A stretch of DNA of 32,000 nucleotides from contig NZ_CP034549.1 of assembly GCF_003966335.1 (NCBI RefSeq), positions 990,001 through 1,022,000 on the forward strand, in the 5' to 3' direction. Under the pieces are notes generated by a model, which saw only the letters and a list, made by a program, of their open reading frames with translations, had not been told where the DNA came from and did no database searches. The translations under genes and the position numbers were made by a program. Origin of the DNA: Nonlabens ponticola. GTDB taxonomy: Bacteria > Bacteroidota > Bacteroidia > Flavobacteriales > Flavobacteriaceae. Below are positions 1 through 32,000 of the stretch, one piece after another (position 1 is the stretch's first letter; each line of letters starts with the position of its first letter).

Positions 1-321
1 AATCAATACGATAGCATCCAGTTGATCAGCACTCTCTTCTAGAGTTACATTTATCACTGATTGACCAGTATAAACTATTTCTTGAGGTGTGAATCCTAAA
101 TAAGAAAACACAAGGGTCGCACCATCAGGCACATTATTAAGCGTGTATTTTCCATCAAAGTCGGTAGAAGTACCGTTTGAAGTTCCCTTGACAACCACTG
201 AAGCTCCTAGTACAGGAAGATTTGCTGCGGTATCGGTAACAGTACCAGTGACCACATTTTGCGCCATCGCTATTGCTGGAAGCACCAGTAATATCAAGGC
301 AAATTTAATTTTTTGAATCAT
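1..321 (-). CDS. SusC/RagA-type TonB-dependent outer-membrane receptor, 5' fragment (107 codons; gene continues past the left edge)
   Basis: Reverse-strand ATG at 321-319. Translation is MIQKIKFALILLVLPAIAMAQNVVTGTVTDTAANLPVLGASVVVKGTSNGTSTDFDGKYTLNNVPDGATLVFSYLGFTPQEI... This is a signal peptide plus a carboxypeptidase-regulatory-like domain, parallel to the N-terminus of the SusC-like ORF at 17046. The frame is open to position 1. It is absent from the ORF track because no stop lies in the window. Confidence 0.8.
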   Translation of the reverse strand, partial: MIQKIKFALILLVLPAIAMAQNVVTGTVTDTAANLPVLGASVVVKGTSNGTSTDFDGKYTLNNVPDGATLVFSYLGFTPQEIVYTGQSVINVTLEESADQLDAIVLI

Positions 322-421
322 TTCTGAAGTTTGAATTAAACGATTAGAGATTATCTTCTTCTCACACGGCATAAAAGTATGTAAATTTAATGTTAAGGTT
401 ATCTAATAGCTACTGATTCTA

Positions 422-435
422 CGAAAACGTTTTCG
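422..435. promoter_or_regulatory. Candidate LacI-family operator (perfect 14-bp palindrome CGAAAACGTTTTCG)
   Basis: Perfect palindrome with a central CG, in the divergent susC-like/lacI-family intergenic region. It fits the general LacI/GalR operator architecture (AANCGNTT core). Confidence 0.5.
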
Positions 436-468
436 GTTTTTATAGTAGATTTAGTTTTTCTATATTAC

Positions 469-482
469 GCTTTCGCGAAAGC
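469..482. repeat. Iterated palindrome GCTTTCGCGAAAGC, copy 1 (intergenic)
   Basis: Perfect copy, 29 nt upstream of the regulator ATG at 512. Flanks are TTAC...GGTA. Confidence 0.95.
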
Positions 483-511
483 GGTATCCTTACCAACATA
501 TTGCAGCACAC

Positions 512-1531
512 ATGCCTCAAAAACTGACCCTCAAGAAAATAGCACAGGACTTAAAAGTGTCCATATCTACCGTGTCTAAAGCCTTGCGCGACTCGCACGA
601 GATAAGTGTAGAGACGCGAGACAAAATCAAGGATTATGCTAAAAAGTATAATTATAAGCCCAACAATATCGCCCTAAGTCTTAAGAACCAAAAGACTAAA
701 AAAATAGGGGTGATCATTCCAGAAATTGTTCACCATTTCTTTGCTACCGTTATCTCAGGTATAGAGAAAGTCGCTAATGACAAAGGTTATCAAGTGATTA
801 TTTGCTTGTCAGGTGAGAGTTTTGATAAGGAAGTTGTGAATATGGATATGCTAGCAAATGGTAGTATAGATGGCTTTATCATGAGTCTATCTAAGGAAAC
901 CCTTGAACGCCAGGACTACCATCACTTGCGCGAGGTGCTCAATCAAGGTATGCCTATCGTGATGTTTGACCGTGCGGTAGAAGGTATTCCTTGTGATAAG
1001 ATTATTATCGATGATGTGGCTGCTGCACAAAGCGCAACAGAGTTTTTACTACGTAAGGGTAAGAGTAAACTAGCTATTATATCAACCGTAGATTATGTAA
1101 ATGTGGGTCGATTGCGCACTCAAGGCTTTAAAGAAGCTTTACTTAAACGAGGTATTGAAGTAAGTGATAAGGATGTCTTAAAAATCGAGGATACCGAAAA
1201 TTCTACGACAATTATCGAAAACTTTTTAAAGGATACGGACTATGACGGTATCATCGCGGTGAATGAACTGTTTGCCGTGACCGCTAGCAAGGCCTTGCAA
1301 AAACTAGGTAAATCCATTCCTGATGATGCAAGCATCATTGCTTTTACAGATGGTATGTTGAGCAAGTATGCCAGTCCTACACTTACAACCATAGGACAAA
1401 AAGGTGAAGACATGGGTGGTCTAGCCGCTGCAAAGCTCATTGAGAGACTAGAGGCGCCTCAAACTATTGAAGAAAGCTACGAAACCGTTATCGTAAAAAC
1501 TTCGCTCGTAGAACGTGAAAGCACGCCATAA
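512..1531 (+). CDS. LacI/GalR-family transcriptional regulator (probable maltose/starch locus regulator)
   Basis: 339-aa ATG ORF. It has an N-terminal HTH (LKKIAQDLKVSISTVSKALRD) followed by a periplasmic-binding-protein-like sugar-binding core. It sits between the susC-like gene and the maltose/starch operon. Confidence 0.9.
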   Translation: MPQKLTLKKIAQDLKVSISTVSKALRDSHEISVETRDKIKDYAKKYNYKPNNIALSLKNQKTKKIGVIIPEIVHHFFATVISGIEKVANDKGYQVIICLSGESFDKEVVNMDMLANGSIDGFIMSLSKETLERQDYHHLREVLNQGMPIVMFDRAVEGIPCDKIIIDDVAAAQSATEFLLRKGKSKLAIISTVDYVNVGRLRTQGFKEALLKRGIEVSDKDVLKIEDTENSTTIIENFLKDTDYDGIIAVNELFAVTASKALQKLGKSIPDDASIIAFTDGMLSKYASPTLTTIGQKGEDMGGLAAAKLIERLEAPQTIEESYETVIVKTSLVERESTP

Positions 1532-1647
1532 TCTTAATATATTTACATCGCTACATTAAGTTGTAGTTATCAAAACTTATCTTCTTTCACACACATTGAT
1601 TGAGTTTTGATAAGTCATAAGGCTTATCGTCATTTAAAAATAACGAT

Positions 1648-3093
1648 ATGCAAAAGCCCAAGTTAGGTTTTTGGGACATCTGGAACATGAGTTTTGGATT
1701 CCTAGGTATTCAATTCGGTTTTGCCCTACAGGGTTCTACCATGTCACGCATTTTTGAGACGTTAGGAGCAAATAAGGATGAGATCCCATTATTGTGGATT
1801 GCAGCACCTCTTGCTGGACTTATCGTACAACCTATTATAGGTTATATGAGTGATAATACCTGGCACAAGCGTCTAGGGCGACGTCGTCCTTTCTTTCTAG
1901 TTGGCGCTGTGCTTAGTTCTATTGCGCTTCTTTTTATGCCATACTCAAGTGAGGTATGGATCGCTGCTGGATTATTGCTAGTGCTCGATGCTTCAATTAA
2001 TATAAGTATGGAGCCCTTCCGTGCCTTGGTGGCAGATAAATTGCCAGAATCACAACGCAGTTACGGGTTTGTAGTACAAACCTTAATAATAGGTGTAGGT
2101 ACCTGGATCGCCAGTAACCTGCCTAAATTCATGAATAATACGCTAGAAATCTCAAACGAGGCCGCGCCTGGTGTGGTTCCAGATTCGGTTAAAGTAGCCT
2201 TCGGTGTTGGTGCTTTTGTTTTTATGGCTTCTATTCTAGTAACCATATTTACTACAAAGGAATACTCGCCAGAACAGATGGCAGCGTTTGATGATGCTGA
2301 CGAGCATGAGGAGAAAAAAGGAATGTGGGCGACCATACTATCCACCTATGCGCTCATGCCTACCATCATGAAAAAATTGGGAGTTGTTCAGTTCTTCTCA
2401 TGGTTCGCATTTTTTGCCATGTGGACACTGGCTAACCCAGCACTTACCGAGCATGTATATAACGCGCCTAAACCTGATGTCAAAGATTTCGCACAATTAG
2501 ATGACAATGATGAAGTGTTGTTAGATGCAAATCAGGCTACACTATTTCTAAATCAAGCAGCACAAGACGATTATAAAACACAAGACAAAGCCTACAATGA
2601 CGCATCAGATGATGTAGGTTCAAAAATGGGAATCTACGGTTTGTCTTCCATGATATTTGCACTTGCCCTTACCTTTTATACGGCTTATAACAGTATCAAT
2701 AGAAAGTTTGTACACATGGCCAGTTTGACACTAGGAGCAGCAGGATTTTTGCTCATGCTGTACATTCCAGGACAACCTGATTACCTTATTTTATCCTTTA
2801 CTTTAATAGGTATCGCTTGGGGCAGCATATTGTCAATGCCGTATGCCATGCTATCCAGTAGTGTCAAGGCTTCAAAAATGGGCTTGATGATGGGTGTTTT
2901 CAACATGTTTATAGTGATACCACAAATCGTGGCAGCTTTAAGTGGTGTAGTATTCTTGAGCAGTCTTATAGGCGAGGAATCTATCCATGCTATGACCATC
3001 GCAGGAATTTTCTTGTTACTCAGTGCAGTATCAAACCTATTAATCACCAATAAAAACGCAATAACCTATCAACCCTCAATAGATAATGAGTAA
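1648..3093 (+). CDS. MFS sugar transporter (GPH/sucrose-H+ symporter-like; probable maltose/maltodextrin importer)
   Basis: 481 aa with about 12 hydrophobic segments. It carries an RLGRRRPF motif after the second helix, typical of this MFS subgroup. The 3' end overlaps the pgmB start by 8 nt (ATGAGTAA). Confidence 0.85.
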   Translation: MQKPKLGFWDIWNMSFGFLGIQFGFALQGSTMSRIFETLGANKDEIPLLWIAAPLAGLIVQPIIGYMSDNTWHKRLGRRRPFFLVGAVLSSIALLFMPYSSEVWIAAGLLLVLDASINISMEPFRALVADKLPESQRSYGFVVQTLIIGVGTWIASNLPKFMNNTLEISNEAAPGVVPDSVKVAFGVGAFVFMASILVTIFTTKEYSPEQMAAFDDADEHEEKKGMWATILSTYALMPTIMKKLGVVQFFSWFAFFAMWTLANPALTEHVYNAPKPDVKDFAQLDDNDEVLLDANQATLFLNQAAQDDYKTQDKAYNDASDDVGSKMGIYGLSSMIFALALTFYTAYNSINRKFVHMASLTLGAAGFLLMLYIPGQPDYLILSFTLIGIAWGSILSMPYAMLSSSVKASKMGLMMGVFNMFIVIPQIVAALSGVVFLSSLIGEESIHAMTIAGIFLLLSAVSNLLITNKNAITYQPSIDNE

Positions 3094-3748
3094 GAAAGGA
3101 TTCATATTTGATCTAGACGGCGTCGTCGTCGATACGGCAAAGTTTCATTTTGTCGCATGGCAGCGACTGGCCAAAAGTCTAGACATCAATTTTACAGAAA
3201 AGGAAAACGAGCAACTCAAAGGAGTGTCACGCGTTAGATCACTAGAAAAGATTCTAGAATGGGGCAATAAAACCATCGATCAAGAAACCTTTGACGAGAA
3301 ACTAGTCCAGAAGAATGAGGAATATCTCGAGATGGTTGAGACGCTTACTCAAGATGATATTCTACCAGGAGTACATGATTTTTTATTACGCTTACGCGAA
3401 AGCGAACAACCCATAGCCCTAGGAAGTGCGAGTAAGAATGCTCGTCCTATTCTAGAAAAACTCGGGATTATCGACTTATTTGACGCCATCGTGGATGGAA
3501 CAGACGTCAGCAATGCAAAACCAGATCCAGAGGTTTTTCTGCAGGCTGCAGACTTGCTGCATATGAATAAAAGAAAGTGTGTCGTTTTTGAAGACAGTAT
3601 TGCAGGAATCCAGGCGGCAAACGCCGCAGGAATGATCAGCATAGGAATAGGAAAAGAAGAAAATTTAAAAGAAGCCGATGAAGTTTTTGCAGGATTTAAT
3701 GAAATGCCAGCAGACTACATCGATCAACTATTGAAGAAAGAGAAGTAA
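3086..3748 (+). CDS. pgmB: Beta-phosphoglucomutase (HAD superfamily)
   Basis: 220 aa with HAD motifs FDLDGVVVDT, GSASKN, KPDPEVF and FEDSIAGIQAANAAGM. It lies directly upstream of a GH65 phosphorylase, the classic pairing. Confidence 0.9.
   Translation: MSKKGFIFDLDGVVVDTAKFHFVAWQRLAKSLDINFTEKENEQLKGVSRVRSLEKILEWGNKTIDQETFDEKLVQKNEEYLEMVETLTQDDILPGVHDFLLRLRESEQPIALGSASKNARPILEKLGIIDLFDAIVDGTDVSNAKPDPEVFLQAADLLHMNKRKCVVFEDSIAGIQAANAAGMISIGIGKEENLKEADEVFAGFNEMPADYIDQLLKKEK
3390..3403. repeat. Iterated palindrome, one-mismatch variant GCTTACGCGAAAGC (inside pgmB)
   Basis: Preceded by the conserved TTAC flank. It is read in the other phase, as L-R-L-R-E-S. Confidence 0.7.
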
Positions 3749-6051
3749 TGAATCAAGAATATATCATACCCAACGCATGGTCGATCATCGAGAAGGGATG
3801 GCGACCAGAATTTGTCAAATCTAGCGAGAGTCTATTCTCAATTGGTAATGGCGCGATGGGTCAGCGAGCAAATTTTGAAGAAACATACACTGGTGATACG
3901 TTTCAAGGAAGCTACGTTGCTGGCGTTTATTACCCTGATAAAACCAAAGTAGGCTGGTGGAAAAACGGTTATCCAGAATATTTTGCCAAGGTTTTGAACG
4001 CTCCTAATTTTATAGGTATCGATGTTTTTATCGATGGCGAGGCATTAGACCTTGCAACTTACGACCAGGTACATCATTACAAGCAAGAACTCAACATGAA
4101 AGAAGGCTGGCTAGAGCGCAGCTTTAACATTGAGCTTACTGATGATAAAGAGATAGCCATCAAGACACGCAGATTTTTGAGTCTTGACAAGGACGAGTTG
4201 GGTGTTATAAATTACAGTATTACCGCAGTAAAAGGTGATATGCGTATTTCATTTCAGCCATATATTGATGCAGGAATCACCAATGAGGATTCAAATTGGG
4301 ATGATGCCTTTTGGGAAGTAGAAGAGCTCACTTCAAAAGATCATCAAGCATTTATACGCAGTCGTACCAATAAAACAAACTTCTACGTCTGCACCTATAT
4401 GCAATCAGAACTATACAAGGACGGCGAGCATGTCCAGTATGCAGACCCATTTGATCAAAACGATACTGTAATACGTCACAAGGTAGCCACCCAGCTTGAA
4501 GAAGGCGAGACGGCAACATTACTCAAATATGCAGGTTACACCAGCAGTTTGAATCACGAGCATTTTGAATTGATGGACGCTGCCAAAGCTGCCATTAGCC
4601 ACGCCGTAAATAAAGGCTACCAGCAATTACTACAGGACCAGATAGACGCATGGGCAGATATATGGGCAATGGCAGATATCACTATTGAAGGTGACTTGAA
4701 AGCGCAACAAGGAATACGTTTTAATATCTTCCAGCTCAATCAAACTTATTTGGGTAAAGACGCCAGACTCAATATCGGGCCCAAAGGATTTACTGGTGAG
4801 AAATACGGTGGGTCCACCTATTGGGATACTGAGGCTTATTGTATTCCATTTTACATGGCGACCAAAGATCAACATGTCGCAAGAAATTTATTGACCTATA
4901 GGTATGAGCAGCTAGACAAGGCCATTGAGAATGCCGAGAAGTTGGGATTCTCTAATGGAGCTGCTCTGTATCCTATGGTAACAATGAATGGCGAGGAATC
5001 TCACAACGAGTGGGAAATTACTTTTGAAGAAATACACCGCAACGGTGCGATGGTTTTTGCTATTTATAACTATGTACGATATACTGGTGACTACGACTAC
5101 ATACCAGAAATGGGTCTCGAGGTCATGATTGCCATCGCTAGATTCTGGCACCAGCGTTCGACCTATTCATCTCGCGTCGATAAATACATGATACTAGGTG
5201 TGACTGGTCCTAATGAATATGAGAATAATGTCAACAACAACTGGTACACGAACTATATAGCCAAATGGTGTATTGAGCAATGCGTTGAGCATATAAAGAA
5301 AGTAAAGAGCGGTCATGAAGACGATTATCATCGAGTGATTGGCTTGACCTCGTTAACAGATGGTGAGATTTCCTCATGGCTGGAAGTCGCACATAATATG
5401 TACATGCCTTATGATAAGGAGTTAGGAATATATCTGCAACAAGACGGATTCCTGGACAAGGAATTAATTCCAGTGTCAGAACTCAAGGCTGTCCACAGAC
5501 CGATCAATCAAAAATGGTCTTGGGACCGCATCCTACGCAGCTGCTACATCAAGCAAGCAGATGTTTTACAGGGTTTCTACTTTTTTGAGGATCATTTTTC
5601 TAAAGAACAACTTGAGAAACACTTTGATTTCTATGAACCGTTGACCGTTCACGAGAGTTCACTGTCACCATGTGTTCACAGTATTCAAGCCGCTAAGCTA
5701 GATCGCATGGATCAAGCCTATGAATTCTATTTGCGCACATCTCGATTAGATCTGGATGATTACAATAAAGAGGTAGAAGAAGGTTGCCACATCACCAGTA
5801 TGGCGGGTACCTGGATGAGCATTGTAGAAGGTTTTGGCGGTTTCAAGATCGTCAACGATATGCCTAGTTTTGAGACTAGACTACCTAAACAATGGAAATC
5901 TTTCAGCTTCAAGATCAACTTTAGGGATCAGATTTTGACGGTTAATGTATCAGACAGTGCAACCACGGTACAGCTTCAGGGCTACCAGTCGCAGGATATT
6001 ATTTTGAACGGCAAGAAACTCACACTCGAGCCACTTGCAGTAAACGCTTAG
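3748..6051 (+). CDS. GH65 glycoside phosphorylase, most likely maltose phosphorylase
   Basis: 767 aa. The N-terminus (WSIIEKGW...SLFSIGNGAMGQRANFEE) and the VTGPNEYENNVNNN segment are typical of GH65. The start overlaps the pgmB stop (TAATG). Context is amylases plus pgmB. Confidence 0.9.
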   Translation: MNQEYIIPNAWSIIEKGWRPEFVKSSESLFSIGNGAMGQRANFEETYTGDTFQGSYVAGVYYPDKTKVGWWKNGYPEYFAKVLNAPNFIGIDVFIDGEALDLATYDQVHHYKQELNMKEGWLERSFNIELTDDKEIAIKTRRFLSLDKDELGVINYSITAVKGDMRISFQPYIDAGITNEDSNWDDAFWEVEELTSKDHQAFIRSRTNKTNFYVCTYMQSELYKDGEHVQYADPFDQNDTVIRHKVATQLEEGETATLLKYAGYTSSLNHEHFELMDAAKAAISHAVNKGYQQLLQDQIDAWADIWAMADITIEGDLKAQQGIRFNIFQLNQTYLGKDARLNIGPKGFTGEKYGGSTYWDTEAYCIPFYMATKDQHVARNLLTYRYEQLDKAIENAEKLGFSNGAALYPMVTMNGEESHNEWEITFEEIHRNGAMVFAIYNYVRYTGDYDYIPEMGLEVMIAIARFWHQRSTYSSRVDKYMILGVTGPNEYENNVNNNWYTNYIAKWCIEQCVEHIKKVKSGHEDDYHRVIGLTSLTDGEISSWLEVAHNMYMPYDKELGIYLQQDGFLDKELIPVSELKAVHRPINQKWSWDRILRSCYIKQADVLQGFYFFEDHFSKEQLEKHFDFYEPLTVHESSLSPCVHSIQAAKLDRMDQAYEFYLRTSRLDLDDYNKEVEEGCHITSMAGTWMSIVEGFGGFKIVNDMPSFETRLPKQWKSFSFKINFRDQILTVNVSDSATTVQLQGYQSQDIILNGKKLTLEPLAVNA

Positions 6052-8172
<2,121 letters not shown>

Positions 8173-8195
8173 AATTCATTTTTAAAATTGATATT

Positions 8196-10136
8196 ATGAG
8201 AATTGTACTTCTTTCATTGATTGTTTTTGTTTCAGCTTTCGCGAAAGCGGAATCTCATAATACTTTTTCAAAAAAGCTTTCACAGACCAATCAGCTTTCA
8301 CTTCAAGAAAATCCAGGAAAAGATTACATGCCGAATCGTGTTGAACCGCCCAATTGGTGGGCTGATATGGAACATTCTCAGGTAGAAGTAATGCTTTATG
8401 GAGAATATATGGGGCAGGTTGATTTTGAAAGTGATCTTCCTATAGTAAAGGTGCGTAGAACTGAGAATCCCAATTATGCATTTGTAACGCTTGAAACTAA
8501 AGGAAAAGGACCTGGGACTTATTCGATCAGTTACAATATTTATGACACGTATTACGTCTTGGAATATGAATTATTAGAACGCAATCCGAATTCCAAACTA
8601 CGTAAAGGCTTTAATTCTAGCGATGCTATCTATTTGATCATGCCAGATCGATTTGCTAATGGTGATCCTAGCAACGATATCGTTGATGAAATGGCTGAAA
8701 AATCAGACCGATCATTCAAAGGCGGCCGTCACGGCGGTGATATTCAGGGTGTGATCGATCATTTGGATTATTTGGAGGATTTAGGCGTCACAGCTCTGTG
8801 GAGCACTCCACTGCTTGAAGATAACGACCAGCGTTATTCCTACCACGGCTATGCAGCGAGCGATGTGTACCGCATCGATCCACGTTATGGCTCAAACGAG
8901 TCATACAGAGAACTGGCAGATCAAATGCAGCAGCGAGACATGAAACTCATCATGGATTATGTAACCAACCATTGGGGTGCAACGCACTGGATGATGGATG
9001 ATTTACCCACGCAAACCTGGATACATCAATTTGATGATAATAAGGATCGTGATTTTCCTGTCGCTGGTTATGCCAACAGTAGTTATAGACAAACTACACA
9101 ATTAGATCCGTATGCAAGTGATCGTGACGAGACCTATGCAGAAAAGGGCTGGTTTGTAAGTAGCATGCCAGACTTAAATCAAAGTGAGCCACTAGTCTTG
9201 AACTACTTGATTCAAAATGCTATCTGGTGGATTGAATATGCAGGACTCGGCGGTTTGAGAGTGGATACCTATGCTTATAACGAGAAAGAAGGAATCGCCA
9301 AATGGACTAAGGCAATCATGGATGAATATCCCAATTTTACTATCGTGGGCGAGACGTGGATGCATGATCAGGCGCAAATCGCTTTCTGGCAAAAGGATAG
9401 TCCAGTAGCTGCCATTCAAAGTTATAATACCCATTTACCCAGCGTGATGGATTTTACACTGCACGATGCTGTCTTGACTGCTTTTAATGAGAAAGATCAG
9501 CAATGGGATAAAGGAATGGTTAAGGTCTATGAGAATTTTGTCAATGACTTTCTATATGCTGATGTCAATAACATTATGGTAATGGCAGGTAATCACGATA
9601 CCAATAGGTTGAGTGGCAACGGTGTTCTGGATGGAGATCTAGAGAAATTCAAACTCGCCATGACACTGATCCTAACAACTCGTGGTATACCACAAATCTA
9701 TTATGGTGATGAGATAGGTATGGCTGGTAATCGTGATACAGTTGGTGATGGCGACATACGACGAGATTTCCCAGGCGGTTGGAAAGGTGATAAGATTAAT
9801 GCCTTTACAAAGCCAACCAAAGAACAAAAGGCCTATCAGGATTTTACCAAAAAGCTATTGAATTACCGAAAGAACAAAGAGGTACTTCACACAGGTAAGC
9901 TACTTCACTTTGTGCCAGAGAATAATTGCTATGTCTATTTTAGACACAATGATAAAGATCGCGTGATGGTCATCATTAATAACAATGACAAACCTGTCAC
10001 GCTAGACATGAGCCGATTTAAAGAAGGTTTCAACGGCGCAACGCATGGAACTGATATCATCGACGATTCTAGATTACCGCTTTCAGGAAAATTGGTCATC
10101 GGTGCAGAGCACAGTATGATTATCGATATCGAGTAA
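8196..10136 (+). CDS. GH13 alpha-amylase-family enzyme (cyclomaltodextrinase/neopullulanase-like), secreted
   Basis: 646 aa with a signal peptide. GH13 regions present: MPDRFANGDPSND, GGDIQGVIDHLDYLEDLGVTALW, DYVTNH, GLRVD, IVGETW, GNHDTNR. Confidence 0.85.
   Translation: MRIVLLSLIVFVSAFAKAESHNTFSKKLSQTNQLSLQENPGKDYMPNRVEPPNWWADMEHSQVEVMLYGEYMGQVDFESDLPIVKVRRTENPNYAFVTLETKGKGPGTYSISYNIYDTYYVLEYELLERNPNSKLRKGFNSSDAIYLIMPDRFANGDPSNDIVDEMAEKSDRSFKGGRHGGDIQGVIDHLDYLEDLGVTALWSTPLLEDNDQRYSYHGYAASDVYRIDPRYGSNESYRELADQMQQRDMKLIMDYVTNHWGATHWMMDDLPTQTWIHQFDDNKDRDFPVAGYANSSYRQTTQLDPYASDRDETYAEKGWFVSSMPDLNQSEPLVLNYLIQNAIWWIEYAGLGGLRVDTYAYNEKEGIAKWTKAIMDEYPNFTIVGETWMHDQAQIAFWQKDSPVAAIQSYNTHLPSVMDFTLHDAVLTAFNEKDQQWDKGMVKVYENFVNDFLYADVNNIMVMAGNHDTNRLSGNGVLDGDLEKFKLAMTLILTTRGIPQIYYGDEIGMAGNRDTVGDGDIRRDFPGGWKGDKINAFTKPTKEQKAYQDFTKKLLNYRKNKEVLHTGKLLHFVPENNCYVYFRHNDKDRVMVIINNNDKPVTLDMSRFKEGFNGATHGTDIIDDSRLPLSGKLVIGAEHSMIIDIE
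8235..8248. repeat. Iterated palindrome, copy in a GH13 signal peptide
   Basis: Perfect copy covering codons 14-18, A-F-A-K-A (VSAFAKAESH). Confidence 0.95.
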
Positions 10137-10138
10137 GC

Positions 10139-12484
10139 ATGAAAATCATTTCATTTTTTTCTTGGCGATATATTCCAGCCTTAGGTTTATTAATTCTTTT
10201 ATCTGCTTGTTCAGATGATCAAACAAAGCCATCAAAAGCTAGTATAATTCAAGGTCAAACCTTGCCAGTTTATGCAAATAATGCTGGAGTTCAAATTGAC
10301 GTGCGTGATTTTTTGGTGGAGACTTCTCAGCTAGACAGTATTACAGCAACTCATGGCCTGGTTATCGAGAAGAGATCAGAATTTCTCTACGGCGTTCTGT
10401 TTGGTAGTAATGACCCATTCGTAAATCTGGTAACGCTGTGGACTGACGGCGTACGCAACGACATTCCGTTTATCAAGAAAGACGAGATGACCGCTTCTCT
10501 AATTTATGATGGAGACGCAGAAAATGTGCAGATCAAAGGTGAGTTTACCAACTGGTCACTTCAAGATCTCAAGGAAGAAGATGGCGAGCGTTATTATCTG
10601 GCTACCATTCCTAAAGGTAATTTTCAGTATCTGTTTGTTGAAAATGGAGTTGAAGAGCAATTAGATCCCAACGATCTTGACGTCGTGAGCAACGGCATGG
10701 GCGGCTATAACAGATTGCTTAGAAATACACCTAGCAAAAAAGCACCACGTCTCAGCTTGGGTCAAATCACTGAGGACGGTTTTACATTCAAGGCCAATGA
10801 AAAACTCGATCAGCTGTATGTTCTGTATGCCAATCAGAAGATAGAAGTACAGCAAGACAGTTTGAGTTATAAAGTTGATCTGCCTAAAGTTGATTTTACC
10901 AACCGTAATAATAAGACGCAGCTAGTGCGTGTCTATGGTGGTAATCTATCAGGGATTGCAAACGACTTGTTGATTCCCGTACAGGATGGAAAAGTCGTTA
11001 CGGATCCAGATCAATTATCACGTACAGATCATCATGCTCAAGTGCTATATTTCATGATGGTAGATCGTTTCTTGGACGGCGATCCATCAAACTCAAGCAA
11101 GGTGGATGATCCTGAGGTCTTGCCACAAGCCAATTACATGGGTGGCGATCTTGCTGGCGTACTGCAAAAAATTAATGACGGCTATTTTGAAGAATTGGGT
11201 ATCAATACCATCTGGTTATCGCCCATCACTCAAAACCCTGAAGGAGCCTACGGTCTTTGGCCAGAACCTCGTACAAAATTCAGCGGTTATCATGGTTACT
11301 GGCCTGTTTCAAATACCAAGATTGACGACCGATTTGGCGATCGACAGCTTATGCAGAACATCATCGCCGCGGCACACGAGCGAGACATCAATGTCATCTT
11401 AGATTATGTCGCAAACCATGTGCATGAAGAGCATCCAGTATATCAAAACAACCCAGATTGGGCTACAGATTTGTACTTGCCAGACGGCTCGCTAAATACA
11501 GAGCGTTGGGACGATCATCGCTTGACCACCTGGTTTGACACGTTCATGCCCACGCTGGATTTCTCAAAGCCAGAGGTAGTTGAAAAAATGACTGATTCTG
11601 CACTTTACTGGATGACAGAGTATGATCTGGACGGTTTCCGTCATGATGCGACAAAGCATGTTCCTGAGGTTTACTGGAAAACGCTCACGAGAAAAATACG
11701 CCAGAATACTGATCGACCTTTCTACCAGATTGGCGAGACTTACGGCTCGTACGACCTCATACGCAGCTACCTGAGTACTGGGATGCTAGATGCTCAGTTT
11801 GATTTTAATATGTATGATAGTGGTGTTTCCGCTTTCGCGAAAGCGGACAAATCATACAGCAATCTAACACAAACACTAGCCAAAGGACTGGATTACTACG
11901 GTCATCACCACTTGATGGGCAACATATCAGGAAACCAAGATCGTGCGAGATTCATAAGCTATGCCAGCGGCGACGTGTCATTTGATGAAGATGCCAAAGC
12001 AGCTGGGTGGACTAGAGATGTCATGATGAGCGACTCTACTGCTTATGATCGATTGGGAATGTTGCACGCTTTCAACATGACGATTCCTGGCGTTCCCGTG
12101 ATTTATTATGGTGATGAGTATGGCAGCATAGGAGCAAACGATCCTGACAACAGGCGCATGATGAAGTTTGATGATTTGAGTGAGCGCGAGCTTAAGTTGA
12201 AAGAACTCACAAAGCAATTGGTTGACTTGCGTCGCAATTCCATTTCCTTGATCTATGGCACCACAGAAATTGTGAGTGAAAGCAATGGTATGCTTTTCTT
12301 AAGAAGGACTTATTTTGACGAGGTCACCATGATCTTTTTCAATGAAAATCCTATATCTTTTAATGTAGTGAAAAAGCCAGGCGATGATGTTGCCGTAAAA
12401 ACAGTAAATGCCATTGAGAGCAAAACGCACTACCAAGTACCAGCAAAGAATTTTGCCATGGTCCAATTGAAAAACAAAAAATAA
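10139..12484 (+). CDS. GH13-family lipoprotein with N-terminal accessory/CBM48-like domain
   Basis: 781 aa with a lipobox (LLSAC). An E-set/CBM48-like segment (IKGEFTNWSL...YYLATIPKGNFQYLFVENG) is followed by the GH13 core: VDRFLDGDPSN, DYVANH, DGFRHDATKH, QIGETYG, GNQDRARF. Confidence 0.85.
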   Translation: MKIISFFSWRYIPALGLLILLSACSDDQTKPSKASIIQGQTLPVYANNAGVQIDVRDFLVETSQLDSITATHGLVIEKRSEFLYGVLFGSNDPFVNLVTLWTDGVRNDIPFIKKDEMTASLIYDGDAENVQIKGEFTNWSLQDLKEEDGERYYLATIPKGNFQYLFVENGVEEQLDPNDLDVVSNGMGGYNRLLRNTPSKKAPRLSLGQITEDGFTFKANEKLDQLYVLYANQKIEVQQDSLSYKVDLPKVDFTNRNNKTQLVRVYGGNLSGIANDLLIPVQDGKVVTDPDQLSRTDHHAQVLYFMMVDRFLDGDPSNSSKVDDPEVLPQANYMGGDLAGVLQKINDGYFEELGINTIWLSPITQNPEGAYGLWPEPRTKFSGYHGYWPVSNTKIDDRFGDRQLMQNIIAAAHERDINVILDYVANHVHEEHPVYQNNPDWATDLYLPDGSLNTERWDDHRLTTWFDTFMPTLDFSKPEVVEKMTDSALYWMTEYDLDGFRHDATKHVPEVYWKTLTRKIRQNTDRPFYQIGETYGSYDLIRSYLSTGMLDAQFDFNMYDSGVSAFAKADKSYSNLTQTLAKGLDYYGHHHLMGNISGNQDRARFISYASGDVSFDEDAKAAGWTRDVMMSDSTAYDRLGMLHAFNMTIPGVPVIYYGDEYGSIGANDPDNRRMMKFDDLSERELKLKELTKQLVDLRRNSISLIYGTTEIVSESNGMLFLRRTYFDEVTMIFFNENPISFNVVKKPGDDVAVKTVNAIESKTHYQVPAKNFAMVQLKNKK
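11831..11844. repeat. Iterated palindrome, copy inside a GH13 core
   Basis: Perfect copy covering codons 565-569, A-F-A-K-A (GVSAFAKADKS). Flanked by CC...GG, giving an 18-bp perfect palindrome. Confidence 0.95.
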
Positions 12485-12527
12485 TATTCAATCCAGTAGG
12501 ATTGCCAACCATCTTAAATTTTAAATT

Positions 12528-13958
12528 ATGAAAAAATGTATTTGGTCTTTATTTGTGCTAGCGATGCTGGTGGCATGTAAAGAAGAAAAACCAGTAACAG
12601 AAGAAACACCAGAGCAACAAAAGGAACTGGCCGCAACTCAAGAAGATTTGCATGCTGATATGGAAAATGCCATTATCTATGAGGCAAATATACGTCAGTA
12701 CTCACCAGAAGGTACTTTTGCAGAATTCACAAAGGACATTCCGCAACTTAAGGAGCTGGGTGTTGAGGTGATCTGGTTGATGCCAATTTTTCCAATATCA
12801 GAAAAGAATAGAAAGGCAGAAGGAAACTTGTTGGTAGAAGATATCAAAGATCCAGAAGAGCGTAAAAAATACTTAGGTAGTTATTATGCCGTGGCTGATT
12901 ATGAAAAGATCAATCCGGATCTAGGAACTGATGAGGATTTGCAACAGCTTATTGATACTGCTCATGAGAATGGTATGTATGTGATCCTGGATTGGGTGGC
13001 AAACCATACTGGTTGGGATAACTGGTGGATCAATGAACATCCAGAATACTATACCAAAAATGATGCTGGCGAGGTGATACATCCAGCAGGCACTGATTGG
13101 ACGGATACGGCTGATTTGAATTATGAGAACCAAGAATTGAGAACAGCCATGAGCAACGCCATGAAATATTGGGTATCTAAATTTAATATTGACGGCTACC
13201 GCTGTGATGTGGCAAACATGGTTCCTACCGACTTTTGGAATAAAAATAATGCCGAGCTGAGAGAAATGAAACCAGTCTTCATGCTAGCAGAAAGCAACCA
13301 AGCTGATCTATTTGAAGAAGCATTTGATATGGGCTATAATTGGGGCTTGCATCACATCATGAACGATTTAGCTCAAGGTGAGACTGATGTTAATGAATTA
13401 GATGAATACATGATGGCTATGGATACTACATACCAGAAAGATGACTACTTCATGAATTTCGTCACCAACCACGATGAGAACTCGTGGAATGGTAGCGTCA
13501 AAGAGCGCATGGGTAATGCCAGCGAGGCAATGCTAGCTATGTCTTATGCTGTTCCAGGAATGCCTTTGATCTATTCAGGTCAGGAATATGGTATGGACAA
13601 GCGCTTGAAGTTTTTTGAAAAAGACTCTATTCCTAAGCAAAAGGGAAAGGTTTGGGAAAGTATGAAAAAACTAACTGAATTAAAGTCGAATAATCCAGCC
13701 TTACACGGTGGTAGAAATGCTGCAGATTATCAGCGACTAGAAACCAACGATGATGATAATATCTATGCCTTCCAGCGATCTAAAGATGGTAATAAAATCA
13801 TGTATGTCGCTAACCTTTCAGAAGAGCCTGTCTCTGTTGGACTAATGTCTGTGTCAGGAGAGTTTGTCAATGTGATGACCGATCAGCCGGTAACGTTGAA
13901 AGAAAATCAAAAGGTCACTCTGGCACCATTTGAGTTCCTGTTGCTACAACCTAAATAA
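12528..13958 (+). CDS. GH13 alpha-amylase lipoprotein
   Basis: 476 aa with a lipobox (LVAC). GH13 regions present: DWVANH, DGYRCDVANM, MLAESN, TNHDENS. Confidence 0.85.
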   Translation: MKKCIWSLFVLAMLVACKEEKPVTEETPEQQKELAATQEDLHADMENAIIYEANIRQYSPEGTFAEFTKDIPQLKELGVEVIWLMPIFPISEKNRKAEGNLLVEDIKDPEERKKYLGSYYAVADYEKINPDLGTDEDLQQLIDTAHENGMYVILDWVANHTGWDNWWINEHPEYYTKNDAGEVIHPAGTDWTDTADLNYENQELRTAMSNAMKYWVSKFNIDGYRCDVANMVPTDFWNKNNAELREMKPVFMLAESNQADLFEEAFDMGYNWGLHHIMNDLAQGETDVNELDEYMMAMDTTYQKDDYFMNFVTNHDENSWNGSVKERMGNASEAMLAMSYAVPGMPLIYSGQEYGMDKRLKFFEKDSIPKQKGKVWESMKKLTELKSNNPALHGGRNAADYQRLETNDDDNIYAFQRSKDGNKIMYVANLSEEPVSVGLMSVSGEFVNVMTDQPVTLKENQKVTLAPFEFLLLQPK

Positions 13959-13978
13959 TTGAAAAGTGTTAATGATAG

Positions 13979-14011
13979 AAAAGCCGCTATTGTTGAATAG
14001 CGGCTTTTTTA
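13979..14011. terminator. Bidirectional rho-independent terminator between convergent genes
   Basis: AAAAGCCGCTATT-GTTG-AATAGCGGCTTTT is a 13-bp perfect stem. It is flanked by an A-run on one side and a T-run on the other. It lies 20 nt after the GH13 stop and directly abuts the stop of the minus-strand small ORF. Confidence 0.85.
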
Positions 14012-14200
14012 TTAAGATTCCTGATTTCCTTGAGCTTGATACTTCATGATAGAAACTCCAGCAAAAAAGAAAATTACTCCTAGAATAATACACGGCCAGG
14101 TGCCGCTACCCATTTCCATAGTTCCAAATGCGCCCAGCACTCCTAATACAAGCGCTATAGCACCACCTACGGTCATAATACCTCCTAATATCTTTGTCAT
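14012..14200 (-). CDS. Small membrane protein (62 aa, two predicted TM helices)
   Basis: MTKILGGIMTVGGAIALVLGVLGAF...WPCIILGVIFFFAGVSIM contains two hydrophobic helices. The ORF ends directly at the bidirectional terminator. No family was recognised. Confidence 0.55.
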   Translation of the reverse strand: MTKILGGIMTVGGAIALVLGVLGAFGTMEMGSGTWPCIILGVIFFFAGVSIMKYQAQGNQES

Positions 14201-14369
14201 AATATGTGTTTTGGTTATACCAAATCTAAAAGAATCCTGCAGGATAAGTGTTTGTTTAACTTGTATTTAAATGATGGGAGCAGTTTAATTCCCATGATCA
14301 TCAATTTAAATAATGCCCTGTTGATTTGATTGAGAGGTGGCTATCGTATTTTGCTCACTTAAAATCAAA

Positions 14370-14708
14370 ATGATGCAAAAGACTTATTACGATCCCAAAG
14401 ACCTTAAGAAATTTGGCAAAATCACAGAATGGAGCGAAGAATTAGGAACAAAGTTCTTTGACTACTATGGTAAAGTATTTGAAGAAGGTGCGCTCACAGC
14501 CCGTGAGAAATCATTGATCGCATTAGCAGTGTCACACACGGTTCACTGTCCGTACTGTATCGATGCCTACACTAGTGATGGATTAAAAAGAGGTATCACC
14601 AAGGAAGAAATGATGGAAGCCGTGCACGTCGCAGGAGCCATACAAGGTGGTGCCACACTAGTTCATGGCGTTCAAATGATGAACAAAGTCAATAAGCTTG
14701 AGATGTGA
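14370..14708 (+). CDS. AhpD/carboxymuconolactone-decarboxylase-like protein of the type associated with ArsS radical SAM enzymes (peroxidase-like)
   Basis: MMQKTYYDPKDLKKFGKI...REKSLIALAVSHTVHCPYCIDAYT...VHVAGAIQGGATLVHGVQM carries the AhpD-type CxxC motif. Size and sequence resemble the family I know as the arsenosugar-biosynthesis-associated peroxidase-like protein. I prefer the start at ATG 14370 over the GTG at 14337 in the ORF track. Confidence 0.8.
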   Translation: MMQKTYYDPKDLKKFGKITEWSEELGTKFFDYYGKVFEEGALTAREKSLIALAVSHTVHCPYCIDAYTSDGLKRGITKEEMMEAVHVAGAIQGGATLVHGVQMMNKVNKLEM

Positions 14709-14748
14709 GCAATTTGTTAGCGTTGTAAACAACGCTTTACAAATGCTC

Positions 14749-15028
14749 ATCCCAAAAAGTCGCGCAACGACTTATTTGGGATCTAGATTTTATTACCGCA
14801 GTAATCTGTATGAAGTAGCGAGCTAGAACCTACCACAGACTTCTGCCTAAGCAGAAACGTAGAAGTTGCTATCCCAGAAAATCGCGAGAGCGATTTATCT
14901 GGGATCTACCTAGTCGCTATCCCAAAAATCTGTAAAATGTACTGAGCTACAACCTACCACAAACCTCTGCCTAAGCAGAAACGTAGAACTGCTATCCTGG
15001 AAAATTGCGAGAGCGACTTGCCTAAGAT
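14749..15028. repeat. Composite intergenic repeat: hairpin modules plus a roughly 90-bp unit duplicated with a 124-bp period
   Basis: Unit 1 (14815-14906) and unit 2 (14939-15028) align along their length. Both read GTA(G/C)(C/T)GAGCTA(G/C)AACCTACCACA(G/A)AC(T/C)TCTGCCTAAGCAGAAACGTAGAA..GCTATCC(C/T)(A/G)GAAAAT(C/T)GCGAGAGCGA... A related hairpin, ATCCCAAAAAGTCG-CGCAA-CGACTTATTTGGGAT, lies at 14749-14782, and a half copy lies at 14916-14930. Confidence 0.85.
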
Positions 15029-15167
15029 TTAAAATACTGATTTCTATCACCATAGATAAGAGTGATCACGTTGTGAAACTTTTGTTAACTATTTATCGTA
15101 AATATGCATTACGATTGGCGTGCTCATAAAGGATGAGCCGTCATTTATTAAACCGAGAAATGCCTGT

Positions 15168-16241
15168 ATGAGTGTTGCTGTGAATACCAAGAAGAGTCTC
15201 AAAAAAAGAGATTCTGACCTAGCTAATATTAACAAACAAATGGAGATCCTTAACGGTGAACCATTTTCAGATGGCGAGTTGCCGTCTTTTGCCATGAAGA
15301 TCAAGGAGACTAATCAGTTTCCGCTCAGGCCTAAAAAACTCGAGATACTGCAGGTCAATGTAGGTTATATGTGTAATCAGGTTTGCGCGCACTGTCATGT
15401 GGATGCTGGACCTGACCGCAAAGAGATCATGACGCGCGACACCATGCAGCAAATTCTGGACGTGATCAAAACTACCGAGGCACACACGCTTGACCTGACA
15501 GGTGGCGCACCAGAGATGAATCCTGATTTCCGATGGTTTGTAGAAGAAGCTGCCAAAGCTGGTATCCAAGACTTCATCGTGCGATCCAACTTGACGATCA
15601 TACGCGCCAATCCTAAATATTACGATCTGCCTGATTTTTTCAAGAAGCACAATATCCACGTGGTATCATCCATGCCACACTGGACTAAGGGTAAGACTGA
15701 CAAACAACGCGGCGATGGTGTTTTTGACAAGTCCATCAAGGCACTTCAAGAATTGAACGATCGCGGTTACGGTATGCCTGACAGCGATCTACGTTTAGAT
15801 CTAGTTTATAATCCTAGTGGTGCTTACCTGCCAGGCGATCAGGCCAGTATGGAAAAGGAAATGAAAGCTGCTTTGTTAGAAGATTTCGGCATCCAGTTTC
15901 ACAATCTATTTGCTATCACCAATCTGCCTATTGCTAGATTTTTGGATTATCTAGTGGCTAGCGAAAACTATGAAGATTATATGTATGCGCTTGTAGAGGC
16001 CTACAATCCTGCTGCGGTTGCTAACGTGATGTGTACCAATACCATTTCCATTTCCTGGGATGGCTGGTTGTACGACTGCGACTTTAACCAGATGTTGGAT
16101 TTAAAAGTTGATAACAAGATCCAGCACATCAGCGATTACAACGAGGATTTATTGAATGATCGTAAGATCCAGATATCTCAACACTGCTATGGTTGTACCG
16201 CTGGTGCAGGTAGTAGTTGTCAAGGTGTCGTTGCAGAGTAA
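15168..16241 (+). CDS. arsS: Radical SAM/Cys-rich-domain enzyme, ArsS-like (arsenosugar-biosynthesis-type radical SAM family)
   Basis: It has the CNQVCAHCHVDAGP CxxxCxxC radical SAM motif. The C-terminal Cys-rich region (WLYDCDFNQ...HCYGCTAGAGSSCQG) is characteristic of the radical SAM/Cys-rich family. I prefer the ATG at 15168 (MSVAVNTKKSLKKRDSDL...) to the GTG at 15120, which sits in the repeat-rich spacer. Confidence 0.8.
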   Translation: MSVAVNTKKSLKKRDSDLANINKQMEILNGEPFSDGELPSFAMKIKETNQFPLRPKKLEILQVNVGYMCNQVCAHCHVDAGPDRKEIMTRDTMQQILDVIKTTEAHTLDLTGGAPEMNPDFRWFVEEAAKAGIQDFIVRSNLTIIRANPKYYDLPDFFKKHNIHVVSSMPHWTKGKTDKQRGDGVFDKSIKALQELNDRGYGMPDSDLRLDLVYNPSGAYLPGDQASMEKEMKAALLEDFGIQFHNLFAITNLPIARFLDYLVASENYEDYMYALVEAYNPAAVANVMCTNTISISWDGWLYDCDFNQMLDLKVDNKIQHISDYNEDLLNDRKIQISQHCYGCTAGAGSSCQGVVAE

Positions 16242-16260
16242 ATAAGAAATTATGGATTAC

Positions 16261-16274
16261 GCTTTCGCGGAAGC
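16261..16274. repeat. Iterated palindrome, one-mismatch variant GCTTTCGCGGAAGC
   Basis: Carries the conserved TTAC...GGA flanks. It lies 20 nt after the radical SAM stop, inside the short ATG-initiated frame that is in phase with the downstream transferase-like gene. Confidence 0.8.
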
Positions 16275-16368
16275 GGACTTGAAACCAATTATATAACAAG
16301 TAACCATCAACAACCAACCATCAAATACAGCCATACTAGTCTTCGCGCAAACCGCGCAGGCTGATGCT

Positions 16369-16995
16369 GTGCATAAATCTATCGCATATCATCAAAAGTT
16401 GATGGCAGAATTGAATGGTCATGTCCTCAAGACTGTCCGAAAGAGCGGTCTGGACTATTTTCATATCACCGAAAGCGATCAACATGGAGACAGTTTTGGC
16501 GCTCGATTTTCAAATGCTATTCAGAGCGTTTTTGAAAAAGGGTATGAGCAAGTCATTTGTGTTGGTAACGATACGCCACAATTAACAACGCTACACATAT
16601 TTACCGCAGTTGATTCTTTAGCTACAGGTCATGCAGTTAATGGTCCGTCGATCGATGGTGGTTATTATCTCATGGGAATTCATGCTCATGAATTCGACGC
16701 TGGTTCTTTTGAGAGCTTGCCATGGCAAACTGAAAATCTTGCTACCGCTTATCGAGAGCTTCAAGAAGATATAGGTATCATCTCTGACAATCTAGAACCG
16801 TTGATGGATCTCGATTCTGCAAGCGATTTGTATCAGTTTGTAAAAGGGAAAGATTCACGTAAATGTCTGATCAATATCATCAAGCATATTTTTGATGAGA
16901 ATTCACAGGTGTATGCAACGCAATCAGATCGTATATATCAAATCGTTTTCTCAAGTCCTTTAAACAAAGGATCGCCTACTGCGCTAGCAGCATAG
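16369..16995 (+). CDS. DUF2064 / TIGR04282-like glycosyltransferase-fold protein (radical SAM-associated); 5' end unresolved
   Basis: Motifs such as GDSFGARFSNAIQSVFEKGYEQVICVGNDTPQL and GPSIDGGYYLMG match my memory of this family. The GTG at 16369 is the first canonical start. Conserved-looking N-terminal sequence (TAILVFAQTAQADAV) is encoded in frame upstream of it (see findings). Confidence 0.7.
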   Translation: MHKSIAYHQKLMAELNGHVLKTVRKSGLDYFHITESDQHGDSFGARFSNAIQSVFEKGYEQVICVGNDTPQLTTLHIFTAVDSLATGHAVNGPSIDGGYYLMGIHAHEFDAGSFESLPWQTENLATAYRELQEDIGIISDNLEPLMDLDSASDLYQFVKGKDSRKCLINIIKHIFDENSQVYATQSDRIYQIVFSSPLNKGSPTALAA

Positions 16996-17045
16996 AAATC
17001 TGGCTTATTCTAGCCAACCCATTTTATCAATCTTATTAATTTTTC

Positions 17046-20000
17046 ATGAAGAGAATTTCTCTACTCATGCTTCTCTTGTGCTGTGTCACAGGTTGGGCAC
17101 AAATTACCATTACTGGAACAGTCAAGGACGCTGGCGGCGAGTCCATACCTTTTGTCAATATTGTCGAGCGCGGCACTAGTAACGGAACTACATCATCCAT
17201 AGATGGAACCTACTCGATCACTGTTCAACAAAATGCGGTATTGTCATTTTCATATATAGGTTACCAACCGCAAAATTTATCCGTAGGAAGTGATAGTCGC
17301 GTACTGGATGTCACATTGCTAGAAGGTGATTCTTTGAACGAAGTCGTAGTAACAGCTTTAGGAGTCAAGCGTCAAGAACGCGAGTTAGGCTATGCCGTTC
17401 AAACGCTGGAAGAGCAAGATATTCAAGAAGTAAAAGCGGTCAACCTTATCGATAACATCGCTGGTAAAGTGGCTGGTGTGACGGTCACGCCAGGTGCAAC
17501 AGGCGTTGGTTCTTCTTCTAAAATCACCATACGCGGTGAGGCCAGTTTTTCAAATAATAATCCGCTGTTTATTGTGGATGGGACGCCAGTAAATAACAAC
17601 ACAGTATTCAATTTTACTAATGAAGCCGCAGCAGGTTTCCAGGAAGTAGATTTTGGGAATGGTGCAGGCGAGATCAATCAAGATGACATAGCCAGTATTT
17701 CAGTGCTTAAAGGTCCAGCCGCAGCAGCCCTTTATGGTACAAGAGCAGCTAATGGCGCAGTGATCATAGAAACCAAAAGTGGTGGCAGGCAACCTGGATT
17801 GGGTATTTCATACAACACCAGCTTTTTTGTGGATACGGCTTTCAAATTACCAGAATTCCAAAACGAATACGGTCAAGGAAACAGTGGCCAGTTTGAATAT
17901 GTCGATGGTCTTGGCGGTGGTATCAACGACAATATTTCCTATTCTTGGGGTCCGCGGTTGGATCAAGGATTGCTCATCCCGCAATTTGATAGTCCTGTGA
18001 CCTTGCCAGATGGTACGGTCGTGCGCGGTGGCGATACCTCACTTTATAGTGGCTTGCCTATCACGGCGACACCTTTTGTGAGTAATCCAGATAATCTCAA
18101 GAACTTCTATGAGACTGGTTACACGGCAATCAATAATATCGCTGTGAGCAATGGTTTTAACGGTGGCGACTATCGTTTAAGCTTTACAGATTTACGCAGC
18201 GAAAGCATCATTCCTGGTGTGAATCTGGATCGACAGACTATTTCAACAAAACTGAACTTTACACCCAATACTAAGACGCGCATCAACGCCAGTATCAACT
18301 ATGTCAACAGCGGCTCAGACAATAGGCCGTCTAACGGTTACGGTAGTGAGAACGTGAACTATTCATTGGTCGCTTGGGGTCCACGATCACTGAATATTGA
18401 AAATTTACGTGACTACTGGCAGCCAGGTCTGGAAGGCGTGCAGCAGTACTCGTTTAACTATACCTTTTTTGACAATCCGTATTTTATACTGCGTGAGAAC
18501 CGCAACAGTTTTGGCCGTGATCGTGTTTTTGGGAATGTTTCTTTGACCAGAGAATTGACGCCAGAACTTACCGCGACCGTGCGTACAGGAATGGATTACA
18601 GCAATGAGAAGCGACGCTTTTTACGCAACTATTCTACCAACCGATTCCGCAATGGTGCTTATGCTGAGCATGATGTTTTTTATCGTGAGGTCAACACAGA
18701 CTTTTTGCTCAATTACAAGAAGCAATTTGGTGATATCAGTCTTGACGCTAGTGCTGGTGCAAATCGTTTGTCACAATCTGCCCAGACAACGCAAATTCAG
18801 ACTACTAGTCTTGCGCAGCCTGGTATTTTCTCATTGAACAATGCAGCGAGCCCGATTGAGACCTTTGGCTTTACTTCTAGGAAAAGGATTAATAGTGTTT
18901 ACGCTTTCGCGAAAGCGGGATACAAAAATGTCTTATATCTAGATATTACAGCCCGTAACGACTGGTCCAGCGCCCTTGCAACGCCGTTCACTGCAGATAA
19001 CACCTCATTTTTCTACCCATCGGTATCCACCAGTTTTATCTTCAGCAACGTGGTAGATTTACCGCGAGTAGTGGATTTTGCAAAAATACGAGCCAGTTAT
19101 GCGCAGGTAGGAAACGACACAGACCCATACCAGACGCAAGGGACATTCTTGTCGCAAACGCCCGTAAACTCGCAGCCTACCTTTACCAATCAGGACTTTA
19201 TTCCCAATGCCAACTTGAGACCAGAAACAACATCCAGTGTGGAGTTAGGCTTTGACTTGAGATTATTGAAACAGCGTTTGAACATTGACTTTACCTACTA
19301 CAATGCTGTGACTGACGATCAAATCTTATCGTTACCTATCGCCCTTTCTTCAGGATTTAGCCAGCAAGTTGTGAATGGTGGATCGGTAAGAAATCAAGGT
19401 GTGGAAATCATATTGAACGCGATACCCGTACAAACTGCAGATTTTCAATGGAGCACAACGGCAAATTTTGCCAGTAGCAGAGCTGTCGTTGAAGACCTGC
19501 CACAAGATGAAGGGCGATTGACGCTAGGATTTTCAAGAGTGTACAATAGCGCAGACCAGACGGTTTTCCATCAAGTAGAAGAAGGTGGCAGAGTAGGCGA
19601 CTTGTACGGTACAGGATATCTGCGCAATGAAGACGGCGATTTTATCCTGACCGATGAAGGACGCTTTATTGCAGATCCTGAATTGAGAAAATTAGGTAAT
19701 TACAATGCAGACTTCACGCTGGGATTGACCAACTCATTCCGTTACAAAAACTTTGATGCGTCCTTTTTACTAGACTGGAGACAAGGCGGCATTCTGGTGT
19801 CTAGAACTCTTTCATTAGGCGCCGTTGGTGGCCAGCTGGAAGAAACAGCAAATCGACCAGAAGAAGGCATCGTTGCTGATGGTGTTGTGAATACTGGAAC
19901 TGCAGATAATCCAGTTTTTACCAGAAACACCACAGCAGTAACTGCCGAAAGTTACTACCGTCAATTCTACGACCGCAACCATGAGGAAAACAATGTATAT

Positions 20001-20258
20001 GATGCCAGTTATTTAAAGCTGCGTCAGTTTTCTGTAGGCTACAATTTTGATTTGAAAAAAGGTGCGTTAGGTCTTTTCACTGAAGGCGCGACCATGCGTG
20101 TTTCCTTGATAGGTAGAAACCTATTTGCTTTTAGTGAGATACCACATTTTGATCCAGAACAACTTGCCGTGCAAGGTCAAGGCTTTGTAAACGGAGTTGA
20201 AGACATGTCGTATGCATCAACCCGTAGCATAGGAATCAAGGCTGGAATTAATTTTTAG
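17046..20258 (+). CDS. SusC/RagA-family TonB-dependent outer-membrane receptor
   Basis: 1070 aa. A signal peptide and carboxypeptidase-regulatory-like domain (ITITGTVKDAGGESIPFVNIVERGTSNGTTSSIDGTYSI) are followed by a plug (LNEVVVTALGVKRQ...) and a large barrel. A SusD-like gene follows. Confidence 0.92.
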   Translation: MKRISLLMLLLCCVTGWAQITITGTVKDAGGESIPFVNIVERGTSNGTTSSIDGTYSITVQQNAVLSFSYIGYQPQNLSVGSDSRVLDVTLLEGDSLNEVVVTALGVKRQERELGYAVQTLEEQDIQEVKAVNLIDNIAGKVAGVTVTPGATGVGSSSKITIRGEASFSNNNPLFIVDGTPVNNNTVFNFTNEAAAGFQEVDFGNGAGEINQDDIASISVLKGPAAAALYGTRAANGAVIIETKSGGRQPGLGISYNTSFFVDTAFKLPEFQNEYGQGNSGQFEYVDGLGGGINDNISYSWGPRLDQGLLIPQFDSPVTLPDGTVVRGGDTSLYSGLPITATPFVSNPDNLKNFYETGYTAINNIAVSNGFNGGDYRLSFTDLRSESIIPGVNLDRQTISTKLNFTPNTKTRINASINYVNSGSDNRPSNGYGSENVNYSLVAWGPRSLNIENLRDYWQPGLEGVQQYSFNYTFFDNPYFILRENRNSFGRDRVFGNVSLTRELTPELTATVRTGMDYSNEKRRFLRNYSTNRFRNGAYAEHDVFYREVNTDFLLNYKKQFGDISLDASAGANRLSQSAQTTQIQTTSLAQPGIFSLNNAASPIETFGFTSRKRINSVYAFAKAGYKNVLYLDITARNDWSSALATPFTADNTSFFYPSVSTSFIFSNVVDLPRVVDFAKIRASYAQVGNDTDPYQTQGTFLSQTPVNSQPTFTNQDFIPNANLRPETTSSVELGFDLRLLKQRLNIDFTYYNAVTDDQILSLPIALSSGFSQQVVNGGSVRNQGVEIILNAIPVQTADFQWSTTANFASSRAVVEDLPQDEGRLTLGFSRVYNSADQTVFHQVEEGGRVGDLYGTGYLRNEDGDFILTDEGRFIADPELRKLGNYNADFTLGLTNSFRYKNFDASFLLDWRQGGILVSRTLSLGAVGGQLEETANRPEEGIVADGVVNTGTADNPVFTRNTTAVTAESYYRQFYDRNHEENNVYDASYLKLRQFSVGYNFDLKKGALGLFTEGATMRVSLIGRNLFAFSEIPHFDPEQLAVQGQGFVNGVEDMSYASTRSIGIKAGINF
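18903..18916. repeat. Iterated palindrome, copy inside the SusC-like barrel
   Basis: Perfect copy covering codons 620-624, A-F-A-K-A (SVYAFAKAGYK). Flank is TTTAC...GG. Confidence 0.95.
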
Positions 20259-20329
20259 AACTAGGAATTATAAGTAAAAGTGAGGACTGAGGCACTCGAA
20301 GTCCGACTCAATAACTTGAAACAAATAAA

Positions 20330-21784
20330 ATGAAACACATATATAAATACAATATAATACTGCTTGCCATCATTAGCGCCATTGCAGTGTCCTGTACGGA
20401 TGATTTTGAAGAAATCAATACTAATCCCAACGCACCTGTAAGCGTGCAGCCTAGTTTGCTGCTGCGTCAAGTGATTTATGATTATGGGGAGCAAATGTCT
20501 TATGAGGGTTTTGTGGCTGGTGGCTTGCTGAGTCAGCATTTGACGGCACTGGATTTTAATCTATTCGATAGGCATGCATTGAAGAGCCCGCAATTGGGCG
20601 GTGATCCATGGCCTATTTTTTACAGAAACTTGAGAGACAATGAGATCATTCTAGAGCAAGCGCAAACTACTCCAGCCTTTGCGGTTTATGAAGGTCCATC
20701 GCTCATATTCAAAGCTTACATGACTGCTGCGCTGACTGATATTTTTGGTGACGTCCCTTACTTTGAAGCGTTCCGTGGATTGGATGGTACTGTGCAAGCA
20801 CCTTATGATTTGCAGGAAGACATATACTTACAGCCTGGCGGAATCTTAGACAACCTCGATCAAGGAATTGCCGCAATCGAGAATTATGAAGGATCCATAC
20901 CGCTTGAAGGTGACGTTTTGTTCAACGGTGATCTGGATGGTTGGGTGCGATTTGCAAACAGTTTGAAGATCAAAGCACTGATGCGTATTTCAAATAAGGT
21001 AGATGTAAGCGACCAGCTGCAGGAACTGTTTGATGAGGGAAATTACATCAGCGATAATTCTGAAAATGCAGTATTTAACTTTACTGATGGCGAGCCTAAT
21101 AACTTCCGTTTGGCGCGATTGAGAGCTGGTGACTTCAATAACTTTGTAATGAGCGAGACCATGGAAGAAGTGCTGGACGATCAAGACGACGCTCGTGTAG
21201 AAGTGCTTTTTAGACCTAGAGCCAACAACGATGACGGCGATGACTATGAAGGTTTGATTAATGGTATAGACGCATCTTCAACATCGGTCAGTCTGGCAGA
21301 TTTCTCGCTGGCTGGAACTATTTTCCGTGAGAATACAGGTATGCTGGACGCCAACTACATGACCGCATGGGAAACCAACTTCCTACTTGCAGAGGCCGCT
21401 CAACGTGACCTGATTGAAGCTGATGCCGAAGATCTCTATGAAACCGCTGTAGAGCAAGCCTATGAATACTGGAATACGGAATTGCCAGAGGATTACCTCG
21501 ATGAAGAAGGCGCTTTTGATGATAACGACAACGACCCAATCGAGCAAATCATTACTCAAAAATGGATCGCCAGCATGATCAATGGTTATGAGGGTTGGAT
21601 CGAGTGGCGACGTACTGGATTTCCAGAGCTTAAAAATGTATCGGCTAGTTTAAACAACGGCATCATACCAGTAAGAATGCCTTATCCAACTGAAGAAGCA
21701 GCACTCAACGCAGACAATTACAATGTAGCAGCTAGCGCCACTGATGGTAATAGTATTAATGCACCTGTTTGGTGGGATGAATAG
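20330..21784 (+). CDS. SusD/RagB-family nutrient-binding outer-membrane lipoprotein
   Basis: 484 aa with a lipoprotein signal (AIAVSC-TDDFEEINTNPNAP), the typical N-terminus of the shorter SusD-like subfamily. It lies immediately downstream of the SusC-like gene. Confidence 0.85.
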   Translation: MKHIYKYNIILLAIISAIAVSCTDDFEEINTNPNAPVSVQPSLLLRQVIYDYGEQMSYEGFVAGGLLSQHLTALDFNLFDRHALKSPQLGGDPWPIFYRNLRDNEIILEQAQTTPAFAVYEGPSLIFKAYMTAALTDIFGDVPYFEAFRGLDGTVQAPYDLQEDIYLQPGGILDNLDQGIAAIENYEGSIPLEGDVLFNGDLDGWVRFANSLKIKALMRISNKVDVSDQLQELFDEGNYISDNSENAVFNFTDGEPNNFRLARLRAGDFNNFVMSETMEEVLDDQDDARVEVLFRPRANNDDGDDYEGLINGIDASSTSVSLADFSLAGTIFRENTGMLDANYMTAWETNFLLAEAAQRDLIEADAEDLYETAVEQAYEYWNTELPEDYLDEEGAFDDNDNDPIEQIITQKWIASMINGYEGWIEWRRTGFPELKNVSASLNNGIIPVRMPYPTEEAALNADNYNVAASATDGNSINAPVWWDE

Positions 21785-21785
21785 G

Positions 21786-21827
21786 GATTAACGATTAATG
21801 ATTTGAGATTTTTGATTGAAGATTAAG
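21786..21827. repeat. Six tandem heptads GATTNNN with exact 7-nt period
   Basis: GATTAAC GATTAAT GATTTGA GATTTTT GATTGAA GATTAAG. GATT occurs at 21786, 21793, 21800, 21807, 21814 and 21821. The tract starts 2 nt after the susD-like stop. Confidence 0.8.
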
Positions 21828-21838
21828 AATGCCTGGTT

Positions 21839-21954
21839 GAGCGTAGTCGAGACCTACATTAAAAGTCAAAAGCTGATAATAAACTTCATACGTGTCAAAA
21901 TATATAGGTGCAACAATAATATGATTAACATCGAGATAGCTCTCGACTGCGCTC
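21839..21954. repeat. 14-bp inverted repeat (GAGCGTAGTCGAGA / TCTCGACTGCGCTC) enclosing 88 bp of AT-rich DNA
   Basis: Arms lie at 21839-21852 and 21941-21954, with 13/14 positions complementary. It sits in the 211-bp spacer between the susD-like and SSS transporter genes. Confidence 0.6.
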
Positions 21955-21995
21955 GAGCAAGCATATTCTTGTAAACGAAAATTAATAACAAACAC

Positions 21996-23345
21996 TTGGA
22001 TTTTCTAACCCAAACATCAACCTTACAGTGGTTGCTCATCATCGCGAGTAGTGTGATCTTTTTCATACTGGCACCCTATGCCAAAGATGTAGCTACGTTC
22101 TTCAAGGCGCAGCATCGCGGTAAAGCTCCCAGCATGATGATGTTGACGGGTAGCTTGATTATCTCATGGATTTTTGCCAAAAGCATTACCAATGCAGCCA
22201 ATCTGGGATTAGAATTTGGTCTGGTAGGTGGCGTGGCCTATGCTGGATATTATTTGTCATTTGCGGTAGCTGGCGTTATTATTTATCAGCTGCGCACCAG
22301 TGGTGGTTATAATAGCATACATCATTTTCTGACTGATAAATTCGATAAACAAGCGGTGGCGCTTTTTTCTATTTTGATCAGCTTCAGATTGTTTAATGAA
22401 GTCTGGTCTAACACTATGGTTATTGGGACCTATTTTGGCGACATAGGTAGCACACCTTACTACGCAGCTATATTAGTATTCACAGTTCTCACACTTGCCT
22501 ACACATTGAAAGGTGGTCTGAGCAGTTCAATATTTACTGATGTGATCCAGATGGTGCTATTCTCCGTATTATTGGTAATCATTCTGAGTGTTATTTTCTC
22601 AAAACCTGAAATCTCGACCACCAGCGTATTGAATAGCGGTACCTGGTCAATGGAGCTTGGATTGAACTTGTTTTTTGCAGCTATTCTTCAAAGTTTCAGC
22701 TACCCATTTCACGATCCAGTATTGACAGATCGCGGATTTATCACCAGCCCAAAAGTCATGCGTAAAAGCTTTTTATGGGCAGCACTATTGGGTGGAGTTT
22801 GTATTGTGTTATTCAGCTTGGTTGGCGTGTATGCACAGCAAGCAGGTTTGCAAGGTCAGGCCGCTGTTGAGGTCGCAAAAAAGCTAGGCGTTGTCCTGCT
22901 GCTCATTATCAATTTCATCATGATTACCAGTGCAGCCAGCACGCTAGACAGCACATTCAGCAGTTTTTCAAAATTGCTGACGATTGATTTGAATCTGGGA
23001 AAGACGGTCACTTTTGGACGTGTTATGATGGTTTTGGTCGCCGTCTTAGGAACCATTCCTGTATTCCTTGATGCCGAGATCCTAAGCGCCACCACCATCA
23101 GCGGTACCATGGTTATTGGGCTTACTCCAGTCTTCCTGCTATGGAAAATGAACGCACCTAAAATCAGCTATTTTTTATCGGTCATTTGCGGTCTGGTTTT
23201 TGGAATTCTACTCGTGTTTCAATGGTATCCACAAGAGCTTATCTTTACCACTGGAAAGTACGCAGATTTACTATGGCTCAACGTTTACGGCATCGCTATC
23301 AGTTTCCTATTATTCCTCATACCATCATGGATAAAAACATCATAG
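21996..23345 (+). CDS. Sodium:solute symporter (SSS/SLC5)-family transporter, substrate unknown
   Basis: 449 aa and polytopic. It has an SSS-type signature, YTLKGGLSSSIFTDVIQMV (GG...TD..Q). TTG start. The first in-frame ATG would delete the first TM helix. Confidence 0.75.
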   Translation: MDFLTQTSTLQWLLIIASSVIFFILAPYAKDVATFFKAQHRGKAPSMMMLTGSLIISWIFAKSITNAANLGLEFGLVGGVAYAGYYLSFAVAGVIIYQLRTSGGYNSIHHFLTDKFDKQAVALFSILISFRLFNEVWSNTMVIGTYFGDIGSTPYYAAILVFTVLTLAYTLKGGLSSSIFTDVIQMVLFSVLLVIILSVIFSKPEISTTSVLNSGTWSMELGLNLFFAAILQSFSYPFHDPVLTDRGFITSPKVMRKSFLWAALLGGVCIVLFSLVGVYAQQAGLQGQAAVEVAKKLGVVLLLIINFIMITSAASTLDSTFSSFSKLLTIDLNLGKTVTFGRVMMVLVAVLGTIPVFLDAEILSATTISGTMVIGLTPVFLLWKMNAPKISYFLSVICGLVFGILLVFQWYPQELIFTTGKYADLLWLNVYGIAISFLLFLIPSWIKTS

Positions 23346-24172
23346 ACTTAGGTAAAAAGAGCGGTAAGATGCTCCTTTTTGGTGGTGTTTATAGTAATCT
23401 ACAAGCGTTGGAGAGCCTAATAGATCTTGCCCAAAAAGAGGGCATTGCACCAGAAAACTGCCTTTGCACAGGTGATATTATCGGTTACTGCGGTCAACCT
23501 CAAGAGACGCTCGAGTTGTTCAAAAATTGGGGTGTGCACAGCATTTTGGGCAATGTAGAAATCCAGTTGCGCGATGACGAGGATCACTGCGGCTGCGATT
23601 TTACCACAGGCTCTCGATGTGATAATTTTAGTGAGATCTGGTACGCTTTCGCGAAAGCAAACTTACCAACAGCATCCAAACAATATTTTCAATCCTTATC
23701 AGACCACATACTTTTTGAGTTCGCTGGTAAGAAGGTAGGCGTCGTACATGGCAGCTATGATCACGTGTCGCAGTTCATATTCAATTCAACGAATTGGTAT
23801 GAAAAGCAAGCTAGCCTTGATGCTCTCAACGCAGACGTAGTTGTTGCTGGCCACTGCGGTTTGCCTTTTCATGATTCTCAAAATGGTCAATTATGGCTCA
23901 ATCCAGGTGTCATAGGTATGCCTGCCAATGATGGGACGACAAGAACCTGGGCGATGATTCTAGATGATGCTGATGGTTTAAATTTTGAGCACGTTACTTT
24001 GCAGTATGACTTTAATACAGCTGCTGATTTTATGAAAAAGCATCACCTACCGCAGGAATATGCGCACACCCTGAAAACTGGTATTTGGGATAATATGGAA
24101 ATTTTACCTGATTCAGAAAAGTTGGAGCAAGGCAAGACCATCGAACTTGATGTTCAAAAAGCTGTAGTTTGA
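23327..24172 (+). CDS. Metallophosphoesterase-fold protein with degenerate metal-binding motifs and an extra Cys cluster
   Basis: MDKNIIDLGKKSGKMLLFGGVYSNLQALE...TGDIIGYCGQP...GNVE...HCGCDFTTGSRC...VHGS...GHCGLPF...NPGVIGMPANDG. The order and spacing match calcineurin-like phosphoesterase motifs. I prefer the ATG at 23327, which overlaps the transporter end by 19 nt, over the ORF-track start at 23186, which lies inside the transporter. Confidence 0.7.
   Translation: MDKNIIDLGKKSGKMLLFGGVYSNLQALESLIDLAQKEGIAPENCLCTGDIIGYCGQPQETLELFKNWGVHSILGNVEIQLRDDEDHCGCDFTTGSRCDNFSEIWYAFAKANLPTASKQYFQSLSDHILFEFAGKKVGVVHGSYDHVSQFIFNSTNWYEKQASLDALNADVVVAGHCGLPFHDSQNGQLWLNPGVIGMPANDGTTRTWAMILDDADGLNFEHVTLQYDFNTAADFMKKHHLPQEYAHTLKTGIWDNMEILPDSEKLEQGKTIELDVQKAVV
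23645..23658. repeat. Iterated palindrome, copy inside the phosphoesterase-fold gene
   Basis: Perfect copy covering codons 107-111, A-F-A-K-A (IWYAFAKANLP). Confidence 0.95.
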
Positions 24173-24663
24173 TGAGAAGTCTTTTAGTTCTTACAGTGAT
24201 GTTGATATGTTCCGCTTTCGCGAAAGCGCAATCCATAAAATCAGTACTTGAAAAGTATAACCAGCACAGTGTTCCCTACATCACAGTTCAGGAAGTCAAA
24301 ATGGATTATGAAAACTACGTAATCCTTGATACGCGCAAAAAAGAAGAGTTTGAGGTAAGTCACCTGCCAGGTGCTTATTGGGTGGACGCTAATTTTGATC
24401 AGAATAATTTACCAAAATCGTTGAGAGATAATCCTAAGAAGCTTGTAATCGTTTACTGCACGATAGGTGTGCGTAGTGAGGATTTTGGCGAGCGACTTGT
24501 TGAGGCTGGTTACAAGAATGTGAGAAACTTATACGGTAGCATTTTCTCTTGGAAAGATGCTGGATATGAATTGGTTGACGACTTAGGTCAACCGACTGAT
24601 AGCGTACATACTTATTCAAAAACTTGGAGCAAATACCTCAAAACTGGAATTCCTATAAATTAG
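24172..24663 (+). CDS. Secreted rhodanese-like (sulfurtransferase) domain protein
   Basis: Signal peptide MRSLLVLTVMLICSAFA-KAQS. The rhodanese active-site loop is VIVYCTIGVRSE, followed by NLYGSIFSWKDAGYEL. The ATG overlaps the upstream stop (TGATG). Confidence 0.85.
   Translation: MRSLLVLTVMLICSAFAKAQSIKSVLEKYNQHSVPYITVQEVKMDYENYVILDTRKKEEFEVSHLPGAYWVDANFDQNNLPKSLRDNPKKLVIVYCTIGVRSEDFGERLVEAGYKNVRNLYGSIFSWKDAGYELVDDLGQPTDSVHTYSKTWSKYLKTGIPIN
24214..24227. repeat. Iterated palindrome, copy in the rhodanese signal peptide
   Basis: Perfect copy covering codons 15-19, A-F-A-K-A (CSAFAKAQSI). Flank is TCC...GC. Confidence 0.95.
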
Positions 24664-24667
24664 TCTT

Positions 24668-24853
24668 ATGAACGATCTCAAAATCCCCAAGTGGTTTTGG
24701 CAACTTATGATTCTGTGTTGTCTAGTTGGCGCTGGTTTTGCTGGATATTACCTGATAATTGATAAAAACGAAGAAACAGGATACGTATGGTACGTGTTCC
24801 TGTTTCTTATGGCTTTATGGTATGCATTGCGACAAATGCGCAAGGCAGATTAA
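24668..24853 (+). CDS. Small membrane protein (61 aa, two predicted TM helices)
   Basis: WFWQLMILCCLVGAGFAGYYLII and YVWYVFLFLMALWYAL are hydrophobic helices. It starts 4 nt after the rhodanese stop. No family was recognised. Confidence 0.5.
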   Translation: MNDLKIPKWFWQLMILCCLVGAGFAGYYLIIDKNEETGYVWYVFLFLMALWYALRQMRKAD

Positions 24854-26365
24854 TTATTTGATACTCAAATTTTCACTGAAGATTGCTACGGTAGAATTAA
24901 CAACGTTTCCACCACCATCTGTATTTCCCGTGATACGTTGAAGATATAATTCGATATAATCTCCAGGTTTTAAGGTAACTATAGTGTTAAGCGCTACATT
25001 CTGGATATCTGATGGGTTATCGACCCTGAAAATTGAATTTGATTCGGTAACAACTTCGTCGTTTACGGCAACCAAGAAGCCGTAGAACTCGCCAGTTTGA
25101 TTTACACGTACTGATAACGAGGCATTTAATTGAAAATTTCTGGTTTTGATACCTTCATAGACAAGTCTGTTGTCAGTTGGATAAGCAAATCTGAAAAGAT
25201 TGTTGGATTCCGTTGTATAGGCTGTTGATGTGCTAGTCAACTTTTTTGGTATGCCAACGTCTGCCGCAGAACAAGTGAAAGCATAGCCGTTAGTAACACC
25301 ACCATCATAGTAATAGTTACCACTAGCAACATCATCACTCTCCATATTAATACCTGGCGAATCTACCGTCCAGAAATTGCGGAAGTTATATCCTGGATAA
25401 GTTCCAGCCCCAACTGCTCTTTCTCCAGCACCTAGAAAAACACATCCTTCTAATACCGCACTACCAGCAACGCCAGTAACTCCAGTCACATCAAAACCTG
25501 TATTACCTGCAACGACATTCATAAAACCAGATTGTTTCTGGATTAATTGAAAGGCACCTGTAATCGTTTCATAAGTGCCTACATTGTTTTCTAACCATCC
25601 TGTAGCGTTAAGCAATAAATAACCACCGCTATTATATGACACTCCTTGCTGACAATTTTGATACTGTACCACATCAAAAAACACAAGACCATAACCATCA
25701 ACTTCACCTACATCGTTCATACCATTGATGATTACACTTTGAAGTACGAGATTTTGCGGTGTGGAGCCTAAAGATCCGGTGGCATCAAGATCAAAAGCTT
25801 TTGCGGTGCCTACAAAGGACTTGTCCACAGGATTTATTTTGCGGGATAAAGATAGATTTCTCACAGTACCACCGGTCGCTCCCTTAAATATCGGCTTGCT
25901 TTCTGAGTCTGCAAACAGCACATCCTTTTGCGCAAAACGACCATAAATAGTCGCATTATTCATGTCAATACTATTCGTTAAGGGTATAAAACCACTTATC
26001 TCATAAGAAAGATTTTCATCAAGTGTGATGACGCCATCTACAGGGTCTGGAAAATCACTTTCTTTTTCAATTAATACGGTGGTCTTGCGTTGCTGCTCAT
26101 CGCTCTCAACATTGTTCCAATCGCCGTCAAAGTAACTGAATTGATTAAGATCCTTATTATAAGTCAATAGACCTTCAGCCGGATTTGTGATAGCGTCAAT
26201 CTGCGCCTGTGTCATTCTAGGAATCAAAACTCCCGAAGTGTCAGATGCAATTTCGAGTGCTGCGGATGCGTGTGGATCTGCCGTGTTAATACCAACTTGT
26301 GCAGATGCTATGGCGCCAAGTAATAGAAATAAAAATGTAGAGTAGTAAGTGTAAAAAGTCTTCAT
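24854..26365 (-). CDS. Secreted protein of unknown function sharing an N-terminal module with the tail-fibre-like protein at 28246-29481
   Basis: I prefer the ATG at 26365, giving signal peptide MKTFYTYYSTFLFLLLGAIASA-QVGINT, over the TTG at 26443. N-module: AQVGINTADPHASAALEIASDTSGVLIPRMTQAQIDAITNPAEGLLTYN...YFDGDWN. The remainder is Gly/Asn/Val-rich and looks beta-rich. Confidence 0.75.
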   Translation of the reverse strand: MKTFYTYYSTFLFLLLGAIASAQVGINTADPHASAALEIASDTSGVLIPRMTQAQIDAITNPAEGLLTYNKDLNQFSYFDGDWNNVESDEQQRKTTVLIEKESDFPDPVDGVITLDENLSYEISGFIPLTNSIDMNNATIYGRFAQKDVLFADSESKPIFKGATGGTVRNLSLSRKINPVDKSFVGTAKAFDLDATGSLGSTPQNLVLQSVIINGMNDVGEVDGYGLVFFDVVQYQNCQQGVSYNSGGYLLLNATGWLENNVGTYETITGAFQLIQKQSGFMNVVAGNTGFDVTGVTGVAGSAVLEGCVFLGAGERAVGAGTYPGYNFRNFWTVDSPGINMESDDVASGNYYYDGGVTNGYAFTCSAADVGIPKKLTSTSTAYTTESNNLFRFAYPTDNRLVYEGIKTRNFQLNASLSVRVNQTGEFYGFLVAVNDEVVTESNSIFRVDNPSDIQNVALNTIVTLKPGDYIELYLQRITGNTDGGGNVVNSTVAIFSENLSIK

Positions 26366-26669
26366 GTACTGTGATCTTAGATTCCAAAAGTACAGGCATA
26401 TCAAAGTGACAAAAACTCTATTAACATGTTGTTTGTAGTACAAAAACAGCTCTTAGTCGATAAAACTGTTTTACTAATCACATTAAACAATTGGCGTACA
26501 GCGTCTTACAATATTCACGCTAGGTAGAAGAGTGATATGATCCAGATTTGCATTTGTGATTTCCTTAACTCACTTAATCTATGAAAAGTGCTTTTAAACT
26601 TTTCAATGAATGGTTGTTAAAAGTAAATGGAAGATAAAAGTGAACAAAAGCATGCATTTGGTACTATTG

Positions 26670-26700
26670 AAAAAGCCAAAATACAATTGTATTCTGGCTT
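26670..26700 (-). terminator. Rho-independent terminator of metK
   Basis: The minus-strand RNA is AGCCAGAAUAC-AAUU-GUAUUUUGGCU followed by UUUU(U). This is an 11-bp stem with one G-U pair. It lies about 47 nt downstream of the metK stop. Confidence 0.7.
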
Positions 26701-26746
26701 TAAATTTAATGCTAGCTTTTACAACAATAGCAAAGATTTCATCTAT

Positions 26747-28003
26747 CTAGATTGAGAATCGTTCCTTGACCTTTTCTACAAAGTCTAACTTTTCCCATGT
26801 GAACAATTCCACCTCTTTGGTCACCTTACCATTGTATGGCGATTCAAAAACCTTAGTCATGGTACGTGGCTCGCGACCCATGTGACCATAGGCGGCTGTA
26901 TCTCTATAGATAGGATTGCGCAGTTTTAATCTTTTCTCAATGGCGGCTGGACGCATGTCAAACAGTTCTGCGACGTGCTTTGAGATCTCACCATCAGTCA
27001 TATCAACAGTAGAAGTTCCATAGGTATCTACAAGAATCGATGTAGGTTCTACAACGCCAATGGCATAGGATACTTGCACGAGTACTTCGCTGGCCAGTCC
27101 AGCAGCAACAAGATTCTTCGCAACGTGTCTCGCCGCATAAGCTGCGCTGCGATCCACCTTAGATGGGTCTTTTCCTGAAAAAGCGCCACCACCGTGCGCT
27201 CCTTTACCACCGTAAGTGTCAACAATAATCTTGCGACCAGTTAGACCAGTGTCGCCGTGAGGTCCACCAATTACAAACTTGCCCGTAGGATTGATGTGGT
27301 AGGTAATCTCATCGTTAAACAAGTTCTGCGCATATTCTGGTAGTTGATCTTTTACTCTTGGGATAAGTATCTCCACCAAATCCTTTTTAATCTGCGCCAG
27401 CATCGCATCATCATCCTCATTAAATGGATCGTGCTGTGTTGAGATAACAATCGCATCAATTCGCTGCGGTAGGTTATCATCACTGTATTCAATGGTAACT
27501 TGGGATTTTGCATCTGGACGCAAATAAGTGATGGCATCATTCTCACGACGCAGTTTTGCCAGCTCAATCAATATCTTATGAGAAATATCAAGTGCCAGCG
27601 GCATGTAATTATCGGTCTCGCTAGTCGCATAGCCAAACATCATTCCTTGATCACCAGCGCCTTGCTCTTCTTTACTCTCGCGATCAACACCTTGATTGAT
27701 GTCTTGCGACTGCTCGTGAATCAAAGAAATAACACCGCAAGAATCACCAGAAAACTGGTATTCACCTTTAGTATATCCTATCTCGTTGATGATTTCACGG
27801 GCTATGTTTTGGACGTCTAGATAAGTGTCCGATTTCACTTCACCAGCAAGGACGACTTGTCCAGTTGTTACTAGCGTCTCACACGCGACCTTGGATTCTG
27901 GATCAAAAGCTAGAAAATTATCGAGCAGCGCGTCACTTATTTGGTCGGCTACTTTGTCTGGGTGACCTTCACTTACAGACTCTGATGTAAAAAGATATGG
28001 CAT
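26747..28003 (-). CDS. metK: S-adenosylmethionine synthetase
   Basis: 418 aa. [28 protein letters not shown]..., [33 protein letters not shown] and [19 protein letters not shown] are the canonical MetK motifs. Confidence 0.97.
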
Positions 28004-28014
28004 GTTTTAATTAC

Positions 28015-28028
28015 GCTTTCGCGAAAGC
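28015..28028. repeat. Iterated palindrome, copy 11 nt upstream of the metK start codon
   Basis: Perfect copy with the full conserved flanks TTAC...GGAAT. It is intergenic. Confidence 0.95.
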
Positions 28029-28218
28029 GGAATCATCTTCAAACGCTATCGCACTATTATAAAATTGAAAAGGTAAAGAAAGACTGTGCAAGAAATACAT
28101 CTGTTTTAGCATTTGTGTTTCTAGTAAAAGAAACGAGGTTGCAAGCAGTCAAATCAATCCTCAATGATGCAAATGTAAGCATAATCGCCACCTATAAAGT
28201 TTCGTCTAATAGATTTTC

Positions 28219-28245
28219 AAAATATCAATAGTCTAGGCATTGATA
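28219..28245 (-). terminator. Weak candidate terminator after the tail-fibre-like gene
   Basis: The minus-strand hairpin is UAUCAAU-(9 nt)-AUUGAUA followed by UUUU, immediately after the TAG stop. The stem is AT-rich and only 7 bp, so support is weak. Confidence 0.3.
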
Positions 28246-29481
28246 CTATGGTCTGGCTTCAAGAGCTTCAATCCTTTTCTGTTGTTCTTTAATCGCATTA
28301 ACCAGTATAGGGATGAGAGCGGTATAATCGACTGATAGTGTTTGCTCATCGTCATTACCCGTATGAACTACCTCAGGAAGGTCTTCTAACAAGTCTTGCG
28401 CCATGAATCCGTATTGCTCGCGCTCGCTGGCATCAGTTTTATAATTGTAACTGTAAGTCTTAAGCTTGAGAATCGTTTCAAGACCAAGTGATAGATCATT
28501 AATGTTTTCTTTTTTACGTCTATCACTTACCTGAGTTGCGTTCTGAAAGTAAAGAGTTCTCCACGGTCTGTCTGATCTACCTAAATCTTTAGTGTTTTGA
28601 ATGGGGAAAAAGGCAAAATCAGTTAAGTGATAATCAACTTCTGATCCACCAGAAGGTCCTATGTTGATTCTCAGGCCACCATCTGCACCAGGGTCATTGG
28701 AGTGAACACCTTTAGTGTACACACGACGGAAATGTCTATCAGACCTACCAATATCATAAACACCATCTGTAGAAGAGAAGTTATTTGCGGCATCTATGCG
28801 TGGTAACAAATTGCTTTCTTCAAAATATAGTCGTCTTGAATTACCAAAGGCCATGCTTATTGTACCATTTATGTCAGTATGTTGCATATCAAAGAAGCTG
28901 CCATTGTTTATCATGTTGAAATCAAAGGAGGCAAAATCCAAACTTATACCATCACTTCCAGCTTCCGTTTTAAGAACCAGCGCTCTATTAGGATTTGTTA
29001 CACCAGTACCTATCCCTATATTTCCATTTGCTGCTACTCGTATTCTTTCAATTGCGTTAGTTGCAATTGAAAGGCCTGCATTGTCACTGGTTCCAATGTA
29101 ATTATTAGTATCAGCGCCAGGCGTTGTACCTGCGTTCCCATTTCTTGACCAATCATTGTTTGCTCCTGTTTGTGCCGCGTTGTCCCTACTTGTGGTCAAT
29201 CTGCTCCAGCCTGTACCATTCCAATAATGATAACCAGTTCCTGTAATGCCATTAGTATTGTAAACTAATAGACTTTCTTCAATGGTTCCTTCTATTGGAT
29301 TTTGACTATCAAGATCGGGAATATCTATTCTAGGAATCATGATTCCCTTATTTCCATCAACGGAATGCACATCCAGCATACTGGCACTATTAGGATCAAT
29401 GGTACCTATGCCCACTTGAGCAAACAGTCCGGTTGTTGAAAAAAGGAGAGAGAAAATAATATAGCGTAAAGCATTATTCAT
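28246..29481 (-). CDS. Secreted tail-fibre-domain protein with C-terminal peptidase S74 / intramolecular-chaperone autoprocessing domain
   Basis: 411 aa with a signal peptide. The N-module is shared with 24854-26365. Tail-fibre-like repeats are present (NDWSRNGNAGT..NYIGTSDNAGL, GRSDRHFRRVY, GRSDRPWRTLY). The last 93 aa (28249-28527) begin SDRRKKENI and continue ...YSYNYK...GFMAQDL....VDYTALIPILVNAIKEQQKRIEALE. This matches the endosialidase-chaperone-type domain. Confidence 0.8.
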   Translation of the reverse strand: MNNALRYIIFSLLFSTTGLFAQVGIGTIDPNSASMLDVHSVDGNKGIMIPRIDIPDLDSQNPIEGTIEESLLVYNTNGITGTGYHYWNGTGWSRLTTSRDNAAQTGANNDWSRNGNAGTTPGADTNNYIGTSDNAGLSIATNAIERIRVAANGNIGIGTGVTNPNRALVLKTEAGSDGISLDFASFDFNMINNGSFFDMQHTDINGTISMAFGNSRRLYFEESNLLPRIDAANNFSSTDGVYDIGRSDRHFRRVYTKGVHSNDPGADGGLRINIGPSGGSEVDYHLTDFAFFPIQNTKDLGRSDRPWRTLYFQNATQVSDRRKKENINDLSLGLETILKLKTYSYNYKTDASEREQYGFMAQDLLEDLPEVVHTGNDDEQTLSVDYTALIPILVNAIKEQQKRIEALEARP

Positions 29482-29856
29482 AAATCATCGTATTGGTTCA
29501 TCTATACTAACGGTGTTTTATCTAACTAGGTTTCAATAACATAGGTTAATGTGTTATAATTAACAGGTGTAATCACACATATTGTGTTTAATCCTGTAAT
29601 TGAGCTCTTTGTCGGTTATTAAATTTTATAATACGTTAAGGCGTAACAAATGTGGAGAAATGCATGGATGTGTGTTAAATAAAGCAAAACTTTTAATACT
29701 AAAACATATTAGTTATACTATATCTTTGATCTAAATAGCTTTATTTCAATTAGTTGCGTTAATCCTACTAATTTACTAGGAATTAAACTAAAAATAATTT
29801 GGTCACGTCATTTTTGTTTTTGAATATTTGTACTCGACGTTCATAACCATATTGAA

Positions 29857-29971
29857 ATTATCAAGAAAGGACGAGGGAACAGACCCATCGACTCCTTAGC
29901 AACCCTTCATTTTTGTCGACATTAAATGAAGAAGGTGCTAATTTCTGCCACGCAAGTGGACCAGATGATAC
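29857..29971 (+). promoter_or_regulatory. SAM-I (S-box) riboswitch upstream of metY-metX
   Basis: The sequence is TTATCAAGAAAGGACGAGGGAACAGACCCATCGACTCCTTAGCAACC..CTTCATTT...AAATGAAGAAGGTGCTAATTTCTGCCACGCAAGTGGACCAGATGATA. It carries the conserved S-box core: P1 TATCA/TGATA, GAGGGA, GACCC, GCAACC, GGTGCTAA, and helices P3 (CTTCATTT/AAATGAAG) and P4 (CCAC-GCAA-GTGG). It lies 123 nt upstream of the methionine-biosynthesis ORF. A T-run at 30001-30010 may belong to the expression platform. Confidence 0.88.
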
Positions 29972-30094
29972 TCATGTAAGTAGGTTATACTACCACACAG
30001 TTTCTTTTTTGATGTTATCTCACCACACTGGTGCGGCAACTCTGTATTTCAAACCGATTATGGACATTATTTATTGATGTTTAAAAGAAACAAC

Positions 30095-31387
30095 ATGTCA
30101 ACTTCAAATTTTGCAACCCAGTCATTACACACAGGTCATGACTTCAAAAACAACGGTGGTACAAGAGCAGTGCCGCTCTATCAATCCACTAGCTATGTGT
30201 TCAACAACAGCGATCACGCAGCAAATCTGTTCTCGCTCGCCGAGCCTGGTTTTATCTACACCAGGATCAATAACCCAACGGTAGATGTGCTGGAACAGCG
30301 ACTCACCGCTCTAGAAGGTGGTCTTGCAGCCGTGGCAACCGCCTCGGGAACCAGCGCCATTTCAACAACGCTACTTACCTTATTGCGTGCTGGCGATCAT
30401 ATCGTCGCTAGTAATTCGCTCTATGGCGGTACTTATAACTTGCTTTCGGTGACACTTCCTAGATTGGGTATCACGACCACATTTGTCAATCCTAATGATG
30501 ATGACGCTTTCGCGAAAGCGGTACAAGAAAACACCAGAGCCATATTTGTAGAGTCTCTAGGTAATCCCAAACTTGATGTGTTAGATCTCAAAAAAATCAG
30601 TGTACAAGCCAAAGATGCCAAAGTGCCATTGATCGTAGATAATACAGTCGCCACACCTTACTTACTCAATCCTATTGAGCACGGCGCAAACATCGTCATT
30701 CATTCATTGACCAAGTATATCAACGGTAACGGTACAGCTCTAGGCGGCATCATCATCGACGCAGGAACCTTTGATTGGACAAACGGCAAATTCCCAGAAT
30801 TTACAGAGCCATCGCCAGGATACCATGGTCTGGTTTACAGCGAAGCGCTGGAAGCTGCTGCCTTTATTGCCAAAGTGCGAATAGAAGGCCTGCGTGATCT
30901 AGGTGGTGCGATATCACCGTTCAATGCATGGCAAATCATTCAAGGTTTAGAAACCCTACAATTGCGTATTGAAAAGCACAGTCAAAGCGCACTGGAATTA
31001 GCTAAATGGCTACAAACTCAAGAACAAGTAGAATGGGTCAACTATCCAGGATTAGAGTCCAGCGATTACTACGATCTGGCAAAAAAATATCTGCCTAAAG
31101 GACAAAGTGGTATCGTTACTTTTGGAGTAAAAGGTGGTTATGAAAGTGCCAAAAAAGTAGTCGACAGCGCTCAGGTATTCTCTTTGCTAGCCAACATAGG
31201 CGATACAAAATCCTTGATCATTCACCCAGCAAGCACCACGCACCAGCAGCTTAAGGACGAAGATCAGCTTAGTACTGGTGTGACAAAGGATTTGATCAGA
31301 CTATCCGTTGGTCTTGAAGATATAGAGGATTTGAAACAAGATCTCGTCAACGCATTTGCAGCCATCAAATCTGGAGTTACCGCCTAG
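30095..31387 (+). CDS. metY: O-acetylhomoserine aminocarboxypropyltransferase/sulfhydrylase (PLP-dependent, Cys/Met metabolism family)
   Basis: MSTSNFATQSLHTGH...RAVPLYQSTSYVF...YTRINNPT...HSLTKYINGNGTALGGIIID (PLP lysine)...SLIIHPASTTHQQL. I prefer the ATG at 30095. The ORF track begins at TTG 30074/ATG 30077, which cannot be excluded. Confidence 0.9.
   Translation: MSTSNFATQSLHTGHDFKNNGGTRAVPLYQSTSYVFNNSDHAANLFSLAEPGFIYTRINNPTVDVLEQRLTALEGGLAAVATASGTSAISTTLLTLLRAGDHIVASNSLYGGTYNLLSVTLPRLGITTTFVNPNDDDAFAKAVQENTRAIFVESLGNPKLDVLDLKKISVQAKDAKVPLIVDNTVATPYLLNPIEHGANIVIHSLTKYINGNGTALGGIIIDAGTFDWTNGKFPEFTEPSPGYHGLVYSEALEAAAFIAKVRIEGLRDLGGAISPFNAWQIIQGLETLQLRIEKHSQSALELAKWLQTQEQVEWVNYPGLESSDYYDLAKKYLPKGQSGIVTFGVKGGYESAKKVVDSAQVFSLLANIGDTKSLIIHPASTTHQQLKDEDQLSTGVTKDLIRLSVGLEDIEDLKQDLVNAFAAIKSGVTA
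30506..30519. repeat. Iterated palindrome, copy inside metY
   Basis: Perfect copy covering codons 138-142 (from ATG 30095), A-F-A-K-A (DDDAFAKAVQE). Confidence 0.95.
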
Positions 31388-32000
31388 ATGTCAGTAAATC
31401 TTGAGACATATCAAATTCCAGATTTTGAATCGATCTCTGGTATCAAACAGGACGTCCATCTTACCTATAGAATATACGGGTGCGCGCTACACAGCGCACC
31501 CATAATTCTGGTCAATCACGCGCTCACAGGTAATTCTGATCTGGAAAGCTGGTGGTTTGAGATGGTAGGACCTGACAAACCGCTAGATACCAATCGCTTC
31601 ACTTTACTAACAATTGATTTGCCTGGTAATGGTCATGATCGCGATGTAGATCATCTGGTTTACAATTACAAAGACTGGAACTTAGGCGATGTGGCGAGAG
31701 CATTTGTACGATTGTTTGAGCATCTTGGGATTCGGCAATTTCACTTAGGAATAGGCGGCAGCATAGGTGGCGCATTGCTTTGGGAACTGCTAGCTATCGA
31801 GCCTAGTTTATTTAAGACTATCGTGCCTATCGCGGCAGACTGGAAAGCTACCGACTGGTTGATCGCCTGTTGCTATGTGCAAGAGCAAATCTTGTCAACA
31901 TCCAGCGCACCACTTGAGACGGCAAGAAAGCATGCCATGACTTTTTATAGATCGCCGCAAAGTTTAAAGCACAAATTTCAGCGAGCTCAAGTCAATGATC
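31388..32000 (+). CDS. metX: Homoserine O-acetyltransferase, 5' fragment (continues past the right edge)
   Basis: The ATG directly follows the metY stop (TAGATG). I translated the frame by eye and it stays open to the window end. MSVNLETYQIPDFESISG...ILVNHALTGNSD...IGGSIGGALLWE (GxSxG nucleophile elbow) is typical of MetX-type alpha/beta hydrolases. Confidence 0.85.
   Translation, partial: MSVNLETYQIPDFESISGIKQDVHLTYRIYGCALHSAPIILVNHALTGNSDLESWWFEMVGPDKPLDTNRFTLLTIDLPGNGHDRDVDHLVYNYKDWNLGDVARAFVRLFEHLGIRQFHLGIGGSIGGALLWELLAIEPSLFKTIVPIAADWKATDWLIACCYVQEQILSTSSAPLETARKHAMTFYRSPQSLKHKFQRAQVND

What the first reader, a model, noticed from the sequence alone, without database searches (positions are those of the whole stretch)
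469..30519. Highly iterated 14-nt perfect palindrome GCTTTCGCGAAAGC scattered through genes and spacers
Nine perfect copies start at 469, 6097, 8235, 11831, 18903, 23645, 24214, 28015 and 30506. Two single-mismatch copies start at 3390 (GCTTACGCGAAAGC) and 16261 (GCTTTCGCGGAAGC). A given 14-mer is expected about 1e-4 times in 32 kb at uniform composition (32000/4^14).

The flanks are also conserved: TTAC-core-GG(A/T)A, near-palindromic over about 20-22 nt. One copy (11829-11846) is a perfect 18-mer. Three copies are intergenic and eight lie inside functionally unrelated genes (pgmB, GH97, two GH13, SusC-like, phosphoesterase-fold, rhodanese, metY).

All seven perfect intragenic copies are in the same phase. 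They use the identical codons GCT-TTC-GCG-AAA-GCN (A-F-A-K-A). None of the three phases contains a stop (the others read L-S-R-K and F-R-E-S), so the phase bias is not stop avoidance. Identical synonymous positions point to conservation at the DNA or RNA level rather than the peptide level.

This behaviour recalls cyanobacterial HIP1 (GCGATCGC) and the in-frame Rickettsia palindromic elements. I do not recognise this sequence as a described element. The core contains TCGCGA/CGCG. Possible roles include a DNA-binding-protein site, a methylation or restriction-related motif, a recombination or uptake signal, or an RNA hairpin (CCGCUUU-CGCG-AAAGCGG).
Basis: seen in the sequence. Interest (0 to 1): 0.85.

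Follow-up and report, generated by a model that had tools for sequence, protein, structure and literature searches.

The report
Highly iterated 16-bp palindrome in Nonlabens
One exact 14-16-base palindrome, (C)GCTTTCGCGAAAGC(G), is written by point substitutions about every 5 kb into genes and spacers of the marine flavobacterial genus Nonlabens and in no relative sampled, giving a second, independent case of the unexplained "highly iterated palindrome" phenomenon known from cyanobacteria.

Summary
Nine perfect and two one-mismatch copies sit at the stated coordinates, against 0.1 expected.

The window comes from Nonlabens ponticola. The word occurs in all eight or so Nonlabens-type genomes and MAGs sampled, at one per 4.6 kb. 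It is absent from 1.56 Mb of 77 other Flavobacteriaceae loci and from two lytic Nonlabens phages.

- **Origin:** copies arise by substitution, not insertion.
- **Conservation:** many sit at orthologous positions in species whose flanks have diverged.
- **Mismatch spectrum:** all-or-none (0 mismatches far exceeds 1 and 2).
- **Reading frame:** the AFAKA bias is real but partial (59/24/17% over 127 genic copies). Codon cost largely predicts it.

New finding: the real unit is larger than the 14-mer. It has an invariant 16-bp core plus about 20-nt degenerate arms that are two-fold symmetric. These arms are T/G-rich and C-poor on the 5' side of each strand. They appear in spacers and in all three reading frames. 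There is no within-copy complementarity between the arms.

This pattern argues for duplex DNA read by a two-fold-symmetric protein. It argues against an RNA hairpin, a peptide motif or a mobile insert.

The best reading is a HIP1/uptake-sequence-class genomic word maintained by biased fixation. The binding protein and the function are unknown. I found no published description.

The parts
469..482 (.). Perfect copy in a spacer, 30 nt upstream of the ATG of the LacI-family regulator (512-1531).
   Evidence: The orthologous position carries the word in all 4 other Nonlabens loci (perfect in L119 and L120, one mismatch in L121 and L122), while the spacer around it has diverged.
3390..3403 (.). One-mismatch copy (GCTTACGCGAAAGC) inside the HAD/beta-phosphoglucomutase gene, read as RLRES.
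   Evidence: A perfect copy would require Leu to Phe at a position that is Leu in all orthologues, so the protein appears to hold this copy one step short.
6097..6110 (.). Perfect copy, phase 0 (AFAKA), at the end of the GH97 signal peptide (residues 15-19).
   Evidence: There is no length change against GH97 homologues.
8235..8248 (.). Perfect copy, phase 0, at the end of the signal peptide of the GH13 cyclomaltodextrinase-like enzyme (residues 14-18).
   Evidence: The same position carries the word in L119 (12359), L120 (12350) and L121 (12350). Outgroup signal peptides have the same length and a different sequence.
11829..11846 (.). Perfect 18-bp palindrome CCGCTTTCGCGAAAGCGG (core 11831-11844), phase 0, in the second GH13 gene (residues 565-569).
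   Evidence: It is perfect in L120 and L121. L119 has GCATTTGCGACAGC (AFATA), L122 has GCTTTTGCAGTAGC (AFAVA), and outgroup L150 has AFARK. There is no indel.
16261..16274 (.). One-mismatch copy (GCTTTCGCGGAAGC) in the spacer between the radical-SAM/DUF3641 gene and the DUF2064 gene.
   Evidence: The orthologous spacer in strain BBFL7 holds a one-mismatch copy with a different mismatch, GCTTACGCGAAAGC.
18903..18916 (.). Perfect copy, phase 0, in the SusC-like TonB-dependent receptor (residues 620-624).
   Evidence: It is perfect at the orthologous site in BBFL7. L122 encodes the same AFAKA with other codons, GCATTTGCAAAAGC.
23645..23658 (.). Perfect copy, phase 0, in the metallophosphoesterase gene (residues 154-158).
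   Evidence: It is perfect at the orthologous site in BBFL7 (L319 12777).
24214..24227 (.). Perfect copy, phase 0, at the end of the rhodanese signal peptide (residues 16-20).
   Evidence: No copy with 2 or fewer mismatches is present in the BBFL7 rhodanese region, so this is a lineage-specific gain or loss.
28015..28028 (.). Perfect copy in a spacer, 12 nt upstream of the metK start (28003, minus strand). It lies between the SAM-II riboswitch aptamer (28096-28168) and the start codon.
   Evidence: A copy sits at the same distance from the metK ATG in BBFL7 (L319 9976) and L325 (9976). In L324 and L321 a copy lies 34-62 nt upstream.
30506..30519 (.). Perfect copy, phase 0, in the O-acetylhomoserine sulfhydrylase-type (MetY) gene (residues 145-149).
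   Evidence: BBFL7 has GCTTTTACAAATGC (AFTNA) at this position. Metagenome contig L272, 78% identical to this gene, has a copy at the matching position.
449..502 (.). Example of the full unit: the core plus about 20-nt arms. The 5' arm is T/G-rich and C-poor; the 3' arm is A/C-rich and G-poor. The same arms flank every copy listed above.
   Evidence: Flank profiles over 189-206 copies. The profile persists in intergenic-only copies and in a non-redundant set. Chance matches lack it.

Best explanation
**What it is.** This is a lineage-specific genomic 'word' of the genus Nonlabens. It belongs to the same phenomenological class as cyanobacterial HIP1 and the DNA uptake sequences of Pasteurellaceae and Neisseriaceae.

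**Shown here.**
- The unit is a two-fold-symmetric DNA site of about 54 bp. It has an essentially invariant 16-bp core, CGCTTTCG|CGAAAGCG. Each side carries about 20 nt of degenerate, position-specific arm: T at flank positions 3, 4, 7, 10 and 13 from the core edge, almost no C, and purine at positions 5 and 15.
- Copies are made by point substitutions wherever the local sequence can bear them: spacers, signal-peptide ends, and pre-existing AFAxA peptides.
- Copies then stay perfect at orthologous positions while the surrounding DNA diverges.

**Inferred.**
- The site is read as duplex DNA by a two-fold-symmetric (dimeric) sequence-specific protein. Each half-site is recognised independently.
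- The hundreds of copies per genome are kept by a fixation bias that favours the perfect word at every site.
- The specific mechanism I commit to as most likely is a self-DNA recognition drive of the uptake-sequence type. Fragments or alleles carrying the word are preferentially taken up or recombined, so the word spreads and is restored by homologous exchange among conspecifics.

**Probabilities.**
- DNA-level, substitution-made, lineage-specific iterated palindrome: about 0.9.
- Duplex site for a symmetric protein: about 0.6.
- Drive rather than site-by-site functional selection: about 0.5.
- Uptake or recombination bias as the source of the drive: about 0.3.
For: **Enrichment and distribution**
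- The window has 11 copies against 0.1 expected.
- About 196 kb of Nonlabens DNA, fetched through proteins and not through the motif, holds 43 perfect copies.
- Outgroups hold none: 1.54 Mb from 76 Flavobacteriaceae loci and 21 kb of Patiriisocius.
- A codon-independent model expects about 0.003 copies per Mb of coding DNA.

**Substitution, not insertion**
- Orthologue alignments show no indels at motif sites.

**Conservation**
- Six of the 8 perfect window copies that have a BBFL7 counterpart are also perfect in BBFL7 (no counterpart was examined for 6097), although related Nonlabens-type DNA is only about 73-78% identical to the window.
- The spacer copies upstream of metK, between rpoB and rpoC, and after groEL recur across species.

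**All-or-none spectrum**
- Nonlabens DNA has 197 perfect, 42 one-mismatch and 0 two-mismatch copies per Mb. Copies with 3 or more mismatches match the outgroup background.
- In 674 kb of metagenome loci the counts are 171, 18 and 21.

**Duplex, dimeric reading**
- The palindrome runs through the centre.
- The arm profile is mirror-symmetric position by position.
- It is present in spacers and in all three phases.
- It is robust to de-duplication and absent from chance matches.
- There is no excess complementarity within a copy beyond 4 nt from the core. There is also no extra folding energy compared with swapped flanks: -14.3 against -13.9 to -14.15 kcal/mol.

**Drive-like behaviour**
- Copies are over-represented in spacers: 35% of copies lie outside long ORFs, whereas bacterial genomes are typically only about 10% non-coding (own knowledge).
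- Phase use tracks codon cost, but the costly LSRK phase (rare TCG and CGA codons) reaches 17% against 1% predicted.
- A constrained Leu holds the copy at 3390 one step short.

**Other support**
- Two closely related lytic Nonlabens phages have no copy with 2 or fewer mismatches. P = 0.0008 for one 35.7-kb phage at host density.
- From my own knowledge, uptake sequences likewise have a strong core with weaker flanks, frame use set by coding cost, conserved positions, and lineage-specific dialects.
Against: - No binding protein, competence system, methylase or repair enzyme could be examined. The N. ponticola genome was not retrievable.
- Natural competence is not known for Nonlabens. Known uptake sequences are not palindromes and are about five times denser.
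- Conservation at orthologous sites is also what site-by-site functional selection would give. Xu et al. (PMC5861425) argue exactly this for HIP1.
- The arm composition (loss of C and A, gain of T and G on the 5' side of each strand) could in principle be a mutational footprint and not a recognition preference.
- The host of the two phages (IMCC12024) was not itself checked for the word.
Confidence: 0.4

Rival explanations
1. The word is the binding site of an abundant chromosome-organising protein, comparable to Noc/NBS, ParB/parS, SlmA/SBS or MatP/matS, or to the nucleoid-structure role proposed for HIP1. Each copy is kept by ordinary purifying selection because it contributes to nucleoid organisation, segregation or division control.
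For: - The site is a dyad-symmetric duplex with a perfect 14-16-bp core, like the 14-bp NBS and the 16-bp parS palindromes. From my own knowledge, those also lie inside genes and are conserved.
- Arm features repeat at roughly 10-bp intervals (purine at flank positions 5 and 15; T at 3-4 and 13), which suggests contact along one face of the helix or DNA bending.
- Positions are conserved across species.
- The word is absent from lytic phages.
- Xu et al. (PMC5861425) argue for selection and a nucleoid role for HIP1.
Against: - The density of one per 4.6 kb implies about 600-800 sites per genome. From my own knowledge, that is one to two orders of magnitude more than any known parS, NBS, SBS or matS set.
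- Site-by-site selection must be strong enough to impose rare codons and charged LSRK/RFRES peptides at hundreds of places.
- The all-or-none mismatch spectrum is sharper than is usual for architectural protein sites.
Confidence: 0.25
2. The word is a by-product of a methylase-linked or nick-directed short-patch repair system, as in Elhai's model for HIP1. An enzyme acts at the central TCGCGA or at the whole palindrome. Mismatches in near-copies are repaired towards the word. Repeated short-patch resynthesis running outwards from the site leaves the strand-asymmetric arms as a mutational footprint: C to T and A to G on the 5' side of each strand.
For: - The core contains a typical type II target, TCGCGA, just as HIP1 contains CGATCG and GATC (PMC4390886).
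- The arm skew is what deamination on one strand plus resynthesis of the other would give. It fades at about 20-25 nt, the scale of short repair patches.
- The skew is strongest at third codon positions in genes.
- Degenerate copies keep the arm skew.
- The two phages have no TCGCGA at all, against about 2.6 expected from a second-order model.
Against: - TCGCGA outside the word occurs at its expected frequency in every Nonlabens locus. No sub-word or half-site is enriched on its own, so the unit is the full 16-mer, far longer than any known methylase or Vsr target.
- The arm profile is position-specific. For example, T is 71% and C 0.8% at flank position 10, against T 35% and C 16% at position 8 in spacers. 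This looks like a recognition preference, not a smooth mutational gradient.
- The phage TCGCGA deficit is not significant, and CGCG is low in the phages generally.
Confidence: 0.12
3. The word acts as a single-strand DNA signal. The 3' half of the word on either strand is GCGAAAGC, the 'extraordinarily stable mini-hairpin' of Hirao and colleagues. When a strand is exposed by lagging-strand replication, resection or uptake, this nuclease-resistant fold, which binds SSB poorly, marks a priming site or protects a 3' end. The G/T-rich sequence just 5' of it would be a good RecA substrate, giving a Chi-like role. The palindrome makes the signal work on both strands.
For: - GCGAAAGC is the 3' half of the 14-mer on both strands, as the sequence shows directly.
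- The review PMC13037366 reports Tm 76.5 C, exonuclease resistance, poor SSB binding, and presence at the primase start site of the phage G4 complementary-strand origin. It also states that the octamer is rarer than expected in natural DNA.
- On each strand the 5' arm is G/T-rich. From my own knowledge, RecA prefers such sequence.
- Several one-mismatch copies change the second or third loop base (GCGGAAGC, GCGTAAGC, GCGACAGC). The review lists these variants as still stable (Tm 71-72 C).
Against: - A single-strand signal would not need the other half (GCTTTCGC) to be invariant, nor the arms to be mirror-symmetric position by position.
- The most common one-mismatch change is at the outermost base (9 of 24), which removes a G-C pair of the mini-hairpin on one strand.
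- GCGAAAGC outside the full word is not enriched (3 CGAAAGC outside copies in the window).
- Nearest-neighbour folding gives only about -5 kcal/mol, although the review says such parameters do not capture the mini-hairpin.
Confidence: 0.08
4. The word functions in RNA. A CGCUUU-CGCG-AAAGCG hairpin with a GU-rich 5' side and an AC-rich 3' side would act in transcripts, affecting stability, processing, or translation of leaders such as metK.
For: - Many copies lie in transcribed DNA.
- Some copies are at a fixed distance from start codons. One sits 12 nt upstream of the metK ATG in three species, downstream of a SAM-II aptamer.
- Because of the symmetry, either strand would give the same RNA.
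Against: - The loop itself is self-complementary, which a hairpin does not need.
- The hairpin is weak, at -4.3 to -5.9 kcal/mol.
- The arms show no covariation or extra pairing within copies.
- Spacer copies occur equally in tandem, convergent and divergent spacers, with no preferred distance to starts or stops.
- No Rfam family matches.
Confidence: 0.04
5. The pattern is trivial. It could be selection for the peptide AFAKA (for example as a signal-peptidase site), a small mobile insertion such as a MITE or a Rickettsia palindromic element, a local operator of the neighbouring LacI-family regulator, or an assembly or vector artefact.
For: - About a quarter to a third of phase-0 copies with a complete N-terminus lie at signal-peptide ends (25 of 75 within 35 residues of the first Met, most of them visibly signal peptides). 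AFA|KA resembles an AxA cleavage site.
- One copy lies upstream of a LacI-family gene.
Against: - 35% of copies are outside long ORFs, and 41% of genic copies are in the other two phases.
- Codons are identical in all copies, while relatives encode the same peptide with other codons.
- There is no indel against orthologues.
- Copies lie in unrelated genes across the whole 32 kb.
- The word is present in independent isolate genomes, MAGs and metagenomes from several projects.
Confidence: 0.01

Closest known systems
HIP1 (GCGATCGC), the highly iterated palindrome of cyanobacteria, and the 'alternate HIPs' (Elhai 2015, PMC4390886; Xu, Lawrence and Durand 2018, PMC5861425)
   Same: - It is a GC-rich perfect palindrome, enormously over-represented, in both genes and spacers.
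- It is made by substitutions and conserved at orthologous positions.
- It is lineage-specific and sometimes extended by conserved flanking bases.
- It contains a type II-like palindromic hexamer.
- Its function is still unknown.
   Different: - The invariant core is 16 bp, not 8-10 bp.
- It has about 20-nt degenerate symmetric arms, which are not described for HIP1.
- It is about 2-10 times sparser, at one per 4.6 kb.
- It occurs in a different phylum (Bacteroidota) and in a single genus.
- The inner hexamer and other sub-words are not over-represented on their own, so a methylase-sized target does not explain it.
- No cognate methylase could be checked.
DNA uptake sequences: USS of Pasteurellaceae and DUS of Neisseriaceae (own knowledge: Smith 1995; Findlay and Redfield 2009; Maughan 2010; Mell 2012; Frye 2013)
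   Same: - Hundreds to thousands of near-perfect copies per genome.
- A strong core with weaker flanks (USS).
- Perfect copies outnumber one-mismatch copies.
- Copies lie in genes at tolerant positions, with reading-frame use set by coding cost.
- The word is enriched in spacers, conserved at orthologous sites, and has genus- or family-specific 'dialects'.
   Different: - Known uptake sequences are asymmetric 9-12-mers at about one per kb. DUS often occur as inverted pairs that form terminators.
- This word is itself a palindrome, is longer and is sparser.
- Competence and sequence-biased uptake are not known for Nonlabens or any flavobacterium carrying such a word.
Palindromic sites of chromosome-organising proteins: parS (16 bp), Noc NBS (14 bp), SlmA SBS, MatP matS (own knowledge)
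   Same: - Perfect or near-perfect 12-16-bp palindromes read by dimers.
- Often inside genes and conserved between species.
- The TTTC...GAAA half-site pattern resembles parS (TGTTTCAC|GTGAAACA) and NBS (ATTTCCC|GGGAAAT).
   Different: - Those sets have about 4 to 70 sites per genome with regional bias.
- This word implies about 600-800 sites.
- The spacing between TTTC and GAAA is 2 bp here, against 4 bp in parS and NBS.
Mini-hairpin DNA d(GCGAAAGC) (Hirao and colleagues; review PMC13037366)
   Same: The exact octamer is the 3' half of the word on both strands.
   Different: - The mini-hairpin is a property of single-stranded DNA, seen at a few phage and plasmid priming sites.
- Nothing here shows that it forms in vivo.
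- It does not explain the invariant 5' half or the symmetric arms.
Rickettsia palindromic elements and REP/BIME elements (own knowledge)
   Same: - They are repeated palindromic sequences.
- Rickettsia palindromic elements are found in frame inside genes.
   Different: - Rickettsia palindromic elements are insertions of about 100-150 bp that add peptide segments.
- REPs are extragenic imperfect hairpins of 20-40 nt tied to RAYT transposases.
- In Nonlabens there is no insertion, and two thirds of the copies are inside genes.

Membership tests
HIP (highly iterated palindrome) class | A short perfect palindrome over-represented by orders of magnitude against composition-based expectation. | tested here: met
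   The window has 11 copies against 0.1 expected. Nonlabens DNA has 197 perfect copies per Mb against 0 in 1.54 Mb of relatives. A codon model expects about 0.003 per Mb.
HIP (highly iterated palindrome) class | Found both inside genes and between them, and created by substitution, not insertion. | tested here: met
   Of 195 copies, 127 lie in ORFs and 68 outside. Orthologue alignments show no indels.
HIP (highly iterated palindrome) class | Sites conserved between related genomes beyond the neutral expectation (Xu et al. 2018). | tested here: met
   Six of the 8 perfect window copies that have a BBFL7 counterpart are also perfect in BBFL7. Several sites are shared by 3-5 species while their flanks differ. 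No formal control-word test was run.
HIP (highly iterated palindrome) class | The sequence GCGATCGC (HIP1), or a cognate DNA methyltransferase that targets the word or its core (Elhai 2015). | tested here: not met
   The sequence is different. A cognate methylase could not be sought because no genome access was available. TCGCGA alone is not enriched or depleted in the host.
DNA uptake sequences (USS/DUS) | The host is naturally competent and takes up DNA carrying the word preferentially. | not testable with these tools
   This needs uptake or transformation assays. No literature was found on Nonlabens competence or on such a word.
DNA uptake sequences (USS/DUS) | About 10^3 near-perfect copies genome-wide, perfect copies outnumbering near-misses, and an extended weaker flanking consensus. 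| tested here: met
   The density of one per 4.6 kb implies about 600-800 copies in 2.9 Mb. The mismatch spectrum is 171:18:21. Arms extend about 20 nt. The genome-wide count is an extrapolation from about 200 kb.
DNA uptake sequences (USS/DUS) | An asymmetric word with orientation, often in inverted pairs that act as terminators (DUS). | tested here: not met
   The word is a perfect palindrome. Spacer copies are single and occur in all spacer types.
DNA uptake sequences (USS/DUS) | Reading-frame use inside genes is explained by coding cost. | tested here: met
   Observed phase shares are 59/24/17%, against 74/26/1% from codon usage.
Rickettsia palindromic elements / MITE-like inserts | Each copy is an insertion that adds sequence relative to orthologues lacking it. 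| tested here: not met
   Motif-bearing and motif-free orthologues have the same length at all sites examined.
REP/BIME elements with RAYT | Extragenic imperfect hairpins, often clustered, associated with a RAYT transposase. | tested here: not met
   65% of copies are inside ORFs. Copies are single, with a median spacing of 3.6 kb. RAYT presence was not testable.
parS / NBS-type chromosome-organising sites | Few to tens of sites per genome with regional bias, bound by ParB- or Noc-type dimers. | tested here: not met
   The density of one per 4.6 kb holds in every Nonlabens locus sampled, including unrelated regions. Regional bias and the binding protein are not testable here.
Chi sites | A short asymmetric word co-oriented with replication and recognised on one strand by RecBCD/AddAB. 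| tested here: not met
   The word is a 16-bp palindrome, so it has no orientation.
Structured RNA element | Base pairs supported by covariation, with strand-specific occurrence. | tested here: not met
   There is no pairing excess beyond 4 nt from the core. There is no folding gain over swapped flanks. No Rfam family matches.
Mini-hairpin DNA d(GCGNNAGC) | The sequence GCGAAAGC is present in the strand. | tested here: met
   Positions 7-14 of the 14-mer on both strands, seen directly in the sequence. Properties are taken from PMC13037366. Formation in vivo is not testable here.

The most novel reading that the evidence does not exclude
Nonlabens carries a dedicated self-DNA recognition system built on a palindromic site of about 54 bp. 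Two versions are not excluded by my evidence.

- It is the first uptake-sequence-type signal outside Proteobacteria, read by a symmetric receptor.
- It is a Chi-like or priming signal that uses the nuclease-resistant GCGAAAGC mini-hairpin on either strand.

In both versions the site's binding protein is encoded only in this genus. This would give a tractable heterotrophic model for how and why 'highly iterated palindromes' arise. That question has been open for HIP1 for thirty years.
Probability: 0.3. Interest if true: 0.85.

Novelty: new variant of a known kind. Interest (0 to 1): 0.72.

Why it matters
Hyper-abundant genomic words are rare. Each understood case (Chi, uptake sequences, KOPS) revealed a machine that reads the whole chromosome. 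The palindromic case, HIP1, is still unexplained after three decades.

A second, independent palindromic word in another phylum makes the question comparative.

- **Sharp boundary:** the word is present in every Nonlabens sampled and absent from sister genera. Simple gene presence/absence profiling should therefore nominate the reader protein.
- **Long, information-rich site:** the 16-bp core plus arms makes pull-down or DAP-seq straightforward.

The word also matters in practice.

- It biases codon choice and even peptide sequence at hundreds of sites. AFAKA at signal-peptide ends is one example.
- It can mislead alignment. It caused two non-orthologous signal peptides to be aligned.
- It is a clean taxonomic marker for Nonlabens DNA in metagenomes.

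Tried and rejected
- **Retrieving the source genome.** Exact-protein look-ups for MetY, LacI, MetK and the identical database entry P0001 all failed. No whole-genome map, replichore analysis or partner-gene search was therefore possible.
- **Extended-hairpin idea.** The complementary composition of the arms suggested a long stem. In-register pairing equals the shuffled-partner expectation beyond 4 nt from the core. Folding energy equals that of swapped flanks. Rejected.
- **Codon artefact in the arms.** I suspected that the period-3 look of the arm profile came from phase-0 genes. The same positions stand out in spacer-only copies. Rejected.
- **Redundancy artefact.** Of 202 copies, 191 remain after removing flanks at least 60% identical, and the profile is unchanged. 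Rejected.
- **Terminator, promoter or operator role.** Spacer copies show no preferred spacer type or distance to starts or stops. The LacI-operator idea fails because copies lie in unrelated genes across the window.
- **Methylase or restriction footprint at TCGCGA.** The host frequency outside the word is as expected. The phage deficit (0 against about 2.6) is not significant. Inconclusive.
- **First whole-locus alignment.** The first MAFFT run timed out. The faster run mis-paired the window's GH97 signal peptide with the GH13 signal peptide of the other species because both carry the word. I corrected this with the protein alignment.
- **Literature.** Searches for the 14-mer, for TTTCGCGAAA, for iterated palindromes or uptake sequences in flavobacteria, and for Nonlabens with palindromes returned nothing relevant.
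- **First viral scan.** The viral-contig scan with the 14-mer returned mostly chance hits in unrelated GC-rich contigs. I used these only as a negative control.

Full report
**1. The observation**

A search for GCTTTCGCGAAAGC allowing up to two mismatches returns eleven sites and nothing else. Nine are perfect: 469, 6097, 8235, 11831, 18903, 23645, 24214, 28015 and 30506. Two have one mismatch: 3390 and 16261. Dinucleotide-preserving shuffles give 0.10 matches on average.

All seven perfect intragenic copies are in the phase that reads GCT-TTC-GCG-AAA-GCN (AFAKA). The copy at 3390 reads RLRES. Three copies are intergenic.

Pfam confirms the host genes. They are a LacI-family regulator, an MFS transporter, a HAD beta-phosphoglucomutase, GH65, GH97, three GH13 enzymes, a SusC/SusD pair, a metallophosphoesterase, a rhodanese, MetK and a MetY-type enzyme. 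Ten-mers of this word are the most frequent 10-mers in the window.

**2. Whose genome, and how widespread**

The window's MetK is 100% identical to that of Nonlabens ponticola, which has a complete genome with a contig of 2.87 Mb. That genome could not be fetched.

A search of one genome per species with the GH65 protein returned 80 loci of about 22 kb.
- The four closest loci (79-80% identity) are all Nonlabens. They carry 5, 4, 4 and 2 perfect copies.
- The other 76 Flavobacteriaceae loci total 1.54 Mb and include Gillisia, Salegentibacter, Christiangramia, Psychroflexus, Winogradskyella, Polaribacter and Flavobacterium. They carry none.

Loci fetched through MetK orthologues agree.
- BBFL7 has 4 perfect copies in 21 kb.
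- Three further Nonlabens-type contigs have 4, 6 and 5 copies.
- Patiriisocius hiemis has none.

In about 196 kb of Nonlabens DNA fetched through proteins, and not through the motif, there are 43 perfect copies. That is one per 4.6 kb, which extrapolates to roughly 600-800 copies per genome.

Of these, 104 are low-GC marine or saline-lake contigs totalling 674 kb, with 171 perfect copies. Those that overlap the window's genes are 73-78% identical to it, so they come from other Nonlabens-type species.

Two closely related lytic Nonlabens phages (P12024S and P12024L, 35.7 kb each) have no site with fewer than three mismatches. P = 0.0008 for one phage at host density.

**3. How copies arise and persist**

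Protein and DNA alignments with orthologues show no length change at any motif site.
- In the second GH13 gene, AFAKA (window, L120, L121) aligns with AFATA (L119), AFAVA (L122) and AFARK (outgroup).
- In SusC, L122 encodes AFAKA with other codons (GCATTTGCAAAAGC), while the window and BBFL7 have the exact word.
- In MetY, BBFL7 has GCTTTTACAAATGC.
- In the signal peptides of GH97, GH13 and the rhodanese, outgroups have unrelated residues of the same length.

Copies are therefore made by point substitutions, often synonymous ones, at places that already tolerate the peptide.

Many positions are shared between species whose flanks have diverged.
- The spacer before the LacI-family gene: all five species.
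- The GH13 signal peptide: four species.
- The GH13b site: three of five species.
- The SusC and metallophosphoesterase sites.
- The spacer 12 nt before the metK ATG: window, BBFL7 and L325.
- The rpoB-rpoC spacer and the spacer after groEL: L321 and L324.

Six of the eight perfect window copies that have a BBFL7 counterpart are perfect in BBFL7. Other sites are lineage-specific, so there is turnover.

The mismatch spectrum is bimodal. Nonlabens DNA has 197 perfect, 42 one-mismatch and 0 two-mismatch sites per Mb. From three mismatches upward the numbers match the outgroup background.

**4. The reading-frame bias**

Of 195 perfect copies, 68 lie outside long ORFs. Among the 127 genic copies, 75 read AFAKA, 30 read RFRES and 22 read LSRK.

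A model that simply multiplies codon frequencies predicts shares of 74, 26 and 1%. The preference for AFAKA is thus what coding cost predicts. The notable point is that the costly third phase, which uses the rare codons TCG and CGA, is used far more than predicted.

At 3390 a perfect copy would need Leu to Phe at a position that is Leu in every orthologue. The copy stops one step short.

About a quarter to a third of AFAKA copies sit at signal-peptide ends, where A-F-A fits the cleavage region. Some 35% of copies lie outside long ORFs, although bacterial genomes are typically only about a tenth non-coding (own knowledge). All of this describes a pressure that acts on DNA everywhere and is checked by protein constraint.

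**5. New: the unit is larger and two-fold symmetric**

The bases next to the 14-mer are C (92%) and G (91%), which gives a 16-bp core.

Beyond that, for about 20 nt on each side, composition is strongly skewed.
- On each strand the 5' arm has C at 2-10% (background 19%) and is rich in T and G.
- The 3' arm mirrors this: G-poor and rich in A and C.

This pattern holds separately for spacer copies and for each of the three phases, oriented by gene.

The skew is also position-specific.
- T peaks at flank positions 3, 4, 7, 10 and 13.
- C is below 3% at positions 4, 10 and 12.
- Purines are preferred at positions 5 and 15.
- The same positions stand out in spacer-only copies, so this is not a codon effect.
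- The profile survives removal of related copies.

Chance matches to the 14-mer in unrelated contigs show no skew. One- and two-mismatch copies keep it.

Within a copy the two arms are no more complementary than arms taken from different copies, beyond 4 nt from the core. The real sequences fold no better than chimeras with swapped arms.

A consensus that is mirror-symmetric without covariation within copies is the signature of two identical half-sites read independently on duplex DNA. The palindrome also continues through the centre, where a hairpin loop would be free to vary. I therefore read the unit as a duplex site of about 54 bp for a two-fold-symmetric protein. The roughly 10-bp recurrence of some arm features suggests contacts or bending along one face of the helix. 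That last point is suggestive only.

**6. What it is not**
- **Not a peptide motif:** copies occur in spacers and in all three phases, always with identical codons.
- **Not a mobile insert:** there are no indels.
- **Not a local operator:** it lies in unrelated genes throughout 32 kb and throughout other loci.
- **Not a terminator or promoter element:** spacer copies occur in tandem, convergent and divergent spacers with no preferred distance.
- **Not a known RNA family:** the only Rfam hits are two SAM riboswitches.
- **Not an assembly artefact:** it appears in independent isolates, MAGs and metagenomes.
- **Not explained by a sub-word:** TCGCGA outside the word is at its expected frequency in every Nonlabens locus, and no half-site is enriched. 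A methylase-sized target does not account for it.

**7. Mechanism**

*Shown.* The site is DNA-level, made by substitution, lineage-specific, with an all-or-none spectrum, conserved positions and symmetric arms.

*Inferred.* A dimeric protein reads it. A fixation bias in favour of the perfect word maintains hundreds of copies against coding cost.

Two kinds of bias are possible.

(a) *Site-by-site selection.* Each copy would serve a chromosome-level function, as Xu et al. argue for HIP1 (PMC5861425).

(b) *Molecular drive.* The one experimentally established precedent for words of this copy number and anatomy is biased DNA uptake and recombination (USS and DUS; own knowledge). Recent preprints also link HIP1 itself to transformation efficiency (10.1101/2024.09.10.611283, listed).

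I lean towards drive for three reasons.
- The pressure looks uniform across sites.
- It overrides codon preference.
- It produces a sharp perfect-or-nothing spectrum.

Absence from lytic phages fits either reading.

I put the uptake-type self-recognition reading at about 0.3, and an architectural-protein reading at about 0.25.

*Repair model.* In this model the arms are a mutational footprint of outward short-patch resynthesis. It fits the direction of the skew (C to T and A to G on the 5' side of each strand) and its 20-25-nt reach. It does not fit the position-specific profile or the 16-bp specificity. I put it at about 0.12.

*Single-strand model.* The 3' half of the word on either strand is GCGAAAGC. 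Hirao and colleagues showed that this octamer forms an extraordinarily stable, exonuclease-resistant mini-hairpin that binds SSB poorly. It occurs at the primase start site of the phage G4 complementary-strand origin (PMC13037366). A single-strand role in priming, or in 3'-end protection next to a G/T-rich RecA-friendly arm, is therefore conceivable. It does not explain the invariant other half or the mirror-symmetric arms. I put it at about 0.08.

**8. Comparison with known systems, and novelty**

The closest known thing is HIP1. The behaviour is the same, but the sequence, length (16 against 8 bp), density and phylum differ. This word also has long symmetric arms and no sign of a methylase-sized core.

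It shares most population-level features with uptake sequences. However, it is palindromic, and competence is unknown in this genus.

It fails the defining features of Rickettsia palindromic elements, REP elements, Chi and parS/NBS-type sets (see the membership table).

I found no description of this word or of any iterated palindrome in flavobacteria in the searchable literature. That library is incomplete.

I rate it a new variant of a known kind. Its main value is the sharp genus boundary and the information-rich site, which should make the reader protein easy to find.

Noticed in passing
window 28096-28168 (-) and 28015-28028: A SAM-II riboswitch aptamer (54.9 bits) lies upstream of metK. 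The palindrome sits between the aptamer and the metK ATG, 12 nt from the start codon. A copy is at the same distance in BBFL7 and L325. It might interfere with, or have been co-opted into, the expression platform.
   Followed up: partly
window 29855-29971 (+): A SAM-I (S-box) riboswitch (67.2 bits) lies upstream of the MetY-type gene at 30074. Two neighbouring, divergently oriented methionine/SAM genes therefore use two different SAM riboswitch classes.
   Followed up: no
window 6055-8172: The GH97 gene lies between GH65 and the GH13 cyclomaltodextrinase-like gene only in this genome. In L119-L121, GH13 follows GH65 directly, and the GH97 homologues there are only 43-44% identical. The apparently inserted or relocated gene nevertheless carries its own copy of the word in its signal peptide.
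   Followed up: partly
window 16261-16274 and L319 19370 / L120 20416: The orthologous spacer between the radical-SAM/DUF3641 and DUF2064 genes holds a one-mismatch copy in both species, but with different mismatches: GCGGAAGC half in the window, GCTTACGC half in BBFL7. This suggests independent decay of an ancestral perfect copy. Both changes affect the same symmetric position of the palindrome, the second loop base of the GCGAAAGC mini-hairpin on one strand (A to G in the window, A to T in BBFL7).
   Followed up: partly
L322, L323 (Nonlabens phages P12024S and P12024L): Both phages lack the word and also lack TCGCGA entirely (about 2.6 expected from a second-order model). CGCG is generally scarce in them. 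Each encodes a DNA methyltransferase. This may reflect restriction avoidance in this host range, but it is not significant on its own.
   Followed up: partly
viral-contig loci L022, L036, L053, L078, L086, L089, L108, L114, L117: A minority of IMG/VR contigs (GC 35-47%) carry 2-3 copies each. Across the low-GC viral copies with C..G flanks (n=17, from these and a few single-copy loci) the C-poor 5' arm is also present. These are probably prophages or host fragments of Nonlabens-type bacteria, in contrast with the copy-free lytic phages.
   Followed up: partly
window 28246-29481 (-) and 24854-26443 (-): Two minus-strand genes carry no copy of the word. One has a Peptidase_S74 (endosialidase-chaperone, phage tail-fibre-like) domain; the other (529 aa) has no Pfam match. 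BBFL7 lacks both genes at this position. They may be recently acquired DNA that has not yet accumulated the word.
   Followed up: no
window 21996-23345 and 23186-24172: The listed ORFs for the SSF-family transporter and the metallophosphoesterase overlap by 160 nt. In BBFL7 the called genes overlap by only 16 nt, so the TTG start at 23186 is probably too far upstream.
   Followed up: no
alignment of window 1-16400 with L119-L122: The word itself misled the DNA aligner. The window's GH97 signal-peptide copy (6097) was aligned to the GH13 signal-peptide copy of the other species. Iterated words of this kind can create false orthology in automated alignments.
   Followed up: yes

What the first reader, a model, noticed from the sequence alone, without database searches (positions are those of the whole stretch)
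14370..24853. ArsS-type radical SAM cluster fused with a hydrolase-less SusC/SusD pair, an SSS transporter, a degenerate phosphoesterase and a secreted rhodanese
Eight same-strand genes run from 14370 to 24853: AhpD-like CxxC protein, radical SAM/Cys-rich enzyme, DUF2064/TIGR04282-like transferase, SusC-like, SusD-like, SSS transporter, metallophosphoesterase-fold protein and secreted rhodanese, followed by a small membrane protein.

From family knowledge, the first three form the conserved triad first catalogued as radical SAM/selenodomain-associated and later linked to arsenosugar biosynthesis. In that pathway ArsS adds a 5'-deoxyadenosyl group to dimethylarsenite. Several expected partners are missing from the window: an ArsM-type methyltransferase, the second (TIGR04283-like) transferase and a nucleoside phosphorylase.

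Instead, the triad is followed after a 50-bp spacer by a SusC/SusD pair. No glycoside hydrolase, sulfatase or regulator accompanies the pair, which is atypical for a PUL. Next come an inner-membrane symporter and two sulfur/metalloid-chemistry-type proteins with overlapping start/stop codons (19-nt and 1-nt overlaps).

One inference is a self-contained route: outer-membrane capture (SusCD), inner-membrane uptake (SSS), then radical-SAM-based modification of a sulfur-, selenium- or arsenic-bearing small molecule or glycoside. To my knowledge this combination is not a described system.
Basis: partly seen in the sequence, partly recalled or inferred. Interest (0 to 1): 0.72.

Follow-up and report, generated by a model that had tools for sequence, protein, structure and literature searches.

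The report
Arsenosugar gene cluster with built-in uptake module
A marine flavobacterium carries a cut-down arsenosugar (radical-SAM ArsS) gene cluster with an outer-membrane SusC/SusD importer, an inner-membrane permease and a cysteine-rich phosphoesterase-fold protein built into it; this block recurs across many genera and suggests that these bacteria take up an arsenic-related compound on purpose.

Summary
The gene string is real. The window is Nonlabens ponticola. ArsS, its AhpD-like partner and the rhodanese pass NCBI's curated cut-offs. The DUF2064 protein does not (91 vs 134 bits) and is a distinct short paralog, T4282s.

The neighbourhood is not strain-specific. A five-gene block, T4282s-SusC-SusD-SSS-MPE, sits inside or beside ArsS clusters in at least ten Flavobacteriaceae genera, in two gene orders. 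In 34 well-flanked MPE-anchored metagenome loci, SSS is present in 34, SusC and SusD in 33 each, and ArsS in 31.

The "degenerate phosphoesterase" is the strongest new lead. It belongs to a large family with no curated model. Half of the dinuclear metal site is replaced and five or six near-invariant cysteines are added. In other organisms it is fused to ArsM, to the AhpD-like protein, to DUF2064 or to a radical SAM domain, and it often lies next to a transporter.

The rhodanese belongs to the canonical cluster, not to the add-on. ArsM, the nucleoside phosphorylase and TIGR04283 are absent from the window.

My best reading is TonB-dependent uptake of a scarce arsenical, probably methylated. 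Thiol-based capture or reduction by MPE and AhpD would follow, then ArsS adenosylation. The gene linkage is shown here. The substrate and the chemistry are inferred. No paper in the searchable library describes this arrangement.

The parts
14373..14708 (+). AhpD-like CxxC protein (HCPYC), the arsenosugar-associated 'peroxidase-like' partner of ArsS.
   Evidence: TIGR04169 193.5 bits against cut-off 120; PF02627. The 111-aa product exactly matches NCBI AZQ43535.1. It lies next to ArsS in 78 of 80 genome loci.
14709..15167 (+). Unusually long AhpD-ArsS spacer with a hairpin at the AhpD stop and about 2.5 tandem copies of a 123-nt hairpin-rich unit (14744-15031). Role unknown.
   Evidence: the repeat finder families D1, D2 and I1. 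RNA fold -136.4 kcal/mol, z = -7.1. No Rfam match. Part of the unit recurs in the same spacer of Nonlabens-like contigs L088 and L091.
15168..16241 (+). ArsS, the radical SAM enzyme of arsenosugar biosynthesis (Cys form, not the selenoprotein form).
   Evidence: TIGR04167 433.3 bits against 300; PF04055 plus DUF3641; CX3CX2C motif. 100% identical to N. ponticola ArsS and 82-97% identical across Flavobacteriaceae genera.
16306..16995 (+). T4282s, a divergent DUF2064/TIGR04282-like paralog and first gene of the accessory block. Its start codon is non-canonical (ATC 16306 in GenBank); the first canonical start, GTG 16369, would remove the conserved first strand.
   Evidence: TIGR04282 91.7 bits, below cut-off 134. 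The alignment shows loss of the 'RNPELGKAKTRLA' loop and a 13-aa segment, and a roughly 45-aa C-terminal extension ending in NKGSP. Start-codon variants were checked. It lies directly upstream of SusC in 48 of 49 well-covered loci.
17046..20258 (+). SusC/RagA-type TonB-dependent outer-membrane transporter.
   Evidence: TIGR04056 594 bits; TIGR04057 signature; Plug and CarboxypepD_reg domains. Orthologs are 67-88% identical across genera and always sit in the block.
20330..21784 (+). SusD-family surface lipoprotein (lipobox ...AVSC).
   Evidence: PF12771 286 bits and PF12741 185.7 bits. Orthologs are 63-82% identical and always sit in the block.
21996..23345 (+). Divergent sodium:solute-symporter-like inner-membrane permease, translationally coupled to the next gene.
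   Evidence: PF00474 27.7 bits (gathering score 22.8); TIGR00813 36.9 bits, below 184. Best solved relative is CHT1, E = 2e-4. It lies directly upstream of MPE in 63 of 63 loci, with a 16-19 nt overlap in 79 of 90.
23327..24172 (+). Cysteine-rich pseudo-metallophosphoesterase. It has the SapH/3rqz-like fold. The M1 metal ligands and the catalytic His are replaced, the M2 ligands are kept, and there are invariant Cys at 45, 55, 88, 90, 98 and 177.
   Evidence: Alignment A1. PDB profile search: 3rqz E = 1.3e-14, aligning 'SDVHAN' with 'FGGVYSN'. AF2 pLDDT 88.7. Foldseek: 1nnw, 3qfm and 3rqz with TM 0.66-0.82. Family signature over 85 representatives. Fusions to ArsM, AhpD-like, DUF2064 and radical SAM.
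24172..24663 (+). Periplasmic single-domain rhodanese (signal peptide; active-site loop CTIGVR). A canonical arsenosugar-cluster member.
   Evidence: NF045521 184.6 bits against 145. Present in 43 of 80 ArsS loci, usually immediately after ArsS.
24668..24853 (+). 61-aa predicted membrane protein, a Nonlabens-specific tail gene of the string.
   Evidence: ORF. NCBI calls it a hypothetical protein. Homologs at 43-48% identity occur only in Nonlabens-like loci L081, L086, L087, L089 and L147.

Best explanation
The window holds a compact variant of the Flavobacteriaceae arsenosugar (ArsS) gene cluster. It has no ArsM in the window. A conserved accessory block is inserted between ArsS and the periplasmic rhodanese. 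The block is a short DUF2064 paralog, SusC, SusD, a divergent SSS permease and a cysteine-rich pseudo-metallophosphoesterase.

Proposed mechanism, step by step:
1. (Inferred) SusC/SusD capture a scarce external solute and move it across the outer membrane with TonB energy.
2. (Inferred) The SSS permease carries it into the cytoplasm.
3. (Inferred) The MPE-fold protein binds it. This protein's phosphate-ester site has lost one metal site and the catalytic His and has gained a ring of cysteines. Together with the AhpD-like CxxC protein it converts the solute to, or holds it in, the trivalent thiol-bound state.
4. (Inferred here from ArsS family membership; the reaction itself is established for ArsS in the literature cited.) ArsS transfers a 5'-deoxyadenosyl group from SAM to the arsenic centre.
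5. (Unknown) The DUF2064 paralog acts on the resulting nucleoside-like product or on the imported compound.

The most likely solute is a methylated arsenic oxyanion, dimethylarsinate or methylarsonate, or a related organoarsenical. That would let ArsS work without a local ArsM.

The genetic linkage of all these genes is shown here. The substrate, the direction of flux and the chemistry are inferred.
For: Linkage:
- The block occurs with ArsS in Nonlabens, Maribacter, Cochleicola, Marinirhabdus, Winogradskyella, Algibacter, Polaribacter and Cellulophaga. MPE homologs are also named from Gillisia, Aquimarina and Flavobacterium.
- It appears in two gene orders that both keep the linkage.
- Among MPE-anchored metagenome loci with adequate flanks, SSS is present in 34/34, SusC 33/34, SusD 33/34, T4282s 33/34 and ArsS 31/34.
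- In Polaribacter sp. BM10 the block sits between ArsS and ArsM.

MPE belongs to the arsenic pathway:
- It forms a single ORF with the AhpD-like protein in 16 of 23 Maribacter-order loci, and in P0200 and P0383 (TIGR04169 144.9 bits).
- It is fused to arsenosugar-type ArsM in P0405 (NF038099 465 bits against 400) and to DUF2064 in P0413.
- It is fused to radical SAM domains in P0407, P0438 and P0499.
- It lies directly upstream of ArsS-PNP-GT2 in the unrelated contigs L170 and L171.

Transporter coupling recurs with different transporter types:
- SSS in Flavobacteriaceae, with a conserved 16-19 nt overlap.
- An MFS gene overlapping an MPE::radical-SAM gene in L172 and L173.
- PhnD-type (PF12974 phosphonate-binding) ABC importers beside the MPE-ArsM fusion in L166 and L167, and near the DUF2064-MPE fusion in L168.

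Remodelled active site:
- Motif I D/H becomes G/Y.
- GNH becomes GNV in Flavobacteriaceae and GNC in most other members.
- GHxH becomes GHxG.
- D50, N76, H141 and H176 are kept.
- C47, C55, C88, C90 and C98 are near-invariant over 85 representatives.

Compact systems usually lack ArsM: 2 of 12 Maribacter-order loci have it. No named Nonlabens genome appears among the top 120 ArsM hits to a Nonlabens-MAG ArsM query.

From my own knowledge: phosphatase folds have been recruited for arsenic-oxyanion reduction before, in the LMW-PTP-type ArsC and the Cdc25/rhodanese-type Acr2.
Against: - No experiment or expression data bear on this.
- SusCD systems normally import glycans or other solutes much larger than dimethylarsinate, so the outer-membrane step fits an arsenosugar-sized or non-arsenic ligand at least as well.
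- Active uptake of a toxic element has no established benefit.
- About half of the window-order loci also carry ArsM (11 of 27), so the block does not simply replace ArsM.
- Three well-flanked loci (L093, L123, L148) have the block without ArsS within 10 kb.
- The cysteine cluster could instead bind an Fe-S cluster or zinc.
- The absence of ArsM from the whole N. ponticola genome was not tested directly.
- In the window, long structured spacers (459 and 211 nt) leave room for separate transcription units.
- The DUF2064 gene lacks a canonical start codon.
Confidence: 0.5

Rival explanations
1. The block imports and processes a non-arsenic co-substrate of the pathway, such as the acceptor to which the arsenoribosyl group is attached or a nucleoside or sugar-phosphate. 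Alternatively it is a phosphate-starvation scavenging unit for organic phosphorus that is co-regulated with arsenic handling, because arsenate enters cells when phosphate is scarce.
For: - SusCD pairs are typical carbohydrate importers, and the DUF2064 and GT2 partners are glycosyltransferase-like.
- The MPE fold is a phosphoesterase fold whose nearest solved relative is the Ap4A hydrolase SapH.
- PhnD-type phosphonate-binding ABC importers lie near MPE fusions.
- Flavobacteria are reported to specialise in organic-phosphorus mineralisation (PMC8115612, listed; only its title and abstract were read).
Against: - The MPE protein has lost the M1 metal ligands and the catalytic His of motif III, so ordinary phosphoester hydrolysis is unlikely.
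- It is fused to ArsM, the AhpD-like protein and radical SAM domains in organisms with no SusCD. This ties it to the arsenic chemistry itself rather than to nutrient scavenging.
- The compact systems lack ArsM, PNP and TIGR04283, so an acceptor-supply role would have nothing to supply.
Confidence: 0.22
2. The block is a salvage or catabolic route for algal arsenosugars (dimethylarsinoyl ribosides, roughly 330-480 Da). SusCD and SSS import them. The MPE-fold protein and the DUF2064 paralog dismantle them, for example the glycerophosphoryl form. The released dimethylarsenic is then re-adenosylated by ArsS.
For: - The size and glycoside nature of arsenosugars fit a SusCD ligand.
- SusD-family proteins paired with TonB-dependent transporters for a single sugar acid, with no hydrolase, are known (NanO/NanU, PMC3969230).
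- The hosts are algae-associated marine Flavobacteriaceae (record titles).
- In most window-order loci the block sits inside the full arsenosugar cluster with PNP and glycosyltransferases.
Against: - No C-As lyase, glycosidase or other recognisable catabolic enzyme is in the block.
- The MPE active site is not that of a working phosphodiesterase.
- Breaking down an arsenosugar only to rebuild it is hard to rationalise.
- MPE-family members occur with ArsS or ArsM in contexts without any outer-membrane importer.
Confidence: 0.15
3. The juxtaposition is not functional. The SusC/SusD pair belongs to the neighbouring maltodextrin/starch utilisation cluster (LacI, MFS, GH65, GH97, three GH13) or to an unrelated regulon, and it merely landed next to ArsS in this strain.
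For: - A complete alpha-glucan degradation gene set lies directly upstream on the same strand, with no SusCD of its own in the window.
- The same adjacency is seen in N. dokdonensis and in a Nonlabens MAG.
Against: - Outside Nonlabens the GH genes are absent, while SusC-SusD-SSS-MPE stays with ArsS in both gene orders.
- SusC and SusD orthologs at 63-88% identity are found only inside this block in the fetched loci. Other SusC/SusD hits are at most 36% identical.
- A 414-nt gap holding an opposite-strand ORF separates GH13 from the AhpD-like gene.
Confidence: 0.03
4. In these compact clusters without a local ArsM, the ArsS homolog acts on a non-arsenic nucleophile, a sulfur or selenium compound. 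The block would then supply that compound, in line with the reader's sulfur/selenium option.
For: - A rhodanese and a CxxC protein accompany ArsS.
- The ArsS and AhpD-like families include selenoprotein forms, according to their NCBIfam names.
- Most compact clusters lack ArsM.
Against: - ArsS in the compact clusters is 80-97% identical to ArsS encoded next to arsenosugar-type ArsM, which argues for one conserved reaction.
- The MPE family is fused to NF038099-type ArsM.
- The block lies between ArsS and ArsM in Polaribacter sp. BM10 and in several metagenome loci.
Confidence: 0.07

Closest known systems
Cyanobacterial arsenosugar pathway (ArsM plus the radical SAM enzyme ArsS; Cheng et al. 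2021 Angew Chem, as cited in PMC12159101)
   Same: ArsS here passes the equivalog model TIGR04167 (433 bits against 300) with the CX3CX2C motif and the DUF3641 domain. The AhpD-like partner is TIGR04169.
   Different: The window has no ArsM, nucleoside phosphorylase or TIGR04283 glycosyltransferase. An outer-membrane importer, a permease and a Cys-rich MPE-fold protein are embedded in the cluster. I found none of these in the published pathway descriptions I could search.
Canonical Flavobacteriaceae arsenosugar cluster as captured by NCBIfam models (TIGR04169, TIGR04167, NF045521 rhodanese, TIGR04282, PNP, NF038099 ArsM, DUF547, TIGR04283)
   Same: The AhpD-like protein, ArsS and the rhodanese are orthologs of the canonical members.
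   Different: The window keeps only these three. It replaces the rest with T4282s-SusC-SusD-SSS-MPE. The DUF2064 protein is a separate paralog that scores below the TIGR04282 cut-off.
SusCD-type uptake of a small defined solute without hydrolases (NanO/NanU sialic-acid system of Tannerella, PMC3969230)
   Same: A TonB-dependent SusC-like barrel pairs with a SusD-family lipoprotein. No glycoside hydrolase is in the conserved unit, and an inner-membrane permease is encoded alongside.
   Different: There is no sequence-level relationship beyond family membership. The ligand here is unknown and the genetic partners are arsenic-pathway genes, not sugar catabolism.
Phosphatase-fold arsenate reductases (LMW-PTP-type ArsC; Cdc25/rhodanese-type Acr2); recalled from my own knowledge
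   Same: A phosphate-ester-binding fold loses its original catalytic set-up and gains cysteines, working with a thiol-disulfide partner. Here the MPE fold gains 5-6 Cys and is often fused to a CxxC protein.
   Different: The fold is different (calcineurin-like MPE). One metal site appears to be retained. No reductase activity has been shown. This is an analogy, not homology.
SapH (3qfm), 3rqz and 1nnw/2gju metallophosphoesterases
   Same: They are the best sequence and structure relatives: 3rqz E = 1.3e-14, and Foldseek TM 0.66-0.82. They share the same C-terminal helical tail.
   Different: Those proteins keep the full dinuclear-site motifs (for example 'SDVHAN' and GNHD in 3rqz). This family has FGGVYSN, GNV/CE and GHxG, plus a CGCDF...C insertion.

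Membership tests
Arsenosugar (ArsS) biosynthesis gene cluster | Radical SAM protein above the TIGR04167 (ArsS) cut-off, with the CX3CX2C motif and the DUF3641 C-terminal domain | tested here: met
   433.3 bits against 300; PF12345 183 bits; motif CNQVCAHC.
Arsenosugar (ArsS) biosynthesis gene cluster | Adjacent TIGR04169 AhpD-like 'peroxidase-like' partner | tested here: met
   193.5 bits against 120. Adjacent to ArsS in 78 of 80 related loci.
Arsenosugar (ArsS) biosynthesis gene cluster | TIGR04282-family DUF2064 protein above the curated cut-off | tested here: not met
   90.6-91.7 bits against 134, matching only profile positions 65/70-189. A canonical member scores 224 bits. The window protein is a distinct paralog lacking the N-terminal loop.
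Arsenosugar (ArsS) biosynthesis gene cluster | Arsenosugar-type arsenite methyltransferase ArsM (NF038099) in the cluster | tested here: not met
   No tblastn hit better than E = 0.67 in the 32-kb window. Whole-genome absence could not be tested.
Arsenosugar (ArsS) biosynthesis gene cluster | Purine nucleoside phosphorylase and TIGR04283 glycosyltransferase in the cluster | tested here: not met
   PNP has no tblastn hit even at E <= 10, and the best TIGR04283 hit has E = 2.2. Both are present in most canonical loci.
Arsenosugar (ArsS) biosynthesis gene cluster | NF045521 rhodanese | tested here: met
   184.6 bits against 145.
Arsenosugar (ArsS) biosynthesis gene cluster | Production of arsenosugars or 5'-deoxy-5'-dimethylarsinoyl-adenosine | not testable with these tools
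   Needs arsenic speciation (LC-ICP-MS) on cultures or enzyme assays.
Polysaccharide utilization locus (PUL) | Adjacent SusC/SusD gene pair | tested here: met
   TIGR04056 594 bits; PF12771 286 bits; the genes are 71 nt apart.
Polysaccharide utilization locus (PUL) | Carbohydrate-active enzymes that are conserved partners of the pair | tested here: not met
   The upstream GH13/GH65/GH97 genes accompany the pair only in Nonlabens. In other genera the conserved partners are T4282s, SSS, MPE, AhpD and ArsS.
Polysaccharide utilization locus (PUL) | Dedicated regulator (hybrid two-component, SusR-like or ECF/anti-sigma) in the conserved unit | tested here: not met
   The string 14373-24853 contains none. 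SusC has no STN domain. No regulator is conserved with the block.
Calcineurin-like metallophosphoesterases (active enzymes) | MPE fold | tested here: met
   PF12850 43.6 bits. AF2 pLDDT 88.7. Foldseek probability 1.00 to 1nnw, 3qfm and 3rqz.
Calcineurin-like metallophosphoesterases (active enzymes) | Complete dinuclear-site motifs: DxH, GD, GNH(D/E), H, GHxH | tested here: not met
   DxH becomes GGVY. GNH becomes GNV. GHxH becomes GHCG. GD, N76, H141 and H176 are kept.
   No hit for the window protein or for four family representatives, even at E <= 5. The only hits were weak YfcE/PRK09453 matches.
Sodium:solute symporter family (SSS/SLC5) | Match above curated family thresholds | tested here: inconclusive
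   PF00474 27.7 bits against 22.8, but residues 53-202 only. TIGR00813 36.9 bits against 184. CHT1 E = 2e-4. Orthologs in L084 and L085 have no precomputed Pfam hit.

The most novel reading that the evidence does not exclude
Marine Flavobacteriaceae deliberately scavenge dissolved methylated arsenic, or another organoarsenical, with a dedicated TonB-dependent SusCD plus SSS route. They feed it to ArsS through a previously unrecognised class of arsenic-handling protein. That protein has a metallophosphoesterase fold in which one metal site is replaced by a cysteine cluster. It acts with the AhpD-like CxxC protein as a reductase or chaperone for pentavalent methylarsenicals. This would make arsenic a sought-after building block for an arsenic-containing metabolite or lipid, rather than only a poison to be detoxified. 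It would also fill an unassigned step of the arsenosugar pathway that is shared by many phyla.
Probability: 0.3. Interest if true: 0.85.

Novelty: new variant of a known kind. Interest (0 to 1): 0.68.

Why it matters
Arsenosugars are among the major organic arsenic species in the sea and in seafood, yet only two steps of their biosynthesis (ArsM and ArsS) are assigned to enzymes.

This locus and its relatives add two testable pieces. The first is a widespread Cys-rich MPE-fold family whose gene fusions tie it to ArsM, ArsS, DUF2064 and the AhpD-like protein. That makes it a candidate for a missing step or a hand-off factor. The second is a dedicated import route embedded in the cluster, which would mean that heterotrophic bacteria take up arsenic species released by phytoplankton.

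That would change how arsenic cycling between algae and bacteria is modelled. It would also give the first substrate class other than glycans, peptides or vitamins for a marine SusCD system. Cultured strains carry the locus, including N. ponticola, N. dokdonensis, Polaribacter sp. BM10, Cellulophaga tyrosinoxydans and Maribacter spp., so the idea can be tested directly.

Tried and rejected
- **TIGR04168 for the phosphoesterase.** No match even at E <= 5.
- **Selenocysteine or a hidden gene in the AhpD-ArsS gap.** The gap holds tandem hairpin repeats, not coding sequence. There is no Rfam family.
- **SusCD as part of the upstream starch cluster.** Rejected by comparative genomics.
- **Rhodanese as a Cdc25/Acr2-type arsenate reductase.** The active-site loop is CTIGVR (CX4R), the six-residue sulfurtransferase type, not HCX5R (sequence; motif rule from my own knowledge).
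- **Sigma-70 promoter and terminator scans.** Promoter-like counts are at background, 28 against 24.9 +/- 4.9, so they are uninformative. The Bacteroidetes -7 motif TAnnTTTG occurs once upstream of the AhpD-like gene (14189) and in none of the internal spacers. This is weak evidence and I did not rely on it.
- **Literature searches.** Searches for ArsS with SusC, with Flavobacteria or with metallophosphoesterase, and for the TIGR identifiers, found nothing relevant.
- **ArsM elsewhere in N. ponticola.** Only an indirect test was possible. No named Nonlabens genome appears among the top 120 hits to a Nonlabens-MAG ArsM. This is not proof of absence.
- **Contexts of two MPE::radical-SAM fusions (L174, L175).** Uninformative.
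- **Organism names for distant MPE-family members.** None on record.

Full report
**1. What is in the sequence**

The window comes from Nonlabens ponticola: its ArsS, MPE, SusC, SusD, SSS and rhodanese products match that species' NCBI proteins exactly.

Curated HMMs place three proteins above their cut-offs:
- the AhpD-like protein in TIGR04169, 193.5 bits against 120;
- the radical SAM protein in TIGR04167 (ArsS), 433.3 bits against 300;
- the rhodanese in NF045521, 184.6 bits against 145.

SusC (TIGR04056, 594 bits) and SusD (PF12771, 286 bits) are unambiguous. The permease is a very divergent SSS-like protein: PF00474 gives 27.7 bits on residues 53-202 only, and TIGR00813 falls far below its cut-off. 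Its best solved relative is the choline transporter CHT1, at only E = 2e-4.

The DUF2064 protein reaches only about 91 bits against the TIGR04282 cut-off of 134, and it matches only the C-terminal two thirds of the profile.

In addition there are two long gaps, 459 nt between AhpD and ArsS and 211 nt between SusD and SSS. No ArsM, nucleoside phosphorylase, TIGR04283, DUF547 or OlsE-like gene exists anywhere in the 32 kb.

Directly upstream on the same strand lies a LacI-MFS-HAD-GH65-GH97-3xGH13 maltodextrin cluster.

**2. The canonical cluster, for comparison**

I fetched 80 ArsS loci, one per GTDB species, and clustered their ORFs. I then annotated cluster representatives. The usual Flavobacteriaceae arrangement is:

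AhpD-like, ArsS, rhodanese, TIGR04282 (224 bits), purine nucleoside phosphorylase (NF006054), arsenosugar-type ArsM (NF038099, 573 bits), an optional OlsE-like hydroxylase, DUF547, TIGR04283.

So the rhodanese is a normal cluster member, present in 43 of 80 loci and usually right after ArsS. It is not part of an add-on.

**3. The add-on is a conserved five-gene block**

In tblastn tables the block is T4282s-SusC-SusD-SSS-MPE. Among the 80 ArsS-anchored genome loci, 13 carry at least part of it. Eleven have T4282s and SusC: one Nonlabens MAG, three Maribacter, Cochleicola, Marinirhabdus, three Winogradskyella, Algibacter pacificus and one uncultured Flavobacteriaceae. Two more have SSS-MPE only: Oceanihabitans (L039) and an uncultured Flavobacteriaceae (L058).

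Gene-context look-ups added N. dokdonensis, Cellulophaga tyrosinoxydans and Polaribacter sp. BM10. MPE homologs are also named from Gillisia, Aquimarina and Flavobacterium.

Among the 52 ArsS loci with full flanks, 10 (19%) carry SSS-MPE and 9 carry the whole block.

I then anchored on MPE instead, using 80 metagenome loci:
- SSS lies directly upstream in 63 of 63 loci with enough upstream sequence.
- Among 34 well-flanked loci, SSS is present in 34, SusC, SusD and T4282s in 33 each, and ArsS in 31.

The SSS stop overlaps the MPE start by 16 or 19 nt in 79 of 90 loci.

Two gene orders exist:
- The window order is AhpD-ArsS-[block]-rhodanese..., seen in 42 loci.
- The "Maribacter order" is [block]-AhpD-ArsS, seen in 23 loci.

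A rearrangement that keeps the linkage is strong evidence for a functional tie. In Polaribacter sp. BM10 the block sits between ArsS and ArsM.

The upstream GH genes accompany the block only in Nonlabens. The SusCD pair is therefore not part of the starch cluster.

**4. Compact and full versions**

Most window-order loci continue after the block. Of 27 with enough downstream sequence, TIGR04282 and PNP follow in 23 each and ArsM in 11.

Maribacter-order loci are compact. Of 12 with good flanks, 2 have ArsM and none has PNP, TIGR04282 or a rhodanese.

The window, N. dokdonensis (which has no rhodanese) and the Nonlabens-like contigs L089 and L091 have the same compact content in the other order. 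N. spongiae, by contrast, has only AhpD-ArsS-ArsM.

I queried with the ArsM of a Nonlabens MAG whose ArsS is 96% identical to that of N. ponticola. No named Nonlabens genome appeared among the top 120 hits. The ArsS search, by contrast, returned about a dozen named Nonlabens genomes. This suggests, but does not prove, that N. ponticola lacks arsenosugar-type ArsM.

**5. The DUF2064 paralog (T4282s)**

Compared with canonical TIGR04282 proteins, T4282s lacks the N-terminal 'RNPELGKAKTRLA' loop and a 13-residue segment. It also carries a C-terminal extension of about 45 residues ending in NKGSP. In 48 of 49 well-covered loci it is the gene directly before SusC. It also occurs without the transporters in 7 loci.

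In the window its conserved first strand (AILVFA) lies upstream of any ATG, GTG or TTG. GenBank starts the gene at ATC 16306 and RefSeq uses a 197-aa version. The gene may therefore use a rare start codon or may be impaired in this strain.

**6. The MPE-fold protein**

Twenty Flavobacteriaceae orthologs are 57-74% identical to the window protein and have many invariant positions.

Aligned to the solved relative 3rqz (E = 1.3e-14), motif I 'SDVHAN' reads 'FGGVYSN', so the Asp and His are lost. GNHD reads GNVE. GHxH reads GHCG. Meanwhile D50, N76, H141 and H176 are kept. From my knowledge of MPE active sites, the four retained residues are the ligands of one of the two metal sites. The lost residues are the ligands of the other site plus the catalytic His.

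AlphaFold gives a confident MPE fold (pLDDT 88.7), with its lowest confidence in the Cys-rich insertion at residues 81-100. Foldseek returns 1nnw, the Ap4A hydrolase SapH (3qfm) and 3rqz, with TM 0.66-0.82.

A profile search of 1.84 billion representatives finds 172 clusters at E <= 1e-30 and 1,687 at E <= 1e-10. Over 85 full-length representatives the signature holds:

| Position | Residue | Count of 85 |
|---|---|---|
| Motif I, Asp position | G | 72 |
| Motif I, His position | Y | 64 |
| 47 | C | 61 |
| 50 | D | 74 |
| 55 | C | 52 |
| 76 | N | 75 |
| Motif III, His position | C / V | 48 / 17 |
| 88 | C | 72 |
| 90 | C | 73 |
| 98 | C | 61 |
| 141 | H | 81 |
| 176 | H | 74 |
| Motif V, second His position | G | 77 |

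No NCBIfam model covers the family, and TIGR04168 does not match.

**7. Gene fusions and contexts of the MPE family**

- MPE::AhpD-like single ORFs occur in 16 of 23 Maribacter-order loci. They also occur in Cellulophaga tyrosinoxydans (P0200) and in P0383, whose C-terminal part scores 144.9 bits on TIGR04169.
- P0405 is an MPE::ArsM fusion. Its C-terminal part scores 465 bits on NF038099, against a cut-off of 400.
- P0413 is a DUF2064::MPE fusion.
- P0407, P0438, P0499 and P0523 are MPE::radical SAM fusions. Their radical SAM parts are Rv1681-like and ArsS-like but below threshold.
- In the unrelated contigs L170 and L171 a stand-alone MPE lies 10 nt upstream of ArsS-PNP-GT2.
- In L172 and L173 the order is PNP-DUF2064-GT2-MFS-[MPE::radical SAM], and the MFS gene overlaps the fusion gene.
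- The MPE::ArsM gene in L166 and L167 abuts a PhnD-type ABC importer (PF12974 phosphonate-binding). The DUF2064::MPE gene in L168 has a PF12974 binding protein and a permease about 6 kb away.

So the family belongs to the arsenosugar gene set in several lineages. It is repeatedly paired with a transporter, and those transporters are of different types.

**8. How it most likely works**

Shown here:
- the genes form one conserved unit with ArsS;
- MPE is tied to ArsM, AhpD, DUF2064 and radical SAM proteins by fusion;
- the MPE active site is remodelled.

Inferred:
- SusCD and SSS are importers by family, and binding-protein-dependent ABC systems are importers too. The unit therefore takes something up.
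- The compact systems contain ArsS but usually no ArsM. According to the literature cited, ArsS adenosylates an arsenic centre. A pre-methylated arsenical such as dimethylarsinate or methylarsonate is therefore the most economical guess. These are phosphonate-like oxyanions, which would fit a PhnD-type binding protein.
- A phosphate-ester-binding fold that loses a metal site and gains a cysteine pocket, fused to a CxxC protein, resembles the way LMW-PTP and Cdc25 folds became arsenate reductases (my own knowledge). I therefore propose capture or reduction of the pentavalent species and hand-off to ArsS.

The weak points are these. The usual SusCD ligand is much larger than dimethylarsinate. 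There is no known benefit to importing arsenic. About half of the window-order loci also carry ArsM. And the cysteines might instead hold an Fe-S cluster or zinc.

I put 0.85 on the functional linkage and about 0.5 on the mechanism as a whole.

**9. Rivals**

- Import of a non-arsenic co-substrate or a phosphorus-scavenging role: 0.22.
- Salvage of algal arsenosugars: 0.15.
- A sulfur or selenium substrate: 0.07.
- Chance adjacency or membership in the starch cluster: 0.03, contradicted by the comparative data.

**10. Novelty**

Full-text searches found nothing on SusCD, SSS or a metallophosphoesterase in ArsS clusters. The ArsS/ArsM core is known, so I file this as a new variant of a known kind. 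It contains an uncharacterised protein family that may represent a new kind of arsenic-handling protein.

Noticed in passing
window 14706-15167: The AhpD-ArsS spacer is 459 nt, against roughly 0-160 nt in most other genera. It starts with a 21-nt-arm inverted repeat overlapping the AhpD stop codon. It then contains about 2.5 tandem copies of a 123-nt unit made of hairpins. The predicted RNA fold has z = -7.1 and there is no Rfam match. Part of the unit recurs in the same spacer of Nonlabens-like contigs L088 and L091. In N. dokdonensis a 108-aa ORF is called in this spacer. It could be a REP-like element or a regulatory or processing site.
   Followed up: partly
window 16297-16371: The DUF2064 (T4282s) reading frame is open from 16297, but there is no ATG, GTG or TTG before GTG 16369. 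That start would cut off the conserved 'AILVFA' first strand. GenBank uses ATC 16306 (229 aa, AZQ43537.1) and RefSeq a 197-aa version (WP_241234689.1). N. dokdonensis has a normal ATG at the equivalent place.
   Followed up: partly
window 512-13958: A complete maltose/maltodextrin utilisation gene set lies on the + strand: LacI regulator, MFS permease, HAD (beta-phosphoglucomutase-like), GH65, GH97 and three GH13 enzymes. There is no SusC/SusD of its own within the window. The same adjacency to the ArsS string is seen in N. dokdonensis and in a Nonlabens MAG, but not in other genera.
   Followed up: partly
window 28096-28168 (-) and 29855-29971 (+): Two different SAM riboswitch classes lie about 1.7 kb apart. 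One is a SAM-II aptamer (54.9 bits) upstream of metK (26747-28003, - strand). The other is a SAM-I/S-box aptamer (67.2 bits) upstream of a Cys/Met PLP enzyme (30074-31387, + strand). SAM synthetase therefore lies about 2 kb from a cluster whose key enzyme consumes SAM. This is probably coincidence.
   Followed up: no
window 24854-26443 (-) and 28246-29481 (-): Two secreted proteins share a similar N-terminal motif after the signal peptide, 'AQVGI.T..P..SA.L....'. The 529-aa protein has no family hit. The 411-aa protein carries a Peptidase_S74 (endosialidase chaperone) domain. Weak homologs of both appear near ArsS in locus L060. Function unknown.
   Followed up: no
loci L166-L168, L172-L173: Outside Flavobacteriaceae, Cys-rich MPE-family genes are fused to ArsM, DUF2064 or a radical SAM domain and lie near other transporter types. 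These are PhnD-type phosphonate-binding ABC importers and an overlapping MFS gene. Thiol-redox genes (glutaredoxin, pyridine-nucleotide disulfide oxidoreductases) are also nearby.
   Followed up: partly
loci L093, L123, L148: Three long metagenome contigs carry T4282s-SusC-SusD-SSS-MPE with no AhpD or ArsS within 10 kb on either side. In L093 an extra 318-aa ORF lies between SusD and SSS. I did not examine what replaces ArsS there, or whether it is encoded elsewhere.
   Followed up: no
(protein identities across genera): ArsS is 75-97%, the AhpD-like protein 80-99% and ArsM 81-92% identical across different Flavobacteriaceae genera. That is close to housekeeping-gene conservation and unusual for what is regarded as a detoxification pathway.
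   Followed up: no
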